DNA of 59,510 nucleotides, the filler included, from Rhizaria sp. SCN 62-66 (Eukaryota), in the NCBI GenBank assembly GCA_001724265.1. It is 2 parts of 2 records of this genome, joined end to end, with 100 filler letters (N's around TTAATTAATTAA, not from the genome) between each part and the next. Parts side by side here need not be neighbours in the genome. Positions count along the whole stretch, not along the records: positions 1 to 28,404 come from MEDY01000388.1; positions 28,505 to 59,510 come from MEDY01000389.1. One strand, written 5' to 3'. The notes beneath the pieces are model-generated. The model did no database searches. It was not told the DNA's origin and saw only the letters and a program-made list of their open reading frames with translations. Both the position numbers and the translations under genes were made by a program. This document shows positions 1 to 59,510 of this stretch, one piece after another. How positions within the stretch are numbered: the stretch's first letter is position 1; every line of letters begins with the position of its first letter.

Positions 1-1
1 T

Positions 2-445
2 GCGCCAATTGGCGCATTTGCGCTGCTGGAGGCTGAGGACACGTTCACGCTCAGCTCGCACGTGCACAACTGCGTCGCTGTGACAAATGCTGTTGTTGCT
101 AGCGGCAATAGGGTGTCTTTGCAGACTGCTGGCCTTCAACCCGTGGCTCCCTCCGTCGTGTGCAACTTTGTGACAAGTTACAAAAGGCTGTTCGACATGA
201 CTCTCACGACCACAGTTGCGGGCGTCAACACGACGTATCCTTTGTCGCTCACAAGCACGCCGCCCGTGTCGTTCCGCTCGCTGACGGACTCTCCGCCTCA
301 GCCCTGTGCTGAGAACGCGGACTGTCTCTCCGGCGTTTGTTTGGCTGACGGAACGTGCGGCAAGGTTAGTGGCGCTGCTGCTTTGTCATTTTCTGCAAGT
401 GCGATGCTTATCACACTGCTGGCTATGTCTCTTTTCTTGATGTAA
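2..445 (+). CDS. 3' end of a probable GPI-anchored/surface protein (5' truncated by window edge)
   Basis: Frame is open from nt 2 to TAA at 443-445. A small Cys-rich module (CAENADCLSGVCLADGTC) is followed by small residues (SGAAA) and a terminal hydrophobic tail (MLITLLAMSLFLM), the typical GPI signal layout. Confidence 0.6.
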   Translation, partial: APIGAFALLEAEDTFTLSSHVHNCVAVTNAVVASGNRVSLQTAGLQPVAPSVVCNFVTSYKRLFDMTLTTTVAGVNTTYPLSLTSTPPVSFRSLTDSPPQPCAENADCLSGVCLADGTCGKVSGAAALSFSASAMLITLLAMSLFLM

Positions 446-1615
446 TCATTCCTTGCATATTTGTTTTTGTCGAGACGTTTGTTTTCATGAACGATCTATT
501 TTAAGTCTCTTTACATCAGCAGCAACTTGTGCAAGTGAAGTCTGCACAAGTCATTGTTGCTTATTGTCTTGTTGGATTCATAAGACGGCGTCTTTTCTTT
601 TTCCTCTTTGTATGTTTTTTTTGCTGACAACTGGCGGCAGTCTTGTCATTACCGATGTTGTTGCCGCGCATTATCGTTAAATTTCTTTTCAGATAATAAC
701 TGTCCAGATGCGCGAGTACTAGCGCGACTTTAACCAAATTATACCGAGGTCGAGCTTGTTTAAAATCTTCTCCTGTCCTATGTTTGTTGTTGTTTGTTGT
801 TGTTTAATAACTTGCACCATTTCACTTACGCCTGTTTTTAAATGTCTCAATTTGTTCGATACGCACATATGAAGAACGCGTCGCACGATTGAGGAACACA
901 AACATTCTCTTTTCTATCCTCTCTCAGCAGAATTCATCTGGATTTCCCTAGTCATCTATAACTTCTTTCATTGATCTGCATATGCATCGAATCTCATTTC
1001 GTGCCATGTCTTCCACAAAGTAATCGCTGTGTTGATACCAAGATGACAGTATGTTGGCTATTGTATCCTGATATCTACTCGCTCCATGAATGATGAAACA
1101 CATGAGTCGGAAGTCTGAAATACAATGCAGTTTTGCAGTTTTGTCACGGCAATCACTTTGTGTATTACTCATTCACTATGTAGAATTTTATTTCTCTCGA
1201 TTGAACAATGTATAACGGACCTTTCAACCCCGATTTACGCGCGGCCGCGTCAACTGAGCATCGTTATAACTTATAGCCTATGAGGTGGCGTAGGCGCGGT
1301 GCGTCACGGTGTTGTACAGCGTCTGCGCCTTGACAGCGCCATTCTAAAGAAAAACAAAAGTAAAAAGCAACATGAAAAAGCATGTTACATGTATCAAAAA
1401 TTATATCAGAAACGCCAGGCTGGCGCTGTGTGAAACACATGTTTCACCTGATCACTTGAAAAACTCGTCATGTGAAATAGAATAAAAATTATTCTAGTAA
1501 TAAACAAAAATATGTATTTTAACCCACTAAATAACTCGTACTAATATAAATTGATTCTTAAGGGCATTGAAACAAGGCTGAAATCACTCCTTTCTCATTC
1601 TCGCAACACTCGCTG

Positions 1616-4531
1616 TTACTCTTGCCCTTGTTCCTGCTCTTGTTGTTTCTCGAGCGCAATAACCTGTTTCAGCTCCGCCGCGTATGCGTCCACCGCGGCC
1701 GGCCCGAACACGCCAACCATCCACTGGTCCATGCTCGACTCCCAGGCGCCCCAGTCGGCCACCAGCGCAGCCACTTCATCGCTCGCCACCTCATCAATCG
1801 CCGCGTCCGAAGCCGTCTCAGCCGTCTCAACCGCCGCAGGCGCTGCCGCTGCCGCGGCGGCGGGGGCGCGGAGCCGGGCGCGGATGCGGGCGCGGATCGC
1901 GGCAGAGCACCCCGCGCGCCAGCGGCACCAGTCAGACATCGACGTCGCGCTCGCACTCGAGGCCGGCGTACTGGGGGGCGGCGCGGTTGAGCTAGAGCGG
2001 GCGCTTGCACTGGCAGCGACGGGGAGAGCAGAAGTGTCAGTGGGGATGGGAGCATTCGCTCTCGCATCGGCGCTTAGAAGAAAAGGGGCAAAAGTAGGAG
2101 CAGGGGTGGCGTACTGATGCTGTTGCTGCTGCTGTTGATACTGAAACTGGTACTGCTGCTGTTGCTGATGCGCGGGGTATTGCTGTGGCTGCTGATACTG
2201 CTGTTGGGAGCCGTGGTCAGGATGCGGCCACTGCTGGCCCTGATGTGGCTGTTGCTGCTGCCACGGTTGCTGCTGCCACGGTTGCTGCTGCCAATTAGGC
2301 TTTTGCCACGGCGGCTGTCCACTGTGAGCGGCGCTGTCGTCAACAACACGGCCCCCTGTCTCAGCGCTACCCTGAGCAACACCGTTGGCGTCGTCGCTGC
2401 CGCTGCTGCCGCTGATGACGCCGCCCTCTGGCCGCCAGAGCCCCGCGGGTCGGCTCGCAACGCCCAGCACTTCCGTCACGCTGCTGAACGCCACGCTCCT
2501 TCCGGTCCCAGCAGCAGTGGCAGCAGCAGCGCTTGCACCAGCAGCAGCAGCGGTAGCAGCGTTGTCGCTGGAGCCGGTGCTGCTGCTGCCGCGAGGTGTC
2601 GTAGCATCACCGAACCGAAGGCTCGGCTTGACAGTGCTAGTATTGGCACTGCTGCTGTTGCTGCTGTTCACGATGCTCCTGTTGACGCCGATGCCCCGGG
2701 CTCCCGCAAGCATGGCCACCTCGCCCGTGCTGAGCGTGCCCTGGCCGCGCGCCCGCGCCAGTCCACTTGCGCCCGCGCCCCCGGCGGCGGCGGCGGCCGC
2801 GGCGGCCGCAGCGGGAGCCAGAGTGACCGTGGGCAGGCCGAGCCGGCGCGAGAGAGCCTGGGTGGGCGCCCAGGGCAGGCGCAGGCGGGTCGCGGTCACG
2901 GTGCGCGCGGGAGAGCCCTTACTAGCGCCACTGCCAGTCCCACCGCCCCTGCTGTCGGCGGTGGTGGAGGTGTAGCTGCCGTAGCAAGCCCCGCGGGCGG
3001 CGCGGCCGGCGGCCCTCAGAGCCAGCGCCACGGCCGCCTCCGTCACAGCCTCCGCCTCAGCGTCGGCCTCAGCGTCGGCCTCGGCCTCAGCCTTAGTAGC
3101 GCCTGAGTGGGACTCGGCAGCGGCGGCAACGGCGGCGGCGGCGGCGAGCGCGGCGGCGGCCGTGGCCAGCGACAGCGCCGCGGCAGCGGCGGCCGCGGTG
3201 GCGGCGGCAGCGCGGCGGGCCGAAGGAGCCCGATCGGGGGAGCCCAGCTTCTGCTGCTGCTGTTGCTGTTGAATCTGTAGCTGTAGCTGTTGATGCATCT
3301 CTCGCGCGCGCTGCGACTGCGCCGGCGATTGCAACTGGATCAGCGACTGCTGCTGCTGCTGTTGCAGCGCTACCGGCGCGGGCGGGGGCAGAGGTCGGGC
3401 CAACAGCGCGGCGGCGGCGGCGGCCCGCAGGCCTCGGGGCAGCGAGGCCGCCACCAGCGACGCCGCAGCCGCCACTGCAGCCTGGGGCAGCGCGGCGCAG
3501 GCTCCGGCGCTGGCGCTGGAGCTGGCGCTGGGGACTGTAGATGCAGGCGCGGTGTCGGTGCTGTCCGAGACTGCGAGTGGGGCAGTGCGGAGCGTCGGCA
3601 TAGAGGGAGGAAGACAGGATATCAGCGAGGTCCGGTTACTCGCCCCGACCGCAGTCGCGCTCGAGTCCACCACAGCACGGTTAGCGCTTGTACTGTCCTC
3701 CCGGTCAGTCTTACCGTCGCTATCAGTATCGCTGTGATCGTCGCTGCCGCTGCCGCTGCCGCCGCCGACGCCGCCTCGGCCGCTCGAGTGAGGGCCGTGG
3801 CCTGGCAGCCCGTGGCCGAAGGAGCGCATGCGCTGCCTCAGCGCAGCGCCCCTAGCCTCCGCGGCCCCCGCGGCGGCCGCGGCAACCGAGCCCGGCACTG
3901 AGGCCGTCGCCAGCGCACTGCAGGCTCGCGACAACTCTGCCGCGGCTGCGGGCACGGCGGCTGAGGCGTTGGCTGATGCGTGGGCGGTGAACGCCGACGG
4001 TGCCGTTGGTCCGACGACTCGAATCACCACGACCCCCCCGCTCGCGCTCGCACTCGCACTTGAGCCAGCAGCAGCAGCATCGCCAGCGCCTGTGCCGGCC
4101 GCGGCGGCCCCACTGGCGGCCAGCGCGGCGGCCAGCAGCGGCGCCAACGCCGGCTGAGCCTGCGCGAAGCTGCTCATGTCGTCGCCGTCCATCAGAGACA
4201 GCAGCGAGGCAGAGAGCGCGGGTGGGCGGAACCGCGGCGCGCGCTGCTGCTGCTGATGATGATGATGAGGAGGAGGAGGTTGATGTTGCTGCTGCATAGA
4301 CAGGGGCTGAGAGCGGGTTGCAGTGGCCGATGGGAACTGTCGGGGACTGAACCCGCTGCTGCTAGCGGTCATGTAATGCGTGCTGCGTTTTGTTGGCGCG
4401 CCAAATATAAAGTCGTCGTTGTCGCCGTCGCCGTCGCCGGCGTTGCCACGGCCGCCGCGAGCGCTGCGGCCGCCGCGGTCGCCTCCGGGGCCTGGGCCGG
4501 CGGTGCCGGAGGTCCGCTTCAAGCGATGCAT
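1616..4531 (-). CDS. Hypothetical Ala/Gln/Ser-rich low-complexity protein (~971 aa)
   Basis: Long GC-rich ORF. First ATG is at 4531 (MHRLKR), just after a YAG acceptor at 4565-4567, and it ends in TAA. Contains QQQPW repeats and a Trp-rich helical C-terminus. No family recognised. Confidence 0.7.
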   Translation of the reverse strand: MHRLKRTSGTAGPGPGGDRGGRSARGGRGNAGDGDGDNDDFIFGAPTKRSTHYMTASSSGFSPRQFPSATATRSQPLSMQQQHQPPPPHHHHQQQQRAPRFRPPALSASLLSLMDGDDMSSFAQAQPALAPLLAAALAASGAAAAGTGAGDAAAAGSSASASASGGVVVIRVVGPTAPSAFTAHASANASAAVPAAAAELSRACSALATASVPGSVAAAAAGAAEARGAALRQRMRSFGHGLPGHGPHSSGRGGVGGGSGSGSDDHSDTDSDGKTDREDSTSANRAVVDSSATAVGASNRTSLISCLPPSMPTLRTAPLAVSDSTDTAPASTVPSASSSASAGACAALPQAAVAAAASLVAASLPRGLRAAAAAALLARPLPPPAPVALQQQQQQSLIQLQSPAQSQRAREMHQQLQLQIQQQQQQQKLGSPDRAPSARRAAAATAAAAAAALSLATAAAALAAAAAVAAAAESHSGATKAEAEADAEADAEAEAVTEAAVALALRAAGRAARGACYGSYTSTTADSRGGGTGSGASKGSPARTVTATRLRLPWAPTQALSRRLGLPTVTLAPAAAAAAAAAAGGAGASGLARARGQGTLSTGEVAMLAGARGIGVNRSIVNSSNSSSANTSTVKPSLRFGDATTPRGSSSTGSSDNAATAAAAGASAAAATAAGTGRSVAFSSVTEVLGVASRPAGLWRPEGGVISGSSGSDDANGVAQGSAETGGRVVDDSAAHSGQPPWQKPNWQQQPWQQQPWQQQQPHQGQQWPHPDHGSQQQYQQPQQYPAHQQQQQYQFQYQQQQQQHQYATPAPTFAPFLLSADARANAPIPTDTSALPVAASASARSSSTAPPPSTPASSASATSMSDWCRWRAGCSAAIRARIRARLRAPAAAAAAAPAAVETAETASDAAIDEVASDEVAALVADWGAWESSMDQWMVGVFGPAAVDAYAAELKQVIALEKQQEQEQGQE

Positions 4532-5167
4532 CGGGGGGTGACGGGACACGCGCGAGTCCGGACGCTGTGCGGAAAATAAAAAAGAAGTTAATTGTGAGCA
4601 AATTGACGGAATGTCAAGGTTTCAGTTCGATATCTAGTGAATAAGAGGCTTAGATTGGTGCTTAGGTCAGATCTAGGTGTCGAGGTTTTCGAGGCTGGTG
4701 GCGACGAGGACGGGGGTACTCGACAAAAACACAATCGACACTCGCGCAAACTTCCGTCAACAAGGATATCGTGTGTCTGCCAGATTACAATGTGGTGCCT
4801 CGTTTATAATATTTTTAAGTAATTTCTACCAGACTTTTATTACCTCTCACCCCCTCGTTCTTCTTCCCTCTCCGCTCTCCGGCCTCGCCCTCCACCTTGC
4901 CCCCTCTATCTCCTCGCTACAGCACGGCCAAGCAGCTTGAACCCTGTGTATTTGCGTCTGCTGCGTCGTCCTTACGCTTGCCTTGACTCCCACGCACACA
5001 GGCAGTCAGTGCCACAGTGCCAGTTGTGTCGCACAGCGCAGAGACAGCCAGCGCTTTTCAGAATCTAAGACTGGGCTTTGCTTTGCCCGCCCTAACCTCG
5101 TAACAGCAAACAGTCGTCGTAATAACGCGCTTAACAACGACTGCTGCAGCCTCACACTTCTCCCCGC

Positions 5168-7681
5168 ATGAGCTACCAGTCCGGTCGTGTACGTAACCAA
5201 TCCCTAACAATCCTCCCATGAAATCTCTCTCAGTCCTTCGCCACTCGACTCACTCTCCTGCCTCTCGCTTCCTTGCTTTTCCCACCCTCTGCTTTCTCCG
5301 CTTTCCTGCGCAGCCTGTGGAGGACGACAGCGCGAGCGAGGACGACTACACCACGGGCGGCCTCTTCTCCGCCGCCGCCGCCGAGCCGCAGTCCCCCTAC
5401 CTCGCCCCGCACCAGCTGTACTCCACCCCTGGCCCCGGCAGCGGCCCCGGCTACGGCGGCGGCTACGGCGGCGGCTACCCCGCTGGCCCCGCCTCCTCCT
5501 CCTCGTCCGCCGCTGCGGCCTCGGCCGCGGCGCTGCTGGGCGCGGCGGCGCGACCCGAGCTGCAGGGCTGGCTCTGGAAGCGCGACCCGCGGGGGCCTGA
5601 CTGGCGGCGGCGGTGGTTCCAGCTCATCGAGGGGCGCCTGCACTACGCCAAGGCGCCCGACGGGGCTCCGCTGGGCGCGATTCAGCTCTCGCGCGCGCTT
5701 GCAGCCGAAATGCCCAACCTACCCACTACGGTCACCCTCCCGCTGCCGCAGCCGCAGCAAGCGTCTAGCGTCAACCCCGCGAACCCTGCCTCGAGCTCTA
5801 GCTCTGGCGCTGGCGCTGGCGTTGGCGTCCCCGCGCCCGCGCTCGCGCCGCCCACGGCCCGCACGGCGGCCGAGGGCTTCCCTCTGCGCATCGACGTGGG
5901 GTCCCGCGTCTACATGCTGCGCGCGCCCACCGACGCCGAGCGCCGCGCCTGGGTCGAGGCCATCGTCCCGCTCTCGCGCGCGCACGCGGAGACGGCGCGC
6001 TTCCTCGACGCCGCCGCCGCCGTCGCCGCCGCCGAGCGCGAGCGCGCACTGGCCGCCGCGGCGCGCGCGCGCCCGCTGCTGGCGCTGTCAGCCGCGCTGC
6101 TGCACGCGACGCCGGGGCTCGTCCACCTCGCACGCTTCGCGGCCAGGGCCAGGGCCAGGGCCCGGGGGCTGGCCGGCGCAGCCGTCGCGGGCGCGGCGGG
6201 ACTTGCAGGCGCTGTTAATGGGAGTAGTGGGCCTGGCAGGGCCGAGCCAGGGCCGCTGGACGCGGCGGCGGCCGAGACTGCCGATGGACAGGTACGTTAG
6301 AATGCGATATAAAATATCAAGATGTCGATATTTCTAAACAGTTTTAATTTAATTATTTTATAGCTATATTTGTATCACGTCTTAATTCTCTACTTCACGT
6401 TGTTTTGTCCTCGCAATGATCTCCTGACTCTCCCTCTGACCGACGACTTGGTTTAACAATAACAATATTGTTTCTTTTTTTAGGAACTGGTCGCTTGGGA
6501 CGTGGAGCTCGGCAGCAGCAGCGGCGGCGGCAGCGGCAGCGACGACTACTACAACAACAACAACTCCAGCCATGACGACGACGAGTACGATGCGTGCGAA
6601 AGCGGGGAGAGTGCTCGCGACCGCCGCCGCCGCCGTCGCGCGCTGCGGGCCGCGCGCGCCGCCGCTGACGCCGCCGTGGAAGAGGCTGCTGCGCTGCGCG
6701 AGGTGCGCTGGGAGCAGGCCCTGCTGTCCTTGTCGAACAGCAGCACCACTAACGCTGACGGCGGCGCTGACAGCGGCGCTGACGGCGGCGACCAGCAGAG
6801 CGGACAGCTGACCCTACCGCACAGTCTTAGCGCCGCCGCCGCTGCCGCCGCCGCCCCCGCGGCCGCAGCCGAGGTGGCGGGCCCGGCGCTGCTGGTGCCC
6901 GCGGGCGCGCTGCTGCCGCCGTGCGGGCCGCTGGCGCTGCCCCAGCTGTTGTCGCTGCCGCGCGCGCACAGGGCCGCTCGCGCGCGCAGGCTGCTGCGCG
7001 CCCGCGCCGCGCGCCACTGGCAGGCGCTGCTGCTACTCTGGTCGCGCCTCGAGGCGCTCGCGCTGCTGGCCAGGCAGGCCGACGCCGCGGAGGAGGCGCT
7101 GCTGCGGCCTGCCGCCGCGCCCGCGCTGCGTGGTACGTGCTATGAAGCTATGCGATACGATGCGGCATGGAAACAATTGATGAGATATCTCGATGAAATC
7201 AGTTTACTTTAAAGTATATCTTTGTAATTGATTTTGAATTTTGGATGATAATTATTTGAACTATTTTGTAAATCGCTCATCTTGTCTCTATCCCCTTGGT
7301 TTTGTCTCTCTTTGTTTCCCCCAAGGCCGCCCTCCGGCCGCGCCAGCAGACGCCGAGGCCGACGCCGTGGTGGCCGCCGCAGCCGCGCAAGGCAGTTTGG
7401 GCGCGCTCCGCCTGACGGTGCGCCGCCGCTGGCTCTCGCTTGCGCTTACCGCCCTCCGCGGCGACTCGGTTCACAGCTCTAGCAATGGTAGCAACAGCAA
7501 TGTTGGCGGCGGCGGCGGCGGGAGAAACGGCGGCGAGTGCACTCTAGGCAACAGCGCCGCGCTGCGCGGCGCGCTGGGGCTAGCCCTGTCCCAGGTCGCG
7601 GGGCTGGTTTCCGCGCTGGAGACAGCTGAAGCCGAGGCCGCCGCAATGGCCCGTGCCGCACTCACTTATAGCTCTACCATC

Positions 7682-7743
<62 letters not shown>

Positions 7744-10192
7744 CGCTCTCACGACCCGCGGCATTGCTGCCGCCGCCCCTGCTGCTGCTTCTGCTAACGC
7801 CGCCGCCGCCGCTGACGTGGCCGTGGCCAGCAGCGGCTTCGGCGCGGCGCCTCTGTTCGCGGTCTGGTCACAGCTGTTGCTGCCGCTGTCCCAGCGCGTC
7901 TTCGCGCTGCTGCTGCCCGCTCACCGCGCCTTCCTGCGCTCCGCCTCCGCGCGCGCGGCGCTGCTGCGGACGCCCTGCTACGAGACGCCCGCGCTCTCAG
8001 GCGTCCTTCTGGCCGCCGTCGCCGCCGCGGAAAGCTCCGACACCGCCGCCGGCGACTCCATGGGCGTCGGCCTTGGTGGCGGCCCCGGCCTCGGCGGTGG
8101 CTCGATTGGCGGCGGCGGTGGTGGCAGCGGCGGCGGCGGTGGCGTGGGTTATGGCAATGACAACGGCGACGACAACAACGAAGACGAGTACGACTGGGAA
8201 TACACCGCTACGAGCAGCAACGCCAGCGCCCCCTCAGACCGTGTAAGGGGGGCGCGCGCCGCGGGTAGCGAGTGGCTTGAGGGCTGGTTCGCCACCGGGT
8301 CTTGGGCCCGGGCGTGGAATAAGCGCATCACTGCCCTGCCGCAGGCCGTCACCCTTTACCTCCAGCAGCAGCAGCAGCAGCAGCAGCATGCCAACGCCAA
8401 GCCCACCGACGCGTCTGCGCCCCCGCCGCCATCGTTGACCGCGGGCGACATCGCAGGTCTCGTGCTCCGCGTGCGGGCGTCGCTGTCGGCGCGCTACGCG
8501 CGGCCCGAGCCCGCCCGCGCGCTCGCCGCCTCGGCCGCGCTCTGGCGCGCGACCGAGGGGCTGCTGCGGCGCGCGCTTGCGCTCACGGTTACCGCCACCG
8601 CGGCCGGCAGCAACAGCAGCGGCGCCGAGGGCACGGTGCTGCCGGTGGCGCTGCTGCTCGCGGCCCCCGGGTCCCCCGCCGTCGCCGCCGCGTCGCCCGC
8701 CGCAGCTGCCGCCGCTGCCGCTGCCGCAACGGCTGCCGCCGGCTCTGGCTCTGGCTCAGGCTCAAGCACTGCTGGTGCCGCTGCGGCGGGGGCGGCGGGC
8801 GGCGCCGCGGTGCCCGGGCTGCTGCTGGGGCCCGCCGCCGCCGCCACCACCGCCGCCGCGGCCGCGCCGCCGCCCCTCGTCGTGTGCGCCACCAGCAGCA
8901 GCTACGGCCGTTCCACCTACAGTCCCAATGCAGACAAAGCTGCGAGTACGAGTGCTGCTGGCGTGGTCAAGGCGAGGCCCGTGGCGCTGCTCGGCAAGGT
9001 GGTGGCCGCTCTGGCTGCGGCCGCCGCGGCGGGCGCTGGCGCGGGCGCGGGCGCGGGCGCTCCTGTCACTGCTTCAGCCGCTGCAGCGCAGCAACAACAG
9101 CTGCAGCAGCAGAGGCATATGCTGGCGACTCGCTCGCTGTCGCAGTCCCAGCTGCTGTCGCCGTCCCACGCACAGGCGCAGGCGCAGGCGCACCAGAACC
9201 AGCAGCAGCAGCAGCAGCAATCGCGGCCGCAGTCCCAGTCCTCCGCGGCGGCCCTTTCGCACGCGCAGAGCCCGGGGACCGTGCCGCCCGCGGCCCACGG
9301 CCACGGCCACGGCGCCGCCAAGTTCAACACCGCGGCGGGCACCCACGGGCACGCGCACGGTACTCACGGCGCCCACAGCGGCGGCGGCGGCGGCGGCAGC
9401 GGCGCGGTGCCGCCGGCGGTCGCGCGCTCGCTCTCAGTCTCCAACATCAACAGCAACGCTGCCGCCGGCCCCAGCCACGCGCAGGCGCAGGCGCAGGCCC
9501 ACGGGCACAGTCTGAGTCACGGCGGGCTCGGCGTCGGCCTCAGCCACGGCCTCAGCCGCGGCGCCGGGCTGAGCGGCAGCGTCAGCAGCGGCCTCAGCGG
9601 CGGCATGAGCGGCGGCATGAGCGGGCTCAGCGGCGTCAGCGTCCGCCAGGCGCGCGCCGCCGCGGCCGCCGCGCTCGAGAGCGAGACCGCGGCGGGGCTG
9701 GCCGTGTGGGGCGCCGTCGACCTGGGCGAGGCCGAGCCTGCCAACAGCAGTGGTCCAGCGCACCGCCATAGCAGCAGCAGCAGCAGCAGCAGCGGGGGCG
9801 GGGGCGGGAATGCCGGTCCCCACACGGCGACGACGCACGCCACGGGCATCCCCGAGGGGATTGAAGACGACGAAGACGACAGCAAGAAGCAGAGTGCAGC
9901 GCCTGCCGGCGGCCTAACTTCCGCGCCTGCGGGCGGCTTGTCTTCCCGGTGGACGAACAAGGACCACCTGTTTGCCGCCGACGACGACGACGAAGGCACC
10001 GCCCCCCGCACCGCCGCCGCGAGCGGCAGTGCGACGACGACGACGAGAGTCAAGGCGGGGGCTGCGGAGCCTGAGACGGCGACTGCGGCTGCTGTCAATG
10101 TTGCGGACGCCGAAGCGAACTTGCTCGAGAGTCTGCTGGCTGAAGAGGACGACCTCGGTGCAGCGGTGGACGCCCTTGTCAACGGCGTGTAA
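5168..10192 (+). CDS. PH-domain protein with probable split RGS-like domain (~1504 aa, 4 exons)
   Basis: Exons 5168-5188, 5314-6291, 6484-7132, 7326-10192. All three introns start GTACGT, end CAG/TAG/AAG and preserve frame. PH motifs: LQGWLWKRDPRGPDWRRRWFQLIEGRLHYAK...RVYMLRAPTDAERRAWVEAI. RGS-like segments: LLLLWSRLEAL and SQRVFALLLPAHRAFLRS. Confidence 0.8.
7682..7744 (+). repeat. (AAC)21 coding microsatellite (poly-Asn)
   Basis: Perfect trinucleotide run inside exon 4 of the PH/RGS gene. Confidence 0.95.
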
Positions 10193-10493
10193 ACACTCAG
10201 CAGCACGCCGCTACGATACCAAGGTTTGCAACGTGTAGACGGACGCAAATGATATTCTACATCTTTAAAGAGAAATAATATGTCTTGATTATTAATAGTA
10301 CCGCTAAATCTATTACTGACTGTATAATAAACATTCATCACTATGTATTCAATACGACAATATCTCATGCAAACCGTACTTCTCAACTTATCATCACTTG
10401 ATTCAGCGAGTCTACACAGGCCACCAAAGGCTAGCAACGGTTGTAAATATGACAGATAAAAGACTACGACACTCCTCAGAGTAAATAGAAGCT

Positions 10494-13436
10494 TCACTTG
10501 GCCTTGCCCTTCTTCGAGCCGCGAGCAGAAGTCGCAGTCTCTGTCGCACGCGCAGAGTTGGCAGCAGTGGCCGTGCGAGTCCTCTCCCTCAGGCCATGAC
10601 CCTCGCCGTCGGCGCTGCCCTCGCCGCCGCCGACAGCCGCGTTGTCAGCGCCATTGGCGTCGCCGCCGTCGTCGTCGTTGTGCTCGACGCCCTTGGACTG
10701 CTCAGGCCCCTGAGCCTTACTCTGAGACTTCGACTTGCTAGACTTAGGCTCAGACTTCGCCTCACTCGCCGCAGCTACCTCAGCAGCATTCGCCACAGCG
10801 GCAGCAGAGCTCTTGCTGCCCTTGCTCTGGCTCTTGCCCGCAGCGGCGGCGCCAGCAAGCCCGCCGCTCGCCGCCGCCGCCGCCGCCGCCGCCGCGGCGA
10901 CGATGCGCGCGGCGCGGACGCTGCTGACGCTGGCGCCGACGCCGAGGCTGCCGTTGCTATTGCTGTTGCTGTTGCTGTCGCAGTCGGCGCCCCAAAGCCC
11001 GAGCCCGTGGCCGTGGCCGTGAGAGTGGGAGTGGGAGTGGCTGTGCTTGTCATCGTTGTACGAGTGGACCAGCACCTCGAGACCCCGCAGGTCGCCCAGC
11101 TGGTGCGCCCACACGGCGACGAGCCCCAGCGCGCTGTAGCAGCTCACGATCATCAGCGGGAGGAACTCGAACCGCGGCAGCAGCAGGTCGACGACGTAGA
11201 GCGACGTGAAAGCGACGGGAATGCCCCACAGGTAGACCTTCTCGGCCGTCGTCATCACCTCGCCGATGCCGCGGTAGCGGAAGCGCCGCGCGCCCGCGAT
11301 CTCGGCGCCCTCCAGGTCGATCAGCGTGTGCTGCAGCACGGTGAAGACGGCCACGAGCGCCAGCGCGGCGGGCACCGTAGGCGGGTGAATCGTCACCAGC
11401 GGCAGGATCGAGGTCGTGGCCGCCGGGTACGCCAACAGGTACGTCCGCGTCTGCCGCTCCGAGTCGAGGCAGGACAGCGTCATTGGCAGCAGCGCGAGCA
11501 GGATGGCCTTCTCGTGGACGTGCCAGCCCAGCATGAAGGAGCACAGCGAGCAATAAACGAGCGCGGCCGCGAAGACGCGCGGCGCGGGCGAACGCCACAG
11601 CACGGCCAGCGCGGGCAGCATCGCCAGCAGCGTCAGCAGCGCCGTGATGGCCGGCGTGACCGTGGGCAGCGCCAGGTGGACCACGTCTTGCACGAGGCCC
11701 GACGTCGGCGACACGAGCGCAGGCTTCGCAGCAGCAGTCTCAGGACCCGCATTCGCACCCGCGGCGGCAGCGCCGGCGGCGGCAGCGCCGGCGACAGCGG
11801 AGGCAGAGACCGTATGCGTGGGGGGCAGCTTCGCCGCGAGACCCGTCTTCACAAGCAGCGCGCGCATGGCCTTGCCCGCGAGGACGAGCCCGCGGTCGGC
11901 GCCATTGTAGAGCGCCCAGACGTTGGGCGCCCAGTAAGCGTGCGTCAGTCCGCGGCCGAACGGGAAGAGCCGAGACAGCAGCTGCCGCCCGTTGAGCGCC
12001 ACGCGCGGCAGCAGCGGCAGCAGCACCTCAGCCCCGGCCTCAGCGTCACCGCTCGCCGCAGGCGCAGCGGTCGCGGAAGACTCGAGCGTCGCAGTGGCGG
12101 CCGTCTTGGTCACGGCGCTTGCGATTGCGGAGTCGCCGGCGCCGGGGTTTGGGATGAGCCCGAGGCGGATGGCCTCTGCGCGCGCGTACTGCGGCGGCGG
12201 GTGCGCCAGCAGCACTGGCCCCAGCGAGAGCAGCGACACGCCCGCGACCACCGCGCCCAGCGCCAGGAAGCGCCGCGGCGAGAAACGCTGCCGCGCAGGG
12301 CCGCCAGCGGAGCCCGTTGACGCAGAGGAGGCGGTGGGAGCGGCGGACTGGCCCTTGCCCTTGCCCTTACTCTTGATCTCGGCCTCGGCTGCTGAGACGG
12401 CCGCGCCAGTGCGAGAGGCCGCGGGGGCGGCGGCAGCGGGGGCGACGTCGTCAGCGGGCACGAAGCAGTACTTCGCGAGCAGGTAGACGAAATACGCGGG
12501 CGCGATGTAGAGGAAGATGTGCTTGAAGTAGAGCAGCACGGCGAAGACGGTGGCGCCAGCCAGGTCGTGGCCGCGGCGGTGCAGCCCCACGGAGGCGATG
12601 AGCATCCCGAGCAGGAAGCCGTTGTACTGGAAGTGGATGTGGTCCACCAGCAGCAGGCACGGATGCAGCAGCGCCAGCGCGAACACGATCAGCGGCTTCG
12701 ACACGCGCGGCGGCCGCAGCGGCGGCGCGGAGGAGCGCAGCGGCAGACATATCGGCGACGGGCCCGCGAGCCGCTCGGACGTCCAGGCGGAGGTGGCCGC
12801 TGGGACCGCAAAGGCAGCAGGGGCGGCGTTAGAGACAGAGCAAGCGGTGCCGTTGCTGATGTTGCCATTCCCGAGAGATGAGTGGGGGTTTGAAGGGAGA
12901 AACGGCGGGGAATCGGGCGCCTCAGCCTTGCCCTTTGCGCCCTTGTTCTCGGCATCCGTCGTGTTGGTCGTGCTGTAGGCAGTGTTGCCGCCGTTGCCGC
13001 CGTTGACGCCGCTGGTGAGGCGGCCGGCCGTGGCGGGCTCAAGAGCGGGGTCGACGCGCTCGTACGTGTGCTCGTCGCGCGCCGTGACGTAGATAACGAG
13101 CCCGGCGAAGAGCACCAGGTCGGCGAAGATGACCGTGAACCGCTGGAACACGACGGTGGCCGTGGAGGCGTAGTTGAGGTTACTCACGGTCACCATGCCT
13201 GGATCGACGAGCGCGCCCACCTGCGAGAGTGCCCACTCGAACCAGGCGAAAAAGGGCGGGTAGTCGAGCGTCCACTCGGAGGTGCGCTCGTAGTACCAGT
13301 GGCCCAGCGGGAGCGAGTGCGTGATGGCGAGCCAGTTGCGGTGCACCTCGAAGTCGGTGGAGCGGTAAAAGGGCATGCAGAAGAGCTTCACCACGCAGCT
13401 CAGCCAGAAGACCGAGACATAGGCGAACACCTTCAT
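10494..13436 (-). CDS. ALG8: Dolichyl-PP-Glc1Man9GlcNAc2 alpha-1,3-glucosyltransferase (~980 aa, with Ala-rich insertions)
   Basis: Signature motifs YRSTDFEVHRNWLAITHSLP, TSEWTLDYPPFFAWFE, DHIHFQYNG, RLFPFGRGLTHAYWAPNVWALY and GWHVHEKAIL. ATG at 13436, stop TGA. Confidence 0.95.
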   Translation of the reverse strand: MKVFAYVSVFWLSCVVKLFCMPFYRSTDFEVHRNWLAITHSLPLGHWYYERTSEWTLDYPPFFAWFEWALSQVGALVDPGMVTVSNLNYASTATVVFQRFTVIFADLVLFAGLVIYVTARDEHTYERVDPALEPATAGRLTSGVNGGNGGNTAYSTTNTTDAENKGAKGKAEAPDSPPFLPSNPHSSLGNGNISNGTACSVSNAAPAAFAVPAATSAWTSERLAGPSPICLPLRSSAPPLRPPRVSKPLIVFALALLHPCLLLVDHIHFQYNGFLLGMLIASVGLHRRGHDLAGATVFAVLLYFKHIFLYIAPAYFVYLLAKYCFVPADDVAPAAAAPAASRTGAAVSAAEAEIKSKGKGKGQSAAPTASSASTGSAGGPARQRFSPRRFLALGAVVAGVSLLSLGPVLLAHPPPQYARAEAIRLGLIPNPGAGDSAIASAVTKTAATATLESSATAAPAASGDAEAGAEVLLPLLPRVALNGRQLLSRLFPFGRGLTHAYWAPNVWALYNGADRGLVLAGKAMRALLVKTGLAAKLPPTHTVSASAVAGAAAAGAAAAGANAGPETAAAKPALVSPTSGLVQDVVHLALPTVTPAITALLTLLAMLPALAVLWRSPAPRVFAAALVYCSLCSFMLGWHVHEKAILLALLPMTLSCLDSERQTRTYLLAYPAATTSILPLVTIHPPTVPAALALVAVFTVLQHTLIDLEGAEIAGARRFRYRGIGEVMTTAEKVYLWGIPVAFTSLYVVDLLLPRFEFLPLMIVSCYSALGLVAVWAHQLGDLRGLEVLVHSYNDDKHSHSHSHSHGHGHGLGLWGADCDSNSNSNSNGSLGVGASVSSVRAARIVAAAAAAAAAASGGLAGAAAAGKSQSKGSKSSAAAVANAAEVAAASEAKSEPKSSKSKSQSKAQGPEQSKGVEHNDDDGGDANGADNAAVGGGEGSADGEGHGLRERTRTATAANSARATETATSARGSKKGKAK

Positions 13437-14341
13437 CGGGGCAAGGGCGGCGACAGCGCGCGCGGTAACGCCGTGGGAAAAGGATGGGGAAAGCCCTGGG
13501 ATGCTGGGACGCGCGGTGGGAAGGCGGGAAGGCGCGGGTGCGAGCAGGGCGACCGCCTTGGGGGGCTGTGAAAACGGGCAAGCAGAAAATGGAATGAGTA
13601 TGATATGTATCAAAGGAAGAATAAACTAATTGCAGTTAATCTTGATAATAAATTCCTATGTTGTCAATCTTGTTTGATTTGACGAAGGAAAAAATGCGAA
13701 AACGGGTTGATATTTGCGGAGCAGAAGTGACCAAGCACACCAGAGCCGCTTAGAAGAAGAGTACTGTATGGTGCCTTTTTGCTACTAGCGGCGGACCAGC
13801 AGCGAGCCGGCTCGCTGGCTCCAGGCAGGGAATCGTCGATTGGGCTAATTGATGTGAAAACAGCCTATTAATGAAATTTAAATCAAGATATTAAATTAGT
13901 CAATGACGTAAACCATTGAACTATTATTACAACCCTTCCAATACGCACAGGTATTGCGCAAAGAGTCGTGCTCAAATAGACGCGTGCCTCAAATCGGCGT
14001 CATGACTCGATCCCTTCCCATGCTGTCCGCACACGCCAACAAAGGCACTTCTTTGTTATAGCCAGCTCTTAAGAAATTATTGTTTTCTTTCTCACGGAAT
14101 ACCTGGTCCATTTTTGTATCCTCCTTCTTTTTTGCAGTTTTCTCAACTCAACCTCGAATCCCCGCTTCCAGCACTCCCAGAACCACCAACCCCTCCCCCC
14201 TTTCCGACCCACTGCTCGCGACACAAACCCCCCTCTGTGCGCTGCCAACCCCAACCTCCGCGCTTCGCTTCACCTTTGTCCTCTATCCCTGCAAGCTTTT
14301 GCGTGGAAAACTCGAGTTCCTCCCCGCAACAGACGCAACCG

Positions 14342-17296
14342 ATGTCCAGTGCCGTAGAGACCTCGCCCGCCCCCGCAGCGCGTGCGGCCCCCGTGGCCGC
14401 GCCCGCCGCCGCCGCGCCGCTGTCGCTTGCCGCGCTTACCGCGGCCGCCGCCGCCGCCTCCGCCGCGGGCCCCCGCGCGTCGACTGTGGCCCCCGTGGCC
14501 GTGGCCCCTGTGCCCGTGCCCGTGGCAGTGCACCGGCCGAGCATCTCGACGGCCTCCTCAGCGCCCTCGTCAGCGCTCTCGCAGCCCTCACCCGACGGTA
14601 ACGGCGCCGACGCAGAGTCCACCGCCGACGCCGACGCCGCCACCGCCACCGCCACCGCCGGCGCTGCCCCCGCCGCCGCGACTGCCGCGGCCGCCACCAC
14701 CACCACCACGCGCACTGCCGCGGCCAACAGCAACGCCGCGCTGCCGCCCCTGCTCTCCCGCCCCGGCCGCCTCCCCTCCTTCGACGACGGCTCAACCGCC
14801 GCCACTGCCGGCGCCGGCCCTGGCGCTGGCGCTGGCGCTGGCAACGCGACGTTCAACACCACTGGCGGGCTTCGCGACCGCTGCAAGACCGTTCCCGGCT
14901 CCGGCTCCGCCTCCGCCTCGCCCAGCCCCGGCCCCGGCTCCAGCGGCAGCGGCGCGACCGCGTCCGCGACGATGCCGCTCGATGTCTCTGCCGCGCTGCA
15001 GGGCCGCGGGCGCCTTGACTCGTTTTCGGCCGCTGCCGCCTCCGGCGAGCCCCTCACGCGCGAGTCCTTCTCCATGTCCAACAGCTTCAGCGGCGGTAGC
15101 GGCCTCGGCGGCGGCGCCTCGGCCTCGGCGGCGGCGGGGGCGGGCCGCGCGTCCCCCGGGCCTGGCCGCCGCGTCTGCGCCTTCCCCGGCTGCCGCGCCT
15201 TCTGCCAGCCGCCCGTGGGCACCGTCGGCCTGCCCGCCCAGCGCGAACCTGGCTCCACCACCGCGGGCCTGATTAACGGGCTCGGGCTCGACACCCCCGC
15301 CAGCGCAGACGGCATGGGCAGCGGCTTCGGCAGCGGCTTTGGCTCTCCCGCGCCCTCTGGCCGCGCCGTGCGCTCCCTGTCCATCTCGCAGCCCGGGGAC
15401 TCGAGCGCCGTCGCCGCCGCGGCCAATGCCAGCAGGGTCTCGGAGCTGGAGACCGAGGGCGGCGACGTGCCCATGCCGCTTGAGCCGCTCCCCGAGGGCT
15501 TCGCCGTCAGCGCCACCAACGCGCACAGCGCGAGCGCGAGCGTGAGCGGGAACGGGAGCGACTCGTCCGCGCCCAGCTCGGCGATCGGCTCCCCGCTGCT
15601 ATCGCACAGCGCTAGCATGGGCCCGCGCAAGTCGCTCTTCTCCTACTCGCCCTCGCCGCTCGCCACGCCTCAGACGCCCGCCCATGGCGCCGGCGCCGGC
15701 GGCAGCGCCAGCGGCGGGCTCGGCGGACTCAACGGCCTCGGCAGCAGCGGTGGTGTGGGCGGCGTGGCGCTGATCGCGTCGCCCGGCTCGGGCACCAGCG
15801 CGTCGCTGGCCGGCAGCGCGAACAACGGCGGGCTGATGCACTACTGCTACCGGCACGCGTTCCGCGCCGAGTACCCCGAGGTGGCGCCCACGAGCCCGAA
15901 GCAGTGGGCCGTCGTCAGCGAGATCCTCACCTCGGAGGCCTCGTACCAGGTGCGTCAAGCTCAAGAACACAAATGTATTGCCGATATGACGGTTCATCTT
16001 TACAACTCTACCGTGACGATTAAAATGTATAGTCACATCCTTACGTACACTCTTATCCCAATTCTCGCATATGTAATCTCACTCTTGTCTTGTTCTCCGT
16101 ATTGTCTTTGTTTCCTGCACGCTCCCTCCCCCGCACAGGCGTCCCTGGAGCTCATCGTGGGCGGGTACGTCGACCGCATCGACGCCTCGGCCGCGGTGGG
16201 CGCGTCGGTCATCACGGCCGACGAAGCACGGCGCGTGTTCCACAACGTGCGCAACATCGCGGAGCTGTCTCGGCAGCTGCTGGCGGACCTCAAGCAGCTG
16301 CGCGGGCTCTGCAGCGAGCGCGCCGTGCTCGAGCACGTGCCGCTCGTGCTGCTGCACTACGCACCCATGCTCTCGGCCTACCGCGGCTACCTGGAGAACT
16401 ACGACGCCGCCAGCGCGCTCGTGGCGCAGCTGCGCGAGAGCTCGCCGCGCTTCGCCGCGCTGGCGCAGATCAACGGCCAGCTGCACGGACTGCCGCTCGA
16501 GTCTCTGCTTATCATGCCGGTGCAGCGGCTGCCGCGCTACACGCTGCTGCTGCGCGAGCTGCTCAAGCAGACGGAGCGCGCGGACCCGGCCTTCGAGGCG
16601 ATGGTGATGGCCGAGGAGGCCGTCACGCGCGTCACCACGGCCATCAACCACCAACTGCTGGAGAAAGAGCGCCAGAACAAGGTGTGGGAGCTGCAGACGC
16701 GCATCGAGCGCGACGACCGGTACGTGGACCTCATGCAGCCGGGCCGCTACATCGTGCGCGAGGGCGTGCTCAAGAAGCGCTACAGCAACTCGTCGTTCCA
16801 GCTGTCCAAGGACGCTGAGTACTACTTCGTGCTGTTCAACGACGTGCTACTGTACGCGGCCGAGAAGGGCAGTGGCAAGAAGAGCTCGTACAAGGTCAAG
16901 CACGTGCTGCAGCTGCGCGGCATGGTCGTCGCGCAGGACACGAGCAAGGGCCGCAACGACATCCTCCTCACCTCAGAGCCCCTCACGCTCGCCGGCGGCG
17001 CTGCCGGCGACAAAGACAAGGACAAGGACAAGCAGAAGGAGCTAGTCGTGTCGTGCCCCTCGCCGCAGAGCCGCGAGGAGTGGTTCGCAGACATCGAGGC
17101 CATGGTCAACGCCTGCTGCGGCGTCGCCAGCGGCGCCGGCGCCAGCGGCGGCGCCAGCGGCAGCAGCGGCAGTGGCGCCAGTGCCAGCGCTAGCGCTGGC
17201 GCTGGCGCTGGTGCCAGTGGCGCCGGCGCGGCGGCAGCGGGCAGCAAGAAGGTCGAGCTGACCCGCCAGTCCTCCAAGCTTGCGTCGCTGCTCTAA
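14342..17296 (+). CDS. Rho guanine nucleotide exchange factor, DH-PH type (~921 aa, 2 exons)
   Basis: Exons 14342-15949 and 16139-17296 (intron GTGCGT...CAG). Splicing restores DH helix EILTSEASYQ|ASLELIV. Also LESLLIMPVQRLPRYTLLLRELLK, then PH domain (IVREGVLKK...YFVLFNDVLLYA...REEWFADI). Confidence 0.93.
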   Translation: MSSAVETSPAPAARAAPVAAPAAAAPLSLAALTAAAAAASAAGPRASTVAPVAVAPVPVPVAVHRPSISTASSAPSSALSQPSPDGNGADAESTADADAATATATAGAAPAAATAAAATTTTTRTAAANSNAALPPLLSRPGRLPSFDDGSTAATAGAGPGAGAGAGNATFNTTGGLRDRCKTVPGSGSASASPSPGPGSSGSGATASATMPLDVSAALQGRGRLDSFSAAAASGEPLTRESFSMSNSFSGGSGLGGGASASAAAGAGRASPGPGRRVCAFPGCRAFCQPPVGTVGLPAQREPGSTTAGLINGLGLDTPASADGMGSGFGSGFGSPAPSGRAVRSLSISQPGDSSAVAAAANASRVSELETEGGDVPMPLEPLPEGFAVSATNAHSASASVSGNGSDSSAPSSAIGSPLLSHSASMGPRKSLFSYSPSPLATPQTPAHGAGAGGSASGGLGGLNGLGSSGGVGGVALIASPGSGTSASLAGSANNGGLMHYCYRHAFRAEYPEVAPTSPKQWAVVSEILTSEASYQVRQAQEHKCIADMTVHLYNSTVTIKMYSHILTYTLIPILAYVISLLSCSPYCLCFLHAPSPAQASLELIVGGYVDRIDASAAVGASVITADEARRVFHNVRNIAELSRQLLADLKQLRGLCSERAVLEHVPLVLLHYAPMLSAYRGYLENYDAASALVAQLRESSPRFAALAQINGQLHGLPLESLLIMPVQRLPRYTLLLRELLKQTERADPAFEAMVMAEEAVTRVTTAINHQLLEKERQNKVWELQTRIERDDRYVDLMQPGRYIVREGVLKKRYSNSSFQLSKDAEYYFVLFNDVLLYAAEKGSGKKSSYKVKHVLQLRGMVVAQDTSKGRNDILLTSEPLTLAGGAAGDKDKDKDKQKELVVSCPSPQSREEWFADIEAMVNACCGVASGAGASGGASGSSGSGASASASAGAGAGASGAGAAAAGSKKVELTRQSSKLASLL

Positions 17297-18292
17297 GAGC
17301 TGCGTGCTAAGTGCTGCGCGCTAAGTGCCAAGGGCACTTACATCATCGTCGCGTCACGCTGTGATGCGCTGTGTGTTGTTGTCGTCGTCATCGTTATCTC
17401 TCCATGAGTTTAATGTCTAATATTGTTCTTTTTTTAAGTCTTGCGAACTGTATCGTGTCGATCCTCGGTATTCGCCGAATGTTTGACTGTGAGGTCGCTA
17501 CATGTTGTCTCTGCCTCATTGTCTCAGTCTGTGTGAGAACAAACTTGTCGTTTCACCTTCTCCCTCATCTTCTCTCCAAATCACACGAAGATGGAATAGG
17601 AAGTCGATTTTTAGTGTCTGGAGCTCGTTTAAATGGAAATTTTTGTTTGCTTGATTGTTTTTCTTGATTATCTGTACAGATATTAATCCTCTATGTCTTG
17701 TTGTTTTTTTCTGCTTTGACTTGGCGCTCACAGTTACCACATGCAGCCAGTCAGTCATACAAGTTGTTTTCTTATTGATGTTGTTGTTGCTGCTGTTCTC
17801 TGTCTGTCTCTGGGTTTGATACTGCTTTTTAGCTTTTCATTCCAAGGCCTCAGACGTCTAGTCTCTCTTTCTCTCTTTCTTTCTCTGATTTTGTTTTCCC
17901 TTGCTTGCTCTTGTCTCTTACGGCTTCATTCTTACATGTCACCGTGAGAAGCCACCTTATAGTTTACTTTTATTCTTTCTGTCTGTTCTCTTTAAATACC
18001 GTCCATATATATTTTGTAAGCTTGAGACTTACTGTGGTTGTTTCTCACGTACCCGCGCACTCCTCACTCAATCAATTACTCTAACCAGCTCCAGTCCAGT
18101 CAAACCAAAACAATTATAGGATGCCAAGCTCAAAGCATCATCTTAAAATACACATAACACTTAAAACATGTTGCATTAAAGATTCCACTTGTATTGCTTT
18201 GACGTCATACGCATGTGAAGATTAATGTGACAGGCCAACATCAAAAAAAAAGTTAATGCGCCAACACGCAGGCTCAGACGCAGGCTCAAGGC

Positions 18293-19606
18293 TCACCGGT
18301 CAGCGGGTTCCCAGCCCTCGCGCAGCAGCGCCGCGGCCACGGCCCCGCGCCGCTGCAGCCACCCGGGGCCCTCGAACCACAGCGTGACAGCGCGCGCCGT
18401 GTCGCTCCGGCCGCCACAGCCGCTGTTAGCGTTGATGTTGCTGCTGCGGGTGTGTTGCTGCCTAGCATTGGTGTCCGCAAAGGTTGAGGTACTGTCCTCG
18501 TGACTGCTCGCATAGTGAATGTGGCTGTGTGCGCGGAGCGAGTCCTCCCAGTCGTTGCCCGCGTTGAGATCGAAGTCAAGCCGCCCGTCGTCCTCCTGCT
18601 CTGCATTCGTGTCCGTAGCGTTCGCAGCACTCGCGTCGGAAATGAGGGCGTCGATTTTCTGGGCAGCGTGAACGTCCTGGCCTGTGCCGCTCTCGGGCGG
18701 CGGCTGCAGCCTCCAGTCGGCCCCGACAGCCGCCCGCAGCAGCTGCTGCAGCTCGGCCTGCGTCTGCGCCTCCGTAGGTTGTGCCTCTGCAGGCTGCGCC
18801 TCCGCAGGCTGCGACTCAGCGGGCTGTGGTGGTGGCAGCGCGGCAGCGGGCGCGAGCGTGGCCCGCCAGGCCAGCCCGCGGGGGTCGTCCTCGAGCAGCA
18901 CGCTCAGGCAGTGGCGGGGAAACAGCGGCAGCCCCGCCCCGCGGCCCACGCTGGAGCTAGAGCTAGAGCTGGAGCTGGAGCTGGAGAGCGGGAAAGGGAC
19001 GACGAGCGAGTGCGGGGGCCCGAAGGCAGCGTAGTGTTCCCGCTCGCTCAGCCGCTGCAACTGCTGCTGCTGCTGTGGGGTCTCGGCTCGGCGGCGCCGG
19101 TCCGCGCGCGAGAGGCGGTCCGGCCACTCGATGAGCGCGCAGTCGCTGGCAAACACGGCGGGCAGGTCCAGCACTGCGGCCTCGCGCAGCCCCGCCACGC
19201 GGTACAGATCAATGTGATGCAGGCGGCGGCCCGCGTGCACGTAGGTCGTGTCAAGTGTGAAGGTCGGCGAGGCCACGGGCAGCGCGGGCAGCCCCGTGAA
19301 GGCGCGCACGAAGGCCCGCGCGAACACCGTCTTGCCGACGCCCAGGTCGCCGTACAGCAGCACCGCGGCCCCCGGCGCCGCTGAGGCCGCGGCGACGGCG
19401 CGCGCAATCGCGGACGTGGCATCCGGCGACGGCGCGCGCAGGTACAGCGCGCCGTACGCGCCGGGGCTCGCCGCTGCGCTGCTGTCAGGCGGAGCGCCGC
19501 TGGAGCCCGAGCTGGCGCTGGCAGCGGAGAAGAGGCGTACGGAGCGGCTTGGCTACGGCGCTGCACGGTGCACGAGAGCCAGAGCGCGCCGGGAGCGGAA
19601 TAACAT
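18293..19606 (-). CDS. tsaE: TsaE (YjeE)-family P-loop ATPase with predicted mitochondrial presequence; in-frame TAG at codon 18
   Basis: TsaE motifs LYGDLGVGKT, VASPTFTL, HIDLYR and LIEWPDRL. The only in-frame ATG is at 19606 (MLFRSRRALALVHRAAP-TAG-PSRSVRLFS). TAG at 19553-19555, stop TGA. About 437 aa if TAG is decoded. Confidence 0.85.
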
Positions 19607-20358
19607 GTTGAGTCTCGATGCGCTCGTTGCAAAACTAAGTTCGACAGAGAGCTGATTGGCTGCCTCTGAGACACAGGAGCACCAAGGGCGCGGGTGGACT
19701 CGTTGTCGGGTGACTGCTGCTGAGTGGAATCATTTTTTAGCGTAATGGAACAGAAACAAGATTTTTAAAAAAAAAAATTATGGTTGGTAATATTAACATT
19801 GTTGTTTGATACAATAGTAGAGCTATAGACGTATTTACGATCAAACTCGCGAGACACACTCTTCCGGGTTTTTGCTCATTTCGACCGATTGAGCGAAGCG
19901 ACGAAAGCCGCTGCAAGTGTACGTTCCCGTTCCAGCACCTTTCGTGCTAATACAAATCAATAACATCTAGATTCGTTGATATTTTGCGTTGTGTGATACA
20001 TTAATGTTAAAAATATATTTGCATTGGAAACGATGAAGAAAAATTCCTTTATTATTGTTGTACGTCTCATACGAATAAACACAGCAATGTGTGGAACGTA
20101 ACAGTGCGTTGTCGCTACTGCTCGCGTTCAGATGAGTTTCGATCTCTTTCAGTTGCAGTGCGTGTGCAAGGCAGCACGCTACGTCAGAAATTAACTCGTA
20201 ATAAATAATTTTCGATAAAAACCGCAATAAATAACTCTAAGTAAAGTTCTCAATACAAAAAACGACATCAGTTCGGTCGTTACACAGAATCGTTCGTTGC
20301 TTGCTCACAGTCCGTCACACTCGCTCACAGTCGTGCACAGTCGCAGGCGGTCGCTCGC

Positions 20359-22591
20359 TCAGTCGTCCGAGTCCGGCACCTGGGTGCGGTAGCCGAAATC
20401 CGCCTCCCCACGCGGGGTCGGGTTGGAACTTGCGCTCTGGCCGACACCCGCCCCCGAGCCCGAGTCCGTCACCGCAGCGCGCTTGCCCGCCAGCCAGGCG
20501 GTGCGGGCCCGCGCCTGCCCCCAGAGGCCCCTGGCGGCGCTGGCGACGGCGCGCGCGTCCTGCCTGGCCGCGCGGCCGACGGCGCCGGGCGCAAGTCGGA
20601 GGTCATGCGCCAGCCCCGCCGCCGTCATGTCGCTGCGCAGCCGCGCCTCGTCGCTCGAGTGCAGCAGCACGAGCAACGAGATGGTCGCGGCGGCGACGGC
20701 GATGCAGATGGCGCCCATCTGCGCCGTGGCGCCGATGAGCGAGGCCGTGCCGAACATGAGGAACTGGCCGAGCCCGCGCATCGCCACGGCCGTCGCGACG
20801 CCGCCAGGCACCAGCGCCGCCTCGTACTGCAGCGAGATCGCCGGGTTGAGCGAGTTGGCGGCCAGCGCGTCGATGACGCCGTGCAGCACGGCCAGCCCCA
20901 CGCACAGCGTCCACGCGCGGCCGCCGCCCGCGACGGCGACCCAGTCCGCGCCCGTGGGGTCGAGCCCGATGATGAGGCCGAGAGAGAGCGCCTGCAGCGC
21001 CAGGTACCCGCCCATGGCGAGCCGGCACGCGCGCAGCGTGACCATGTAGCGCCCCAGCACGTTCGAGCACAGCGCTGAGGTCGTCGCGAAGAGGATCACC
21101 ACCACGGGCACGTTGGCAGATGTCAGCAGAGCCTTGCCAACGCGCGCGGACACGCAGCCTGCGAGAACAAAGGGAAGCGCAAAAGAAGTAAACATAATTA
21201 TGAGATATGGTATAGTGCTGGATATCATTATTAAGAGATAAATTTAATATGACACAAATAAAAATACAACTTCCAACTCAGAACCTCAATATCTCCTCGA
21301 GAAGTGTCCATGATGTCGAGATATACACATAAAGCTTGAGATGTTACGTACTAGAGAAGAAGCCACCGGACATGCCGGCCGAGATGAGGATGGGGACGAG
21401 GTGCCAGGTCACGCGGCGGCGCGCCACGGCCGCCACGCGCGCCATGGCCGCCGCGAGAATCGCGCGCACGTCCTTCTTGGCCGGCGCGGCGGCGACCGCG
21501 GCGGCGCCAGTGTTGCTTGTCACTGTGAGCGTGGTGGGCCCGGTGACGGAGACGTCGCCACTTCCGTCCTTGTTGTTGTGGCCGAGGCGCAGAGCGAGCT
21601 CGGGCCCGTCGAGGGCGCTCAGGTCCCCCTGCCTCTGCCCCTCGCCGGAGCTAGCCGCGGTCGCAGCGGGCACTGCGGGCACCGCGGGCGCTATAGGCGC
21701 TGTAGGGGCGGGGCGGACGAGGGCGCGGAAGCGGCGGAGGAGGAGGAAGACAAGGTTGCCGGCCGCGGAGAGCACGGTGAAGACGAAGAAAAGCAACGCG
21801 ATGGTGCTCTGGGGGATGTCTCTGTCGTTACCGCTCAGCATGCCCAGCGCCACGACGCTGCCGCACACGGACGTCAGCATCTTTTGGGATATGTTGCGGG
21901 TACGCAAAGAGAAATCAAGAAAAAGATAAACATTGAGTGAATTATGATATACCTACGAGAATTTTTAAGTCTCATCATTGAATTGTGATTATTTAATAAG
22001 AAAAGCAAACCATTGAAAAAAAATGCAAGTCTGGCAGCAAGCGTGCGTGCATGCTGACTGCGAGTCTACTCCTGAGGGCTGGACGTACCATGGTGGACCA
22101 GGCGACGCCGATCATCTTGGCCAGCACGCGGCTCGACAGCGAGCCCGTTGCGGGCGCAGGCGCGGCGGCAGCGGCGGCGGGAGCAGCGGCGGGCCTGCTG
22201 ATGTCGGCGGCCGAGTTGACCCGGGAGCGGCGCCCACTGGCGCTGGCGCTGGCGCTGCTGTCAGTGCGGCGGCGGCCGGAGAGAGAGACTGAGTAGGCGC
22301 GGCTGCGGCCAGCGTCATGACGAGCCTCCGCAGCATCTGTCTCGGCCTCGGCCCCAGCGTCAGCCTCCGCAGCGGCAGCCTCGGCCTCGGCCTCCTCAGC
22401 CTCAGCCCCAGCATCAGCATCGGCGTCAGCGTCGTTGCTGTTGTTGTTGCTGTTGTAGGGCGCCGCGAGCGGCAGCGGCTGCGTGTGGAGCAGCGAGAGG
22501 CTGGCGGGCGACAGTAGCGGCGTGCCCCCGCCCGTCGCGAGCGAGAGCGCCGCCGCCACGGACGCGGCCCGCGCGCGCCCCACCACCACCA

Positions 22592-22636
<45 letters not shown>

Positions 22637-24575
22637 GGCCACCAACGACCGGTGAGCTGGCCCCGGTCGCGCCGGCGCCGGCCAGGAGCACGCCCCCGTC
22701 GAGCGGCGGCAGCGCGTCGGCGCCGCCCAGCCCCGCCAGTGCCGCGCTGCCGGCGCCGGCGCTTTGCGGGGGCGCGGCGGCGGGGAGAAGGAAGGGCGTG
22801 GCGCCGCCGGCGTCGAAGCCGCCGAAGGCGACGGCGTCCTCGGGCCGCTGCGGCAGCGGCAGCAGCACCAGCACCTGCGGCGGCTGCTGCTGTTGCAGAG
22901 ACTGGGGGGTGACGGGCGTGCCGGGGGCGGCCGCGGGGACGGCGATGGGCGTGCCGCCCAGCGGCGCGGTCGCCAACGCGAGCGACAGAGCGGCCGCCGC
23001 GGCCTGGGGCTGCGCGGCGACGGCGACAGTGGCCACCAGCCCCGCGGGCGTGGCCGCCACGACCGGCGTGCCGGGGGGCAGGAAGCCCACCGAGCCGGAG
23101 CCGGGGCCGGGGACGAAGGAGCTGGAGCCGGGGCCCGCGGCGGCCGAGGCTGAGTGCGGCGGCAGCGGCGGCAGCGGCGGCAGCGGCAGCGGCAGGAAGT
23201 TCGCGTTGCTGCTGTTGTTGTTGTCTGCGTTGATGGTTGTGTCCGCAGCGTATGCCTCGGCGAGCGCGGTGACCTGCGAGAGCGCAGAGGCGACCTCGGC
23301 GGCCGCGTATCCGCCCACCCCCGCCGCCGAGACCGCGATCTCGGCGCCCGCGCCCGCAGAGGAGGGCTCCGCGTCGTCGTCGGCGTGCTGCGCCGCGGCG
23401 CCGGCGACCGCGTCACTGTCGTCACCGCCATCACGACCGTGGCCGTGGCCGTGGCGGTAGCCGTGGGTCTTGCTCTCGGCAGCGTTGTCCGTGGTGGCGG
23501 TGAGCTGGGGCGCGTGGTACGAGTGGTCCTCGCGGATGGCGTGCAGACGGGGCACCAACAGCACGGCGCCGCTGTCGACGTGGCCGCCGCCGCCGCCGCT
23601 GCTGCTGCTGTTGTTGCTGTTGTTGCTTGCGTTGTTGTACGCGACCAAGTCGGTGTCGTCGGTCGCCAAGAAGGCGGGTGCGTTGGACGGCAGCGTGACC
23701 GTGACCGCAATGGAACCCGCGTTGGCGTCGGCGTCAGCAGCAGCATCGGCAGCGGCAGCAGTTGCAAAGCCAGGGACAGCAGCAGACCCGCCAGCCGCGG
23801 CGCTATCGGCGCCGTTGCTATTGTTGTAAGCGATGAACGCGACGGCGCCCTCGGTGAGCGCGGGCAGCGGGTCGTCGGGCTGGGGGAAGGCCGCGCGCGC
23901 GACGGCGGCGTCGACCAGCGAGCGAGCGATGTGGCCCGACAAACGGGACAGGAAGATGCCCTGCGCGACCCACAGGAAGCCACCGCCGAGCCCGACGATG
24001 AAGGCAGCCGGGATGACGACCGGGTAGGTGCCGGCGATCATGCTGGCGATGAAGAGCGTGTAGGTGACGGAGCCGAGCAGGAGCGACAGCGTGGCGTCGC
24101 CGTCCAGCAGCGCCTCGATCCAGGCGGGCGCCGTGAAGTTCGAGGGCACAAAGGCGACGTAGAGCACGGCCAGGGACAGCGAGCCGAGGTCCTTGTAGAG
24201 CGTGGCGCCGAGGTTCTGGACGATGTTGTACGACACGAAAAGCAGGAAGAAGGCAGTGTTAAGCACCCAGAACGGGAGGAAGGGCGCTGAAAAGATCGAA
24301 AAATCGATATCTGCCTCGTTGATCTCGGGTGCAGTGACCACAATCACGCGCACGCCCTGCTGCTGTGACAAGACCGCAGGCGCGGGCGCGGGCGCAGCGG
24401 ATGAAGACGCGGGGTCTTGGGACTGGCCGCCGTTGTCGGCAGAATGGTATTGTGATGAGCTCCATGAGCGCGGGCGCAGCGCGGGACTAGGACGGCCGCG
24501 CGCTTTGCTACCGGAGTCGCCCGGCAGGGACGAGAGCGCGGGGCTATCGCGGCTCCCAGGGCCGCGGGGCCGCAT
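20359..24575 (-). CDS. UNC-93-like MFS membrane protein (~1271 aa, 3 exons)
   Basis: Exons 24575-22089, 21880-21352, 21158-20359 (both introns GTACGT...AG, frame preserved). N-terminal UNC-93 pattern: FFLLFVSYNIVQNL...LGSLSLAVLY...GLGGGFLWVAQGIFLS. Further TM helices lie in exons 2-3. Confidence 0.85.
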
Positions 24576-25870
24576 TCTGTAAAGCTACAAAGAGTGACGC
24601 GAAATGCCAGACCCAGCATCGATAAATAGATTTGAAAGCGGGTAAGATGAGCAATGCAACAAATATAAAAGCAGTAAAACATAGAATAGCTCATGTTCTA
24701 TCGGAATCACAACGTCATATGCACTTTAACGATCATCCTGGTGAGAATTTGAAGCGCGCATAATCGGTCGCCCTGTCGCTACTTGTTTTTGCCACGCACC
24801 GTCCGAGAACCGAAACCATCACAAAAAGTTGTGTTCAACAGAATTTTATATTCTGTCGCAAAATACCACGACATAATGGGCTAGAAACGGTCCACTTTTA
24901 GTTTATCTACACAATCACACATGTTTTTATTGCTGCTCAGGGATTCTATTTAGTACACGTGTTTATTTCATCGACATCTCACAATATTAGAGTACGAAAC
25001 TGGCACTTGAAGAAGGTTTGAATAGAACATATCCTGTAATACCGCACAGGAACGCTATTAAAGCAAGAACAAACCCATGTTTTAGCATGGAAATTTTATT
25101 TCCAACGTAATTTATGTCATGACATGACATATTTGGCGTAACCTCAAGTGTATAGAATATGTCACCATCAAACTCACACCTAAGAATCAGACTCCTGCAA
25201 GACAAAGGCTTCCAAGAAATTTAAGATTAGATAAATTGTTATTTAATATTATTATATTTTTTTTATTAAAAACTGCTTTATTAAAAGAATAATAGCAAAG
25301 AAAATTTCGAAAGAAGTGTTTAAAATAAATATTAACAATTTGATTTATATATTATTGCAATACAATTTTTGTTGTTTGTATACTCCTCTGTATATGACTT
25401 ACAATAAAAAAAGTTTAAACTAATAAAACGACAGAAATATTATAGTAGCTAATTACCTTGCAATTATAAATTAAGTTAAAGCTATGTATAATCAAATAAT
25501 ATTATTTTAACAATTTTACTTTCATTCAATACGCATTTTAAATAATATTATTAAATTTAAGTGTTATGACAATAATTAATTCTTTTTAGACATGTAATAT
25601 TAATAAACATTTTATAAATGAATACAATTGCATGATTTATTAATTTTACGTCATTGGGATCAGTGATTTGACTGGCTGATTGAGCAACTTTATGGTGCAA
25701 CTTGGCGTTGCAATACCTTCTCCACTGATCCGTTGATAGACATTTATGTACGCTTATCACACGTTACGTTTCGTATTTGTTATGTTGCTTTATTTATAGA
25801 CGTCTAATCCATTACTGTGTAGCAGAAACTGAGTGAGCATTAACGTCCTTGCCACCCGTTTGTTGCCGCA

Positions 25871-26251
25871 ATGTCGGTGCCAAATTACGCTATGGCTGAA
25901 CGCAATGGCTTTGTCTACGTGCGTATTGAAACGTATGACTTTGATGACATTAAGAAATGGTACGATTTAAACTTGGTATTGACGGTTCATAGCTCGGTTA
26001 ACGCCTTCCCGATCACATTTTCTCTCCACTGTTCCGCCAACCACAACTGATCTTTCGATAACTTTCACCTTTCAACCGCACCTTTAACGTATAGGATGCC
26101 TTTTATCTCGTGGTCCGGCTCGTACGTAGAGTCGTGCCCGATGCGCACGACGTTTGTGGCGAATGCGGACTACAAATACGCCATCATCGCAACGCTTCAG
26201 ACTAAGGGCTACAGTGAGCACTTGCATCCTTTCCTCATCGCCGCTTTCTGA
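25871..26251 (+). CDS. Small two-exon hypothetical protein (81 aa), absent from the ORF track
   Basis: Exon 25871-25959, intron GTACGA...TAG 25960-26094, exon 26095-26251. Product: MSVPNYAMAERNGFVYVRIETYDFDDIKKWMPFISWSGSYVESCPMRTTFVANADYKYAIIATLQTKGYSEHLHPFLIAAF-TGA. Confidence 0.6.
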
Positions 26252-26611
26252 CCTGTTGATAAAGCGCACAAGCAGAGTGATGTGAAATTAAAAGAGGGTT
26301 TATTGTGACATTCGTTCTTCGTCTGTTCTTTGCCGGGCCGTTCTTACACTGACCAGGGTCAGATACTTTCGCTATAAATACAAGACATGTTATAACATAA
26401 CAAAACAGGTAACAAGAGAGAGAGATAATATAAGTAAGATTCCTGGCTGCTCCATTCACAAACGACGCGCAGCGCAGCATAATTACATAGGAGGCGAAAA
26501 AAATTACATTTTAAAAAGAAGAGGAGGACTACGTAAGACGTAATACGGAACAGTAAAGCAAGAGGAGATCATCAACAAGGGTGTCTCATAGACGGCGAGC
26601 TAGTTGTCGGC

Positions 26612-28404
26612 TTAAAAGTCGAAGTCGGCGTTCCAGTCCACCGCGGGGGCCGCGACGTCGGCAGCGGGCATCATGTCCGCAAACGGGTCGTCGTTGGCAG
26701 CAGCAGGGACAGGGACAGCATCAGCAGCGGGCTTCTTGTCCTGCTCCTGCTCAGGCTCCGGCTCGGGCTCGGGCTCGGCCTCGGCCTCAGTGGCAGCGGG
26801 CTCAGTCTCTGACTCAGCCTTGGCTTCGGGCTCAGGCTCGACAGCAGCAACCTCGGTCTGAGTCTCAGTCTTAGCCTCGACCTCCGCCTCAGCAGCCTCA
26901 GCCATAGCCTCAGCCTCAGCCTTGGGCTCGTCAGCCTCGGCCTCCGGCTCCGGCTCCGCAGCCCCGGCGCCGAGCGACGCCGCGGGCGTGGGCAGCGCGG
27001 TCGCGGGCGCGGTGGCGGAGCTGGCGTCTACGAACACAGTCTCGGTCACAGTCTCGGTCGCAGTCTCGGTCGCAACAGCCGCCTCAGCCTCGGCCTCAGC
27101 CGGAGCCGCGGCCTCAGCAGCAGGGGCCTCGGCCTCAGCAACGGGGGCTTCAGCAGCCGGGGCAGCCTCGGTCTCGGCCTCGGGCTGAGTAGCCTCAGTC
27201 TCAGCAGGCGCAGGTGCAGGCTCAGGTGCAGGTGCAGCGGCAGCGGAGGGCTCCTCGCCGAAGGTGGCGTCAAAGACGTCGTTGCCGGCGTCGAACGCGT
27301 CAAATGCGTCGGCGCTGGCGTCCGCGCTCGCAGCCGTAGTCGCAGTAACGGCCGTCTCGGCCTCAGCCTCGGCCTCGGGCTCGGGCTTCGTCTCAGCAAC
27401 AGGAGCTGCAGCCTCAGCCTCAGCCTCAGCAGCAGGAGCAGGAGCCACCTCGTCGTCGTCACCAAAGGCGGCATCGAAGGCGTCGAACGCGTCCGTCGCA
27501 GGCTCCTCCACAGCAACAGCAACAGCAGCAGCCGCAGCAGGCTCAGGCTCAGGCTCAGCAGCAGCAGGGGCAGCGACAGGAGTTGCCTCGGCCGCGGCCA
27601 CGGCAGGGGTGACGGGCGTGACGGGCGTGACCGGCGCGGCAGGGGTGACGGGCGAGCGCTCGTCCGCGAAGCCGAAGGCGCCGCCGCCGGTCATGCCGCC
27701 GAAGGGGTCGGCACCCCGGCCGCTCTTGCCGCGCGACCGGCGGGCCGAGGCCACGGGCATGCCGAACGCGTCGAGCTCCACCGGGCTCGACTCTACAGGG
27801 CTCGCAGAGAGGGGCTCACCAGCGCCGGCGGGGGTGACGGAGATCACGGGGGTCTCGGCGCTGGCGCTGGCGGCGGCAGCGGTGGCGCCCAGGCCGGCAA
27901 AGGAGGCCGTGACGGAGGCGTTGAAGGAGCCGAAAGCGGGCTTGTCAGCAGGCGTGGCGCTCGCAGGCGCAGGCGCGGCCTCAGTAGCCGTGGGAGCGGC
28001 AGCGGGCTCGGGGGTCTGGAGGTCGGCAAAGTCGGCGTCGTCGAAGCCGGCGAAGGGGTCGTCCTGGCCCTCAGTCTCGGCCGCAAACACCGCCGCCGCG
28101 GCCGCCGCCGCAGTGGCAGCCGCGGCGGCGCCGTCAGCGCCGGCGGCTGCGACAGCGGGCGGCTGGGGCAGCGCGGCGGCCTCTGCGGCCCAGGCTCCAG
28201 CCTCAGCGCCGCCCGCGCGCGCCGCGGCCTCGCTCAGCTCGCGGTCACCCTCAGCAGACTGCGACTGTGTCTGGGCGGCCTCGGCCTTGGCCTCCGCGGC
28301 GGCCTTGCCGGCGAGCGCGGCCGTCGCCGTCTCGACCAGCGACACGCCCGCCGTCTGCAGCAGGGTCTCGAGCCGCGCCACCAGCGGCGCCAGCGCGGCG
28401 GCCA
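26612..28404 (-). CDS. C-terminal part of an acidic Ala/Glu/Pro-rich protein with DPF/DAF/WxxxF motifs (endocytic accessory-like); 5' end lost in gap
   Basis: Frame is open from the gap to TAA at 26612-26614. Motifs DDPFAGFDDADF, DPFGG, DAFDAFDAAF, DDPFADM and terminal DWNADFDF. Confidence 0.7.
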
Positions 28405-28504
28405 NNNNNNNNNNNNNNNNNNNNNNNNNNNNNNNNNNNNNNNNNNNNTTAATTAATTAANNNNNNNNNNNNNNNNNNNNNNNNNNNNNNNNNNNNNNNN
28501 NNNN
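28405..28504. other. Assembly spacer N44-TTAATTAATTAA-N44 (artificial six-frame-stop contig linker)
   Basis: Exactly 100 nt and symmetric. The central 12-mer places stops in all six frames. Confidence 0.97.
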
Positions 28505-28656
28505 GCCGCCGCTGCCGCCGCTGCCGCCTCCGCCTCCACCGCTGCGCCCGGCCGCCGCGGCCCTGGCGCCGCTGCCGGCACCATGGGCGCGACGGGCCTT
28601 GGCGGCAACGCCGCTGCCCGCGCGCCCCGTGGCGCCGCTGCTGCCGCCGCCGCTGC

Positions 28657-28687
<31 letters not shown>

Positions 28688-31600
28688 GCGCAGTCGTCCT
28701 CTGCTGCAGCCGCGGGCTCTGCGCGCGCAGACCCGCGCCTGGGCGCCGCGCACGTGACGCTGACCGCACCCGCGCGGTGCGAGGCGCGGCTGCCGGTGCT
28801 GCAGACGGCGGCGGACCTGCTCTGCGGCCGCGCCGGCACGCCCTCGGCCGTGGGCCCCCGCGCGGGCGCCGCCGCGGCCGTGCTGTGCTCCGTCGCGGGC
28901 ATCGCGCGCGCGCGTTCGCTGCAGGGCTCCGCCGCCGCGGGCGCCGCCATGGCCGTGCTACTGTCTGCGCTCGCGCAACGCGCCGGCGCCGCGCGCGCGT
29001 TGCTTGAGGCCCAGACTGCGGGCGTCGTCGCGGGCGGCCACGCCATCGCGGGCGCCGGCGCGGGCCCCGCGGCTGCGGCGTCGGTCGTGGGCGCGACGGC
29101 GCACCCCGTCGCCGCGGCCGCGGGCGGGCGCCTCGCGCTGCTGGCGGCCGCCGCCCTGGCCGACGCCGGCACCGTGTGCGGCGGCGACCTCTCCGCGCTG
29201 GGCGCCGCGCTTCTGGCCGTGGCGCGCGCGCGCAGCGACGTGCTGGCCGCGGGCGCGGGCGAGGCCATGACGGCCACCGAGGCGCAACTCTTTGCGCTCG
29301 CCGCCGCCGCGGCCGACACGGCGGCCGAGCTCGCGGGCGACGTCGACGGCGACGACGACGAGGACGCGGCCGCCGCTGCCGCTGATGCTGCGATCGCGGC
29401 CGCCGCCGCTGCCGACGCCGACAGCGAGGGTCTCGCGCCCTCTGACGCCGCCAGCTTCCATGCCGCGAACAATGCCTCCGCTGGCGGCGCTGCTGCGAAC
29501 GCTGCGCCTATGGACGCGACGACTGTGGCCACGGCTGCCGTCAAGAGCGTGTCCTCCAAGCCCGTCTCCGCGGGCGCCCTCTCTGCTCGCGTGCCGGGCC
29601 CTCTGCTGTGGCACGCGCTGGCCGCGGCCGCGCCCCCGCTGCTGCGCTCGCACCTGACGGCCCGCCTGTCGCTCTCCGCGTCCCCCGGTGCCGGACTTAC
29701 GGTCACGCTCCCGGTTCCACTGCCGACGCGCCGACGCCGCCCGGGGTCCGCGTTGTTGGCGCCGTCCGCCGCCGAGGCCGAGGCCGCCGCAGCGGGCGTC
29801 GCGTCGTCACCGCTCACGCTCTCGCTGCCGCTGGCCGCGCTGCCGGGCCTCTATGCCGTCGACGCCGCCTACGCCAACGCGCCGCGCCTCGGTTCGGGCG
29901 CGGCCGACAGCGCCGCCGCCGCCAGCGGCACCGACGCGCTCGCGCGCAGGCTGGCGGGCGCGCTTGTTGCCGGCCGCCGTGCCCCGCGCCGCGCGCTGCT
30001 GACGGTGAGCCCGCCCATAGCGCTGGCCACCGCGGCCGCCATTTCCCCCGCCGCGGCCGCCGCCGCGTGGGCCGCCGCCACCGCGCTCGCCGCCGGCGCG
30101 CCGCTGCCTGCGCCCGGCGGTGGCGGCGCGGCCCAGGGTCGCGGGAACGCCGCCGCAGCCGCTGCCGCCGCAGCCGCCGCGGCCGCCGCGGCGTCGCTGT
30201 CGGCGGCACCCGCGTCCGCGCGCGCGCTGGTGGTGCCCGAGTCGCTCCCAGCCGCGGGCACGCGCTTCGTGACCGTGGCCGCGCGCTCGCTCACCGCCGC
30301 GGCCCCCGCTGCGGGCGCCGTCGTGCCCTACTCGTCGCCCTCGTCCTCTTCTGCGTCCGCGGCGTCGCTGTCGGCGGCGGCGTTCGGCGGCGCGGTGGTG
30401 CCCGACTGCGGCGCGCAGTTCCGCCTCACGCTCTGCCTGCCCGCGGACGCCGTCGACGCCGAGTACGACGCCGTGGCCGACGCCGCGGTGCCCGAGGGCT
30501 TCGTCCCCGTCGCCGCCGCCACGGTGCCCGCGCACTGGCGTGCGCTCATCAAGATGCCCTCGGCCGCCCCAGCCGCGGGCGCTGGCACAGGCGGCAGCGC
30601 GCCCGCGCGCATAGGCAGCAGCAGCGGCCCGCGCGACCCCGCGGCCTCGGCCGCCGCCGTCGCCATCACGAGTGGCGCGCCCTGGTGGCAGGTCCTGTCG
30701 ACTGCGATCGCGGCCAACCTCAGCGCCATCGCGCGCGCTGAGGGCGACGCGGCCGCGGCCTTTACGCCGCTGTCGCCTGCCGCCGTCGCCGCGCTTGCGG
30801 CCGCGCACTCAGGCGCGGGCGGCGCGCTGGGCGCCCCCGCGCGCGCGCTGGTGACGCAGGTGCGCGTGCAGGCCGAGGCCGCGCAGCAGGAGCAGCAGCG
30901 CGCGCAGCGCGAGCAGCAGCTCCAGCAGCAGCTGCAGCAACAGCAGCAGCAACAACAGCAGCACGGCGCCGCGCGCGGGCCCGGCACACCCGACAGCTCG
31001 CTCTCTCGCTCGCGCACCGGCTCCTCCAACGGCCGCTCCCGCGCCGCCGCGGNCCCGCGCCGCCGCGGGCGCCCGCGCGCGCACCCCGTCGCCCGCGCCC
31101 GCCGCGGCGTCGGCCTCGGCAGCGTCCCCGGCCGTGGCCGCCGCGTGCGTGCCGCTGTCGGCCGTGGCGCCCGCCGCGGCCGCCGCGCTTCCCGACGCCG
31201 CATGGCTGCGGCCGCTGGTGTACCCCGCGGGCGCCACGGCGGCCGCGCAGGACTCGCTCTCGGGCTGCGCGCTGCCGCCCGCGCTCGAGGAGGCCGCGGT
31301 CGAGTCCGCCATTGCGCTCGCCACCGCGGCCGCCGCGCCGCTAGGTGCGTTGGTGTCGCCGCTGGGCGTCGGGCACGCCGCGGGCGCCAACGCCAACGCG
31401 GGCGGCAAGCGCGGCAAGAAGCCCGCCAACGCCGGCGCCGGCGCCGGCGCTGCTGCCGGCGCGGCCGCGGGCGCTGATGGCGCCCAGGCTGCGGGCTCCG
31501 CGCCCGCCAGCGCCGGCTCCAGCACGAGCTCCGCGGTGCATACGCCGCAGCAGGGCGTGCGCGGCGCGCCGCGCGGTGTCGCCGCGACCGCCGCCGCGGC

Positions 31601-33761
31601 TGCTGCTGCTGCCGCCGCCGCTGCGGCTGCGGCCTCGAGCAGCGGGTTCGTGATGCCCGGGCTGCCCGTGGCGGCGCCCTCGGCGGCGACGGTGTGCGCG
31701 GCCACGAGCGACCCCGCGCGCGGCGGCGTGTTTATCACCGCGCCGCTGGCCGCCGCAGCCGCCGCGGGACTGCTGCTGACGCCCTCGCAGACGTTTGCGC
31801 TGACAGTCACGCCCGTGCTCGCGGCGCTGAGCGCGATGCAGGAGCAGCAACAGCTGGCACTCGCGCAGCAGCAGCACGCGCTGCAGCAGCCGCAGCAGCC
31901 GCAGCACGTCCACCACAACAGCTCCGGCGGCGCCGGCGCGAACGCGGCCGGTGGCAACGCCGCTGCCGGCGCGAACGCCGCTGCCGGCGCCGCTGCGGGC
32001 TCTGGCGCCCCAGCTGGCAGTGCGGGCGAGAAGCCTCTGCAGGCTTCTCAGTCGCTGTCATCGACGGGCCCGCTGTCCCCGTCGGGCGGCGCCGTCCCGG
32101 TCGCCCCGGGCGCGGGCGCGGTCGTGCACACAGTTCTGGGCTTCCTCTGCCCGCCGCTGGACGCCTTCACGCCGCTGCCGCCCGCGCCGTCGGTCCCGTC
32201 CACCGCGCCCTCGGCGGGCCCCGTGCCCGCGCCGCTGCTCGCACGCTGGCTGGCTGCCGTCGGCCTCACCGAGGACCAGTGGCGCGCCGCCAACACGCGC
32301 GTCGCGCCGGGTGCGCTCTCGCTCGCGCAGGCCTACAGCGTCGCCGCCACCGCCACGGGCCTGCCGCCGCTGCCCGCGCGCCCCGTGCCCGTGCTGCCCG
32401 CCACCGCGCAGGCGGGCGCCGCGGGGGCCGGTACGAGCGCCGGTGCCGCGGGCGCGGCCAACGCGGCGCTGCAAGCGCAGGCGCTGGCCGCCGCGCAGGC
32501 CGCAGTTGCCGCCGAGGCCGCTGCCGCCGCGCTGGGCTTCGTCGCCGGCTCCGTGCTGCACCCGCCGCAGTCCGCTGCCGCGCTCGCGCTTGCCGCCGCG
32601 GCGGCCGCGCCCGCACCGCCCGCCGCTCCCGGCGCTGCGCCGCAGTCACTGGCGTCCGCGACAATGACGCAGCTGCTGTCGCAGCCGCTGCTGACATCGT
32701 CGCTGGCGTCGTCCGCGGGCGCGCTGATGCTGCACCCGGCCCTGGCGCGCGCGCTGGCGGCGCTGCCGGTGCCGGATCCGACCGCGGTGACGGGCGGCGC
32801 GAGCGCGGCGATCGACGCGGGCCTCGGGCTCGGGCTCGGGCTGGCCTCGGTCCAGCAGGCCGCGCTCGAGGCCGTCGCGGCCGGGCTCGTCGCGCACAGC
32901 GACACGCCCGTGCCCACGCTACCCGCGCACGTCGCCGCCTCGCCCGTCGCGGCCGCGCTCTGGTCCGTGCTCTTCGCGCCGCCGCAGCCGCTGCCCGCGC
33001 CCCCGGCCGCGCCCATCAAGGGCGCCGGTGGCGCGGGCGCAGCGGGCGCCGGCGCTGGCGCTGGTTCCGGCAGCGCGAGCGTGATGTCGCCGAACGCCGC
33101 CGCAGCCGCAGCCGCCGCGACCCCCGCGGCCGCGGCCGCCGCCGCCGCGGCGCAGCTGGCCGTGTGCCGATCTGCGCTGGCGACTCACGAGCGCTTGCGC
33201 GGGTGGTTGCTGTGCGCGGGCCCGCTGGCAACGCTGCCGCTGGCCGGCGCCGTGGTGACCGCGCAGCTGCTCTCTGCCTCGGGCCACCCCGTGCCCGGCT
33301 GCATCGCTGAGCTGCCGCTCACGCTCACGCAGAGCCCCTTCGCGCCGGGCGCCGTCCCCGCGGGCCCGCCCGCCGTTACCGGCACGCCCGCCGCGGTGGT
33401 CCACTTCCCCGCCGCGCCCTCCGCCGCCGCCGCCGCTGCGACCGCGAGTGACAACGGCGCTGCGCCTGCCGCGGCCGCGGCGTCCGAGTCGCCCGTGGCC
33501 GTGGTCAGCGCGACGGCGACGGGCCTGGCGCTGGGCCTTGGCATGGGCCTCGCGCTCGACGGGACCATCGCGCCCGGCGTCGAGGGCGCGGAGTCCGCGC
33601 TCGCGATCGCCGCGGCCAACGCCAGCGGCGGCAGCCTCGCCGCGGCCGCGGGCGCCAACAGGAAGGGCAAGGCCGGGCCGGTCGCGGCCGGCGGGCCCAA
33701 CGGCGCCAACACGGCCAATGCGGGTGCGGGCGCCGGTGGCTCCTGGGGCATCGGTATCTAA
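28505..33761 (+). CDS. Large Ala-rich hypothetical protein, 5' truncated by gap; apparent frameshift at 31053 is an assembly artefact
   Basis: ORFs 28583-31477 and 31134-33761 join into one frame if the N at 31053 and one copy of the flanking duplicated 15-mer CCCGCGCCGCCGCGG (31038-31052 = 31054-31068) are removed. Stop TAA. Confidence 0.75.
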
Positions 33762-34091
33762 GGATTGTTTCTATTGCGCTACGCCTGGCAACAAAAAAGC
33801 GAATCTAGAATCTAGTATAATTGCTTCTATTAAGTTTTATCACGACATGTACTCAGTTTGACGAAGGTGGTTTGTTTTAAGCGAAGCAGTTAGTTGATGA
33901 AAAGGGAAACCTTTGTATGAAAATCGAATTAGTCCGGAGATAAACGGAACGATTACAACCTAATATACACTTTTATTTTCTACTATAAACTCATTGATTT
34001 AAAATTGTGTGAATATTACAGAACAATGCACTCCATATTGCCGTGTGCGACGCTGATACTTGTTTGGCTGCATGATGACGACACGAATTAA

Positions 34092-37000
34092 TTAGACCCT
34101 GCTACTGTCCCCACGGCACGCTTCGCGCACTGCCGTCAGCGGCCCCATCTTGCCTCCTTCGGCGCCGATCGCCTCCCCGCGCAGCAGCTCCGTGCCCGCA
34201 AACCGGAGCGCGTGAGTCCATTCGGCCTCCGCGGCGCGCGACATCGCCGCCGTGCGCGCAGAGCTGCCGACCGCGCGTGACGCCTGCTCGGCGCGCGCCG
34301 CCGCGCCCACCAGCGCCGCCGCAAGCCCGCCCGGCAGCCCCGCCGGCAGCCCCACGGGCGCAGCGCCCGCAGTCGCGGGACTGGGCAGCGCGAGCCCGCC
34401 GCTAGCAAATCCCGCACGGGGGCCGTGGGCCGAACCTGGCACTGAGCCGGGGGCAGAGCCGGGCACGCTGCGCTGGTACTGCAGCGCCGGGGCGGCGTAC
34501 GCTGCATTCGCAGCAGGAGACTGCGCAGGGACAGCGTGGCCGGTGGGGATGGCGGGGATCGGGAACGAGAGCGGCGCTGCGGCGGCGATGCCCCAACGCC
34601 GGAACGCTGTGACCGCCGCGACGGGCGCCCCCGCAGCGCCGCCGATCGCGCTCGCGTACGCGCGCGCCGTGGGCACTGCGCGCTGTCCAGTGGCAGCCGA
34701 CAAGGCAGAGCCGCCATGGTCGCGGTCGTAAGTAAAATCAGTCGTCGCAGAGAAGCCATGTGCCGCCGAAGACAATGACGGCGGCGCCCACCGCTGCAGC
34801 TGCTGTTGCTGCGGCGCTTGGGGGAGCGCTTGCGAGCGCGATAACGTCTGCGTCGCGCGCGGCTGCGCGGAAACAAGCGCGTGCGTGCCGTTGCCGTTGC
34901 CGTTGTGGCTCTTTCCAGCCCCGCGCTCGGCGACAACGCCGTCCGCGGCGACCGTGAGTGTGGAGCGCGAAAGGCTCAGCGACAGGTGCCGCGGGCGCAC
35001 CGGCGACGCGGCCGCCGCTGCCGCCGCAGAGCGCGCAGGCCACTGCGGCGCGGCGGGCCCGCGCGCGGAGCCCAGTGCGGACCCCGGGCGCTGCATGGGC
35101 AGTGCGTAGACCGGCCCGCCCTGCCGCAGCGGCGCGGGCCCGCCGTCGCCGCCGCGCCGCGCGGACTCTTGCTCCTGCTGCTGTTTGCGCTGCTCCTGCG
35201 CCTGCGGGTGCGCGCGCAGTTGCTGCGCGGCGGCGAGCGCGGCGGGCGACACGTCTCCGCTCTGCACGAGAAGGTTCGCGCGCGCCAGCTCCTCGAGCCG
35301 CTTGAGCTCCTCCACGGGGTCCTCCCCGGCGCCATCCTCGGTTCCGGGTTCGAAGCCGTACCGCAGCGCTGCACTGCCGGGCCGCGCCGCGGGCTTGGCC
35401 TCGCGCCCGCCCGCCGCCGCGCGCTCGCGGGCCACGGCGTCGGCGGCGTCCGCGCTGGCGTTGGCCGCGGCGAGCACCAGCGAGCGGAACTGCGTGCCGC
35501 GCGCGCTGAAGTCTGTGTCGGCGAAGTTCTCCCCGGCGGCGCTGGCGAGTCCCGAAGGGATAGGGCCGGGGGACACGGGCGGCGGGGGCGCGCCGGTGAG
35601 GCTAGCGCGGTCGTGCAGGTGCCGGCGCGCGTCGCGCACGGCCTCGTCCACGCTCAACACAGGCTCGCGGTGCTGGTACTGCTGCTGCTGGTGTTGCGCG
35701 TGCTTAGCGCGCGTGGACGCCGGCGTGCGCGGCCCGGTCGGGGACGTGTTGTCTCCGCTCGCAGCAGGAGTCACCGAGACGGCAACGTTGTCAGCGGACT
35801 CTGCCTGCGCAGTGCTCGCCTTAAGTGTGAGCGCGGGCGGCGGCGGACGCGTGCGGCGCTCACCGCGGATGGAGACGCCCACGGTGGCCTCAGCCGCGGC
35901 GGCGGCGTCGGCGCGCGCGGCCTCGCCGCAGGGCTTGGGCGCCCAGCCGCTGATGGCGATGCGCGCCGACGCGGGGTCCTGCTCGGTCGGCAGCCGCAGG
36001 TGCGACTGCGAGCTCGACTGCGCGAGCGCCTGCTGTTGCTGCTGCTGCTGTTGATGTGACTGCAGCAGACCTTGTGTGGCGGGCGCGATGAGTTGAGACC
36101 GCTCGAGATGCGCGGCTTGTGCGTGTGTCTGCACGTGTGCGAAGGCTGTTGGAGTATTCGCGTCGGGGCCAGAAGCGACGGAGGCGGCGTAGTGACCCCA
36201 GGGAGAAGCTGCAGACACGTGGGCGTGCATAAGCACCTCTGGCGCTCCTTTCGCGCCCTTGCCACCGGCGCCAGTGTTCAGGTTGATGCTGGGGTTGGTG
36301 TTAGTGGTGTTGCGCAGAATGCGCGCCTTTTCGACAGCGTCGGCTGTGAAATAACGATCGCGTGCAGCCTCTTCCTCCGCAACTACAGCTGCGGCAACAG
36401 CAGCAGCGGCAGCCACGGCAGCGGCGGCCTCAGACTCGGCAGAGTCATGCTCAGACCCGGTCGCAGTGTTAACAGACGCACGAAGCCCTACTCCTGCAGA
36501 AGTAGGCATAAGAGCTTTCTCTGACACAGACTCAGGCTCAGTCTCCTCCGCAATCGGGTGCACAGTCCCGGTCTTGGCAGCGGCAGAGCCAGGAACAGCT
36601 TGTCCGTGTCCGACAACAGCCAGATTGCCGTTATTCGTGTCCGGGTTCGTCGGGGCAGCTGGACGTCCCCACAGCCGCGCCGGCGGCGCGTCCGCGGCCG
36701 CGCTGGCGAGCGCTGCACCAGCAGCGAGTGCCATGGACGGCACGCGCACGCGCGGCTCCGTGACCTTGTCCTTGAGCGCGAACCAGCCGGCAGTGGGCGC
36801 GTCGGGGCCGACCTTGTCTTCACCAGCGCCCTCCGCGCTCTCGTAGTCGCCGCCAGTGCCGGCATAAGCGTCTGCGTGCGCGTCGGCGGCCAGCAGCCAG
36901 TCGGGCGCGGGCGCGGGGCCGAAGCGCGGCCGCGGCGTAACGCGCGAGACCTGGATCAGCGGTGTCTGCTGCGGCTGTGCGGCGGCCGCGGTCACCAGCG

Positions 37001-38682
37001 CAGGCGGCGGCTGCGGCGCCGAGTCCGAGGCCGTCGAGAAGTCAAGCCGCCACGCGTAGTGCGCGCGGTCGGTCGACAGCGGGGGCACGACGCGCCCGCC
37101 GCCGCCGCCGCCGGCCAGCGCGCCGATTAGCCCCGCGTCGACGTCGGGCAGAAGCGCCACGGGAGCCTCGCCCGTCACGGCCGCGTAGAGCGACTGCGGC
37201 TGCGAGCCCTGCGGGTGAATCGCCGTGCGCGCGCGCGCGGCCTCGCGGCGCAGCGCAGCGTCGCGGGTCCACACGCGCCCGCTGCCGCCGCCGGTCCAGG
37301 GCCCCACTGGGGGCCGCACGGATGCGGCAGCGACGCTGTCAGCGGCGCCCACGGTCACCGCGCCGCTGCTGCTGACGGTGACGGTGCCGACGCTCGCGCT
37401 GCTGGAGAGCACGAGTGGCGGGTCGACGAGCGTGAACATCTCGGCCGGAGCCGCGGCGGCCGGCGCGGGGCGCGCCCGTGCGGGCTTGCCAGTGGGCTGC
37501 ATCAGCGCCTCATGCTGCTGCCGCGCCGCCGCGACCGCGCGCCGGCCCTCGGCGGCCAGCGCGTCGCCCGCGGCGACCGGCGAGAACGCGGCCACAAGAG
37601 CAGAGGCGCGAGAGTCGCTGGACTGGGCGGCGCGCGGGCCTGTGGCGGCGGTGACGCGCGTCTGCGTCGCGGGCGGGGCAAAGAGTGAGTCGCTGTCGGG
37701 GTTGTTGAAGAAGTAGCCTCCACTGTCGCCGCGAGCCGACTCATCATCATTTCCGTCGTCTTCAGCAAGGACGAGAGCAGTGCTTCCTGTTGCGCCAGCA
37801 GCTTCGTTGCCGTTGCTGTCCCTGACAACCAACGCGCCGTTCGCAGCGGCCTCGTCGTCCAGCGCAGCAGCCGCAGCATCGGCAGCGTCATCATCGTCAT
37901 CATCGTCGCCGTCGCCATTTTCGACGTTGTTGCGCCAGTCGTCGTGGACGCGCAGCCACGAGTCGGCGCGCCGGAACCTGTTCCTGGCCCGGCGCTCGGC
38001 GCGCACGACGTCGCCCGCGCGCGCCACCACGAGCGCCACGGCGCGCGCGCGCAGCGCGTCCTCGGCGTCGCCTTCGATGCACACGAGCGCACCCGCCGCG
38101 CCTGCCGCCGCCGCGGCTTCAACGGCTGGGTCGGCCGCGCGCTCGCGCTGGCGCCAGCCGCGCTCCCCGGCCGCAGCGAGCTCGGCCACGCGCGCGTTGA
38201 GTGCGCGGCGCAGCCGGCGCTCGGCGCCCGCGAGCGCGCGGCGCGCGGCGCGCGGCAGCGCGCGCAGTGCGGCCACGGCGGCGGCGCGCTCGGTGAGGGC
38301 TGACGCGGCCGCGGACGCAGAGGCCGCCGCCGCGGACAGGGCGGGATCGTGCGGGGACGCCGCAGCGGCGGCCACAGCAGCCGCAGCGGACGCGGCGGCG
38401 GCGGCGACAGCAGCGTCAAGGTCAAAGCCAGCGGACGCGCGAGCGCCGTCGTCGACGTTCTTGCTTTCGTTGTCGTCATCGTCATCGTCGTCGTCAGATG
38501 CGGCTCCTTCGACTGCAGCGGGCAGCAGCGCGCCCCAGGACGGCGTCGGCTGCAGCGCCTCGGCGGCCGTGGCGGCGGCGGCAGCGGCGGCGGCGTCGGT
38601 CGCAGCGGCCTCAGCGGCGTCGGCGTCGCCGATGTGCGTCTCGGTTAAGAACGTGCCCCGCGCAGCGGCGTCACCCGTGCTG

Positions 38683-38717
<35 letters not shown>

Positions 38718-39347
38718 CTCGGCGTCGGCAGCAGCGGCGGCGGCGGCGCTGGCGTCGGCCTCGGCGCCGTCGCCGGCAGCGGACTCGGTGCTCTGGAACA
38801 TCGCGGCAATCGCGCGCGCCACGCTCTTGTCCGAATCGCCGGCGCCTACGACGATTCCGGAGAGCGCGCCACCAGTCGGCGCAGGCGCGGGCGCAGCAGC
38901 GGTAGTGGATGAAGATGTAGGCGTGGACACTACGGAGCGGCTGGGGACGCGGCGGTGGCCGCGGCGGTCAGCCAGCACAACTGGCTCGTACACGCTCGCC
39001 GCTGCAGCCACCGCGGCGGCAGCGGCGGCAGCGGCGGCAGCGGCGGCAGCGGCGGCAGCGGCGGCAGCGGCGGCCGCCTCAGCCGCCGCCGTGGAGCCGG
39101 AGTCGGACAGAGCTGAGGCGCCGTCATGCATATACATAGCGGCGTCTGCGTCAACAGCAGTCTCTGTTGCAGTGGCACTGGAGCTGTTGAAGGGCAGGAT
39201 GCCTGCGCACGTGCCAGTGCCGAAGCCGGAGGGCAGGAGCAGTGCGCTCCCGGTCGGCGTCGCGGTGCGCGCGCCAATGACGCTACTGCCGCTGCTGATG
39301 CCGCTCGTCGAGGGACCCAGGCCGTGCAGCAGCGATACGGCCGCCCT

Positions 39348-39380
<33 letters not shown>

Positions 39381-42300
39381 TTGTAGCTGCTGCATGGTGA
39401 TGTGCTGTTGCTGCTGCTGCAGCAACGCGGCCGCCTTGAGCGCGCCTGCGACCGTGCGTGCGCGGCGCCGCGCGAGCTTGAGCACGTAGAAGCCTGCGTG
39501 CAGCGGCAGCGGCAGGTGCGCCGTGGCCTCGACCTCGAGCAGCGGCACGGGCACCAGTACCAACGGCCGCCGCGGGTTGAGCGAGTGCCACGCGCGCCAG
39601 TGCGCCGCCGCGGGGGCCGACACGCCCGCGCCGGGCGCGTTGCCAGCAGCGCCCGCAGTCGCTGATGTTGCTGTCGTGGTGTGCACAGTTGCCTTCGCGG
39701 CGGGGCCGAAGAGGTGCGCGACGATGGGCGGCAGCGGGGCCGCTGCGGCCGCGGCGAGCCCGGTGCTGTCGCTGCTGAGGTCCAGCGCGCGCGCGCGACC
39801 GCTGGCGCCGCCGCCGTGGGAGTCAACCGTGTCCGCCTTTTCGCCCGCGGGCCGCCGCGCCCCCGCCCCCGCGCCCGCGCCCGCGGCGTCGGCGGCCGAG
39901 TCTGATGCGGACGCAGCGGTCGAGCCGGCGCCGCCGTGGCCGCCGCCGCCGGTCGCGGTGGTGGTCGTCGTCGTCGTTGTCGTCGTCTCCGGCTCCAGGT
40001 CGGGCAGCTCGCCCGCGTCGGGCTCGGGGTCATACAGCCACAGCTGCGTCAGCTCGGCGTACGTCAGACTGCGCTTCCCCGCCCCCGCCCCCGCAGCAGC
40101 AGCAGCAGCAGCAGCGGCGGCGGCGGCAGCAGCAGCGGCGGCGGTGGGCGTGGCACCGGCAGTGGCGCCGGTGACCGGGGTGGGCGCGCGCGTCGGGGCG
40201 ATCGCGCCCGCTAACGCGCCCGCGCCGCTCTTGGGGCTCACCGTCGAGGACGACGACGCGCCGGCGGGCGCGGGCAGCGGCGGGAGCGCGTCGGTCTCGA
40301 CGGGACGCATCGTGCGGTAGATGAGCGTCAGCAGCAGCTCGACGAAGGCGTGGCGGCCCACGCCCGGCGCCCACGTCAGCAGGCTCCGCAGCAGCGCCGC
40401 CGCGAACAGCGGAAACGTCAGCGGCGGCGCCTGCTCACTGCTGCTGCTGTTGCTGTTGTTACTGTTGTTGCTGTCGGCGAGCTGCGCGCGCAGCCAGGCA
40501 ACGTCGATGACCGTGGGCGGGGTGAGGGCGCGGCACCAGCGCAGGAAGGCGGCCTGGTACACCGGCCACGTCACTGACATTGGCACCGCCGCGGCCGCCG
40601 CCGCCGCCGCCGTGGCCGCGGTCGAGGTCGGCGAGGGCGCAAGACGGGCGCCGCCCGCTGCTGCGATGGGGCCGTGGGGGCTGTGGCGAGGGCTGCCCGA
40701 CGGCGTCACACCGCTCCCGCTACCACTGCCACTGCCGCTGCCGCTAGCGGCGGCGGAGGCGGCGGTGGCGAGGGGCAGCGCGCCCCAGATCAGCAGCAGC
40801 AGCGCGCGCACGTCGGCGTCGTCGCGCAGGGCCGCCTCGGCAGCGCTCGCCGCTGGCTGGCCCCAGACGTCGAACGACGCGGCGCCGCCGAAGATGAAGT
40901 TGCTGCTGTTGCTGCCGTTGTTGTTGCCGCTGGCGCCGTGGTGCGCGCCGCCGAGCGCGGGGGAGAGCTGCGCGCCCGACACGTAGGGCGAGAAAGCGGA
41001 GGAGAACTGCGGCGTCACGGCCGGGCCCGAAATCGGCGAGGGCGACGGCAGCGGCGCCACACCGCCGTTCGCGCTCTGGGTGAACGCATGGCGGCTGTGC
41101 GACTGAGAGTGCAAGTGCGTGGGCGCGTTCGAGTGGGTGGGCGGTAGCGGGAAGCTCGAGTGCGTGGCCGCGGACGCGGAGGACGCTGGCGACCCGGGCA
41201 GCAGCGCCAGCGCGACGGGGACGGCTTGCGACTGCACCGAGGAGTCGGCGCTAGTTACGGCTCCAGCAGCGCCAGCAGCAGCAGCTACCGGGGGATTTGT
41301 CGCGAACGAGTCGGGAAGCGAGCTGACCGTAAGCCCGTGCGCCGCCCCGTGCCCGTGCCCGTGTCCATGCGGTGTGTGGTTGCCCGCATAATGCGCCAGG
41401 CGCGCGCCGTGCGTCCCCGAGGCGGGCGCCGAGGCGTCAGAGCCCGAGACGGAGGTAGCGACGTTGACCGCACTGGGCGCCGCGACACCTCTGGCAAACC
41501 CGCCAGTGATCGTGGTGCCACTCGCTGTCGCCGCCGTCGCCGCAGTCGCCACGGAGCTGGAGCCGGAGCCGGAGCCGGAGCCTGAAACGGAGCTCGAGGC
41601 AGAGCCAGAGCCAGAGGCGGAGCCAGAGCCTCTGGAGCCTGAGGCAGCAATGGACTCGAGCGCAGCCGGGAACGGCGACTGCGCACCGCCAGCATTCGCT
41701 GCACTGCTGCCGCCGCTGCCCACGTTGAAGAGAGCATGAGCGTCCGGATTGGTGATTCCGTGTGCGTTCGCGTGCACAGTGGGCGCGTGGCCAGAGTGGC
41801 CGTGCGCCGCGGCGCCGAGCGTGAATGACGCGGACGGCGCGCCGGCCAGCCGCCGCAGCGAGCCCGAGGCTCTCGCGAACGCGCCGCCGCGCGGAGTCAT
41901 GCTAGTGCCCGCGCTAACAGCACCGCCGTGTTGATGCTGCTGTTGCTGAGCCTGTGAGTGTACGTGCGAATGCGACGGCGACTGCGCGTGCTGGTTGCCG
42001 TGGCCGTAACCGCCGCCAGCGGGGGCCGCGCGCGGCGACAGCCCCGGTGCAAGCCTGGGCGAGAGCGCCGGCGTCAGGCCCGACGCCGCGTGCGCCGCTG
42101 CGGGCGAAAGCGCGGGCGCGGGCGCGTGCATGGGCGTGAGGGACGCCGAGGCGGGCGCTAGCAGCGGCGTCGACATAAGCGCGTCCGTGTTCAACGCGTC
42201 ACGGTAGGCGCGCGCGGCGCGGGGACCCAGGTGCAGCTCCGTGGGCGCGTTGGTGAAGTTGTACAGCGACGCCGGCGTCGCTGCAGACGCCGACGCAGAG

Positions 42301-42647
42301 GCGGAGGCGGCATGGAGGCGGGCGGAGGACGGGGACCCTGGAGTCGCTGATGATGAAGCGGGGAAGGGCGCGGACGCGGTGAGCGTCGACGGCGGGGGCG
42401 CGGTGAGCTCGGCCGCGAGCGCGGCAAGCCCGGCCGGGGTCAGCGGGACGGAGGGAGCTGCGACACCAGTCGCGGCGGGCGCACCAGGAGCAGAGGCGTT
42501 AGAGGTGAAGAATGCAGACTGAGAGGAGGAGGACGAGGGGGAGGCGATAGACAGAGCGACGCGGTTGGGGCGCGCCATCGAGAGGCGGTCAGGGCCGTAG
42601 ACTACGGGAGCCGGCGCGGTAGCCGCAGGCGGCGCGGAAGGGTCCAT
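34092..42647 (-). CDS. Giant single-exon low-complexity protein (~2851 aa) with a degenerate EF-hand-like helical domain
   Basis: 8.5 kb uninterrupted ORF, first ATG at 42647 (MDPSAPP), stop TAA. Ordered segment at ~40310-40825. Confidence 0.8.
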
Positions 42648-43338
42648 GGGGTGGGGACGCACGCCACGAGCAGAGGTCAACTAGTCCGTTTCTGAGCTCT
42701 GTTCTGAAGGGAGCGAGAGTACTAGGAAGAAAGGCTTCTGGAAATATTTCAAAGTTAACACGGTAGAGTTAGTTAGCTTTGTTCATGAAACTAATGACAA
42801 CACTAACTTTGACGATCGGACTAGTGTGACATAGACGGGTGAATTAAGGCTTTCAGGGCGGTCTCCGTTGGACCGTGTTCTCAAAAATGGCGGCAGCTGA
42901 CGTGGTTTGTGTAGAAATCGGGAATAGTCATCGTAACACCTGTGAAGGTTGTACAGTGAATTCAGTTATTGTTCGCGTTTTTTGAAGACACTTTTAACCG
43001 AATTTTATTATAACTTTTGCTCAAAGTCTGAGAATCAGAGTGTATTTCCGCATGCACTTTTCTCAGCTTCACCGAGTGATTGCGTTGAACAACCGTCTCC
43101 TCCCAGGCCCCGAGCTCACCCCACATCGTCTTATTTTTGAAACTACACGTCTTGTACAGATTGTTATACATTTTAAAGTGGCTGTGATCTTTGCCGCAGT
43201 TCGTTTCACGCTTCCCTTCGCTCGCTGCGCGCTCTGAGGTACCCGCTCGTCGCACCTCCAACCGCCCGCGTCGCCTGCGTTCCTCTCGCTCGCCGCGTCC
43301 CCCCGCTTTCGCGCGCCGCCCTGACTTCCCTCACCGCG

Positions 43339-44700
43339 ATGCTGGGCTCGTTCTCCGTCCCTTCGGCGGCGGACGACGACAGCGACGGCTTCTCCATGTC
43401 CTCCACGGCCGCCGCGGCCGCTGGCTTCGGCACCGGCGGCCACAGCGCCTCGGCGCCTCCGTCGTCGCTCTACGCGCGCTTCGGTCCTGAGTCCCGCCTG
43501 CGCGCGGTCGCCGCAGCCACGGGCCGCGTGCTGTCGCTGCTCTTGCTGCTTGCCGCGCTGGTGTTAACGATCCTCGCGCTCGCGCTCGCCGACTACGGCT
43601 CCGCGCGCGCGCTACGGCTGTATCACGTCCTGCTCACACTGCTCGCCGCCGCGCTGGCCGCCGCCGCGCTGCTGTCACGCGTGCGCACGCGCATGGGCGA
43701 CGGACTGCCCGTGCGGCTGCCCGCGGGCGTGGCGATTGCGCTGTTGGCCGCAGTGCAGGCCGTGGGGCTGTTCGCCGCAGTGTCGATCACGCACGCCGCC
43801 GCCGTCCCGCTGCCGCGCCCGCCCGCGACGCCGCCCGTGCCCGCCGACAAGCTCGCCTGGGTCGCCGCCGTCGCTGACCTGGTCGCCTTTACGCTGCTGC
43901 TCGTCACCAGCGCGCTCTCCTACGTGCGCGGGCGCGGCGGCGCGGCGGCGGGCCGTGACTCCCGCCACTACGCGCTGGCCGCCACACAGGACTTCGAGTC
44001 GTCGGACTCCTGGAGCCTCCACGGCGGAAGCGGGCTCCGCAACGCCAGCGCGCACGCGCACGGCTCTGCGACGGCGTCGGCCCAGCGAGTCGCCGCGGCC
44101 GCGACCGGCGCCGCTGGCTCTGCCGGTCAGCTGAGTGCCCGCCGCGGCAGCAAACCCGCGCCCGCCGCCACCGGTGGCGCCGGCGCGTTCGCGAGTAGCG
44201 ACTCCGCGCTCGGCTTCGGCGCGTTTGGCGCTGACTTCGATGTGGACGACGAGCTAGGGCTAGACGTGGACCCCACGACTGTGGCCTCGCCCCGCGCAGC
44301 CGCCGCCGCCGTCGCCGCCTCCGGCCGCGGCGCCGCCGTGCGGGGACACACCGCCGCGTCGGCCGCGGGGCCGGTCAGCCGCGGCGCAGGCGCGACGTTG
44401 AGCGCGGGCGTGAGCGCGAGCGCGGGCGCGGGCGGGTTGTTGGCAGCTGTGCGACAGTACGGCTTCCTGGGGGACGCTCGCGGCGCCGCGGGCAGCAAGC
44501 GCACGGGCTTCCCGGGTGGGCTCTCGGCCACCGCTACGCTCGCCGCCGCCAACGCGGCCGCCGCCAAGACCGGCGCGGCCGCCAACAGCAACAACGGCAG
44601 CAGCAGCAACAGCAGCGGCGTGGGTAACGGGGGCGGTGGCAAGAGCGCGGCGAGCACTGCTGCTGGGGGCAGAGTCGCAGGCGTCGGCAAGAGTGGTTGA
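43339..44700 (+). CDS. Hypothetical four-TM membrane protein with disordered C-terminal tail (453 aa)
   Basis: ATG-to-TGA ORF with four hydrophobic segments (VLSLLLLLAALVLTILALALA; VLLTLLAAALAAAALL; VAIALLAAVQAVGLFAAVSI; LAWVAAVADLVAFTLLLVTSAL). Confidence 0.75.
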   Translation: MLGSFSVPSAADDDSDGFSMSSTAAAAAGFGTGGHSASAPPSSLYARFGPESRLRAVAAATGRVLSLLLLLAALVLTILALALADYGSARALRLYHVLLTLLAAALAAAALLSRVRTRMGDGLPVRLPAGVAIALLAAVQAVGLFAAVSITHAAAVPLPRPPATPPVPADKLAWVAAVADLVAFTLLLVTSALSYVRGRGGAAAGRDSRHYALAATQDFESSDSWSLHGGSGLRNASAHAHGSATASAQRVAAAATGAAGSAGQLSARRGSKPAPAATGGAGAFASSDSALGFGAFGADFDVDDELGLDVDPTTVASPRAAAAAVAASGRGAAVRGHTAASAAGPVSRGAGATLSAGVSASAGAGGLLAAVRQYGFLGDARGAAGSKRTGFPGGLSATATLAAANAAAAKTGAAANSNNGSSSNSSGVGNGGGGKSAASTAAGGRVAGVGKSG

Positions 44701-45411
44701 GCTACGTGTTCTCGTTGGTGTGGATGGATGTGGGCGACATCGTTGCGCCGCATCACAGGACTTGCAACGATACAACATTGGATTGCGATTGCTGAACGCG
44801 GAGAGGCCGTTGGTTGACTCGCAGCTGTGAGCGTGCGACGATACTTGATTGTACATTATTATTGCACTCGGGCCACGAGTACTCTTTCAGAAGCAAATAC
44901 AAAGTCAACTATTTTTCTACAATCGGTGTTATATATCTCGAAAACGCTTGTTTTTGAGTGCTGGTGACGCTTTTATGACGAAACGTAATGCCTTGGACTG
45001 GTAGCGCAGAGCAATTGGTCCAAGTTCGCGCCCTTGGGCCACTTATACACAAACATAAATAACTATGTGATGAGTCCGTGTAATGAAAATGGATTGGAAT
45101 GTGAAAATTTCAAACGTACTTTTCTTTCAATAACTTGTAATGATTTTTTAACTGCCTCTTGGTATCACGTAGTATATCTGTCTTCTTTCTTCGGCCCCAC
45201 TCACAGCGCAATCTTGCTTCAATCCCTCCTTCTCCGCCACTCCACAGCCCTGCTCTCGTATCCCCAACCAACTAGACTACTACAGGTCACCAATTTTTTT
45301 TATTGCGCATTGGTTGGTCGAACAACCCTGCGCCACTCCGCAGTCTCCCTATCAGACTGACTGCTGCCTGAACCGCACGCTTTCTCTTCTCGCTGGTCAG
45401 TCACCGCCACG

Positions 45412-48400
45412 ATGCCGCCCCGCGCCCGCAAGCCCAACTCCACGGTCGTGGAGGACCTGGAGGAAGAGGACGCCGGCCACGTCTTTGAGATGGACGAGGC
45501 GGAGCTCCAGTCGCAGATTGAGGACCTGTTCGCGTTCGTCAACGGCATCGGCACCACGCCCACCGACTCAGCGGGCGCAGGCGTGTTCATGCTGGGTCCG
45601 AAGGGCATGAGCTGCCTCCGCGCCATCGACGCCGCGCTCGACGAAGACGACGCCAAGCGCCAGCCGCTGCACGCGCGCCTGGGCGTGTGGAGCTTCTCTG
45701 CGAAGCGCGCTGTGCCTGTGCTGCTCGCGTACCGCGACAAGCCCGACGTGATCTTCGCGCTGCTGCAGATCCTCATCCGCCTCACCGCGCCCCTCGCGCC
45801 CACGCTCGAGGCGGGCGCCGTGGAGCGCGTGCGCCACCAGCAGCAGACGAAGCTGGCGTTCGCGAACAAGGACCTCGTGATGATCCTGCTTTCGCTGCTC
45901 GAGGCGCCCGTGCTGTCGTGGCAGGAGAAGGGCTTTGCGGGCATGTCCGACGCCGACAAGGACATGCTCGACATCGTGCTGCTCTTCTTCCGCAACCTCC
46001 TCGTCGTCGTTGACCCCAGCGACGCCGTTGACGCCAGTGCGCGCCTGCACGACCGCTTCCTGCTCGCGCTCAGCCGCGGCGGCTTCTTCTCGCTGCTTCT
46101 GTGGCTCACGCAAATCTCAAACGCCAACGCTGCCGCGGCCGCCGAGGCCGCCGCGCGCTCCGGGCGCGCCTCCGCGGGGCCTATCGACCACTTTGCGCTG
46201 CTACTGATGGAGATCACGTTCAACGTCTTCCGCAACGAGGCTCCCGAAGACTTTTTCGGTCCGCTCGCGGGCACTGGCCCGGTCGCCGCCGCCGCCATCA
46301 CTGACGGCTCGAGTCCCAGCAAGCCCAGCTCCAGCTCTGCCTCTGCCTCCGCCTCTGCCGCCGCGGCCCCGGGCACGAGCACGGCGTCGAGCGGCTTCGC
46401 GGGCGTGTCGCGCGCGGGCTCCTTCGCCGCCGCTGCGGCCGCCGTAGTCGCCAAGAACCCCGCCGCGGCGCGCGCACTGCCCGCGGGCGCGGGCGGGCGC
46501 GGCATGCGCGTAACGCTTGTCGCGCCGGGTCCGGCCGGCGCGCGACGTGTGGCGTCGCTGAGCGACGTGATCCAGAACAAGGTGACGAACAAGGACGCGC
46601 AGCTGGCCGAGAAGATCGGCGGCAGGGACGTCAAGCTCGCACGCGGCCGCCGCTTCTACTACTCTGAGGCCGTGCGCGACGCGCTGCGCTCCTTCGCGCT
46701 CGCGCTGCTGCGCCCCGAGGCCGGCAACGCGGCCGCCGCGGCGGCGGAGGAGCGCGGCGGCGCGGGCGCGCTTGCCGCCGTCGCCGCCGCGTCGCTGGGC
46801 GCGGGACTGTCCTTCATCACGGGACAGCAGAACACGATGAACGCGTTCATGCTGCACTGCCACAAGCAGATCCAGCGCACGATGACTGAGGCGACAGTGG
46901 AGGAGCGCGCGCACTCGGCGCACACGGCCAAGGGCGTGCTGTTCCTGGCCGCGCTCTTCACCGGGCTCGCGCGCGAGCACTACGACGACCTGCGCGCGCA
47001 GCACGACAGGAGTACCGAGCCCGCGCGCAAGGCCTGGGCCGCCAAGCGCCGCGCGGAGGAGGTCGCTGCGGCGCGTGCGCGCGGGACGAGCGAGAGCGAC
47101 GTCAAGAAGATCGAGGCGCGCAAGGACTTCGGCCGGCCGGCGGACCTGCCGCCGTCGCCACGCTACTCGCTCGCGCCCGTCTCGGCGCTGTGCGAGAACG
47201 AGATGTATGCGTTCGCGATGCGCATGGCGTACGACGCGTTCGACGCCAAGCCCGTAGTCTGGGGCGGCATTGAGAGTGCGATTGCGTTCGTGCACGAGTT
47301 GGTGCGCACGACCTACACCGCGCTCTCCGCGGGTGACGCCGAGACGCAGGCCGCGGCGGCTACGATGCGCGGGAACTTGCTGCACCTGAAGGAGCACCTG
47401 GACCTGATCATCAAGGCCGTCAAGTTCTTTGACGGCACCAAGACGGGGCTGGGCCACCGCGTGCACCTGATGGTGACCGTGCACTACCTGATCAAGATCA
47501 TGGAGAGCATGGGCGACGAGGCCTTTGAGATCAAGGGCAAGGAGAAGGACTACAAAACCACCGTGCGCAAGACCAAGAAGCAGGTCAACGCCGATGCCGC
47601 AGGAATCACGCTTGACGATGACGATGACGACAACGTTGAAGATGATGACAAGAACGACGACGACGACGATGATGGTGATGACTCTGATGAGGAGAAGTCA
47701 TCTGACTCCGCGTCTGCCCGCCGTGTCCGCGCCGAAGACGACGACGACGACGACGACGACAAAGACGACGAAGAGGAAGGCGTTGGTGGTGAACCCTTGA
47801 CCGCGGGCTCCAAGAGCGCTGGCGCGCGTCGCCGCATGCTTGACGACGACGATGACGATGAAGATGACGACGACGGCAATGATCGCGCTAGTGCGAGCTT
47901 GAGTAGCGTCAGTGCGAGGGCTGACGCTGATGCTGATGCTGATGCTGGCGCTGATGAGAACAAGGCTGACGACGGTGGCAGCAGCAGTAAGTCCTCCTCT
48001 GCCGCTGCCTCTCCTGCCAATGCTGCTGGTGCTGACGAAGCTTTTGTCAATGTTGCCGACAACGCTGACAAGGACGAGGACGACGGCGAAAACAGCAAGG
48101 ATAGCATTAACGACCTGAGCGCGATGGCGCGTGAGATCACCGAGCAGGCCGCCGCCAAGGCCGCGGCCAAGGTGCAGGCGCGCGCGGACAAAGAGGCCGC
48201 GGCGGCCGCCAAGAAGGCCGCCACGGCCGCGAAGCGCGCGGAGCTGGCCGGCACGGAGCTGGTGGTGGAGACGCGGCGCATGCGCAAGGGCGTGTCGTGG
48301 CACGCGGTGGACTTCATCCGCGAGCTCGCGCAGCCGCAGATCGTGCGGCAGTACGTCGAGGCCGCGGAGCAGTACCGCACCAACAGCGATCTGATGAACG

Positions 48401-50106
48401 AGGCCGTGTTCAAGCTGCTTTCGCGCGTCGCCTTCGACCTCAACCTGCCGGGCATGTTGTTCCACTTCACCGTCATGGTGCTCGCCGACGATGTGCTCAA
48501 CGAGCCGCTCGCGCGCAAGCACCCGCCGCTGTACCGCGCGCACGACTTCTGCAAGCGCATCGCCACGGCCTTCATTACTGCCACCGCGCGCAACGAGCTG
48601 CTGTACGTCGAGGCCACGTCGTGGTGCAGCGCACGCACCGCCGAGTACATCGCGGACCCGCTTGAGTGGGCCAAGAACCACATGGACCAGATCGATGACC
48701 TGTTCGGTGGCGAAGACGACGGGTCCGGCGCCGGCGGCGACGCCGCGGCTGCGGCCGAGGCCGAGATCGCGCGCAAGCACGGCGAGGAGGCCGCGGACGA
48801 CTTCCGCGTCTGGCTCGCCGAGCGCAAGGAGAAGGAGCAAGCCGACAAAAGCAGTAGCAGCAGCAGCGGCGGCAGCAGCAGTGGAAGTGGTTACGGGCGC
48901 AGCAGTGGCGGTCGCGGCGGCTATGACGATGACGACGATGACGACAATGCCGATATCCGCGCACTCCTCGAAGCGCGCCGCGGCGCAAGCCGCTCCGCGC
49001 GCGCCAGCACCCGCGGCATGGCGAGTGCCATCAGCGGCGCGGGCAGTAGTAGCTCGAACCCGCATGCAAGCGCGCTGGCGTTCAGTCTGGGTCGCTCGCG
49101 CCGCAGCCTCGGCGACGACGACGACGACGCCGAGGACGTGGCCGACCTTAAGGACGCGATGAAGACCGCTGCGGCGGCCGCGGCGGCGCAAAAAGCGAAG
49201 CGCGAGGCCGACAAGGCCGCCAAGGAGGCCAAAGTGCGCGAGCGCGAGGAGAAGAAGGCCGCGCGCGAGGCCGCGAAGGAGCAGAAGAAGGCGGCGCGCA
49301 AGGGCAAGAAGGGCAAGAACAGCTACGACGGCGACAGCGAGAGCGAGAGCGCCGCGGACGACGACGGCGACAACAGCGACAACGACGATGAGGACGACGA
49401 TGACGGCGATGACGATGACGCTGCCGATGGGGCTGCTGCGAATGAAGGCGATGAGGCCAAGTCTGCTGACGCTGGTGACAAGAAAAGTGACGGCAACGAT
49501 GACGACGCTGCGGCTGATGCTTCTGATAAGAAGGCGAAGAAGAGCAAGGACAAGAAAGATAAAAAGGACAAGAAGAAGGACAAGAAGGACAAAAAGGCTT
49601 CCTCTTCTTCGTCTTCCGCCTCAGCGCACGCCGACGACAACGGCGACAGCAGAGACGACGCCAGAGACAGCGATGCCGACACGGGCGACAAGAGTGACGC
49701 GGCTGAGTCCGACGTTGACGACGGCGAGGGCGTGAGCGCGTTCGAGCTCGCCATCCTCTCCAAAGCCAAGGCCATCAAGGCTGGCGCCAAAGCCGACGCC
49801 GCGGCGGCCAAGGCCGACAAGGCCGCGGGCAAGCACGGCGGCGTCAAGTCCCCGACGCCCAAGGACGGCGCGGGCGGCCGCGACAAGCGCCGCCGCACTG
49901 TTTCTTACAGCGCCGACGACGACGATGCCAACGCTGCCGGTGGGGACGACGACGGCAAGGAGGGCAAGAGCAGCGCGCCGGCGCGGCGCCGTGTCAGCGC
50001 TCTCGACGACGGCGATGACGATGACGGCGACAACGATGCGAAGGAGGATAGCAAGCCCGTGGTTGTGACCAAGCGGCGCATCATTGCCGACGATGATGAT
50101 GAGTAA
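45412..50106 (+). CDS. TIMELESS: Timeless/Tof1/Swi1 replication fork protection protein (1564 aa)
   Basis: N-terminal pattern FMLGPKGMSCLRAIDAALDEDD...LGVW...VPVL...LLQILIRLTAP and LLFFRNLL. Later block FIRELAQPQIVRQYV...YRTNSDLMNEAVFKLLSRVAFDL...MLFH. Acidic/basic tail. Confidence 0.88.
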   Translation: MPPRARKPNSTVVEDLEEEDAGHVFEMDEAELQSQIEDLFAFVNGIGTTPTDSAGAGVFMLGPKGMSCLRAIDAALDEDDAKRQPLHARLGVWSFSAKRAVPVLLAYRDKPDVIFALLQILIRLTAPLAPTLEAGAVERVRHQQQTKLAFANKDLVMILLSLLEAPVLSWQEKGFAGMSDADKDMLDIVLLFFRNLLVVVDPSDAVDASARLHDRFLLALSRGGFFSLLLWLTQISNANAAAAAEAAARSGRASAGPIDHFALLLMEITFNVFRNEAPEDFFGPLAGTGPVAAAAITDGSSPSKPSSSSASASASAAAAPGTSTASSGFAGVSRAGSFAAAAAAVVAKNPAAARALPAGAGGRGMRVTLVAPGPAGARRVASLSDVIQNKVTNKDAQLAEKIGGRDVKLARGRRFYYSEAVRDALRSFALALLRPEAGNAAAAAAEERGGAGALAAVAAASLGAGLSFITGQQNTMNAFMLHCHKQIQRTMTEATVEERAHSAHTAKGVLFLAALFTGLAREHYDDLRAQHDRSTEPARKAWAAKRRAEEVAAARARGTSESDVKKIEARKDFGRPADLPPSPRYSLAPVSALCENEMYAFAMRMAYDAFDAKPVVWGGIESAIAFVHELVRTTYTALSAGDAETQAAAATMRGNLLHLKEHLDLIIKAVKFFDGTKTGLGHRVHLMVTVHYLIKIMESMGDEAFEIKGKEKDYKTTVRKTKKQVNADAAGITLDDDDDDNVEDDDKNDDDDDDGDDSDEEKSSDSASARRVRAEDDDDDDDDKDDEEEGVGGEPLTAGSKSAGARRRMLDDDDDDEDDDDGNDRASASLSSVSARADADADADAGADENKADDGGSSSKSSSAAASPANAAGADEAFVNVADNADKDEDDGENSKDSINDLSAMAREITEQAAAKAAAKVQARADKEAAAAAKKAATAAKRAELAGTELVVETRRMRKGVSWHAVDFIRELAQPQIVRQYVEAAEQYRTNSDLMNEAVFKLLSRVAFDLNLPGMLFHFTVMVLADDVLNEPLARKHPPLYRAHDFCKRIATAFITATARNELLYVEATSWCSARTAEYIADPLEWAKNHMDQIDDLFGGEDDGSGAGGDAAAAAEAEIARKHGEEAADDFRVWLAERKEKEQADKSSSSSSGGSSSGSGYGRSSGGRGGYDDDDDDDNADIRALLEARRGASRSARASTRGMASAISGAGSSSSNPHASALAFSLGRSRRSLGDDDDDAEDVADLKDAMKTAAAAAAAQKAKREADKAAKEAKVREREEKKAAREAAKEQKKAARKGKKGKNSYDGDSESESAADDDGDNSDNDDEDDDDGDDDDAADGAAANEGDEAKSADAGDKKSDGNDDDAAADASDKKAKKSKDKKDKKDKKKDKKDKKASSSSSSASAHADDNGDSRDDARDSDADTGDKSDAAESDVDDGEGVSAFELAILSKAKAIKAGAKADAAAAKADKAAGKHGGVKSPTPKDGAGGRDKRRRTVSYSADDDDANAAGGDDDGKEGKSSAPARRRVSALDDGDDDDGDNDAKEDSKPVVVTKRRIIADDDDE

Positions 50107-50714
50107 GTCACGCGTCGGTTGAGTGATCTGTTGTCAGTTACTGTCACTCTTTGTGGTGCTGTCACAATTGCTCCTATTTTTACTTATTTACCCTAGTATG
50201 ATGACTTGAAAGTTTGTTTTGTGAGATGAAAAATGATGTAAGCTTATGTGTTAAATACATTATTATCTCGCAAGTGCAAGCGACAACTCCTCGTTACCGG
50301 CTAGTTTGAAGTGATTCTTTGTGTATTTTGTTTCACAGTGTGGTGTTTGTTAACAACAACAAGTACATTTAAGACGGTAATCTAATTTGTCCATGTTCAA
50401 ATCGAAAAGCAGCATAGCTGTAGCAGCTACTACAAGGAATCAATAGTAACGCATACAGTGCTGAAGTGTTGGCTCAAAAACAGAGTGGCTAAGAAAGCTT
50501 GTTTTCAAGTCCAGGTCACGCCCTCGGTGTTCTGACCACGCAAATGCTCACAACTGTCACTGTACAATCGTACTACTTATGATGTCGTACTAAGTCACTG
50601 CCATGAGAAAAGCACGTGCGTGAAAGAGAAACCAAGGCTATACAAGTCAAGGAGATATGCGCTCTCCGTCAAGCAACCACTGGACATCGGTCGGTGCGCG
50701 TTGTAATTGCTTAC

Positions 50715-51965
50715 TTACGCCTTGATGTCGACACCGCGCTTCCAGAGCGTCTCGAAGTGCTTGACGTAGGGCGCGACAACGACGGGGATGTTGGTGCAGA
50801 TGACGTTCTCCTGGTTGCCGCTCGAGGCCGCGCGCGACCAGTTGAAGGAGCCCGAGATGACAAACTTGCCGTCGACGATGGCGTACTTGTGGTGCATGAG
50901 GAACTCGGACGAGTCGTGGCGCGTCGCGATGCCCGTCTTGGCCAGCGGGATGACGTCGGAGCCGGGCTCGTTCATGGTGGTCTTCTCAGTCATAAAGCGC
51001 ACCTTGACGCCCTTGAGGTGCAGCCCCTCGAGCGCGTTGAACGTGCGGTCGTCCGTCATGGTGAACACGGCAACCTCGAGCGTGCGCGTGGCAGACTTGA
51101 TGTAGTTGATGAACTTGTCGTACGAGAACTGCTCCGGGTTGTTGGGGTCGTTGGGGAAGAAGATCACGTCCGAGATGGGCTGGGCCGCGTTGTAGTCGAG
51201 GTTCAGGGGCTCGAACGCGGGCGCCTGCAGCTTCGCGCCGCCGGCAGCCAGCGCGTTGTTGTCGCGCACCATGGGCGCGGAGGAGTGGATCAGGCCCTCG
51301 ATTTTCTTCTGCAGCTTCTCCAGGTCGGCGTCGGCGCCGATGGCGGTGACGAGAGCGGCCTTGTCGGCGCCGCGGGGGACCTCAATCTCGCAGTTGAACT
51401 CCTTCTCCAGCTCCTTAAGCGTCGCGCCCTTGGGACCGATGATGGCGCCAAACGAGCCCTGGTCGATCTTGAAGCCGACGGTAACGAGGGGCGAGGTCGA
51501 GAGCTTGAGGCCCGTCTTGGCCTCGGCCTCGGCGCGCCACGCGGCGACGCCGGCGTCGGGGCCCTGGACCGTAATCAGCGGGTCGTTGTCGCCCTGGGGA
51601 GGGATACGCGCACGCACGCCGTGCTTCTCCTGCATGTTCTTGGCGACGGAGCCGCCAGCGCCGACGAGGGCGCCGTGCTGCTTGGGGGGCAGCCAGAACT
51701 GGTGCACGTCCTTGGGCAGCGACGCGGCCGGGGCGGGGGTGCTCATGGCCTTAGCAGGGGCAGCGGCAGCAGCAGCAGGCTTCTCGGCAGGCTTGGCAGC
51801 AGCAGCAGCGGGGGCAGCGGCGGCGGCGGCAGGCTTGGCGGCAGGGGCGGCGGCGGCAGCGGCGGGCTTAGCAGCAGCGGTCGACGCGGGCTTCTGCTGG
51901 GGGGAGTTGGCGGGCTTGGAGTTCTTAGGCTTGTTGTTGTCACCACCGCAAGGAGTATTGCCCAT
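50715..51965 (-). CDS. Fusion of two KH domains and a PLD6/Zucchini/Nuc-type single-HKD phospholipase D/nuclease domain (416 aa)
   Basis: KH1 HGALVGAGGSVAKNMQEKHGVRARIP and KH2 FGAIIGPKGATLKELEKEFNCEIEVP. PLD core MHHKYAIVDGKFVISGSFNWS...NQEN. N-terminus MGNTPCGG. Confidence 0.9.
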   Translation of the reverse strand: MGNTPCGGDNNKPKNSKPANSPQQKPASTAAAKPAAAAAAPAAKPAAAAAAPAAAAAKPAEKPAAAAAAPAKAMSTPAPAASLPKDVHQFWLPPKQHGALVGAGGSVAKNMQEKHGVRARIPPQGDNDPLITVQGPDAGVAAWRAEAEAKTGLKLSTSPLVTVGFKIDQGSFGAIIGPKGATLKELEKEFNCEIEVPRGADKAALVTAIGADADLEKLQKKIEGLIHSSAPMVRDNNALAAGGAKLQAPAFEPLNLDYNAAQPISDVIFFPNDPNNPEQFSYDKFINYIKSATRTLEVAVFTMTDDRTFNALEGLHLKGVKVRFMTEKTTMNEPGSDVIPLAKTGIATRHDSSEFLMHHKYAIVDGKFVISGSFNWSRAASSGNQENVICTNIPVVVAPYVKHFETLWKRGVDIKA

Positions 51966-52473
51966 GCTTGAAAGTGAGAATCACTGCGCAACAAAGAGAA
52001 AAAAGGAGTCAAGGGAGTGGTCGAATCTGTGAGTTGGCTGTTTAAATGGTTTCATCTCTACCATGCGTGACAAACGCAACAGAAATGCATCACATAAATA
52101 GTGAATATACAAACATCTTCATTTATTCCAAATATGTTTAAATCAGTCCACTTAACTGTCACTACGTCCCACACACAGAACATAATGAAGATGCGTGTTT
52201 CGTCAGCACTCCATTTCGCCTCGTGTCGCTAAACTGTCCACGCATTTATCGGTCCACGAACTTTTATTCGCAATGTACGTAAAGGCAATGTAACTTGATT
52301 GAACATGTTTAACTCAGCAAAAAAATCGTGTATTTATGTTCTCTGGCCCTGTGTCAAACTTGAATTAACCACAGGCCCCCTCATCACCAACGCGCATATC
52401 ACTCATATTGGTATTGGTATCCCCCTCCATTGTTGCAGTCTGCAGTCCGACAAACTGACGCCGTTGCTGATGT

Positions 52474-53983
52474 TCACCTGTTGCTGCCTGTGTCTCCGGA
52501 ATCCGCCGCGGCCGCCCTGGCCAGCGCCCCCAGCGGCGCCATCTCCACCTCCTGCCCCGCACCACCACCGCCGCCGCCTCCTCTCGCCGCGCTGGAGTGG
52601 TCCGCGTCCATCCCTGAGCCGGAGCTTGACCGCCCCAGCGCAACCTCGGTGCCCGCGAACGCGTCATGCTGCTGCTGCGCGGCCGACCCCGCCGCGACGT
52701 GCGTGCCCTGCTGCGCTGCGCCCGCCGAGTGCCGCTCCTGCCCCTCCGGCACCGCGCCCAGCGCGAGCCCGCCGCCGCCCGCAGTCTGACTGCCACCGCT
52801 GCCGCCGCGTCTGTTATTATCCTGCACTTGCACGGGAGCCTGCAGGTGCAGGAAGCCGCGGCCGTCGCCCGCACCGTCGTACCCGTCGCCCGCGGCGTCG
52901 CTGCCGCCGCCGAAGAGCCGCTGCCACAGCGACCTCTTTGGCTGAGCATTCGCGTTGCTGTTGTTGCTGTTGTTGCGGGGATTCGCGGGCAGGCCGCTGC
53001 GGTCCCTGGTCGTGGCGAGCGAGGCCCCGCGACCGCGCGCGTAGTACTGCACGCGGTCCGCGTCCTCGTCCTCCTCGGCGGCGGCCGCGGCGGCCTCGGC
53101 GGCGGCGGCGCGGCGGCGGCGGCGGCGCGCGGCGGCTTGATGCTCCCGGCGCAGCGCGGCGTGGCGCTAGCTCAGCAGCGCGTCCATGTCGCCCTCCAGG
53201 TCGCCCGCAGCGTCGATGTCGTAGTCGGGCGAGACGACGCCGAAGTGCTCGACCTGAGGCGGGTCAGAAAAGATGGGGCAGAGATGAAGATCGTAACAAG
53301 AGAAAGATGGCATAGTGAGTTACGATTGAGAGAGATATACAACGAAGATATTTGACATTAGAATAACAATATGATTGTTATTGCTAATAAATATACAATA
53401 TAACAATTATTTAAACATAATAAATAATACTCTTAAAAATTATCAAGAACTACAAAGGTTAAGACCAGTCTATCTGTTGTTTAGAAGAAATGAGACGCAC
53501 CTGAAAGCGGTCTGTCTTGGCCTTGACAAGAGACCGAATGGCAAAGAAACCGACAAGGAACTCGATGACGCAGAAGGCGGCGTAGATGGCGCCAAACGCG
53601 CGGTCGATGGGCAGCAGCGGGTACTGGATGGCCATCATCCACACGCAGTGGATCAGCCCCAGGAAGAAGGTGAGGAAGATGAAGGCGGCCAACTGGGGCA
53701 CGCGCTCCTTGAGGTTGCCCTGCCAGCCGAGATACAGCCGGTAGGGCTCAAGCAGCAGGTAGATAACGTAAAAGATGGGCGTGACAAAGGCAATGCGCCA
53801 CTCGGAGTAGTTGCGGTACTTGTAGATTAGCAGCAGCAGCTGGATCAAGGTGTAGATGATGCTGTAGAAGAAGTTGAAGTACAGCGCCTGGTGCAGCGGC
53901 AGGTTCGACAGCAAGGGAGTGTTGCGCAGCGGCTGTGGGTAGGGCTCATTCACTGGCCGCGTCACATACCGGGGCCACTCCAT
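52474..53983 (-). CDS. TMEM17: TMEM17/TMEM216-family ciliary transition-zone protein; exon 2 has an in-frame TAG followed by ~230 more open codons
   Basis: LSNLPLHQALYFNFFY...EPYRLYLGWQGNLKERVPQL is the Transmemb_17 signature. Exon 53983-53501, intron GTGCGT...CTGAC..CAG, exon from 53253. TAG at 53167-53169 (189 aa if stop); next stop TGA at 52474-52476 (420 aa). Confidence 0.8.
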
Positions 53984-54455
53984 CGGCGACTGGCGCTCGG
54001 GTCACTGGCGTGTCGCGGTGTCGGGGACGGAGTGGTTGAAGTCGGATTAACTCGAGAAGTGGTCGTCACAAAGACACTGGCTCTCCTACCTAATCACGTC
54101 TGCAGAAAATATAAATTAGTGAACAAAATTATAATTAGCGCTTCTATTTAAATCTTCTTGGAAAATTCAAATAACGATTACTCCATCGAGATACAGAGTG
54201 TACAAAATGAAGGCGCGCTCGCTCTTCTTGGCCACAACTCGCCCTCGCCGCTCGAGGCGAGTCGTAGAGTAGAGGGCGCGAGTTGCGACCACGGAGATGT
54301 GTTCGCCTGACACTGTATGACCGTAACTCGACGTGCCCTTGCAATATGCTATATCACCTTCAATTTAATTTATCCACTTAAAACTGCACTTCTTCCTGAC
54401 TCACTTGCACTGCTCCCGCGCTCTTTCCGTCCCGCCCTCCGCAGTCTTCCCCGAG

Positions 54456-55455
54456 ATGAGTCGTCCCGAGCTTATCGCGGCCCCTGACGTCTTTTATGAC
54501 GCCACTGAAGCCAGCAAGTATGGCCACAAGTACGTCACGCTCTTCTCTTTTCCATTTTTACCTCAAATCACTCTATCATCTGCTCTTTATAACCCCGTCT
54601 ATCGCACTACTCCTTATAGTCTCACTTCTCTCTCCCTTTGCTTCCGCTTCCCTGGCAACCTGCTCCCCGTCCAGCACCCGCATGCTGCGCATCCAGACCG
54701 AAATGACCGAGCGCGCGCTGCAGCTGCTGCGGCTGGACGAGTCGCGCCCGAACTACCTACTCGACGTGGGCACTGGCTCGGGGCTCAGCGGCGAAGTGCT
54801 GTCCGAGCACGGGTACGCGTGGGTCGGCGTCGACATCTCGCCCTCGATGCTCGGCGTCGCCCTCGAGCGCGAGGTCGAGGGCGACCTCATCTGCGCCGAC
54901 ATGGGCCAGGGCATGAACTTCCGTCCCTCGACCTTCGACGGGTGCGTCAGCATCTCGGCGCTGCAGTGGCTCTGCAATGCCGACGAGTCGGACCACATCC
55001 CGCAGCGCCGCCTCAAGCGCTTCTTCACCTCGCTCTACCGCGTCCTCGTTAAGGGCGCGCGCGCCGTACTGCAGTTCTATCCCAAGGACGCGGACCAGGT
55101 TGCCATGATTACGCGCTCGGCGCTTAACGCTGGCTTCTCGGGCGGCGTCGTCATCGACTACCCCAACTCGACCAAGGCCAAGAAGTTTTACCTCTGCATC
55201 CTCGCGGGCGAGCCCGACACGCGCGCCACGGCCGGCATCCCGCAGGCGCTGGGCGTCGACGTGCTGGGCGAGCCGACGCAGATCCAGGTCAACTCGAACC
55301 TGGAGCGCGGCAACAGCCGGCGCAAGCAGCGTAAGCCCAAGTTCGAGACGCGGCGCCAGTTCGTGCTGCGCAAGAAGGAGCGCCAGCGCAGGCAGGGCAA
55401 GGACGTGCGCCCCGACACCAAGCACACCGGCCGTAGTCGCAACATCCGCTTCTGA
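54456..55455 (+). CDS. BUD23: 18S rRNA guanine-N7 methyltransferase (284 aa, 2 exons)
   Basis: Exons 54456-54529 and 54675-55455 (intron GTACGT...CAG). Motifs MSRPELIAAPDVFY, IQTEMTERALQLL, LLDVGTGSGLSG, ISALQWLCNAD, GFSGGVVIDYPNSTKAKKFYL and the basic C-terminus. Confidence 0.96.
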
Positions 55456-55910
55456 GCTGCGTGCTGCTTTGATTTTTCTGCGCTTGTTCACTCGTTGTTG
55501 TTGTTGTGGTTGTCTGCTCTCATGTCAGGCCAGCTGTGGTTGTGTTACCGTGAGAATTGTGAGCCTAACTCAGTATATAGAGCTTCTCTCGGTGAAAAGA
55601 TCGCACACCTTATCAATAAACCACTCCTTTTCTTCATCATGGTCAATCTGAAAATCGTTCGTTCCACTCCGAAATTGTGAGATCTGATGCTAAACACTCT
55701 CTACGACCGAGTGATCCCAATCTCGACCTAGATCTGCTTGGTGGCGGCAGATGGGGGGTATGACGATTTTCAAGAAGTTGGGTTTCAAAGAGAACTCCGT
55801 CGGTAAGGAATAAAACAGTCATCCCAATATTTCAAGTGGTATTTAAATGTTTTTTGTTCAAGACATTGTCTAACACCTCTTGTGTCGTCCACAAACCACT
55901 CTTGCAGAGA

Positions 55911-57617
55911 ATGAGCCGGCCTCGCGATCGGCTCAACCTCGACTTTGACGTCGCCGCCGTCCGCGCGCGTCGTGCTGCAGGGATTGAGTCGAGTGACGAC
56001 GAGGGCCCATCACGCCCCTTCAACGTCCACACTCTTGCCGCTGCCGCCGCCTCAGCCGCTGCGGCCTCAGCCCCTCCCGGCGTCTCCGCGCCCCCGAGCG
56101 TCGCTCCTCCCCCAGGCGTCAACGTCGCCTCGGTCCCTCCAGGCGTGGCTGCTCCGCCCGGCGTCCGCGCGCCCCCCGGCGTGGCCTCGCCCCCCGGCGT
56201 GCGCCCCCCACCAGGAGTCACCGCTACTACTGCTGTTGCTCCTGCTGCTGTTGCTGTGGCCGAGGTGTCTGGGCGACAGGCGCTGCTGGCAGCCTACGCC
56301 AACAGCAGCGACAGCGATGATGGCGACGACGACGGCGACGGCGACGATGGTGACAGTGCTAGCAGCAAGAAGTCGCTTGCCGCGGCTGTGGCAGCACTCG
56401 CCACTGCGCTGCACACTAGCCCTCCAGTCAAAGTGAGCGACTCCTGTGGCAGCGGCGATATCAGCGCAGCAGCAGCACTGCATAGAAGCGCGGCTGAGGT
56501 GCCGACGGATGAGCAGCTTGCGTGGGTCTTGCATGGCGACAGCAACGGTAACAAGAACAACAACAGCAGTGCCGCTCTGCAGACGTATGCACGCGCTGCG
56601 CTGTTGCTGCTCTCCACGCTGAGGCCGGCTCTACAGACGCAGACGCAATCGCTAGCAGCCCATGCGCGCACTCTTGCTTCCGCCGTCTCCGCCTCTGTTT
56701 CTACCGCTACAGTGCCTGTTCCTGCTGATGCGCCTGTCTCTGCAGTACAGACTGCGGCTGCTGCTGCTCCTGCTGCTGCTGTTGTTGTTGCTCCTGCTCC
56801 TGCGGCTGCTCATGCAGTGGCGCCACTGTCCGCGCTGATGGCGCGCGCGGGCGTCAGCGATCCTTTCCGCCGCAACCAGCACCGCAGCACCGCCTCTGCC
56901 TCTTCTTCAGCCTCAGCAGCAGCGGCAGCGGCGGCGTCTGCAGCGGCAGCGGCGGCCGCGGTGGTGGCGTCTCTGAGCTCCACCGCAGCGGCGGCGGCGC
57001 GCAAGCCTCATAACAATAGCTACGGCGGCAGCGGCAGCGGCAGCGGCAGCGGCAGCGGCAGCGGCAGCGGCAGCGGCAGCGGCAGCGGCAGCGGCAGCGG
57101 CGGTTATGACAACAGCGGCAGCAACTTTTACGGCAGCGGTGGCGGATACGAGTACGACGCGCACGCGACGGCGGCGCACTTATTCGCGACGAATGCTGCG
57201 GCTGCAACAACGGCGCCGTATTCGTACGCGACCGCCAGTGTCTGCGGTGAGGATATGGGCGGGAGTAACGACGGCATGCCGCCGCCACCGCCGCCGCCAC
57301 CGCCGCCGCCACCGGCTGACGACGATGACGACGACGACAGCTCGCTGCCGCCGCCACCGCCGCCGCCGCCGCCGATGATGATGCCAGGGTCAATGCCAAT
57401 GCACGAGCAAGAGCATGAGCTGCAGACCGGGAGCCGGAGCAAGCGCGCGCTTGAGACTGATGAGGCTGGCACGACTGCTGCAAACGAGGACAGGAACAAG
57501 AGGCCGTGTCCCGCGAGTGCGCGTGCGGATGCAGCGGGAAACAGCACTGAGACTGGTACTGTAGGCGGGGGGTGGCGCGCGCGTGTTGCTGCGGCGCAAC
57601 GAAAGCAGACCGAATAA
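55911..57617 (+). CDS. Hypothetical Pro/Ala-rich protein (~568 aa) with PPGV repeats and poly-Pro tracts
   Basis: ATG at 55911 follows a YAG at 55905-55907. GC-rich ORF ending in TAA. No family recognised. Confidence 0.7.
   Translation: MSRPRDRLNLDFDVAAVRARRAAGIESSDDEGPSRPFNVHTLAAAAASAAAASAPPGVSAPPSVAPPPGVNVASVPPGVAAPPGVRAPPGVASPPGVRPPPGVTATTAVAPAAVAVAEVSGRQALLAAYANSSDSDDGDDDGDGDDGDSASSKKSLAAAVAALATALHTSPPVKVSDSCGSGDISAAAALHRSAAEVPTDEQLAWVLHGDSNGNKNNNSSAALQTYARAALLLLSTLRPALQTQTQSLAAHARTLASAVSASVSTATVPVPADAPVSAVQTAAAAAPAAAVVVAPAPAAAHAVAPLSALMARAGVSDPFRRNQHRSTASASSSASAAAAAAASAAAAAAAVVASLSSTAAAAARKPHNNSYGGSGSGSGSGSGSGSGSGSGSGSGSGGYDNSGSNFYGSGGGYEYDAHATAAHLFATNAAAATTAPYSYATASVCGEDMGGSNDGMPPPPPPPPPPPPADDDDDDDSSLPPPPPPPPPMMMPGSMPMHEQEHELQTGSRSKRALETDEAGTTAANEDRNKRPCPASARADAAGNSTETGTVGGGWRARVAAAQRKQTE
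57027..57098 (+). repeat. (GGCAGC)12 coding hexanucleotide repeat (Gly-Ser)
   Basis: Perfect tandem run inside the 55911-57617 ORF. Confidence 0.93.
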
Positions 57618-57944
57618 GAACTTAAGCTTAGGTCAAACAAAACATCCAACCTCGTTAAGGGGAATGTCCCTTCGCAACAATACATACATAGTACTAATAT
57701 ATATATATATATACATAGCCACAAGTCATATTGATGATCGTCACTTGACAGCAGAACCAGTGTTATGTGACATGTTGTGAGCTAAAACGGCGCGCATCAG
57801 CGATAATGCTGACACTATTGTCAACTGACAAAAATAAAGTAGACGGCACCGCGTACAGACTGCAGTGGTCAAAAAAGAATGTTAAAGAGTGCATGAGGTG
57901 CGCAAGCAGAAGGTGGGTCGAGCTCGGCAGGGGCAAAAAGAAAG

Positions 57945-58016
57945 CTCTCTGACCGGGAATTGAACCCGGGTCTCCTCCGTGACAGGGAGGAATACTAGCC
58001 ACTATACTATCAGAGA
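57945..58016 (-). tRNA. tRNA-Asp(GUC)
   Basis: Acceptor stem TCTCTGA/TCAGAGA, anticodon arm CCTCC-CTGTCAC-GGAGG, T-loop GGTTCAATTCC, discriminator G, downstream T-run (Pol III terminator). Confidence 0.97.
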
Positions 58017-58692
58017 CTTTAAACAGCTTAACTGCTTGAATAAGTGATGTGCGGCAAAAAATCTTAAATATAAATTTTATTTATAACATAAAAATCAATT
58101 ATCGATGATATCTGTTCTATTTTCCGTTTTTCGAAAAGTTTAATGAGCCTGAACGATGGTTTTAAAGTATTTGTATTTTTTACAAATTTTATATGAAAAA
58201 CTATACACAAATTAGACTGAAAGAGAATCAAAAACATAAAAGAGATGGTCTGACAACAACTTGAAAGCCACAGTAATCCAGTAAACAAAAATTCAGTTTT
58301 ATCACACTAAACCGACACAAATACTGTCATGTTCTTGCAAAAAAGCACGGTGGCTGTAATAACAGAAGTCAATCAATAGTATTTTTTGTAGGTAGACATG
58401 AAGAAGCATATTACCACAAAATCACGTTGTGACAGCATCAAGAACACTTGAAATGCTGCAGTTCTGTCACAGTTCAGCTTGTTCTTCAGCTGTGGCACCG
58501 TGGCACCTGCTTGCACGATCTTGAAATGCAAAACAAGCACTCACACGCTTGCAATGAAGCAAAAAGAAGTCGATGTGAAGTATCAATGGGTGGTAAGACG
58601 ATGTCAACAAAGAAAGAAAAGATAACGTTCACAGCCCCAACGCAGGCAAAACAGACTGTGGGCGGCCATGCGGTAAAAGTGCAAAAAGAAAG

Positions 58693-58764
58693 CTCTCTGA
58701 CCGGGAATTGAACCCGGGTCTCCTCCGTGACAGGGAGGAATACTAGCCACTATACTATCAGAGA
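58693..58764 (-). tRNA. tRNA-Asp(GUC), identical second copy
   Basis: Same 72 nt as 57945-58016, with the same 3' trailer CTTTCTTTTTGC. Confidence 0.97.
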
Positions 58765-59165
58765 TTAGTGGATGATCGAGCCAAATTTAATATTTAAAAT
58801 CAATTTAGTTTTAAACCATAACTTCCCAAAACATTCTGATAAGTCAGGAAGCTTAACAAGTAGTTTCTTCAGCATGGTCAAGAAGAATTGTAAATACGTA
58901 AGTTATGAAATGTATTAATACTTTTGTAAACACTATTGCGCTTCACTGATAGTGTTTACTATTGTACAGTGAAGCGCGGGAGGCGGGGCGCATGATGTTA
59001 TAGAGATGACGAGGCTGACATTAAGCTAGCAGGGCGGTAGGAGTGTGATGGGGGTGGGGGAGTGGGTGCGGAGGCAAAAAGTAAAGGGCTTTGCGGAGCG
59101 TGGGCTGCGGAAGGTATATTTTCCGCTTTCGCGGTGGCTCACAGAGCAGCGGGAGATAAAAAAAA

Positions 59166-59238
59166 TTCCCACTACGGGACTTGAACCCGTGTCTCAGCAG
59201 TGAGAGTGCCGTATACTAACCACCTATACTAAATGGGA
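59166..59238 (-). tRNA. tRNA-Glu(CUC)
   Basis: Acceptor TCCCATT/AGTGGGA, anticodon arm CGGCA-CTCTCAC-TGCTG, T-loop GGTTCAAGTCC, followed by a T-run. Confidence 0.95.
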
Positions 59239-59510
59239 GGGTACTCAGACGACACTGTGTGTCAATGTGAAGAAAAACTTTGATATAGTAGGAATAAAAG
59301 TTAACAACAGCTAAACAGTACAGTCCCAATTTTGTGAACCCCAGTGAGTAACTCAATCAAAAATAGATATCTCGACAGGGCATCGTTGGGCTGAAATGTA
59401 GTATCACCCTGAAATATTTTTGCCTGATTTGTATATAATTATATCTGCATAGTTGCTCAAAACAAAAACGAACACAAAGTTAGTACCACGATGTTTCTCG
59501 CAACGGGTGG

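Follow-up and report, generated by a model that had tools for sequence, protein, structure and literature searches.

Introduction

[quoted passage not shown] In the rhizarian exLh (Sainouroidea), UAG is reported to encode Leu while UAA and UGA still terminate; 384 in-frame UAGs were found in 71 genes, at conserved Leu positions, and the bona fide terminators given there are 56 UAA and 15 UGA, with no others (PMC5304391). For Iotanema spirale (Fornicata), the same source describes UAG as Gln together with the eRF1 change T32G, the first downstream stop being a sense UAG in 81 of 574 checked sequences (PMC5304391). In phyllopharyngean ciliates UAG is read as Leu or Gln and suppressor tRNA(CUA) genes have been identified (PMC11687900), and in Blastocrithidia nonstop UAR is described as Glu (PMC12153298).

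The window considered here, by which we mean the whole 59.5-kb stretch of DNA that was analysed, carries an in-frame UAG in 2 of its ~15 genes, one encoding a TsaE-family protein and the other TMEM17. The presence of two in-frame TAGs in conserved, otherwise intact genes suggests that UAG is a sense codon in this organism. On balance, we lean towards the view that UAG is not an efficient terminator here and is translated as a very rare sense codon, used twice in ~15,800 codons. The original prediction had likewise proposed a rare sense UAG; what stood up is that both TAGs are embedded in coding sequence supported by orthologs, in two unrelated genes, and what tempers it is that this amounts to two sites in a single 59.5-kb window.

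TAG is absent from the terminators of the modelled genes

The 14 genes modelled besides TMEM17 terminate in TAA (nine) or TGA (five) and none in TAG, UAA being the commonest terminator overall (9/15). An earlier count had given 16 other genes, ten ending in TAA and six in TGA; the lack of TAG was borne out, and the tally was reduced to 14 because several of the earlier 'genes' are exons of one gene, with AT-rich introns and GTRCGT donors. In TsaE, TMEM17 and Bud23, the terminal TGA lies no more than a few residues from the C-terminus of the respective ortholog. The probability of finding no TAG among 14 terminators is ~0.04 if TAG makes up 20% of stops and ~0.23 if it makes up 10%, and this absence is by itself weak evidence against TAG as a stop. 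Of the 15 terminators, 13 have a purine as the next base (G in ten), and both in-frame TAGs are followed by C, as had been noted originally.

Introns of the window are AT-rich, 150-260 nt in length and have GTRCGT donors (all seven that were inspected start with GT[AG]CGT), and exons are GC-rich. One GC-rich exon on the plus strand (5197-6300) has a TAG directly at its end (6298-6300), which lies just beyond a CAG/GTACGT donor and is therefore intronic. Apart from the sequence after the TMEM17 TAG, all 3' UTRs are AT-rich. Among 15 stops that follow a coding signal, the TMEM17 TAG is the only one beyond which the sequence is GC-rich and the same frame stays the best of six; GC-rich sequence also continues beyond the TGA at 33185-33187, but there the frame is no longer the best. 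A local codon-score test using 20-codon flanks was too noisy and flagged antisense frames only.

TMEM17 has an in-frame TAG in its second exon

The TMEM17 gene lies on the minus strand and was modelled from a Pfam match and from alignment to P0125, a protein of a related organism. Exon 1 (53501-53983) consists of 161 codons from the ATG at 53983-53981 and ends in phase 0; it contains the entire Pfam domain (Transmemb_17, PF09799; E 5.6e-24, 85.2 bits against a cut-off of 26) and is 70% identical, without gaps, to P0125 residues 1-161. It is followed by an AT-rich intron of 247 nt (53254-53500, GTGCGT...CAG), the junction of which is confirmed by the ortholog, and by exon 2 (52474-53253), again delimited by the P0125 alignment and comprising 28 codons, the TAG, 230 codons and the TGA at 52476-52474. 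The exon 2 alignment picks up at P0125 residue 162, and residues 161 and 162 are contiguous in P0125. Since exon 1 corresponds to residues 1-161 and exon 2 starts from 162, the frame through the TAG is therefore right, and the prediction that the TAG at 53167-53169 is in frame was confirmed by translation and alignment, which place it 28 codons into exon 2. Splicing-out of this TAG was ruled out, as the residues flanking it are contiguous in P0125.

Opposite the TAG, P0125 has Glu, in '...DMEALLAERQDALRR', and is itself a single open frame of 454 aa with a Glu codon at this site, the tail being obligatory in the relative. The post-TAG tail of TMEM17 (230 codons) has no further stop or frameshift and follows P0125 residues 190-448 in colinear order up to the last few residues of each protein, with common blocks that include SLATTRDRxGLPA, PKxSxWxRxFGGG and EVEMAPL. 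The Smith-Waterman score of the tail against P0125 is 282, compared with 78 +/- 11 for residue shuffles (0 of 500 reaching 282), 100 for the reversed tail, at most 214 for block shuffles and 46-154 for six other low-complexity proteins of the window. Composition-corrected BLASTP of the tail alone gave no alignment, so that homology of the tail is based on the uncorrected scores together with the shuffle and reversal controls. For codon usage, too, the post-TAG frame scores highest among the six frames (0.24, against -0.79 to 0.01). A separate gene beginning after the TAG was ruled out, as the first Met is at codon 186 of 230 and the frame is that of the ortholog tail.

With regard to the residue inserted, the TMEM17 alignment hints at Glu for UAG; Gln is equally plausible, by the mutational proximity of CAG to TAG. 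It had been argued that poly-Gln tracts free of TAG speak against Gln and that Leu or another residue would fit. The former argument is weightless with so few TAGs among the codons of the window, and the sole residue-level hint is one aligned Glu, not Leu. It was also correctly remarked that the two TAGs do not fall on conserved residues, though that of TMEM17 can be aligned to the Glu of one relative.

TsaE has an in-frame TAG ahead of its P-loop domain

The TsaE-family gene (18293-19606, minus strand) was assigned from a Pfam match and from its ortholog P0126, a related TsaE, and has a lineage-specific C-terminal extension. It runs from the ATG at 19606-19604 through 17 codons, the TAG and 419 codons to the TGA at 18295-18293. 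Translation places the TAG at codon 18 (19553-19555), in frame, as predicted, between the ATG and the TsaE domain. The domain (PF02367; E 1.1e-24, 87.3 bits against the Pfam cut-off of 26.6) includes the P-loop GDLGVGKT and matches residues 42-152 of the post-TAG frame, from which coordinates of 19097-19429 were computed. The 419 post-TAG codons contain no further stop or frameshift and no Met, the sole in-frame ATG (19604-19606) being that 17 codons 5' of the TAG. By eye, the first near-cognate start in frame is a CTG ~53 codons past the TAG, at the domain edge. The 3' end of the gene (18259-18524) is covered by a polyA-RNA contig.

TsaE and P0126 share 46% identity over 212 residues and a conserved C-terminal block. 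P0126 has a 63-residue N-terminal leader ahead of its domain and a C-terminal extension in common with TsaE, the extension scoring 128 against P0126 compared with 31 for the reversed-sequence control; because of this leader and this shared extension, TsaE is considered conserved and otherwise intact. The TsaE leader showed no similarity to P0126 beyond its control (36, against 35 when reversed), and its 17 pre-TAG codons, with a codon score of -0.24, are not coding-like. No GTRCGY donor is present upstream of the TAG on the same strand, the only one being at 19540, downstream of it, and splicing-out was ruled out for lack of an upstream GTRCGT donor. A TsaE query with X at the TAG retrieved two distant homologs among the matches listed, low-complexity words having probably swamped the candidates.

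Under the standard code, the two genes could each be expressed by a mechanism of their own. TMEM17 would end at its TAG and acquire its tail by leaky or programmed readthrough, and the ATG...TAG of TsaE would be a 17-codon upstream ORF ahead of a non-AUG start, the short product of TsaE being a 17-residue peptide only. C after the stop is the leakiest readthrough context in eukaryotes and is seen at both sites, a TMEM17 of 189 aa, which we take to be a normal length for the family, would hold the whole Pfam domain, and the pre-TAG TsaE codons score as non-coding. Nevertheless, we regard these gene-specific mechanisms as improbable. The relative translates the tail obligatorily, a leaderless TsaE would be unlike an ortholog whose ATG is followed by a leader of 63 residues, and two unrelated rare mechanisms would be needed, both at TAG. 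Moreover, the contexts TAG-CCAAGC and TAG-CGCCAC fit neither of the readthrough motifs CARYYA and CUAG, the C alone being in agreement.

It is less probable still that the TAGs are missing from translated mRNA, whether because the assembly or its consensus is wrong at the two sites or because the message is edited. The sequence is metagenome-derived, with N runs and a lone N at 31053 where the frame changes, and A-to-I editing of UAG to UGG occurs in filamentous fungi. Set against this, no variant at 19553-19555 appeared in four runs (X3, X4, X5 and X8, compared over 5001-25000 and including many low-complexity contigs of other organisms) for which other single-base differences were listed, cover at the site itself not being demonstrated. 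Two independent errors, each creating an in-frame TAG, would be unlikely, and the residue that the relative carries at the TMEM17 site is Glu rather than Trp.

Codon usage and the expectation for nonsense mutations

A serious rival to a sense UAG, again under the standard code, is that both TAGs are recent nonsense alleles, fixed, polymorphic or heterozygous, with TMEM17 losing its tail and TsaE inactivated. Among the 8,777 training codons, CAG (230), GAG (311), AAG (232), TCG (202) and TGG (74) are abundant and CGA (3) and CAA (36) are rare, and nonsense mutations should therefore mostly be TAG; as single-step nonsense mutations in a GC3-rich genome mostly yield TAG, the fact that both stops are TAG is weak evidence. 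The GAR (Glu) of the relative at the TMEM17 site is one transversion from TAG, an intact downstream frame would be expected if the alleles are recent, and truncation may be tolerable at either site, or the gene dispensable. We nonetheless consider such alleles unlikely. Two premature stops in ~15 genes would be improbable for a population that occurs in runs of six studies, dated from 2015 to 2025 (of the order of 1%, by our own estimate), TsaE and TMEM17 are both free of any other lesion, the TMEM17 tail and the TsaE C-terminal extension retain conserved motifs, and TAG terminates no modelled gene.

Weighing against a sense UAG, the sites are only two and lie in a presequence and a tail, regions of low conservation and probable disorder, and UAG would be used even less often than CGA, the least frequent ordinary codon.

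tRNA genes and related sequences

A cluster of Asp-GTC, Asp-GTC and Glu-CTC tRNA genes (57945-59238, minus strand) includes no CTA anticodon. In total, ARAGORN detected no CTA-anticodon tRNA among 23 tRNA genes (0/4 in the window and 0/19 on six related contigs), a sample made up of Asp, Glu, Gly and Arg tRNA genes only. A metagenome scan with the 72-nt tRNA-Asp brought up six short tRNA-cluster contigs, with neither protein genes nor a CTA anticodon. The window contains no gene for eRF1.

Bud23 was ~48-59% identical to the named matches listed, animals and EukProt-labelled protists alike, and gave no placement of the organism. An alignment scan with Bud23 yielded five loci in genome contigs, at no more than 62% identity on a short piece and with no close relative, and no match in viral contigs. 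The same pattern was sought elsewhere, with 0 matches in genome contigs and 0 in viral contigs, and the search for a dispersed organism-specific repeat found only GC-rich low-complexity families.

Discussion

If UAG is a sense codon throughout the genome, it could be decoded by a UAG-reading tRNA, or by near-cognate decoding coupled with weakened eRF1 recognition. Its great rarity would then fit an early stage after the loss of UAG from terminators. We tentatively envisage an uncultured, deep-branching ciliated protist, recurrent in wastewater and bioreactors, that may be undergoing early stop-codon capture, in which UAG has gone from the terminators and is reappearing as sense, possibly for Glu, with UAA and UGA kept as stops.

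Such an organism would represent a further independent case of UAG-only reassignment, in a protist that does not look like a ciliate and in which UAG is still extremely rare, and could reveal the intermediate state debated by the codon-capture and ambiguous-intermediate models. A nuclear code in which UAG alone is Glu would be a new assignment and a rare snapshot of reassignment in progress. Gene prediction under the standard code would cut short or overlook genes like TsaE and TMEM17. As the organism occurs in many public runs, the proposal is directly testable. A literature search brought up no report of such an organism, and codon tables that may accompany PMC5304391 and PMC11687900 would bear on the degree of rarity that a sense UAG can have.

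Codes in which UAG is Glu provide a precedent for the single aligned residue in TMEM17, with which they would agree. One ciliate code reportedly has UAG as Glu and UAA as Lys. In these codes, however, UAA is reassigned as well, whereas here it is the commonest terminator. Programmed readthrough yields a minor extended isoform alongside a functional short one, and resembles the present case in having an in-frame stop with C after it, followed by a conserved extension. It differs in that TsaE would lack a functional short form and in that the TMEM17 tail of the relative is reached without any stop.

The likeness to exLh lies in UAG within coding sequence and terminators restricted to UAA and UGA; in contrast to the published account of exLh, the window has 2 UAGs in ~15 genes, both outside conserved positions, and the only alignable one faces Glu. 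Iotanema spirale, as described, shares the reassignment of UAG alone with UAA and UGA still as stops, but uses UAG frequently, its use in the window being minimal. The phyllopharyngean ciliates share UAG-only reassignment, UAA as the preferred stop and genomes derived from metagenomes of uncultured protists, and differ in that sense UAG is widespread and tRNA(CUA) genes are present (PMC11687900). In our judgement, the 150-260-nt introns with GTRCGT donors, the GC-rich exons and the multi-gene organisation over 59 kb are not ciliate-like, and set the window apart from that group.

Gene content and intron structure

The window is eukaryotic contig sequence in which GC content is about 0.7-0.8 in the exons and about 0.4 in the AT-rich introns and spacers. 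A run search recovered its sequence, whole or partial, from runs of six studies (run dates 2015-2025), RNA libraries included, and placed its origin in bioreactor or wastewater metagenomes. Genes named by Pfam were those for ALG8, a RhoGEF-PH protein, TsaE, an UNC-93-like transporter, Timeless, a KH+PLD protein, TMEM17 and Bud23, the remainder encoding low-complexity proteins rich in Ala, Gly and Gln. The seven introns inspected (donors at approximately 6292, 7133, 15950, 21340, 22088, 53500 and 54530) were 150-260 nt long, AT-rich and flanked by GC-rich exons, and all seven carried a very strict donor, GTACGT or GTGCGT. This donor, together with the GC-rich exon/AT-rich intron pattern, could serve as a binning signature for the organism. 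The RhoGEF intron at 15951-16113 (GTGCGT...CACAG) happens to stay open in frame, so that a naive ORF reading adds about 54 false residues.

Two 44-base N runs (28405-28504) and a single N (31053) are present in the window; close to the single N the large + strand gene at 28457-33761 changes coding frame, suggesting a defect of the consensus or of scaffolding rather than biology. A Bud23 fragment with 62% identity to the Bud23 of the window is encoded on a 3,060-nt contig assigned to a Leptonemataceae MAG; this may be a eukaryotic contig mis-binned into a bacterial MAG.

Terminators and stop context

The original prediction held that UAG is read as sense, with UAA and UGA as stops. Both in-frame TAGs were confirmed on the - strand, in TsaE (19553-19555) and TMEM17 (53167-53169), each with C as the next base. 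The absence of TAG terminators also stood, with a gene count of 14 besides TMEM17, fewer than first modelled because several long frames are exons of single genes (5197-10192, + strand; 20359-24584, - strand); these 14 genes end in TAA (9) or TGA (5), never TAG. A TAG at 6298-6300, directly 3' of a GC-rich exon, was rejected as a terminator, as it lies just inside an intron, past CAG|GTACGT. Whereas C follows both in-frame TAGs, a weak-termination context, a purine follows 13 of 15 true stops (G 10, A 3, C 1, T 1, the distal TGA of TMEM17 counted). Among 15 stops with good preceding coding signal, only the TMEM17 TAG was followed by GC-rich sequence in which the frame leading up to it still scored best of the six. 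GC-rich sequence also follows the TGA at 33185-33187 (- strand), but there the frame is not best afterwards, and we read it as antisense to a + strand gene.

On the two sites, the lack of TAG terminators and the weak-termination context, the balance tips slightly towards UAG being translated genome-wide in this organism. Reading UAG as sense comes at a cost: it would be the rarest of all sense codons, with two occurrences in about 15,800 stop-to-stop codons of the summed frames. Recent nonsense alleles under a standard code are a less likely explanation, one that requires premature stops to have arisen independently in two of about 15 genes that are otherwise intact and conserved. That both stops are TAG adds little, since NAG codons are abundant in this genome and CGA and CAA rare, so that nonsense mutations would mostly be TAG.

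The in-frame TAG of TMEM17

In TMEM17 (- strand), the 161 codons of exon 1 (53983-53501) are followed, in phase 0, by a GTGCGT donor. Position 53254 is the last base of the acceptor CAG, and exon 2, beginning at 53253, contains 28 codons, the TAG, 230 open codons and a TGA at 52476-52474. After the TAG the frame had a codon score of 0.24 against -0.62, -0.79, 0.01, -0.10 and -0.78 for the others, the same six-frame pattern as in TsaE. A word-index search yielded P0125, a 454-aa TMEM17 of a relative on an 11,644-nt metagenome contig. Likewise from an 11,644-nt contig is P0006, a Bud23 77% identical to that of the window, whose JGI call reads through its intron.

Exon 1 aligned gap-free with residues 1-161 of P0125 at 70% identity, and the exon 2 alignment starts at residue 162, with a Glu of P0125 opposite the TAG ('...GDMDALLS-TAG-RHAALRRE' vs '...DDMEALLA-E-RQDALRRD'). 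Beyond it the two tails are colinear nearly to both C-termini. The statistics of the tail by itself should be read cautiously: with its default composition correction, BLASTP gave no alignment to P0125, and uncorrected BLASTP gave 108 bits (E 5e-32, 36.6% identity, 279 columns). The Smith-Waterman score was 282, against 78 +/- 11 for residue shuffles (0 of 500 reaching 282), 100 for the reversed tail, 46-154 for six other low-complexity window proteins and at most 214 for block shuffles. Non-repetitive blocks are common to both tails, among them SLATTRDRxGLPA (12/13 identical), PKxSxWxRxFGGG and EVEMAPL. On these alignments we take the sequence after the TAG to be the conserved C-terminal tail of TMEM17 in this lineage.

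The tail is 230-265 residues long (window 52474-53166; P0125), and we know of no such C-terminal tail in animal TMEM17. The TMEM17 intron of the window is absent from P0125.

The in-frame TAG of TsaE

TsaE (19606-18293, - strand) has an ATG at 19606-19604, 17 codons, the TAG, 419 codons containing no Met, and a TGA at 18295-18293. Removal of the TAG by splicing was rejected: no GTRCGT donor lies upstream of it on the - strand within the 1-kb region 19400-20400, so that splicing by the rule seen in 7/7 introns cannot excise it; a single GTACGC, at 19540, is downstream. Upstream of the ATG, at a distance of 49 nt, is a CCAAT motif, presumably a promoter element. A polyA-RNA contig spans 18259-18524, and thus at least the 3' end of the gene is present in RNA.

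A full HMMER search gave one outstanding match, P0126 (370 aa, TsaE of a relative; E 7.5e-53), with 46% identity over 212 residues of the TsaE domain. The C-terminal parts scored 128 (reversed control, 31) and have the block '...FEG..W..RR.A....L...GW' in common. TsaE is a t6A factor of bacterial type; in the window it carries an extension of roughly 270 residues (18293-19096), of which the last block, FEG..W..RR...GW, and a PLFPR..LSVL.E.D motif are conserved in P0126.

Read through the TAG, the window gene gains a 50-residue leader devoid of acidic residues before position 42, comparable to the Arg/Ala/Ser-rich 63 residues after the ATG of P0126. No similarity was detectable between the two leaders (score 36 vs 35 for the reversed control), and the 17 pre-TAG codons lack a coding-like codon score. 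The predicted product is a eukaryotic TsaE whose leader resembles a presequence and whose C-terminal module is uncharacterised. Under a standard code, the alternative to nonsense alleles is gene-specific mechanisms, with an upstream ORF and a non-AUG start in TsaE and a relic tail or readthrough in TMEM17; this we consider improbable, more so than recent nonsense alleles.

Reads and tRNAs

Over 20 kb, four sequencing runs (X3, X4, X5 and X8) showed from 3 to about 30 single-base differences each from the window. None of the four listed a variant at 19553-19555, where read cover was not demonstrated. Error or editing is the least probable of the explanations, and quite improbable.

With a tRNA-Asp sequence as probe, six short tRNA clusters were recovered, including two pairs that, on their identical spacing, are each one locus in two assemblies. 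An anticodon CTA was found in none of 19 ARAGORN calls on these six contigs (L001-L006). The tRNA unit, Glu-CTC/Asp-GTC (/Gly-GCC/Arg-ACG/Gly-CCC), is clustered in AT-rich DNA (window 57945-59238) and found at several loci; L004 matches the cluster of the window itself, while a single locus in two assemblies accounts for L002 and L006. A tRNA-Ile (GAT) called by ARAGORN at 31439-31517, within GC-rich coding sequence and lacking Rfam support, was set aside as a probable false positive.

Comparison with known UAG codes

One ciliate reportedly reads UAG as Glu in a code with UAA reassigned too, and to our knowledge UAG has this meaning only in codes where UAA is reassigned as well. If UAG is indeed translated genome-wide, the window would represent a further case of the known UAG-only reassignment, possibly with a novel assignment and with the process still in an early phase. 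Excerpts of PMC5304391 and PMC11687900 describe reassignment of this kind, and those of PMC12153298 give UAG as Glu in Blastocrithidia, with UAA also reassigned. The terminator pattern of the window is the same as in the known UAG-only codes, but UAG is far less frequent; in the rhizarian exLh, the excerpts of PMC5304391 report 384 in-frame UAGs in 71 genes, with UAA (56) and UGA (15) as terminators. The single residue hint of the window is Glu, whereas UAG is given as Leu in exLh and Gln in Iotanema spirale (excerpts of PMC5304391), and as Leu or Gln in Phyllopharyngean ciliates, in which suppressor tRNAs are present (excerpts of PMC11687900).

Follow-up and report, generated by a model that had tools for sequence, protein, structure and literature searches.

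The nuclear genome of Rhizaria sp. SCN 62-66 (GCA_001724265.1) probably follows a variant code in which UAG specifies glutamate, as a rarely used sense codon, and translation stops at UAA and UGA. That UAG is read as sense in this genome is close to certain; the assignment to glutamate draws on conserved alignment columns and on a cognate tRNA gene, and a release factor with unusual substitutions in its stop-reading motifs accompanies both.

The TsaE gene and its in-frame TAG

The window, i.e., the whole stretch of 59,510 nucleotides that was analyzed, carries the following features.

18293..19606, minus strand: intronless gene for a TsaE (YjeE)-family ATPase, 437 aa with TAG read as sense, ending at a TGA
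19553..19555, minus strand: in-frame TAG, codon 18, putatively Glu on genome-wide evidence, unchanged in 4 of 4 runs
19523..19606, minus strand: N-terminal 28 residues, Arg/Ser/Leu/Ala-rich, a putative mitochondrial presequence by composition
19097..19429, minus strand: match to the TsaE domain PF02367, residues 42-152 of the frame beginning after the TAG
19410..19645, no strand assigned: contig from a polyA RNA library (run X4), unchanged over start codon, TAG and candidate intron
19553..19573, minus strand: formal 21-nt GT..AG pair, rejected as an intron (retained in the polyA contig, 39% chance rate, 71% GC)
53167..53169, minus strand: second in-frame TAG, coding-like on both sides (margins of 35.7 and 26.7 bits), in a protein without known family
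57944..59238, minus strand: cluster of one tRNA-Glu(CUC) gene and a pair of identical tRNA-Asp(GUC) genes

Read on the minus strand from the ATG at 19606, the TsaE gene consists of MLFRSRRALALVHRAAP (17 codons), the TAG at 19555-19553, 419 further codons and the TGA at 18293, and the layout given in the preliminary description, with an ATG, a TAG and an intact ATPase frame, is thus accurate. The sole Met among the 437 codons lies before the TAG, and the only further ATG between 19645 and 19300, at 19422, is out of frame; the protein must therefore be made through the TAG, as had been argued earlier from the lack of any other Met. Likeness to bacterial TsaE (YjeE) lies in the match to PF02367 (87.3 bits, cut-off 26.6), whereas the gene described here is nuclear and eukaryotic, and its product is extended at the N-terminus and carries a long tail of low complexity.

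The TAG is real and is not spliced out in the polyA RNA contig. No other codon was seen at this site, a possibility the preliminary description had raised: the TAG was identical in contigs from all four runs checked (17 were listed), which belong to three studies. The polyA-library contig (19410-19645) covers it without any difference or gap; this is one contig, its depth is 2.5, and DNA may be present in the library. Run X4 lacked cover on flanks that were covered by X3 and X5, which was not counted as evidence. Two codons past the TAG, at window position 19549, run X6 showed a one-base difference (Ser to Cys) in a single contig of depth 2, possibly an error.

Were the standard code in force, the TAG would have to be circumvented locally, by a 21-nt micro-intron, by programmed readthrough or by a CUG start at 19447 or 19441, or else the gene would be a pseudogene. 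Such an account can point to the formal GT..AG pair, to in-frame CTGs just ahead of the TsaE domain, to the great rarity of TAG within coding frames and to the coding model, built from 126 long ORFs, which does not favor the reading frame of codons 1-17 (-90.1 for frame 0, -81.3 for the best alternative frame and -100.7 for non-coding sequence), a caveat to be kept in mind for this part of the gene. The micro-intron was nonetheless rejected. The polyA contig runs across 19553-19573 without gaps, meaning that the 21 nt are retained, with the reservation that contigs drop rare variants. In the genome's long ORFs, moreover, 4424 of 11427 in-frame NAG codons (39%) are the end point of a GT..AG pair that spans 9-30 nt and preserves the frame, so that the pair found in TsaE is no more than chance would provide; the three introns of the eRF1 gene are 134-292 nt long with 37-52% GC, and the 21-nt candidate has 71% GC. 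The doubt already voiced about this intron was well placed. Local circumvention would in addition leave unexplained the TAGs in the single eRF1 gene, in SUV3, UBE2J1 and kinases, the cognate tRNA and the missing TAG gene ends, all described below; it is largely refuted, and we consider it very improbable.

By composition, the N-terminus of the protein resembles a mitochondrial presequence, and targeting is putative. It had been described as acid-free, which does not hold with Glu at position 18, although the first 28 residues would still carry a net charge of +5. Mitochondrial carriers are numerous in the genome (90 matches). A homologue search returned seven TsaE proteins at 43-53% identity, none a close orthologue; in three of these TsaE is joined to a PF01636 domain, and an N-terminal extension is also present in one (P0410). 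A 2015 review treats TsaE as bacteria-only and without eukaryotic homologues (PMC4615747). A bacterial-type TsaE with a presequence-like N-terminus sits here (18293-19606, minus strand) in the nuclear genome of a eukaryote.

Stop codon use across the genome

The TsaE TAG had been framed as a matter of a single gene; genome-wide counts indicate that it is one instance of a general code change. In a set of 459.5 kb, comprising the window and 400 kb of two contigs picked regardless of TAG, coding sequence flanks 13 TAG, 0 TAA and 0 TGA codons on both sides. Candidate gene ends in the same set number 16 TAA, 14 TGA and 2 TAG, a count that leaves out 83 stops either near a splice donor or weak-tailed. 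Judged by eye, one TAG candidate runs on into a ubiquitin-protease motif and the other looks non-coding, and no credible TAG gene end was found in the 459.5 kb, 0 of 30 being still compatible with about 10% of TAG ends (P 0.04). Within an 840-kb set, which includes loci chosen for having TAG, stops internal to coding sequence made up 23 of 37 TAG, 0 of 91 TAA and 1 of 61 TGA (Fisher p 6e-19). NCBI tables 30 and 31, in which both UAA and UAG mean Glu, were rejected on these counts, as in-frame UAA was found in neither set (0 in 459.5 kb; 0/91 in 840 kb).

In-frame TAG occurs in conserved genes, namely eRF1, SUV3, UBE2J1, five kinases and a USP5-like protease. Visual inspection of 31 excised family-search matches, all flagged as having a TAG inside, assigned 10 to coding sequence and 21 to intron ends or introns, one of these 21 having a further TAG of uncertain status; UCH matches that showed mixed stops are outside this tally. 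Intron acceptors are thus a genuine confounder for matches of this kind. No TAG was found in WD40 (149 matches), ABC (20) or AAA (22) proteins, and no coding TAG around three dynein genes (56 kb). In public gene calls, the SUV3 of this organism is split at its TAG into P0257 and P0276.

UAG is extremely rare, with 13 occurrences against 2979 GAG and 486 GAA in the 459.5 kb, or 0.37% of Glu codons. Other synonymous pairs differing at the first position are far more balanced (TTG/CTG 15%, AGG/CGG 19%), which places UAG about 40-fold below comparable codons. Extrapolated to the 35-Mb assembly, the observed rate would amount to roughly a thousand in-frame TAGs. Given this rarity, screens that require many sites would probably miss the code change.

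The residue at UAG and its cognate tRNA

Alignments clearly indicate an acidic residue at UAG, with Glu and Asp tied. Eight in-domain sites were scored: those in eRF1, the kinase hinge, SUV3 and UBE2J1, and four variable kinase sites. The unscored sites were those of a divergent ubiquitin-like copy (Gln column) and the USP5-like protease (gap-adjacent, Asn in human), one in a kinase insertion, an uncertain Ras-like site and a MetRS-like site. Pfam bits summed over the eight sites were 503.8 for Glu, 499.5 for Gln, 499.3 for Lys, 498.6 for Asp, 495.3 for Ser, 489.3 for Tyr, 485.9 for Leu and 484.3 for Trp, and the orthologue/paralogue columns scored, under two pseudocount settings, 7.9/7.0 for Glu, 8.3/6.9 for Asp and -11.1/-5.2 for Gln. 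The eRF1 TAG corresponds to human position 107, at which 117 homologues have Glu in 106 cases, Asp in 10 and Val in one, and Pfam places Gly (85.1) above Glu (83.9). The hinge TAG occupies the place of the hinge Glu, present in 20 of 27 paralogues, none of which has Gln; here Glu is the best of 20 residues in Pfam with 48.5 bits, followed by values of 46.4 for Asp and 46.1 for Gln. In SUV3 (148 homologues: Asp 87, Glu 9, Gln 6) and UBE2J1 (120 homologues: Asp 37, Glu 8, Gln 0) the columns lean to Asp, all residues at the SUV3 site lying within 0.5 bit in Pfam, and two close paralogues have Asp at the kinase site L091. Because the columns tie Glu with Asp, the Glu call rests on the tRNA.

One of 21 matches of a pattern search is a tRNA with anticodon CUA (G000:C84:76008-76080), found in one gene copy on a contig that also holds kinase and kinesin genes. 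The molecule would form a full cloverleaf with acceptor and T stem fully paired (Rfam, 58 bits), a 4-nt variable loop and ordinary D and T loops, and a T run follows the gene; the cloverleaf is that of ARAGORN and Rfam, and the minimum-free-energy fold differs from it (z -1.5). Aligned to the organism's own tRNAs, it scored 47 of 73 with Glu(CUC), 38 with Glu(UUC), 37 with Asp, 32 with Leu and 31 and 25 with Gln among those compared. Its first five acceptor pairs are those of both Glu tRNAs, and its T stem is identical to that of Glu(CUC), of which the copy clustered in the window is one of eight matching copies in the genome; a single Glu(UUC) gene was found. These features suggest that the CUA tRNA derives from tRNA-Glu and is charged with Glu. 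It is probably not a fresh suppressor mutation, since its divergence goes well past the one anticodon change. A tRNA with anticodon UUA was not found among 12 pattern matches, the nine distinct ones fetched being Thr, Pro or Lys tRNAs or no tRNA; the patterns cover typical intronless genes, and intron-containing or atypical ones would escape them.

Aspartate would be the meaning of UAG if AspRS charged the CUA tRNA. The latter has G73, as does the organism's own tRNA-Asp, and the tie in column likelihoods, the SUV3 and UBE2J1 columns and the paralogues at L091 agree with such an assignment. However, G73 is found in the organism's Glu(UUC) as well, the tRNA is nearer to Glu(CUC) than to Asp (47 vs. 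37), and CUA is one change from CUC but two from GUC, the anticodon that AspRS needs. The two most conserved columns are moreover Glu columns and the Pfam sum for Glu exceeds that for Asp by 5.2 bits, and Asp is in our judgment improbable.

Glutamine, alone or mixed with Glu through mischarging by GlnRS, is the commonest known meaning of UAG (PMC11687900), as in Iotanema and several ciliates. Several low-complexity TAG sites do fall in poly-Gln, the TAG of the divergent ubiquitin-like copy stands at a position where its paralogues have Gln, and the Pfam sum is just 4.3 bits under that of Glu. Transitions from CAG to TAG in relaxed sequence would nevertheless give both kinds of site under any meaning of the codon; Gln is absent from the eRF1 (0/117), UBE2J1 (0/120) and kinase-hinge (0/27) columns, and the CUA tRNA is unlike the organism's Gln tRNAs (31 and 25). 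Glutamine is disfavored, and its chances appear small.

A hydrophobic Val at eRF1 position 107 in the closest relative could speak for leucine, the meaning of UAG in the rhizarian exLh, and ARAGORN labels the tRNA 'Pyl', a label that presumably follows from the anticodon. Leucine lies 17.9 bits under Glu in the Pfam sum and the tRNA, with its 4-nt variable loop, has no long Leu arm, so that Leu is excluded. As to pyrrolysine, the D and T loops are ordinary and PylRS (PylS) gave 0 matches to TIGR02367 in the genome, which may be incomplete, with the positive control detected. Together these two meanings have next to no probability. The preliminary description had proposed Leu or Gln as the residue in TsaE; the evidence from conserved columns and from a cognate tRNA apparently derived from tRNA-Glu favors an acidic residue instead.

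Release factor, known codes and other features of the genome

The eRF1 gene was found once in the genome and is itself interrupted by a TAG, which is present in a separate metagenome contig too. The eRF1 alignment was used without its rows 1-33, which are out of frame. The stop-reading motifs carry the changes T32S, M34V, G57S, T58K, L124M, L126M and K130Q, and E55, K63, C127, L69 and S70 are kept. Across 117 homologues T32 and G57 are invariant and T58 is Thr in 116. Residue T32 contacts the stop codon's third base and closes the pocket at that point (PMC4605324; PMC5681627), and T32A is reported as lethal in yeast (PMC4381064). The substitutions T32S, G57S and T58K may thus blind this eRF1 to UAG. 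Its closest relative is the metagenome protein P0004, 84% identical and with Val at 107, and a metagenome scan returned only an identical copy and no other close relative. P0004 has T58K and M34V in common with the eRF1 described here, with T32 and G57 unchanged; its organism may be in the same code state or in an earlier one.

In the mechanism that we propose, the single-copy CUA tRNA would pair with UAG and not with UAA, and the single eRF1, its third-base pocket altered by T32S, G57S and T58K, would release poorly at UAG. On the TsaE message, ribosomes would start at the ATG at 19606, insert Glu18 by means of the CUA tRNA and go on to the TGA, giving a product of 437 aa with a putative N-terminal targeting peptide. 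The rarity of UAG might be due to selection against its use, given a single tRNA gene to serve it or some remaining recognition by eRF1. An ambiguous intermediate, in which eRF1 still releases at some UAGs against the product of one tRNA-Glu(CUA) gene, can also be envisaged: this competition would hold UAG at about one fortieth of the frequency of comparable synonymous codons, and the UAG in the N domain of eRF1 would provide negative feedback, excess eRF1 truncating its own message. The RF2 frameshift in bacteria is a parallel for feedback on a release factor. However, at the genome-wide rate a TAG would be expected by chance in 11% of genes having some 30 Glu codons, as eRF1 does, and position 107 is Val in the closest relative; we regard the ambiguous state as rather unlikely.

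The two codons UAA and UAG nearly always shift meaning jointly. Nuclear changes confined to UAG are described for the rhizarian exLh (Leu), Iotanema spirale (Gln), phyllopharyngean ciliates (Leu/Gln), Protocruzia (Gln) and Scotinosphaera (Ser) (PMC5304391; PMC11687900). With these systems the present genome shares UAG as sense, UAA and UGA as stops and decoding by a CUA tRNA, whereas the residue is here acidic, most likely Glu, and the tRNA appears to come from tRNA-Glu. T32 of eRF1 is altered in both I. spirale (T32G) and the present organism (T32S) (PMC5304391). Usage is far lower here, at 0.37% of Glu codons, than in I. spirale, where UAG makes up about 8% of Gln codons, or in phyllopharyngeans, where it occurs in 78-91% of genes.

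The meaning proposed here for UAG is found in Oligohymenophorea sp. PL0344, where UAG specifies Glu and UAA Lys (PMC10553269); in that ciliate, however, UAA is sense and 12 UUA and 10 CUA tRNA genes are reported, whereas in the present genome UAA is a common stop, one CUA tRNA gene was found and no UUA gene. In Blastocrithidia (table 31) and peritrich ciliates (table 30), in which UAR means Glu, UAG is decoded by a tRNA-Glu(CUA) derived from tRNA-Glu, as is proposed here (PMC12153298), but UAA and UAG are both Glu in those organisms, while here UAG alone has changed. In Blastocrithidia, selection acts against the use of reassigned codons in proteins that are abundant, which may be compared with the rarity of UAG in this genome (PMC12153298). 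AU pressure has been invoked for Blastocrithidia (PMC12153298), whereas the long ORFs of this organism strongly prefer G/C-ending codons, and the genome in which the code changed is GC-rich in its coding sequence.

Biopython's 27 NCBI tables do not include the combination of TAG as Glu with TAA as stop, and no nuclear code with UAG as Glu and UAA as stop was found in the literature searched, which consisted largely of non-subscription papers without their supplements. The combination of UAG as Glu with UAA and UGA as stops appears to be new, and its cognate tRNA gene and eRF1 variant are known alongside; in comparable cases such pieces are usually missing, as is a natural reporter, which eRF1 itself provides here. 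The substitutions T32S, G57S and T58K are candidates for blindness to UAG only, of interest for the engineering of amber suppression in eukaryotes.

Several other traits of the organism were recorded. Its genome has axonemal-type dyneins and myosins, the best-matching runs come from bioreactors, wastewater and activated sludge, and no named close homologue was found. The 18S rRNA gene (G000:C706:4459-8903) is very divergent and AT-rich, with four group I introns and an extra insertion of several hundred bases without Rfam match. Ubiquitin is unusually divergent at loci L236, L248 and L249, where the genes start with an additional Met-Ser and no polyubiquitin junction was recovered. The very divergent 18S and the extra Ser before ubiquitin may be no more than hints of Sainouroid Cercozoa, the group of exLh. 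The ubiquitin copy bearing a TAG has been captured in a long frame with an internal repeat (G000:C681:1512-4727), possibly a mobile element, whose C-terminal part presumably resembles phage tail-fibre chaperone domains. In the window, finally, a gene on the minus strand at 50715-51980 encodes a fusion of KH domains with a phospholipase-D-like nuclease domain.

Follow-up and report, generated by a model that had tools for sequence, protein, structure and literature searches.

A candidate membrane-tethered KH-KH-PLD6 protein encoded in the genome of Rhizaria sp. SCN 62-66

An open reading frame of Rhizaria sp. SCN 62-66, found in a window of 59,510 nucleotides (the whole stretch of DNA that was analysed, filler included), encodes an acylation-type N-terminus, two KH domains and one HKD domain of the PLD6/Zucchini/Nuc type. 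On the most likely reading, preferred on a modest balance of probability, the product works as a dimer tethered to a membrane and cuts single-stranded RNA (or DNA). It would belong to a widespread but uncharacterised protist branch of PLD6/Zucchini, in which a type I KH pair precedes the single-HKD catalytic domain. A membrane-tethered nucleic-acid enzyme had been proposed in the initial annotation of the gene, and this idea is supported, as is the reading of a lipidation-type start, a spacer, a KH-KH pair and a PLD6-like HKD domain. The parts of the gene are as follows.

50715..51965, minus strand: whole open reading frame, 416 codons plus a TAA stop, ATG start, single exon
50627..52065, minus strand: cover by a polyA metatranscriptome library, a likely minimum for the mRNA (contigs 50627-50880, 51296-681 and 51690-52065)
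51945..51965, minus strand: MGNTPCG, aa 1-7, candidate N-myristoylation site at Gly2 and S-palmitoylation site at Cys6
51714..51944, minus strand: low-complexity spacer rich in Pro, Ala and Lys, aa 8-84 (~77 aa), encoded by imperfect GC-rich tandem repeats
51513..51710, minus strand: KH domain 1, type I, about aa 86-151 (Pfam KH_1; AF2 topology)
51651-51662, minus strand: GxxG loop of KH1, GAGG, aa 102-105
51288..51488, minus strand: KH domain 2, type I, about aa 160-226 (second stretch of Pfam KH_1; AF2 model)
Minus strand, aa 177-180: GxxG loop of KH2, GPKG
51174..51287, minus strand: linker from KH2 to the HKD domain, aa 227-264, of varying length among homologues (alignment A1), where pLDDT dips to 72-82
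50718..51173, minus strand: single HKD (PLDc_2) domain of PLD6/Zucchini/Nuc type, aa 265-416
50871-50894, minus strand: H358-x-K360-x4-D365
Minus strand, aa 372-376 and 384-387: GSFNW (G372-S373-x-N375) and NQEN (N384-x-E386)

The Pfam KH_1 and PLDc_2 matches to the frame lie far beyond chance level. KH_1 covers two stretches (E 3.3e-21). Two KH units and an HKD fold are seen in the AF2 model, which spans aa 75-416 (mean pLDDT 92.2, pTM 0.83). Both KH units run beta-alpha-alpha-beta-beta-alpha, the DSSP order E-H-H-E-E-H occurring twice. Of the 29 aligned homologues that span the GxxG loop of KH1, 27 retain it; for the loop of KH2 the figure is 31/33 aligned sequences. In the profile comparison with the PDB, the KH pair finds the didomains of IGF2BP, PCBP2, Nova and vigilin at E 1e-16 to 1e-11, with IGF2BP1, PCBP2 and Nova-1 at E 1e-16 to 1e-13 (IGF2BP1 itself at 1.2e-16). 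The KH domain of TDRKH (1we8) reaches only E 7.7e-8, and many generic KH proteins score better.

The HKD domain is matched by PLDc_2 at aa 286-408 (E 3.7e-23), one stretch per chain, and its HxKx4D, GS[FYL]NW and NxEN motifs are invariant in 33/33 aligned members. As far as sequence comparison goes, the domain is nearer to PLD6 than to other HKD families. For example, a search with the single sequence gives mouse MitoPLD an E of 6.7e-21 versus 4.2e-12 for Nuc, and in the PDB the family profile finds mammalian MitoPLD (E 1.4e-48 and 3.5e-48; 169 bits), fly Zucchini (E 6.5e-32; 114 bits), Nuc (E 4.6e-25; 92 bits), NucT (E 2.2e-19; 73 bits) and PLD3 (34 bits). The fold neighbours of the HKD model are headed by Nuc (Z 23.2, rmsd 1.6, 149 aligned) and NucT (Z 22.0), followed by mouse and fly Zucchini (Z 21.3 and 21.0). 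The closest structural neighbours are thus single-HKD nucleases throughout, and in Foldseek the same four occupy ranks 1-10 (E 2e-13 to 1e-10). No Zn-finger insertion is present after the first beta-strand, where neither Cys nor His occurs in the loop VIFFPNDPNNPEQFSYDKF; 29/33 family members have at most two Cys/His in this loop. The core is compact: in the mouse chain 149 aligned residues stretch over 174, and in the fly chain 152 stretch over 197.

Most of the features that the initial annotation read from this gene are present as described: the MGNTPC start with Gly2 and Cys6 at aa 1-7, the two KH domains with GAGG and GPKG (found twice by Pfam KH_1 and in the AF2 topology), and one complete HxKxxxxD...GSxN...NxE site (H358/K360/D365, G372-S373-N375, N384-E386). 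Its assignment to the PLD6/Zucchini/Nuc kind agrees with the profile match to MitoPLD and the fold match to Nuc. The linker was rightly called Pro/Ala/Lys-rich, the quoted string PAAAAAPAAK being one Ala short. The domains were said to be free of Ala insertions, unlike those of the neighbours, and this holds against 32 homologues (alignment A1), the Timeless-like neighbour having such insertions.

A prediction of the dimer had been proposed as a check, and its outcome is favourable. The predicted homodimer has an ipSAE of 0.81, compared with 0.00 for the best of 3 controls; at least 96% of the contacts are common to three runs, and the partner pLDDT is at least 88. The mark used for ipSAE is reached by 21/30 microbial same-chain pairs and 0/23 single chains from solved structures, and for eukaryotes by 17/29 pairs and 0/30 single chains. 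In the model the interface is symmetric and contains H358, K360, S373 and N384-N387. This pass may stem from solved dimers of Nuc and Zucchini that the model has memorised.

The protein start reads MGNTPCGG. MGNTPCG fits the PROSITE-type NMT pattern G-{EDRKHPFYW}-x2-[STAGCN]-{P}, and at the sequence level the start therefore combines what dual acylation calls for, a Met-Gly that fits this pattern and a Cys nearby (Cys6). Such MG-pattern starts occur in 14/55 extended PLD-bearing relatives versus 0/30 KH-only controls (Fisher p = 0.0016). They are divided between 7/16 extended KH+PLD relatives, the protein described here being counted, and 7/39 extended PLD-only relatives, and 12 of the 14 have a Cys at positions 3-7. 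The KH-KH-PLD6 proteins of Diplonema, Lacrimia and Nonionella start with MGC or MGIC, so that the MG..C start recurs in independent relatives that include diplonemids and a foraminifer. The anchor is not a family-wide feature, because the N-terminal extension is absent in 41/57 KH+PLD proteins that start with Met, a count that includes many models from short contigs and transcriptomes whose N-termini may be cut.

The spacer behind the start contains ...KPAAAAAAPAAKPAAAAAAPAAAAAKPAEKPAAAAAAPAKA, and aa 1-84 include 36 Ala, 15 Pro and 9 Lys with a net charge of +7. An Ala/Pro/Lys repeat spacer is peculiar to the SCN 62-66 protein among the KH-KH-PLD6 members. Neither a signal peptide nor a transmembrane segment is present (the highest Kyte-Doolittle 19-residue mean across the whole protein is 0.96), and the protein is therefore probably cytosolic. 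Membrane tethering through the N-terminus is likely, as judged from the motif and its recurrence. MG..C starts that repeatedly take the place of a transmembrane helix suggest that work at a membrane surface may be a conserved family trait.

The transcript evidence comes from a polyA metatranscriptome library. A contig of 376 bases is colinear with 51690-52065 with 0 differences and spans the start codon; since DNA can be present in libraries of this kind, it is a hint only. In that run, cover is missing at 50200-50569 and 52124-52400, where DNA-type runs continue, and the limits of cover give a weak hint of the mRNA boundaries. The 3' contig differs at 12/254 letters and may therefore come from a related strain. 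Two upstream ATGs (52064 and 52055) lie inside the library contig and would matter if the 5'UTR reaches so far. A run resembling a splice acceptor (a T-rich tract followed by CAG) near 51984-52005 was weighed as evidence of an exon further upstream. It was rejected because a stop lies in frame behind it, the polyA contig is colinear across it and homologues have no conserved sequence ahead of KH1.

The proposed working of the protein follows from these parts and from what is established for its relatives. After translation from Met1, Gly2 would be myristoylated and Cys6 palmitoylated, and the chain would hang from the cytosolic face of a membrane by its flexible Pro/Ala/Lys spacer of some 77 residues. 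The two KH domains, with their intact GxxG loops, probably hold single-stranded RNA or DNA, as KH domains do in general. Two HKD domains are predicted to pair, with both H-x-K-x4-D motifs building one active site, an arrangement established for Nuc and Zucchini. By analogy with these enzymes, the cut would be endonucleolytic, would pass through a phospho-histidine intermediate and would leave 5'-phosphate and 3'-OH ends. The KH pair may substitute for the Zn-finger insertion that helps Zucchini to bind RNA, and the acyl anchor for the transmembrane helix of animal PLD6. Candidate roles are RNA decay or processing, small-RNA biogenesis and defence.

A soluble product is one alternative. On this account residues 1-73 are absent from the product or remain unlipidated, and a KH-KH-PLD6 protein starts from Met74; we regard it as fairly unlikely. 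A prokaryote-style gene call on the same DNA (P0002) starts at Met74, 17 residues ahead of the LPPK strand in KH1. Short homologues begin there, and a soluble isoform is therefore possible. The many homologues without an extension fit this account, and a second frame is also open across the GC-rich repeat region. Set against it is the coding character of the extension, where codons ending in A number 0/73 versus 22-25% in the other two frames, matching the bias of the domain part (0/332), and where AAG serves for 9/9 Lys. Met1 stands in the context CAAGCATGG, with A at -3 and G at +4, and the GC content, 0.41 upstream, climbs to 0.70 at the ATG. This first start codon of the frame is preceded by an in-frame TGA (51981-51983). 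Codon bias, GC jump and the polyA-library contig across the ATG support translation from Met1 rather than Met74, and the MG..C starts of diplonemids and a foraminifer also speak against the shorter product.

The other alternatives concern the substrate. A Nuc-like non-specific nuclease for DNA (or DNA and RNA), directed at foreign or damaged DNA with the KH domains holding ssDNA, is rather improbable. Its core is the size of Nuc, 149/152 Nuc residues aligning at rmsd 1.6 with no Zn-finger insertion, paralogous tandem-PLD relatives carry the ComEA-type HHH_3, and KH domains such as those of hnRNP K and FBP bind single-stranded DNA too. The sequence, however, is much nearer to animal PLD6 than to Nuc, the top KH didomain matches are the mRNA-binding IGF2BP1-3, PCBP2, Nova-1 and vigilin, and a protein that has neither signal peptide nor transmembrane segment would be cytosolic, where RNA is the commoner substrate. 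Still more doubtful is a phospholipid (cardiolipin-type) hydrolase that makes phosphatidic acid on its own membrane, its KH domains recruiting or regulating it through RNA and feeding it no substrate. MitoPLD was reportedly first described as a cardiolipin hydrolase, the nearest relatives by sequence with a solved structure bear the deposition name 'Mitochondrial cardiolipin hydrolase', named homologues carry the cardiolipin hydrolase name, and the probable acyl anchor would place the enzyme at a lipid surface. These names are automatic transfers, however, and the best fold matches are nucleases. A covalent KH pair with conserved GxxG, together with HhH, CCCH and cold-shock modules in relatives, also speaks for nucleic acid, and most family members (41/57) have no membrane anchor. 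Two points thus weigh against the preferred reading: anchoring in a membrane would also fit an enzyme that acts on lipid, and the HhH fusions of the paralogues point to DNA.

The architecture, which the initial annotation took to be unusual, is not rare. In an exhaustive search, KH and PLD occur together in 63 of the best 150 cluster representatives (50%-identity clusters); word-indexed protein searches, swamped by low-complexity and KH words, had given 3 and 7 proteins. The combination is found in Apusomonadida, Amoebozoa, Diplonemea and Foraminifera, the named members coming from Thecamonas, Flabellula, three diplonemids and one foraminifer. The source of the gene described here is a wastewater protist. 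The KH-KH-HKD relatives align end to end at 26-41% identity, and one metagenome fragment (P0003) at 82%. Paralogous tandem-PLD forms carry HHH_3 (ComEA-type) or CCCH zinc fingers, and one family member has the order KH-KH-cold-shock domain-PLD.

Wider searches add PLD relatives. The ESM Atlas has no cluster of at least 50 members with KH+PLD; its nearest clusters are MitoPLD and bacterial PLDc_2, with scores of at most 0.82 that serve at lead level only. A metagenome scan with the single protein gave no relative, and one with the family alignment gave 80 loci, with a KH match in 0/75 ORFs having a PLD match. These loci are PLD-only genes and are therefore of no use for N-terminal conservation. 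A tree of the PLD domain (141 domains, 133 columns, quick IQ-TREE, unrooted, its rows not including animal PLD6 and Nuc) is poorly resolved; it requires the KH label to change 17 times, and well-supported branches force at least 7 of these changes, so that a single origin of the KH fusion cannot be read from it.

The names borne by members in databases are automatic, e.g., 'phospholipase D6' for XP_013761341.1 of Thecamonas trahens and 'Mitochondrial cardiolipin hydrolase' for KAJ9465457.1 of Diplonema papillatum. In the main texts of openly accessible papers, no description of a KH-PLD6 fusion was found, and a search there on Piwi/Argonaute in Thecamonas found nothing relevant. The part of one source that treats Tudor-KH and MitoPLD/Zucchini as mitochondrial piRNA factors mentions no fusion (PMC7641849). 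The architecture, common in protists and already in public databases, yet appears uncharacterised.

Among known systems, animal PLD6/MitoPLD/Zucchini (PDB 4ggj, 9lkx, 4gel) shares the single HKD domain with full H-x-K-x4-D, GSxN and NxE; it is the best sequence match (34% identity in structural alignment, Z 21.3), the homodimer predicted here likewise has a composite active site, and attachment to a membrane through the N-terminus is likely. The animal proteins reportedly have a transmembrane helix and a Zn finger, according to structure papers of 2012, the helix anchoring them to the mitochondrial outer membrane. The protist protein differs in its MGxxxC acylation-type start and lack of an N-terminal transmembrane helix, in having no Cys/His Zn-finger insertion after the first strand, and in its two KH domains, of which animal PLD6 has none. 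Nuc (1byr) and NucT (6ehi), single-HKD dimeric nucleases, are the best fold matches with an equally minimal core, but their sequence similarity is lower (92 and 73 bits versus 169 for MitoPLD). They are secreted or periplasmic stand-alone domains, whereas the protein described here belongs to a eukaryote, is of cytosolic type and carries fused KH domains. The KH-KH-PLD6 proteins of other protists (Thecamonas, Diplonema) have the identical KH-KH-HKD order and invariant motifs, most of them without the N-terminal extension.

The initial annotation also drew a parallel with Papi/TDRKH, and it stands in so far as two KH domains act at a membrane beside a Zucchini-type nuclease there and are joined to one in a single chain here. 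It does not extend to the rest of the protein: Papi/TDRKH has KH-KH followed by an extended Tudor domain, for which Pfam gave no match here at E up to 1, and the KH pair resembles the KH of TDRKH no more than it does generic KH didomains, those of IGF2BP, PCBP2, Nova and vigilin being nearer. The parallel is an analogy rather than shown homology.

A bolder interpretation, held at low probability, is that KH-KH-PLD6 represents an ancient eukaryotic Zucchini, a self-sufficient membrane-surface ssRNA endonuclease making 5'-phosphate ends for a small-RNA or RNA-surveillance pathway of protists. If this were true, animals would have retained the nuclease, while a second protein with KH domains (TDRKH/Papi) took over the holding of RNA. 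A tether to the membrane would be something the family has needed repeatedly for its function, animals using a transmembrane helix and several protist lines dual acylation, and the ancestral task of PLD6 would be nucleic-acid cleavage, not cardiolipin hydrolysis. Since 2012 it has been debated whether PLD6/MitoPLD is fundamentally a lipid enzyme or a nuclease. A large natural family in which HKD is covalently linked to KH, with the HhH, CCCH and cold-shock paralogues, provides evidence from comparison that the substrates are nucleic acids across eukaryotes. Its members also supply compact, soluble, single-chain constructs for asking how the action of an HKD nuclease is guided by an RNA-binding module. 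The value lies in an apparently unstudied family, of which the SCN 62-66 gene is one more member.

Two neighbouring genes in the window may be mentioned. The Timeless-like reading frame has long Ala- and Asp-rich inserts, and the Bud23 neighbour has its best named relatives, in animals and Gonapodya, at 54-58% identity.

The gene lies on the minus strand and encodes a protein of 416 residues, with the following features.

50715-51965, minus strand: KH-PLD6 open reading frame, 416 codons
residues 1-8 of the translated ORF: N-terminus MGNTPCGG
from there to about residue 84 of the translated ORF: Pro/Ala/Lys spacer
two stretches: KH_1 domains (Pfam E 3.3e-21)
residues 102-105 and 177-180: GxxG loops, GAGG and GPKG
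residues 286-408: PLDc_2 domain (Pfam E 3.7e-23)
H358-x-K360-x4-D365, G372-S373-x-N375, N384-x-E386: complete catalytic set

The AF2 model of residues 75-416, built from 33 aligned sequences (mean pLDDT 92.2, pTM 0.83), has two beta-alpha-alpha-beta-beta-alpha KH units followed by an HKD fold. ORF, Pfam and model together confirm the anatomy in the initial annotation: an MGNTPC start, a spacer, two KH domains with GAGG and GPKG loops, and one complete HKD site.

Compared with the PDB as a single sequence, the protein matches mouse MitoPLD best (4ggj, E 6.7e-21), then Nuc (4.2e-12) and fly Zucchini (3.8e-10). A family profile gives E values of 1.4e-48 and 3.5e-48 for mammalian MitoPLD (169 and 168 bits), 6.5e-32 for fly Zucchini, 4.6e-25 for Nuc, 2.2e-19 for NucT and about 2e-7 for PLD3. 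Foldseek ranks 1-10 are Nuc, Zucchini or NucT throughout. In VIA-align the closest structure is Nuc (Z 23.2, rmsd 1.6, 149 of 152 residues aligned), followed by NucT (Z 22.0), mouse Zucchini (Z 21.3, 34% identity) and fly Zucchini (Z 21.0). These 149-152 aligned residues are spread over 174 residues in the mouse chain and 197 in the fly chain, whereas in Nuc, which the domain resembles in size, they take up just 152. Animal PLD6 typically has a transmembrane helix, and Zucchini carries a Cys/His zinc-binding insertion in the loop after the first strand. In contrast, a scan of the whole KH-PLD6 protein found no transmembrane helix (highest 19-residue hydropathy mean 0.96), and no zinc-binding insertion was found in its loop after the first strand, a short loop lacking both Cys and His. 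By sequence, then, the domain is a PLD6, with a structure the size of Nuc.

From Nuc and Zucchini it is established that a lone HKD motif cannot make a two-His site. For residues 259-416, prediction paired two copies with a score of 0.81 (runs 0.78, 0.81 and 0.81; best of three controls 0.00), with at least 96% of contacts common to the runs and partner pLDDT of at least 88. The symmetric interface contains H358, K360, S373 and N384-N387, the geometry of a composite site. In calibration, 21 of 30 microbial one-chain pairs passed the pairing mark versus 0 of 23 single chains, and in eukaryotes 17 of 29 did so versus 0 of 30, although only 1 of 7 where there was no older solved relative. The dimer model suggested as a check in the initial annotation was obtained, but because Nuc and Zucchini dimers are already solved the pass may reflect model memory; the prediction shows likeness to those dimers, not binding.

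The KH pair is nearest in the PDB to KH didomains of mRNA-binding proteins (IGF2BP1-3 about 1e-16, PCBP2 1.3e-15, Nova-1 1.2e-13, vigilin 1e-11). For the TDRKH KH domain the match is weaker (7.7e-8), and Pfam found no Tudor domain in the protein, so the proposed parallel with Papi/TDRKH working beside Zucchini is only an analogy. When the query is aligned with 32 KH-KH-PLD homologues, HxKx4D, GS[FYL]NW and NxEN are present in 33/33 sequences, the KH2 GxxG loop in 31/33, and the KH1 loop in 27 of the 29 covering that region. This conservation shows that catalytic site and RNA-binding loops are both under selection, and argues that both halves of the protein, KH pair and HKD, are functional.

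The architecture is common; the impression in the initial annotation that it is out of the ordinary does not hold up. An exhaustive phmmer search with residues 75-416 against 1.84 billion cluster representatives yielded 10,326 proteins at E <=1e-3, of which 116 reach E <=1e-30. The best 150 among the matches listed were rescored locally with the KH and PLD parts of the query: 63 have both (62 of them with one PLD stretch), 56 have PLD only (39 with two to four stretches), and 31 have KH only, being vigilin-like and about 1,200 aa long. A Pfam scan of the 115 of 149 matches no longer than 700 aa, leaving out 34 longer proteins, agrees, with KH_1 and one PLDc_2 in about 60 (table counted by hand). 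Many homologues about 320 aa long align with the query over their full length at 26-41% identity; a 306-aa metagenome fragment shares 82% identity. Six of 28 family members looked up have a named organism.

Named carriers of the KH-KH-PLD6 architecture
Thecamonas trahens: XP_013761341.1, 'phospholipase D6' (UniRef 'Mitochondrial cardiolipin hydrolase')
Flabellula baltica: named family member
Diplonema papillatum: KAJ9465457.1, 'Mitochondrial cardiolipin hydrolase'
Lacrimia lanifica: named family member
Rhynchopus humris: labelled K16862/PLD6
Nonionella stella: named family member

A taxonomy check placed four of these carriers in Apusomonadida, Amoebozoa, Euglenozoa/Diplonemea and Foraminifera; Lacrimia and Rhynchopus are diplonemids as well. 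The fusion is thus found in no fewer than four deep lineages of eukaryotes, and public databases already list it under transferred names. Full-text searches over a library of papers found no description of it, and the passages of PMC7641849 that matched the search do not mention it. The query almost certainly belongs to this KH-KH-PLD6 family, which is large and widespread and has apparently gone unstudied. Its own traits are the Ala/Pro/Lys spacer and the acyl-type start, and interest lies more in the family than in this copy.

A sister set of protist proteins has two PLD6-like domains in tandem (homologue-search proteins P0022-P0031, P0039, P0040, P0044, P0065, P0066, P0070, P0104 and P0125); several of the tandem proteins start with MGC, MGN or MGG, and fusion to HHH_3 or CCCH zinc fingers is frequent among them. 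HHH_3 occurs in tandem paralogues such as P0025, P0039, P0040, P0065, P0066, P0070 and P0125, CCCH zinc fingers occur in P0023 and P0044, and P0104 has the order KH-KH-cold-shock domain-PLD. PLD6-like domains seem to have been joined repeatedly to nucleic-acid-binding modules. Among Met-starting KH+PLD proteins, 41/57 begin no more than 25 residues before KH1, so most of the family appears to have no membrane anchor of any kind.

These comparisons lean towards nucleic acids as substrate, and the functional idea of the initial annotation, a membrane-tethered enzyme of RNA processing, small RNAs or defence, is the best supported. We lean, modestly, towards an endonuclease that acts as a dimer on single-stranded nucleic acid, mainly RNA, and would be anchored by acylation. 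A protein acting mainly as a DNA nuclease is unlikely. A lipid hydrolase is less likely still, since the domain is fused to KH in so many of the best relatives and its paralogues bear HHH_3 and CCCH modules; a lipid substrate is also hard to square with a mostly anchor-less family.

The start MGNTPCG fits the N-myristoylation pattern, with Cys6 a candidate palmitoylation site. The survey took in relatives with an initial Met and 25 or more residues ahead of the first domain, many being models from short contigs and possibly cut: 7/16 KH+PLD proteins (query included) fit, with Cys at positions 3-7 in 6/7, as do 7/39 PLD-only proteins (6/7 with Cys) and 0/30 KH-only controls. Pooled, this is 14/55 versus 0/30 (Fisher p = 0.0016, the related sequences not being independent). 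Examples are MGICGS in Nonionella, MGCFES in Lacrimia and MGCDQS in Diplonema. In animals, tethering to the membrane surface is by a transmembrane helix; the recurrence of MG..C starts in distant lineages suggests that dual acylation may take its place in several protists.

The anchor rests on Met1, so the choice of start codon matters. An alternative gene call on the same DNA (P0002, 343 aa) begins at Met74, where short homologues also begin in the alignment; a second, soluble isoform is thus possible. After an in-frame TGA (51981-51983), translation could first begin at the ATG at 51965, and GC content goes up from 0.41 over the preceding 300 bases to 0.70 over the extension (residues 1-73). 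Codons ending in A number 0/332 in the domain part and 0/73 in the extension in the Met1 frame, versus 22% and 25% in the other two frames; Lys in the extension is AAG in 9/9 cases. Around the Met1 codon, position -3 is A and position +4 is G. ATG position, GC rise, frame-specific codon bias and ATG context favour translation from Met1. That the long, anchored form is not made is somewhat unlikely, an estimate that overlaps the others.

A polyA metatranscriptome contig is colinear with 51690-52065 without differences, and two more from the same run cover 51296-51681 and 50627-50880; the gene flanks lack coverage in this run and are covered by DNA-type runs. These contigs hint at an unspliced mRNA about 1.4 kb long or longer; they fall short of proof, since DNA can be present in RNA libraries and 12/254 letters differ in the 3' piece (50627-50880). 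A short uORF (51981-52064, minus strand, ATGs at 52064 and 52055, TGA 51981-51983) is in frame with the main ORF, and lies in the 5'UTR if this truly extends to 52065. Just before it a T-rich tract and CAG resemble a splice acceptor; the polyA-library contig is colinear there. A 1,563-base contig from a metagenomic library labelled cDNA matches 50450-51974, with 19 unmatched letters at each end and its 5' break 9 bases upstream of the ATG; these ends may stem from misassembly, from strain variation or from a leader that was added.

The window DNA is eukaryotic, with long intron-free ORFs (GC 0.65-0.80) separated by AT-rich spacers, and is present in sequencing runs from bioreactor, wastewater and activated sludge. 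Pfam matches include Timeless, ALG6/ALG8, RhoGEF-PH, TMEM17 and Bud23/WBSCR22 methyltransferase.

45412-50106, plus strand: Timeless-family ORF, 1,564 aa (Pfam TIMELESS E 1.2e-18), containing low-complexity inserts of great length, rich in Asp, Ala and Ser; convergent with the KH-PLD6 gene, stop codons about 600 bases apart
53459-53983, minus strand: TMEM17 homologue (Pfam Transmemb_17 E 5e-24)
54496-55452, plus strand: Bud23/WBSCR22 18S rRNA methyltransferase

TMEM17 is a protein of the ciliary transition zone, which makes it probable that the host has cilia or flagella. The best named relatives of the methyltransferase (animals, Gonapodya) reach only 54-58% identity, and the host therefore has no close named relative in the collection searched. 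No Pfam match at E <=1e-4 was found for the very long ORFs 34092-42680 (minus, 2,862 aa) and 1616-4549 (minus, 977 aa), nor for 7241-10192 (plus, 983 aa) and 28583-31477 (plus, 964 aa); GC around these four is 0.70-0.81. Between the KH-PLD6 gene and TMEM17, a GC-rich block (52300-53355) holds overlapping low-complexity candidate ORFs on both strands, Arg/Pro-rich on the plus and Gly/Ala/Ser-rich on the minus.
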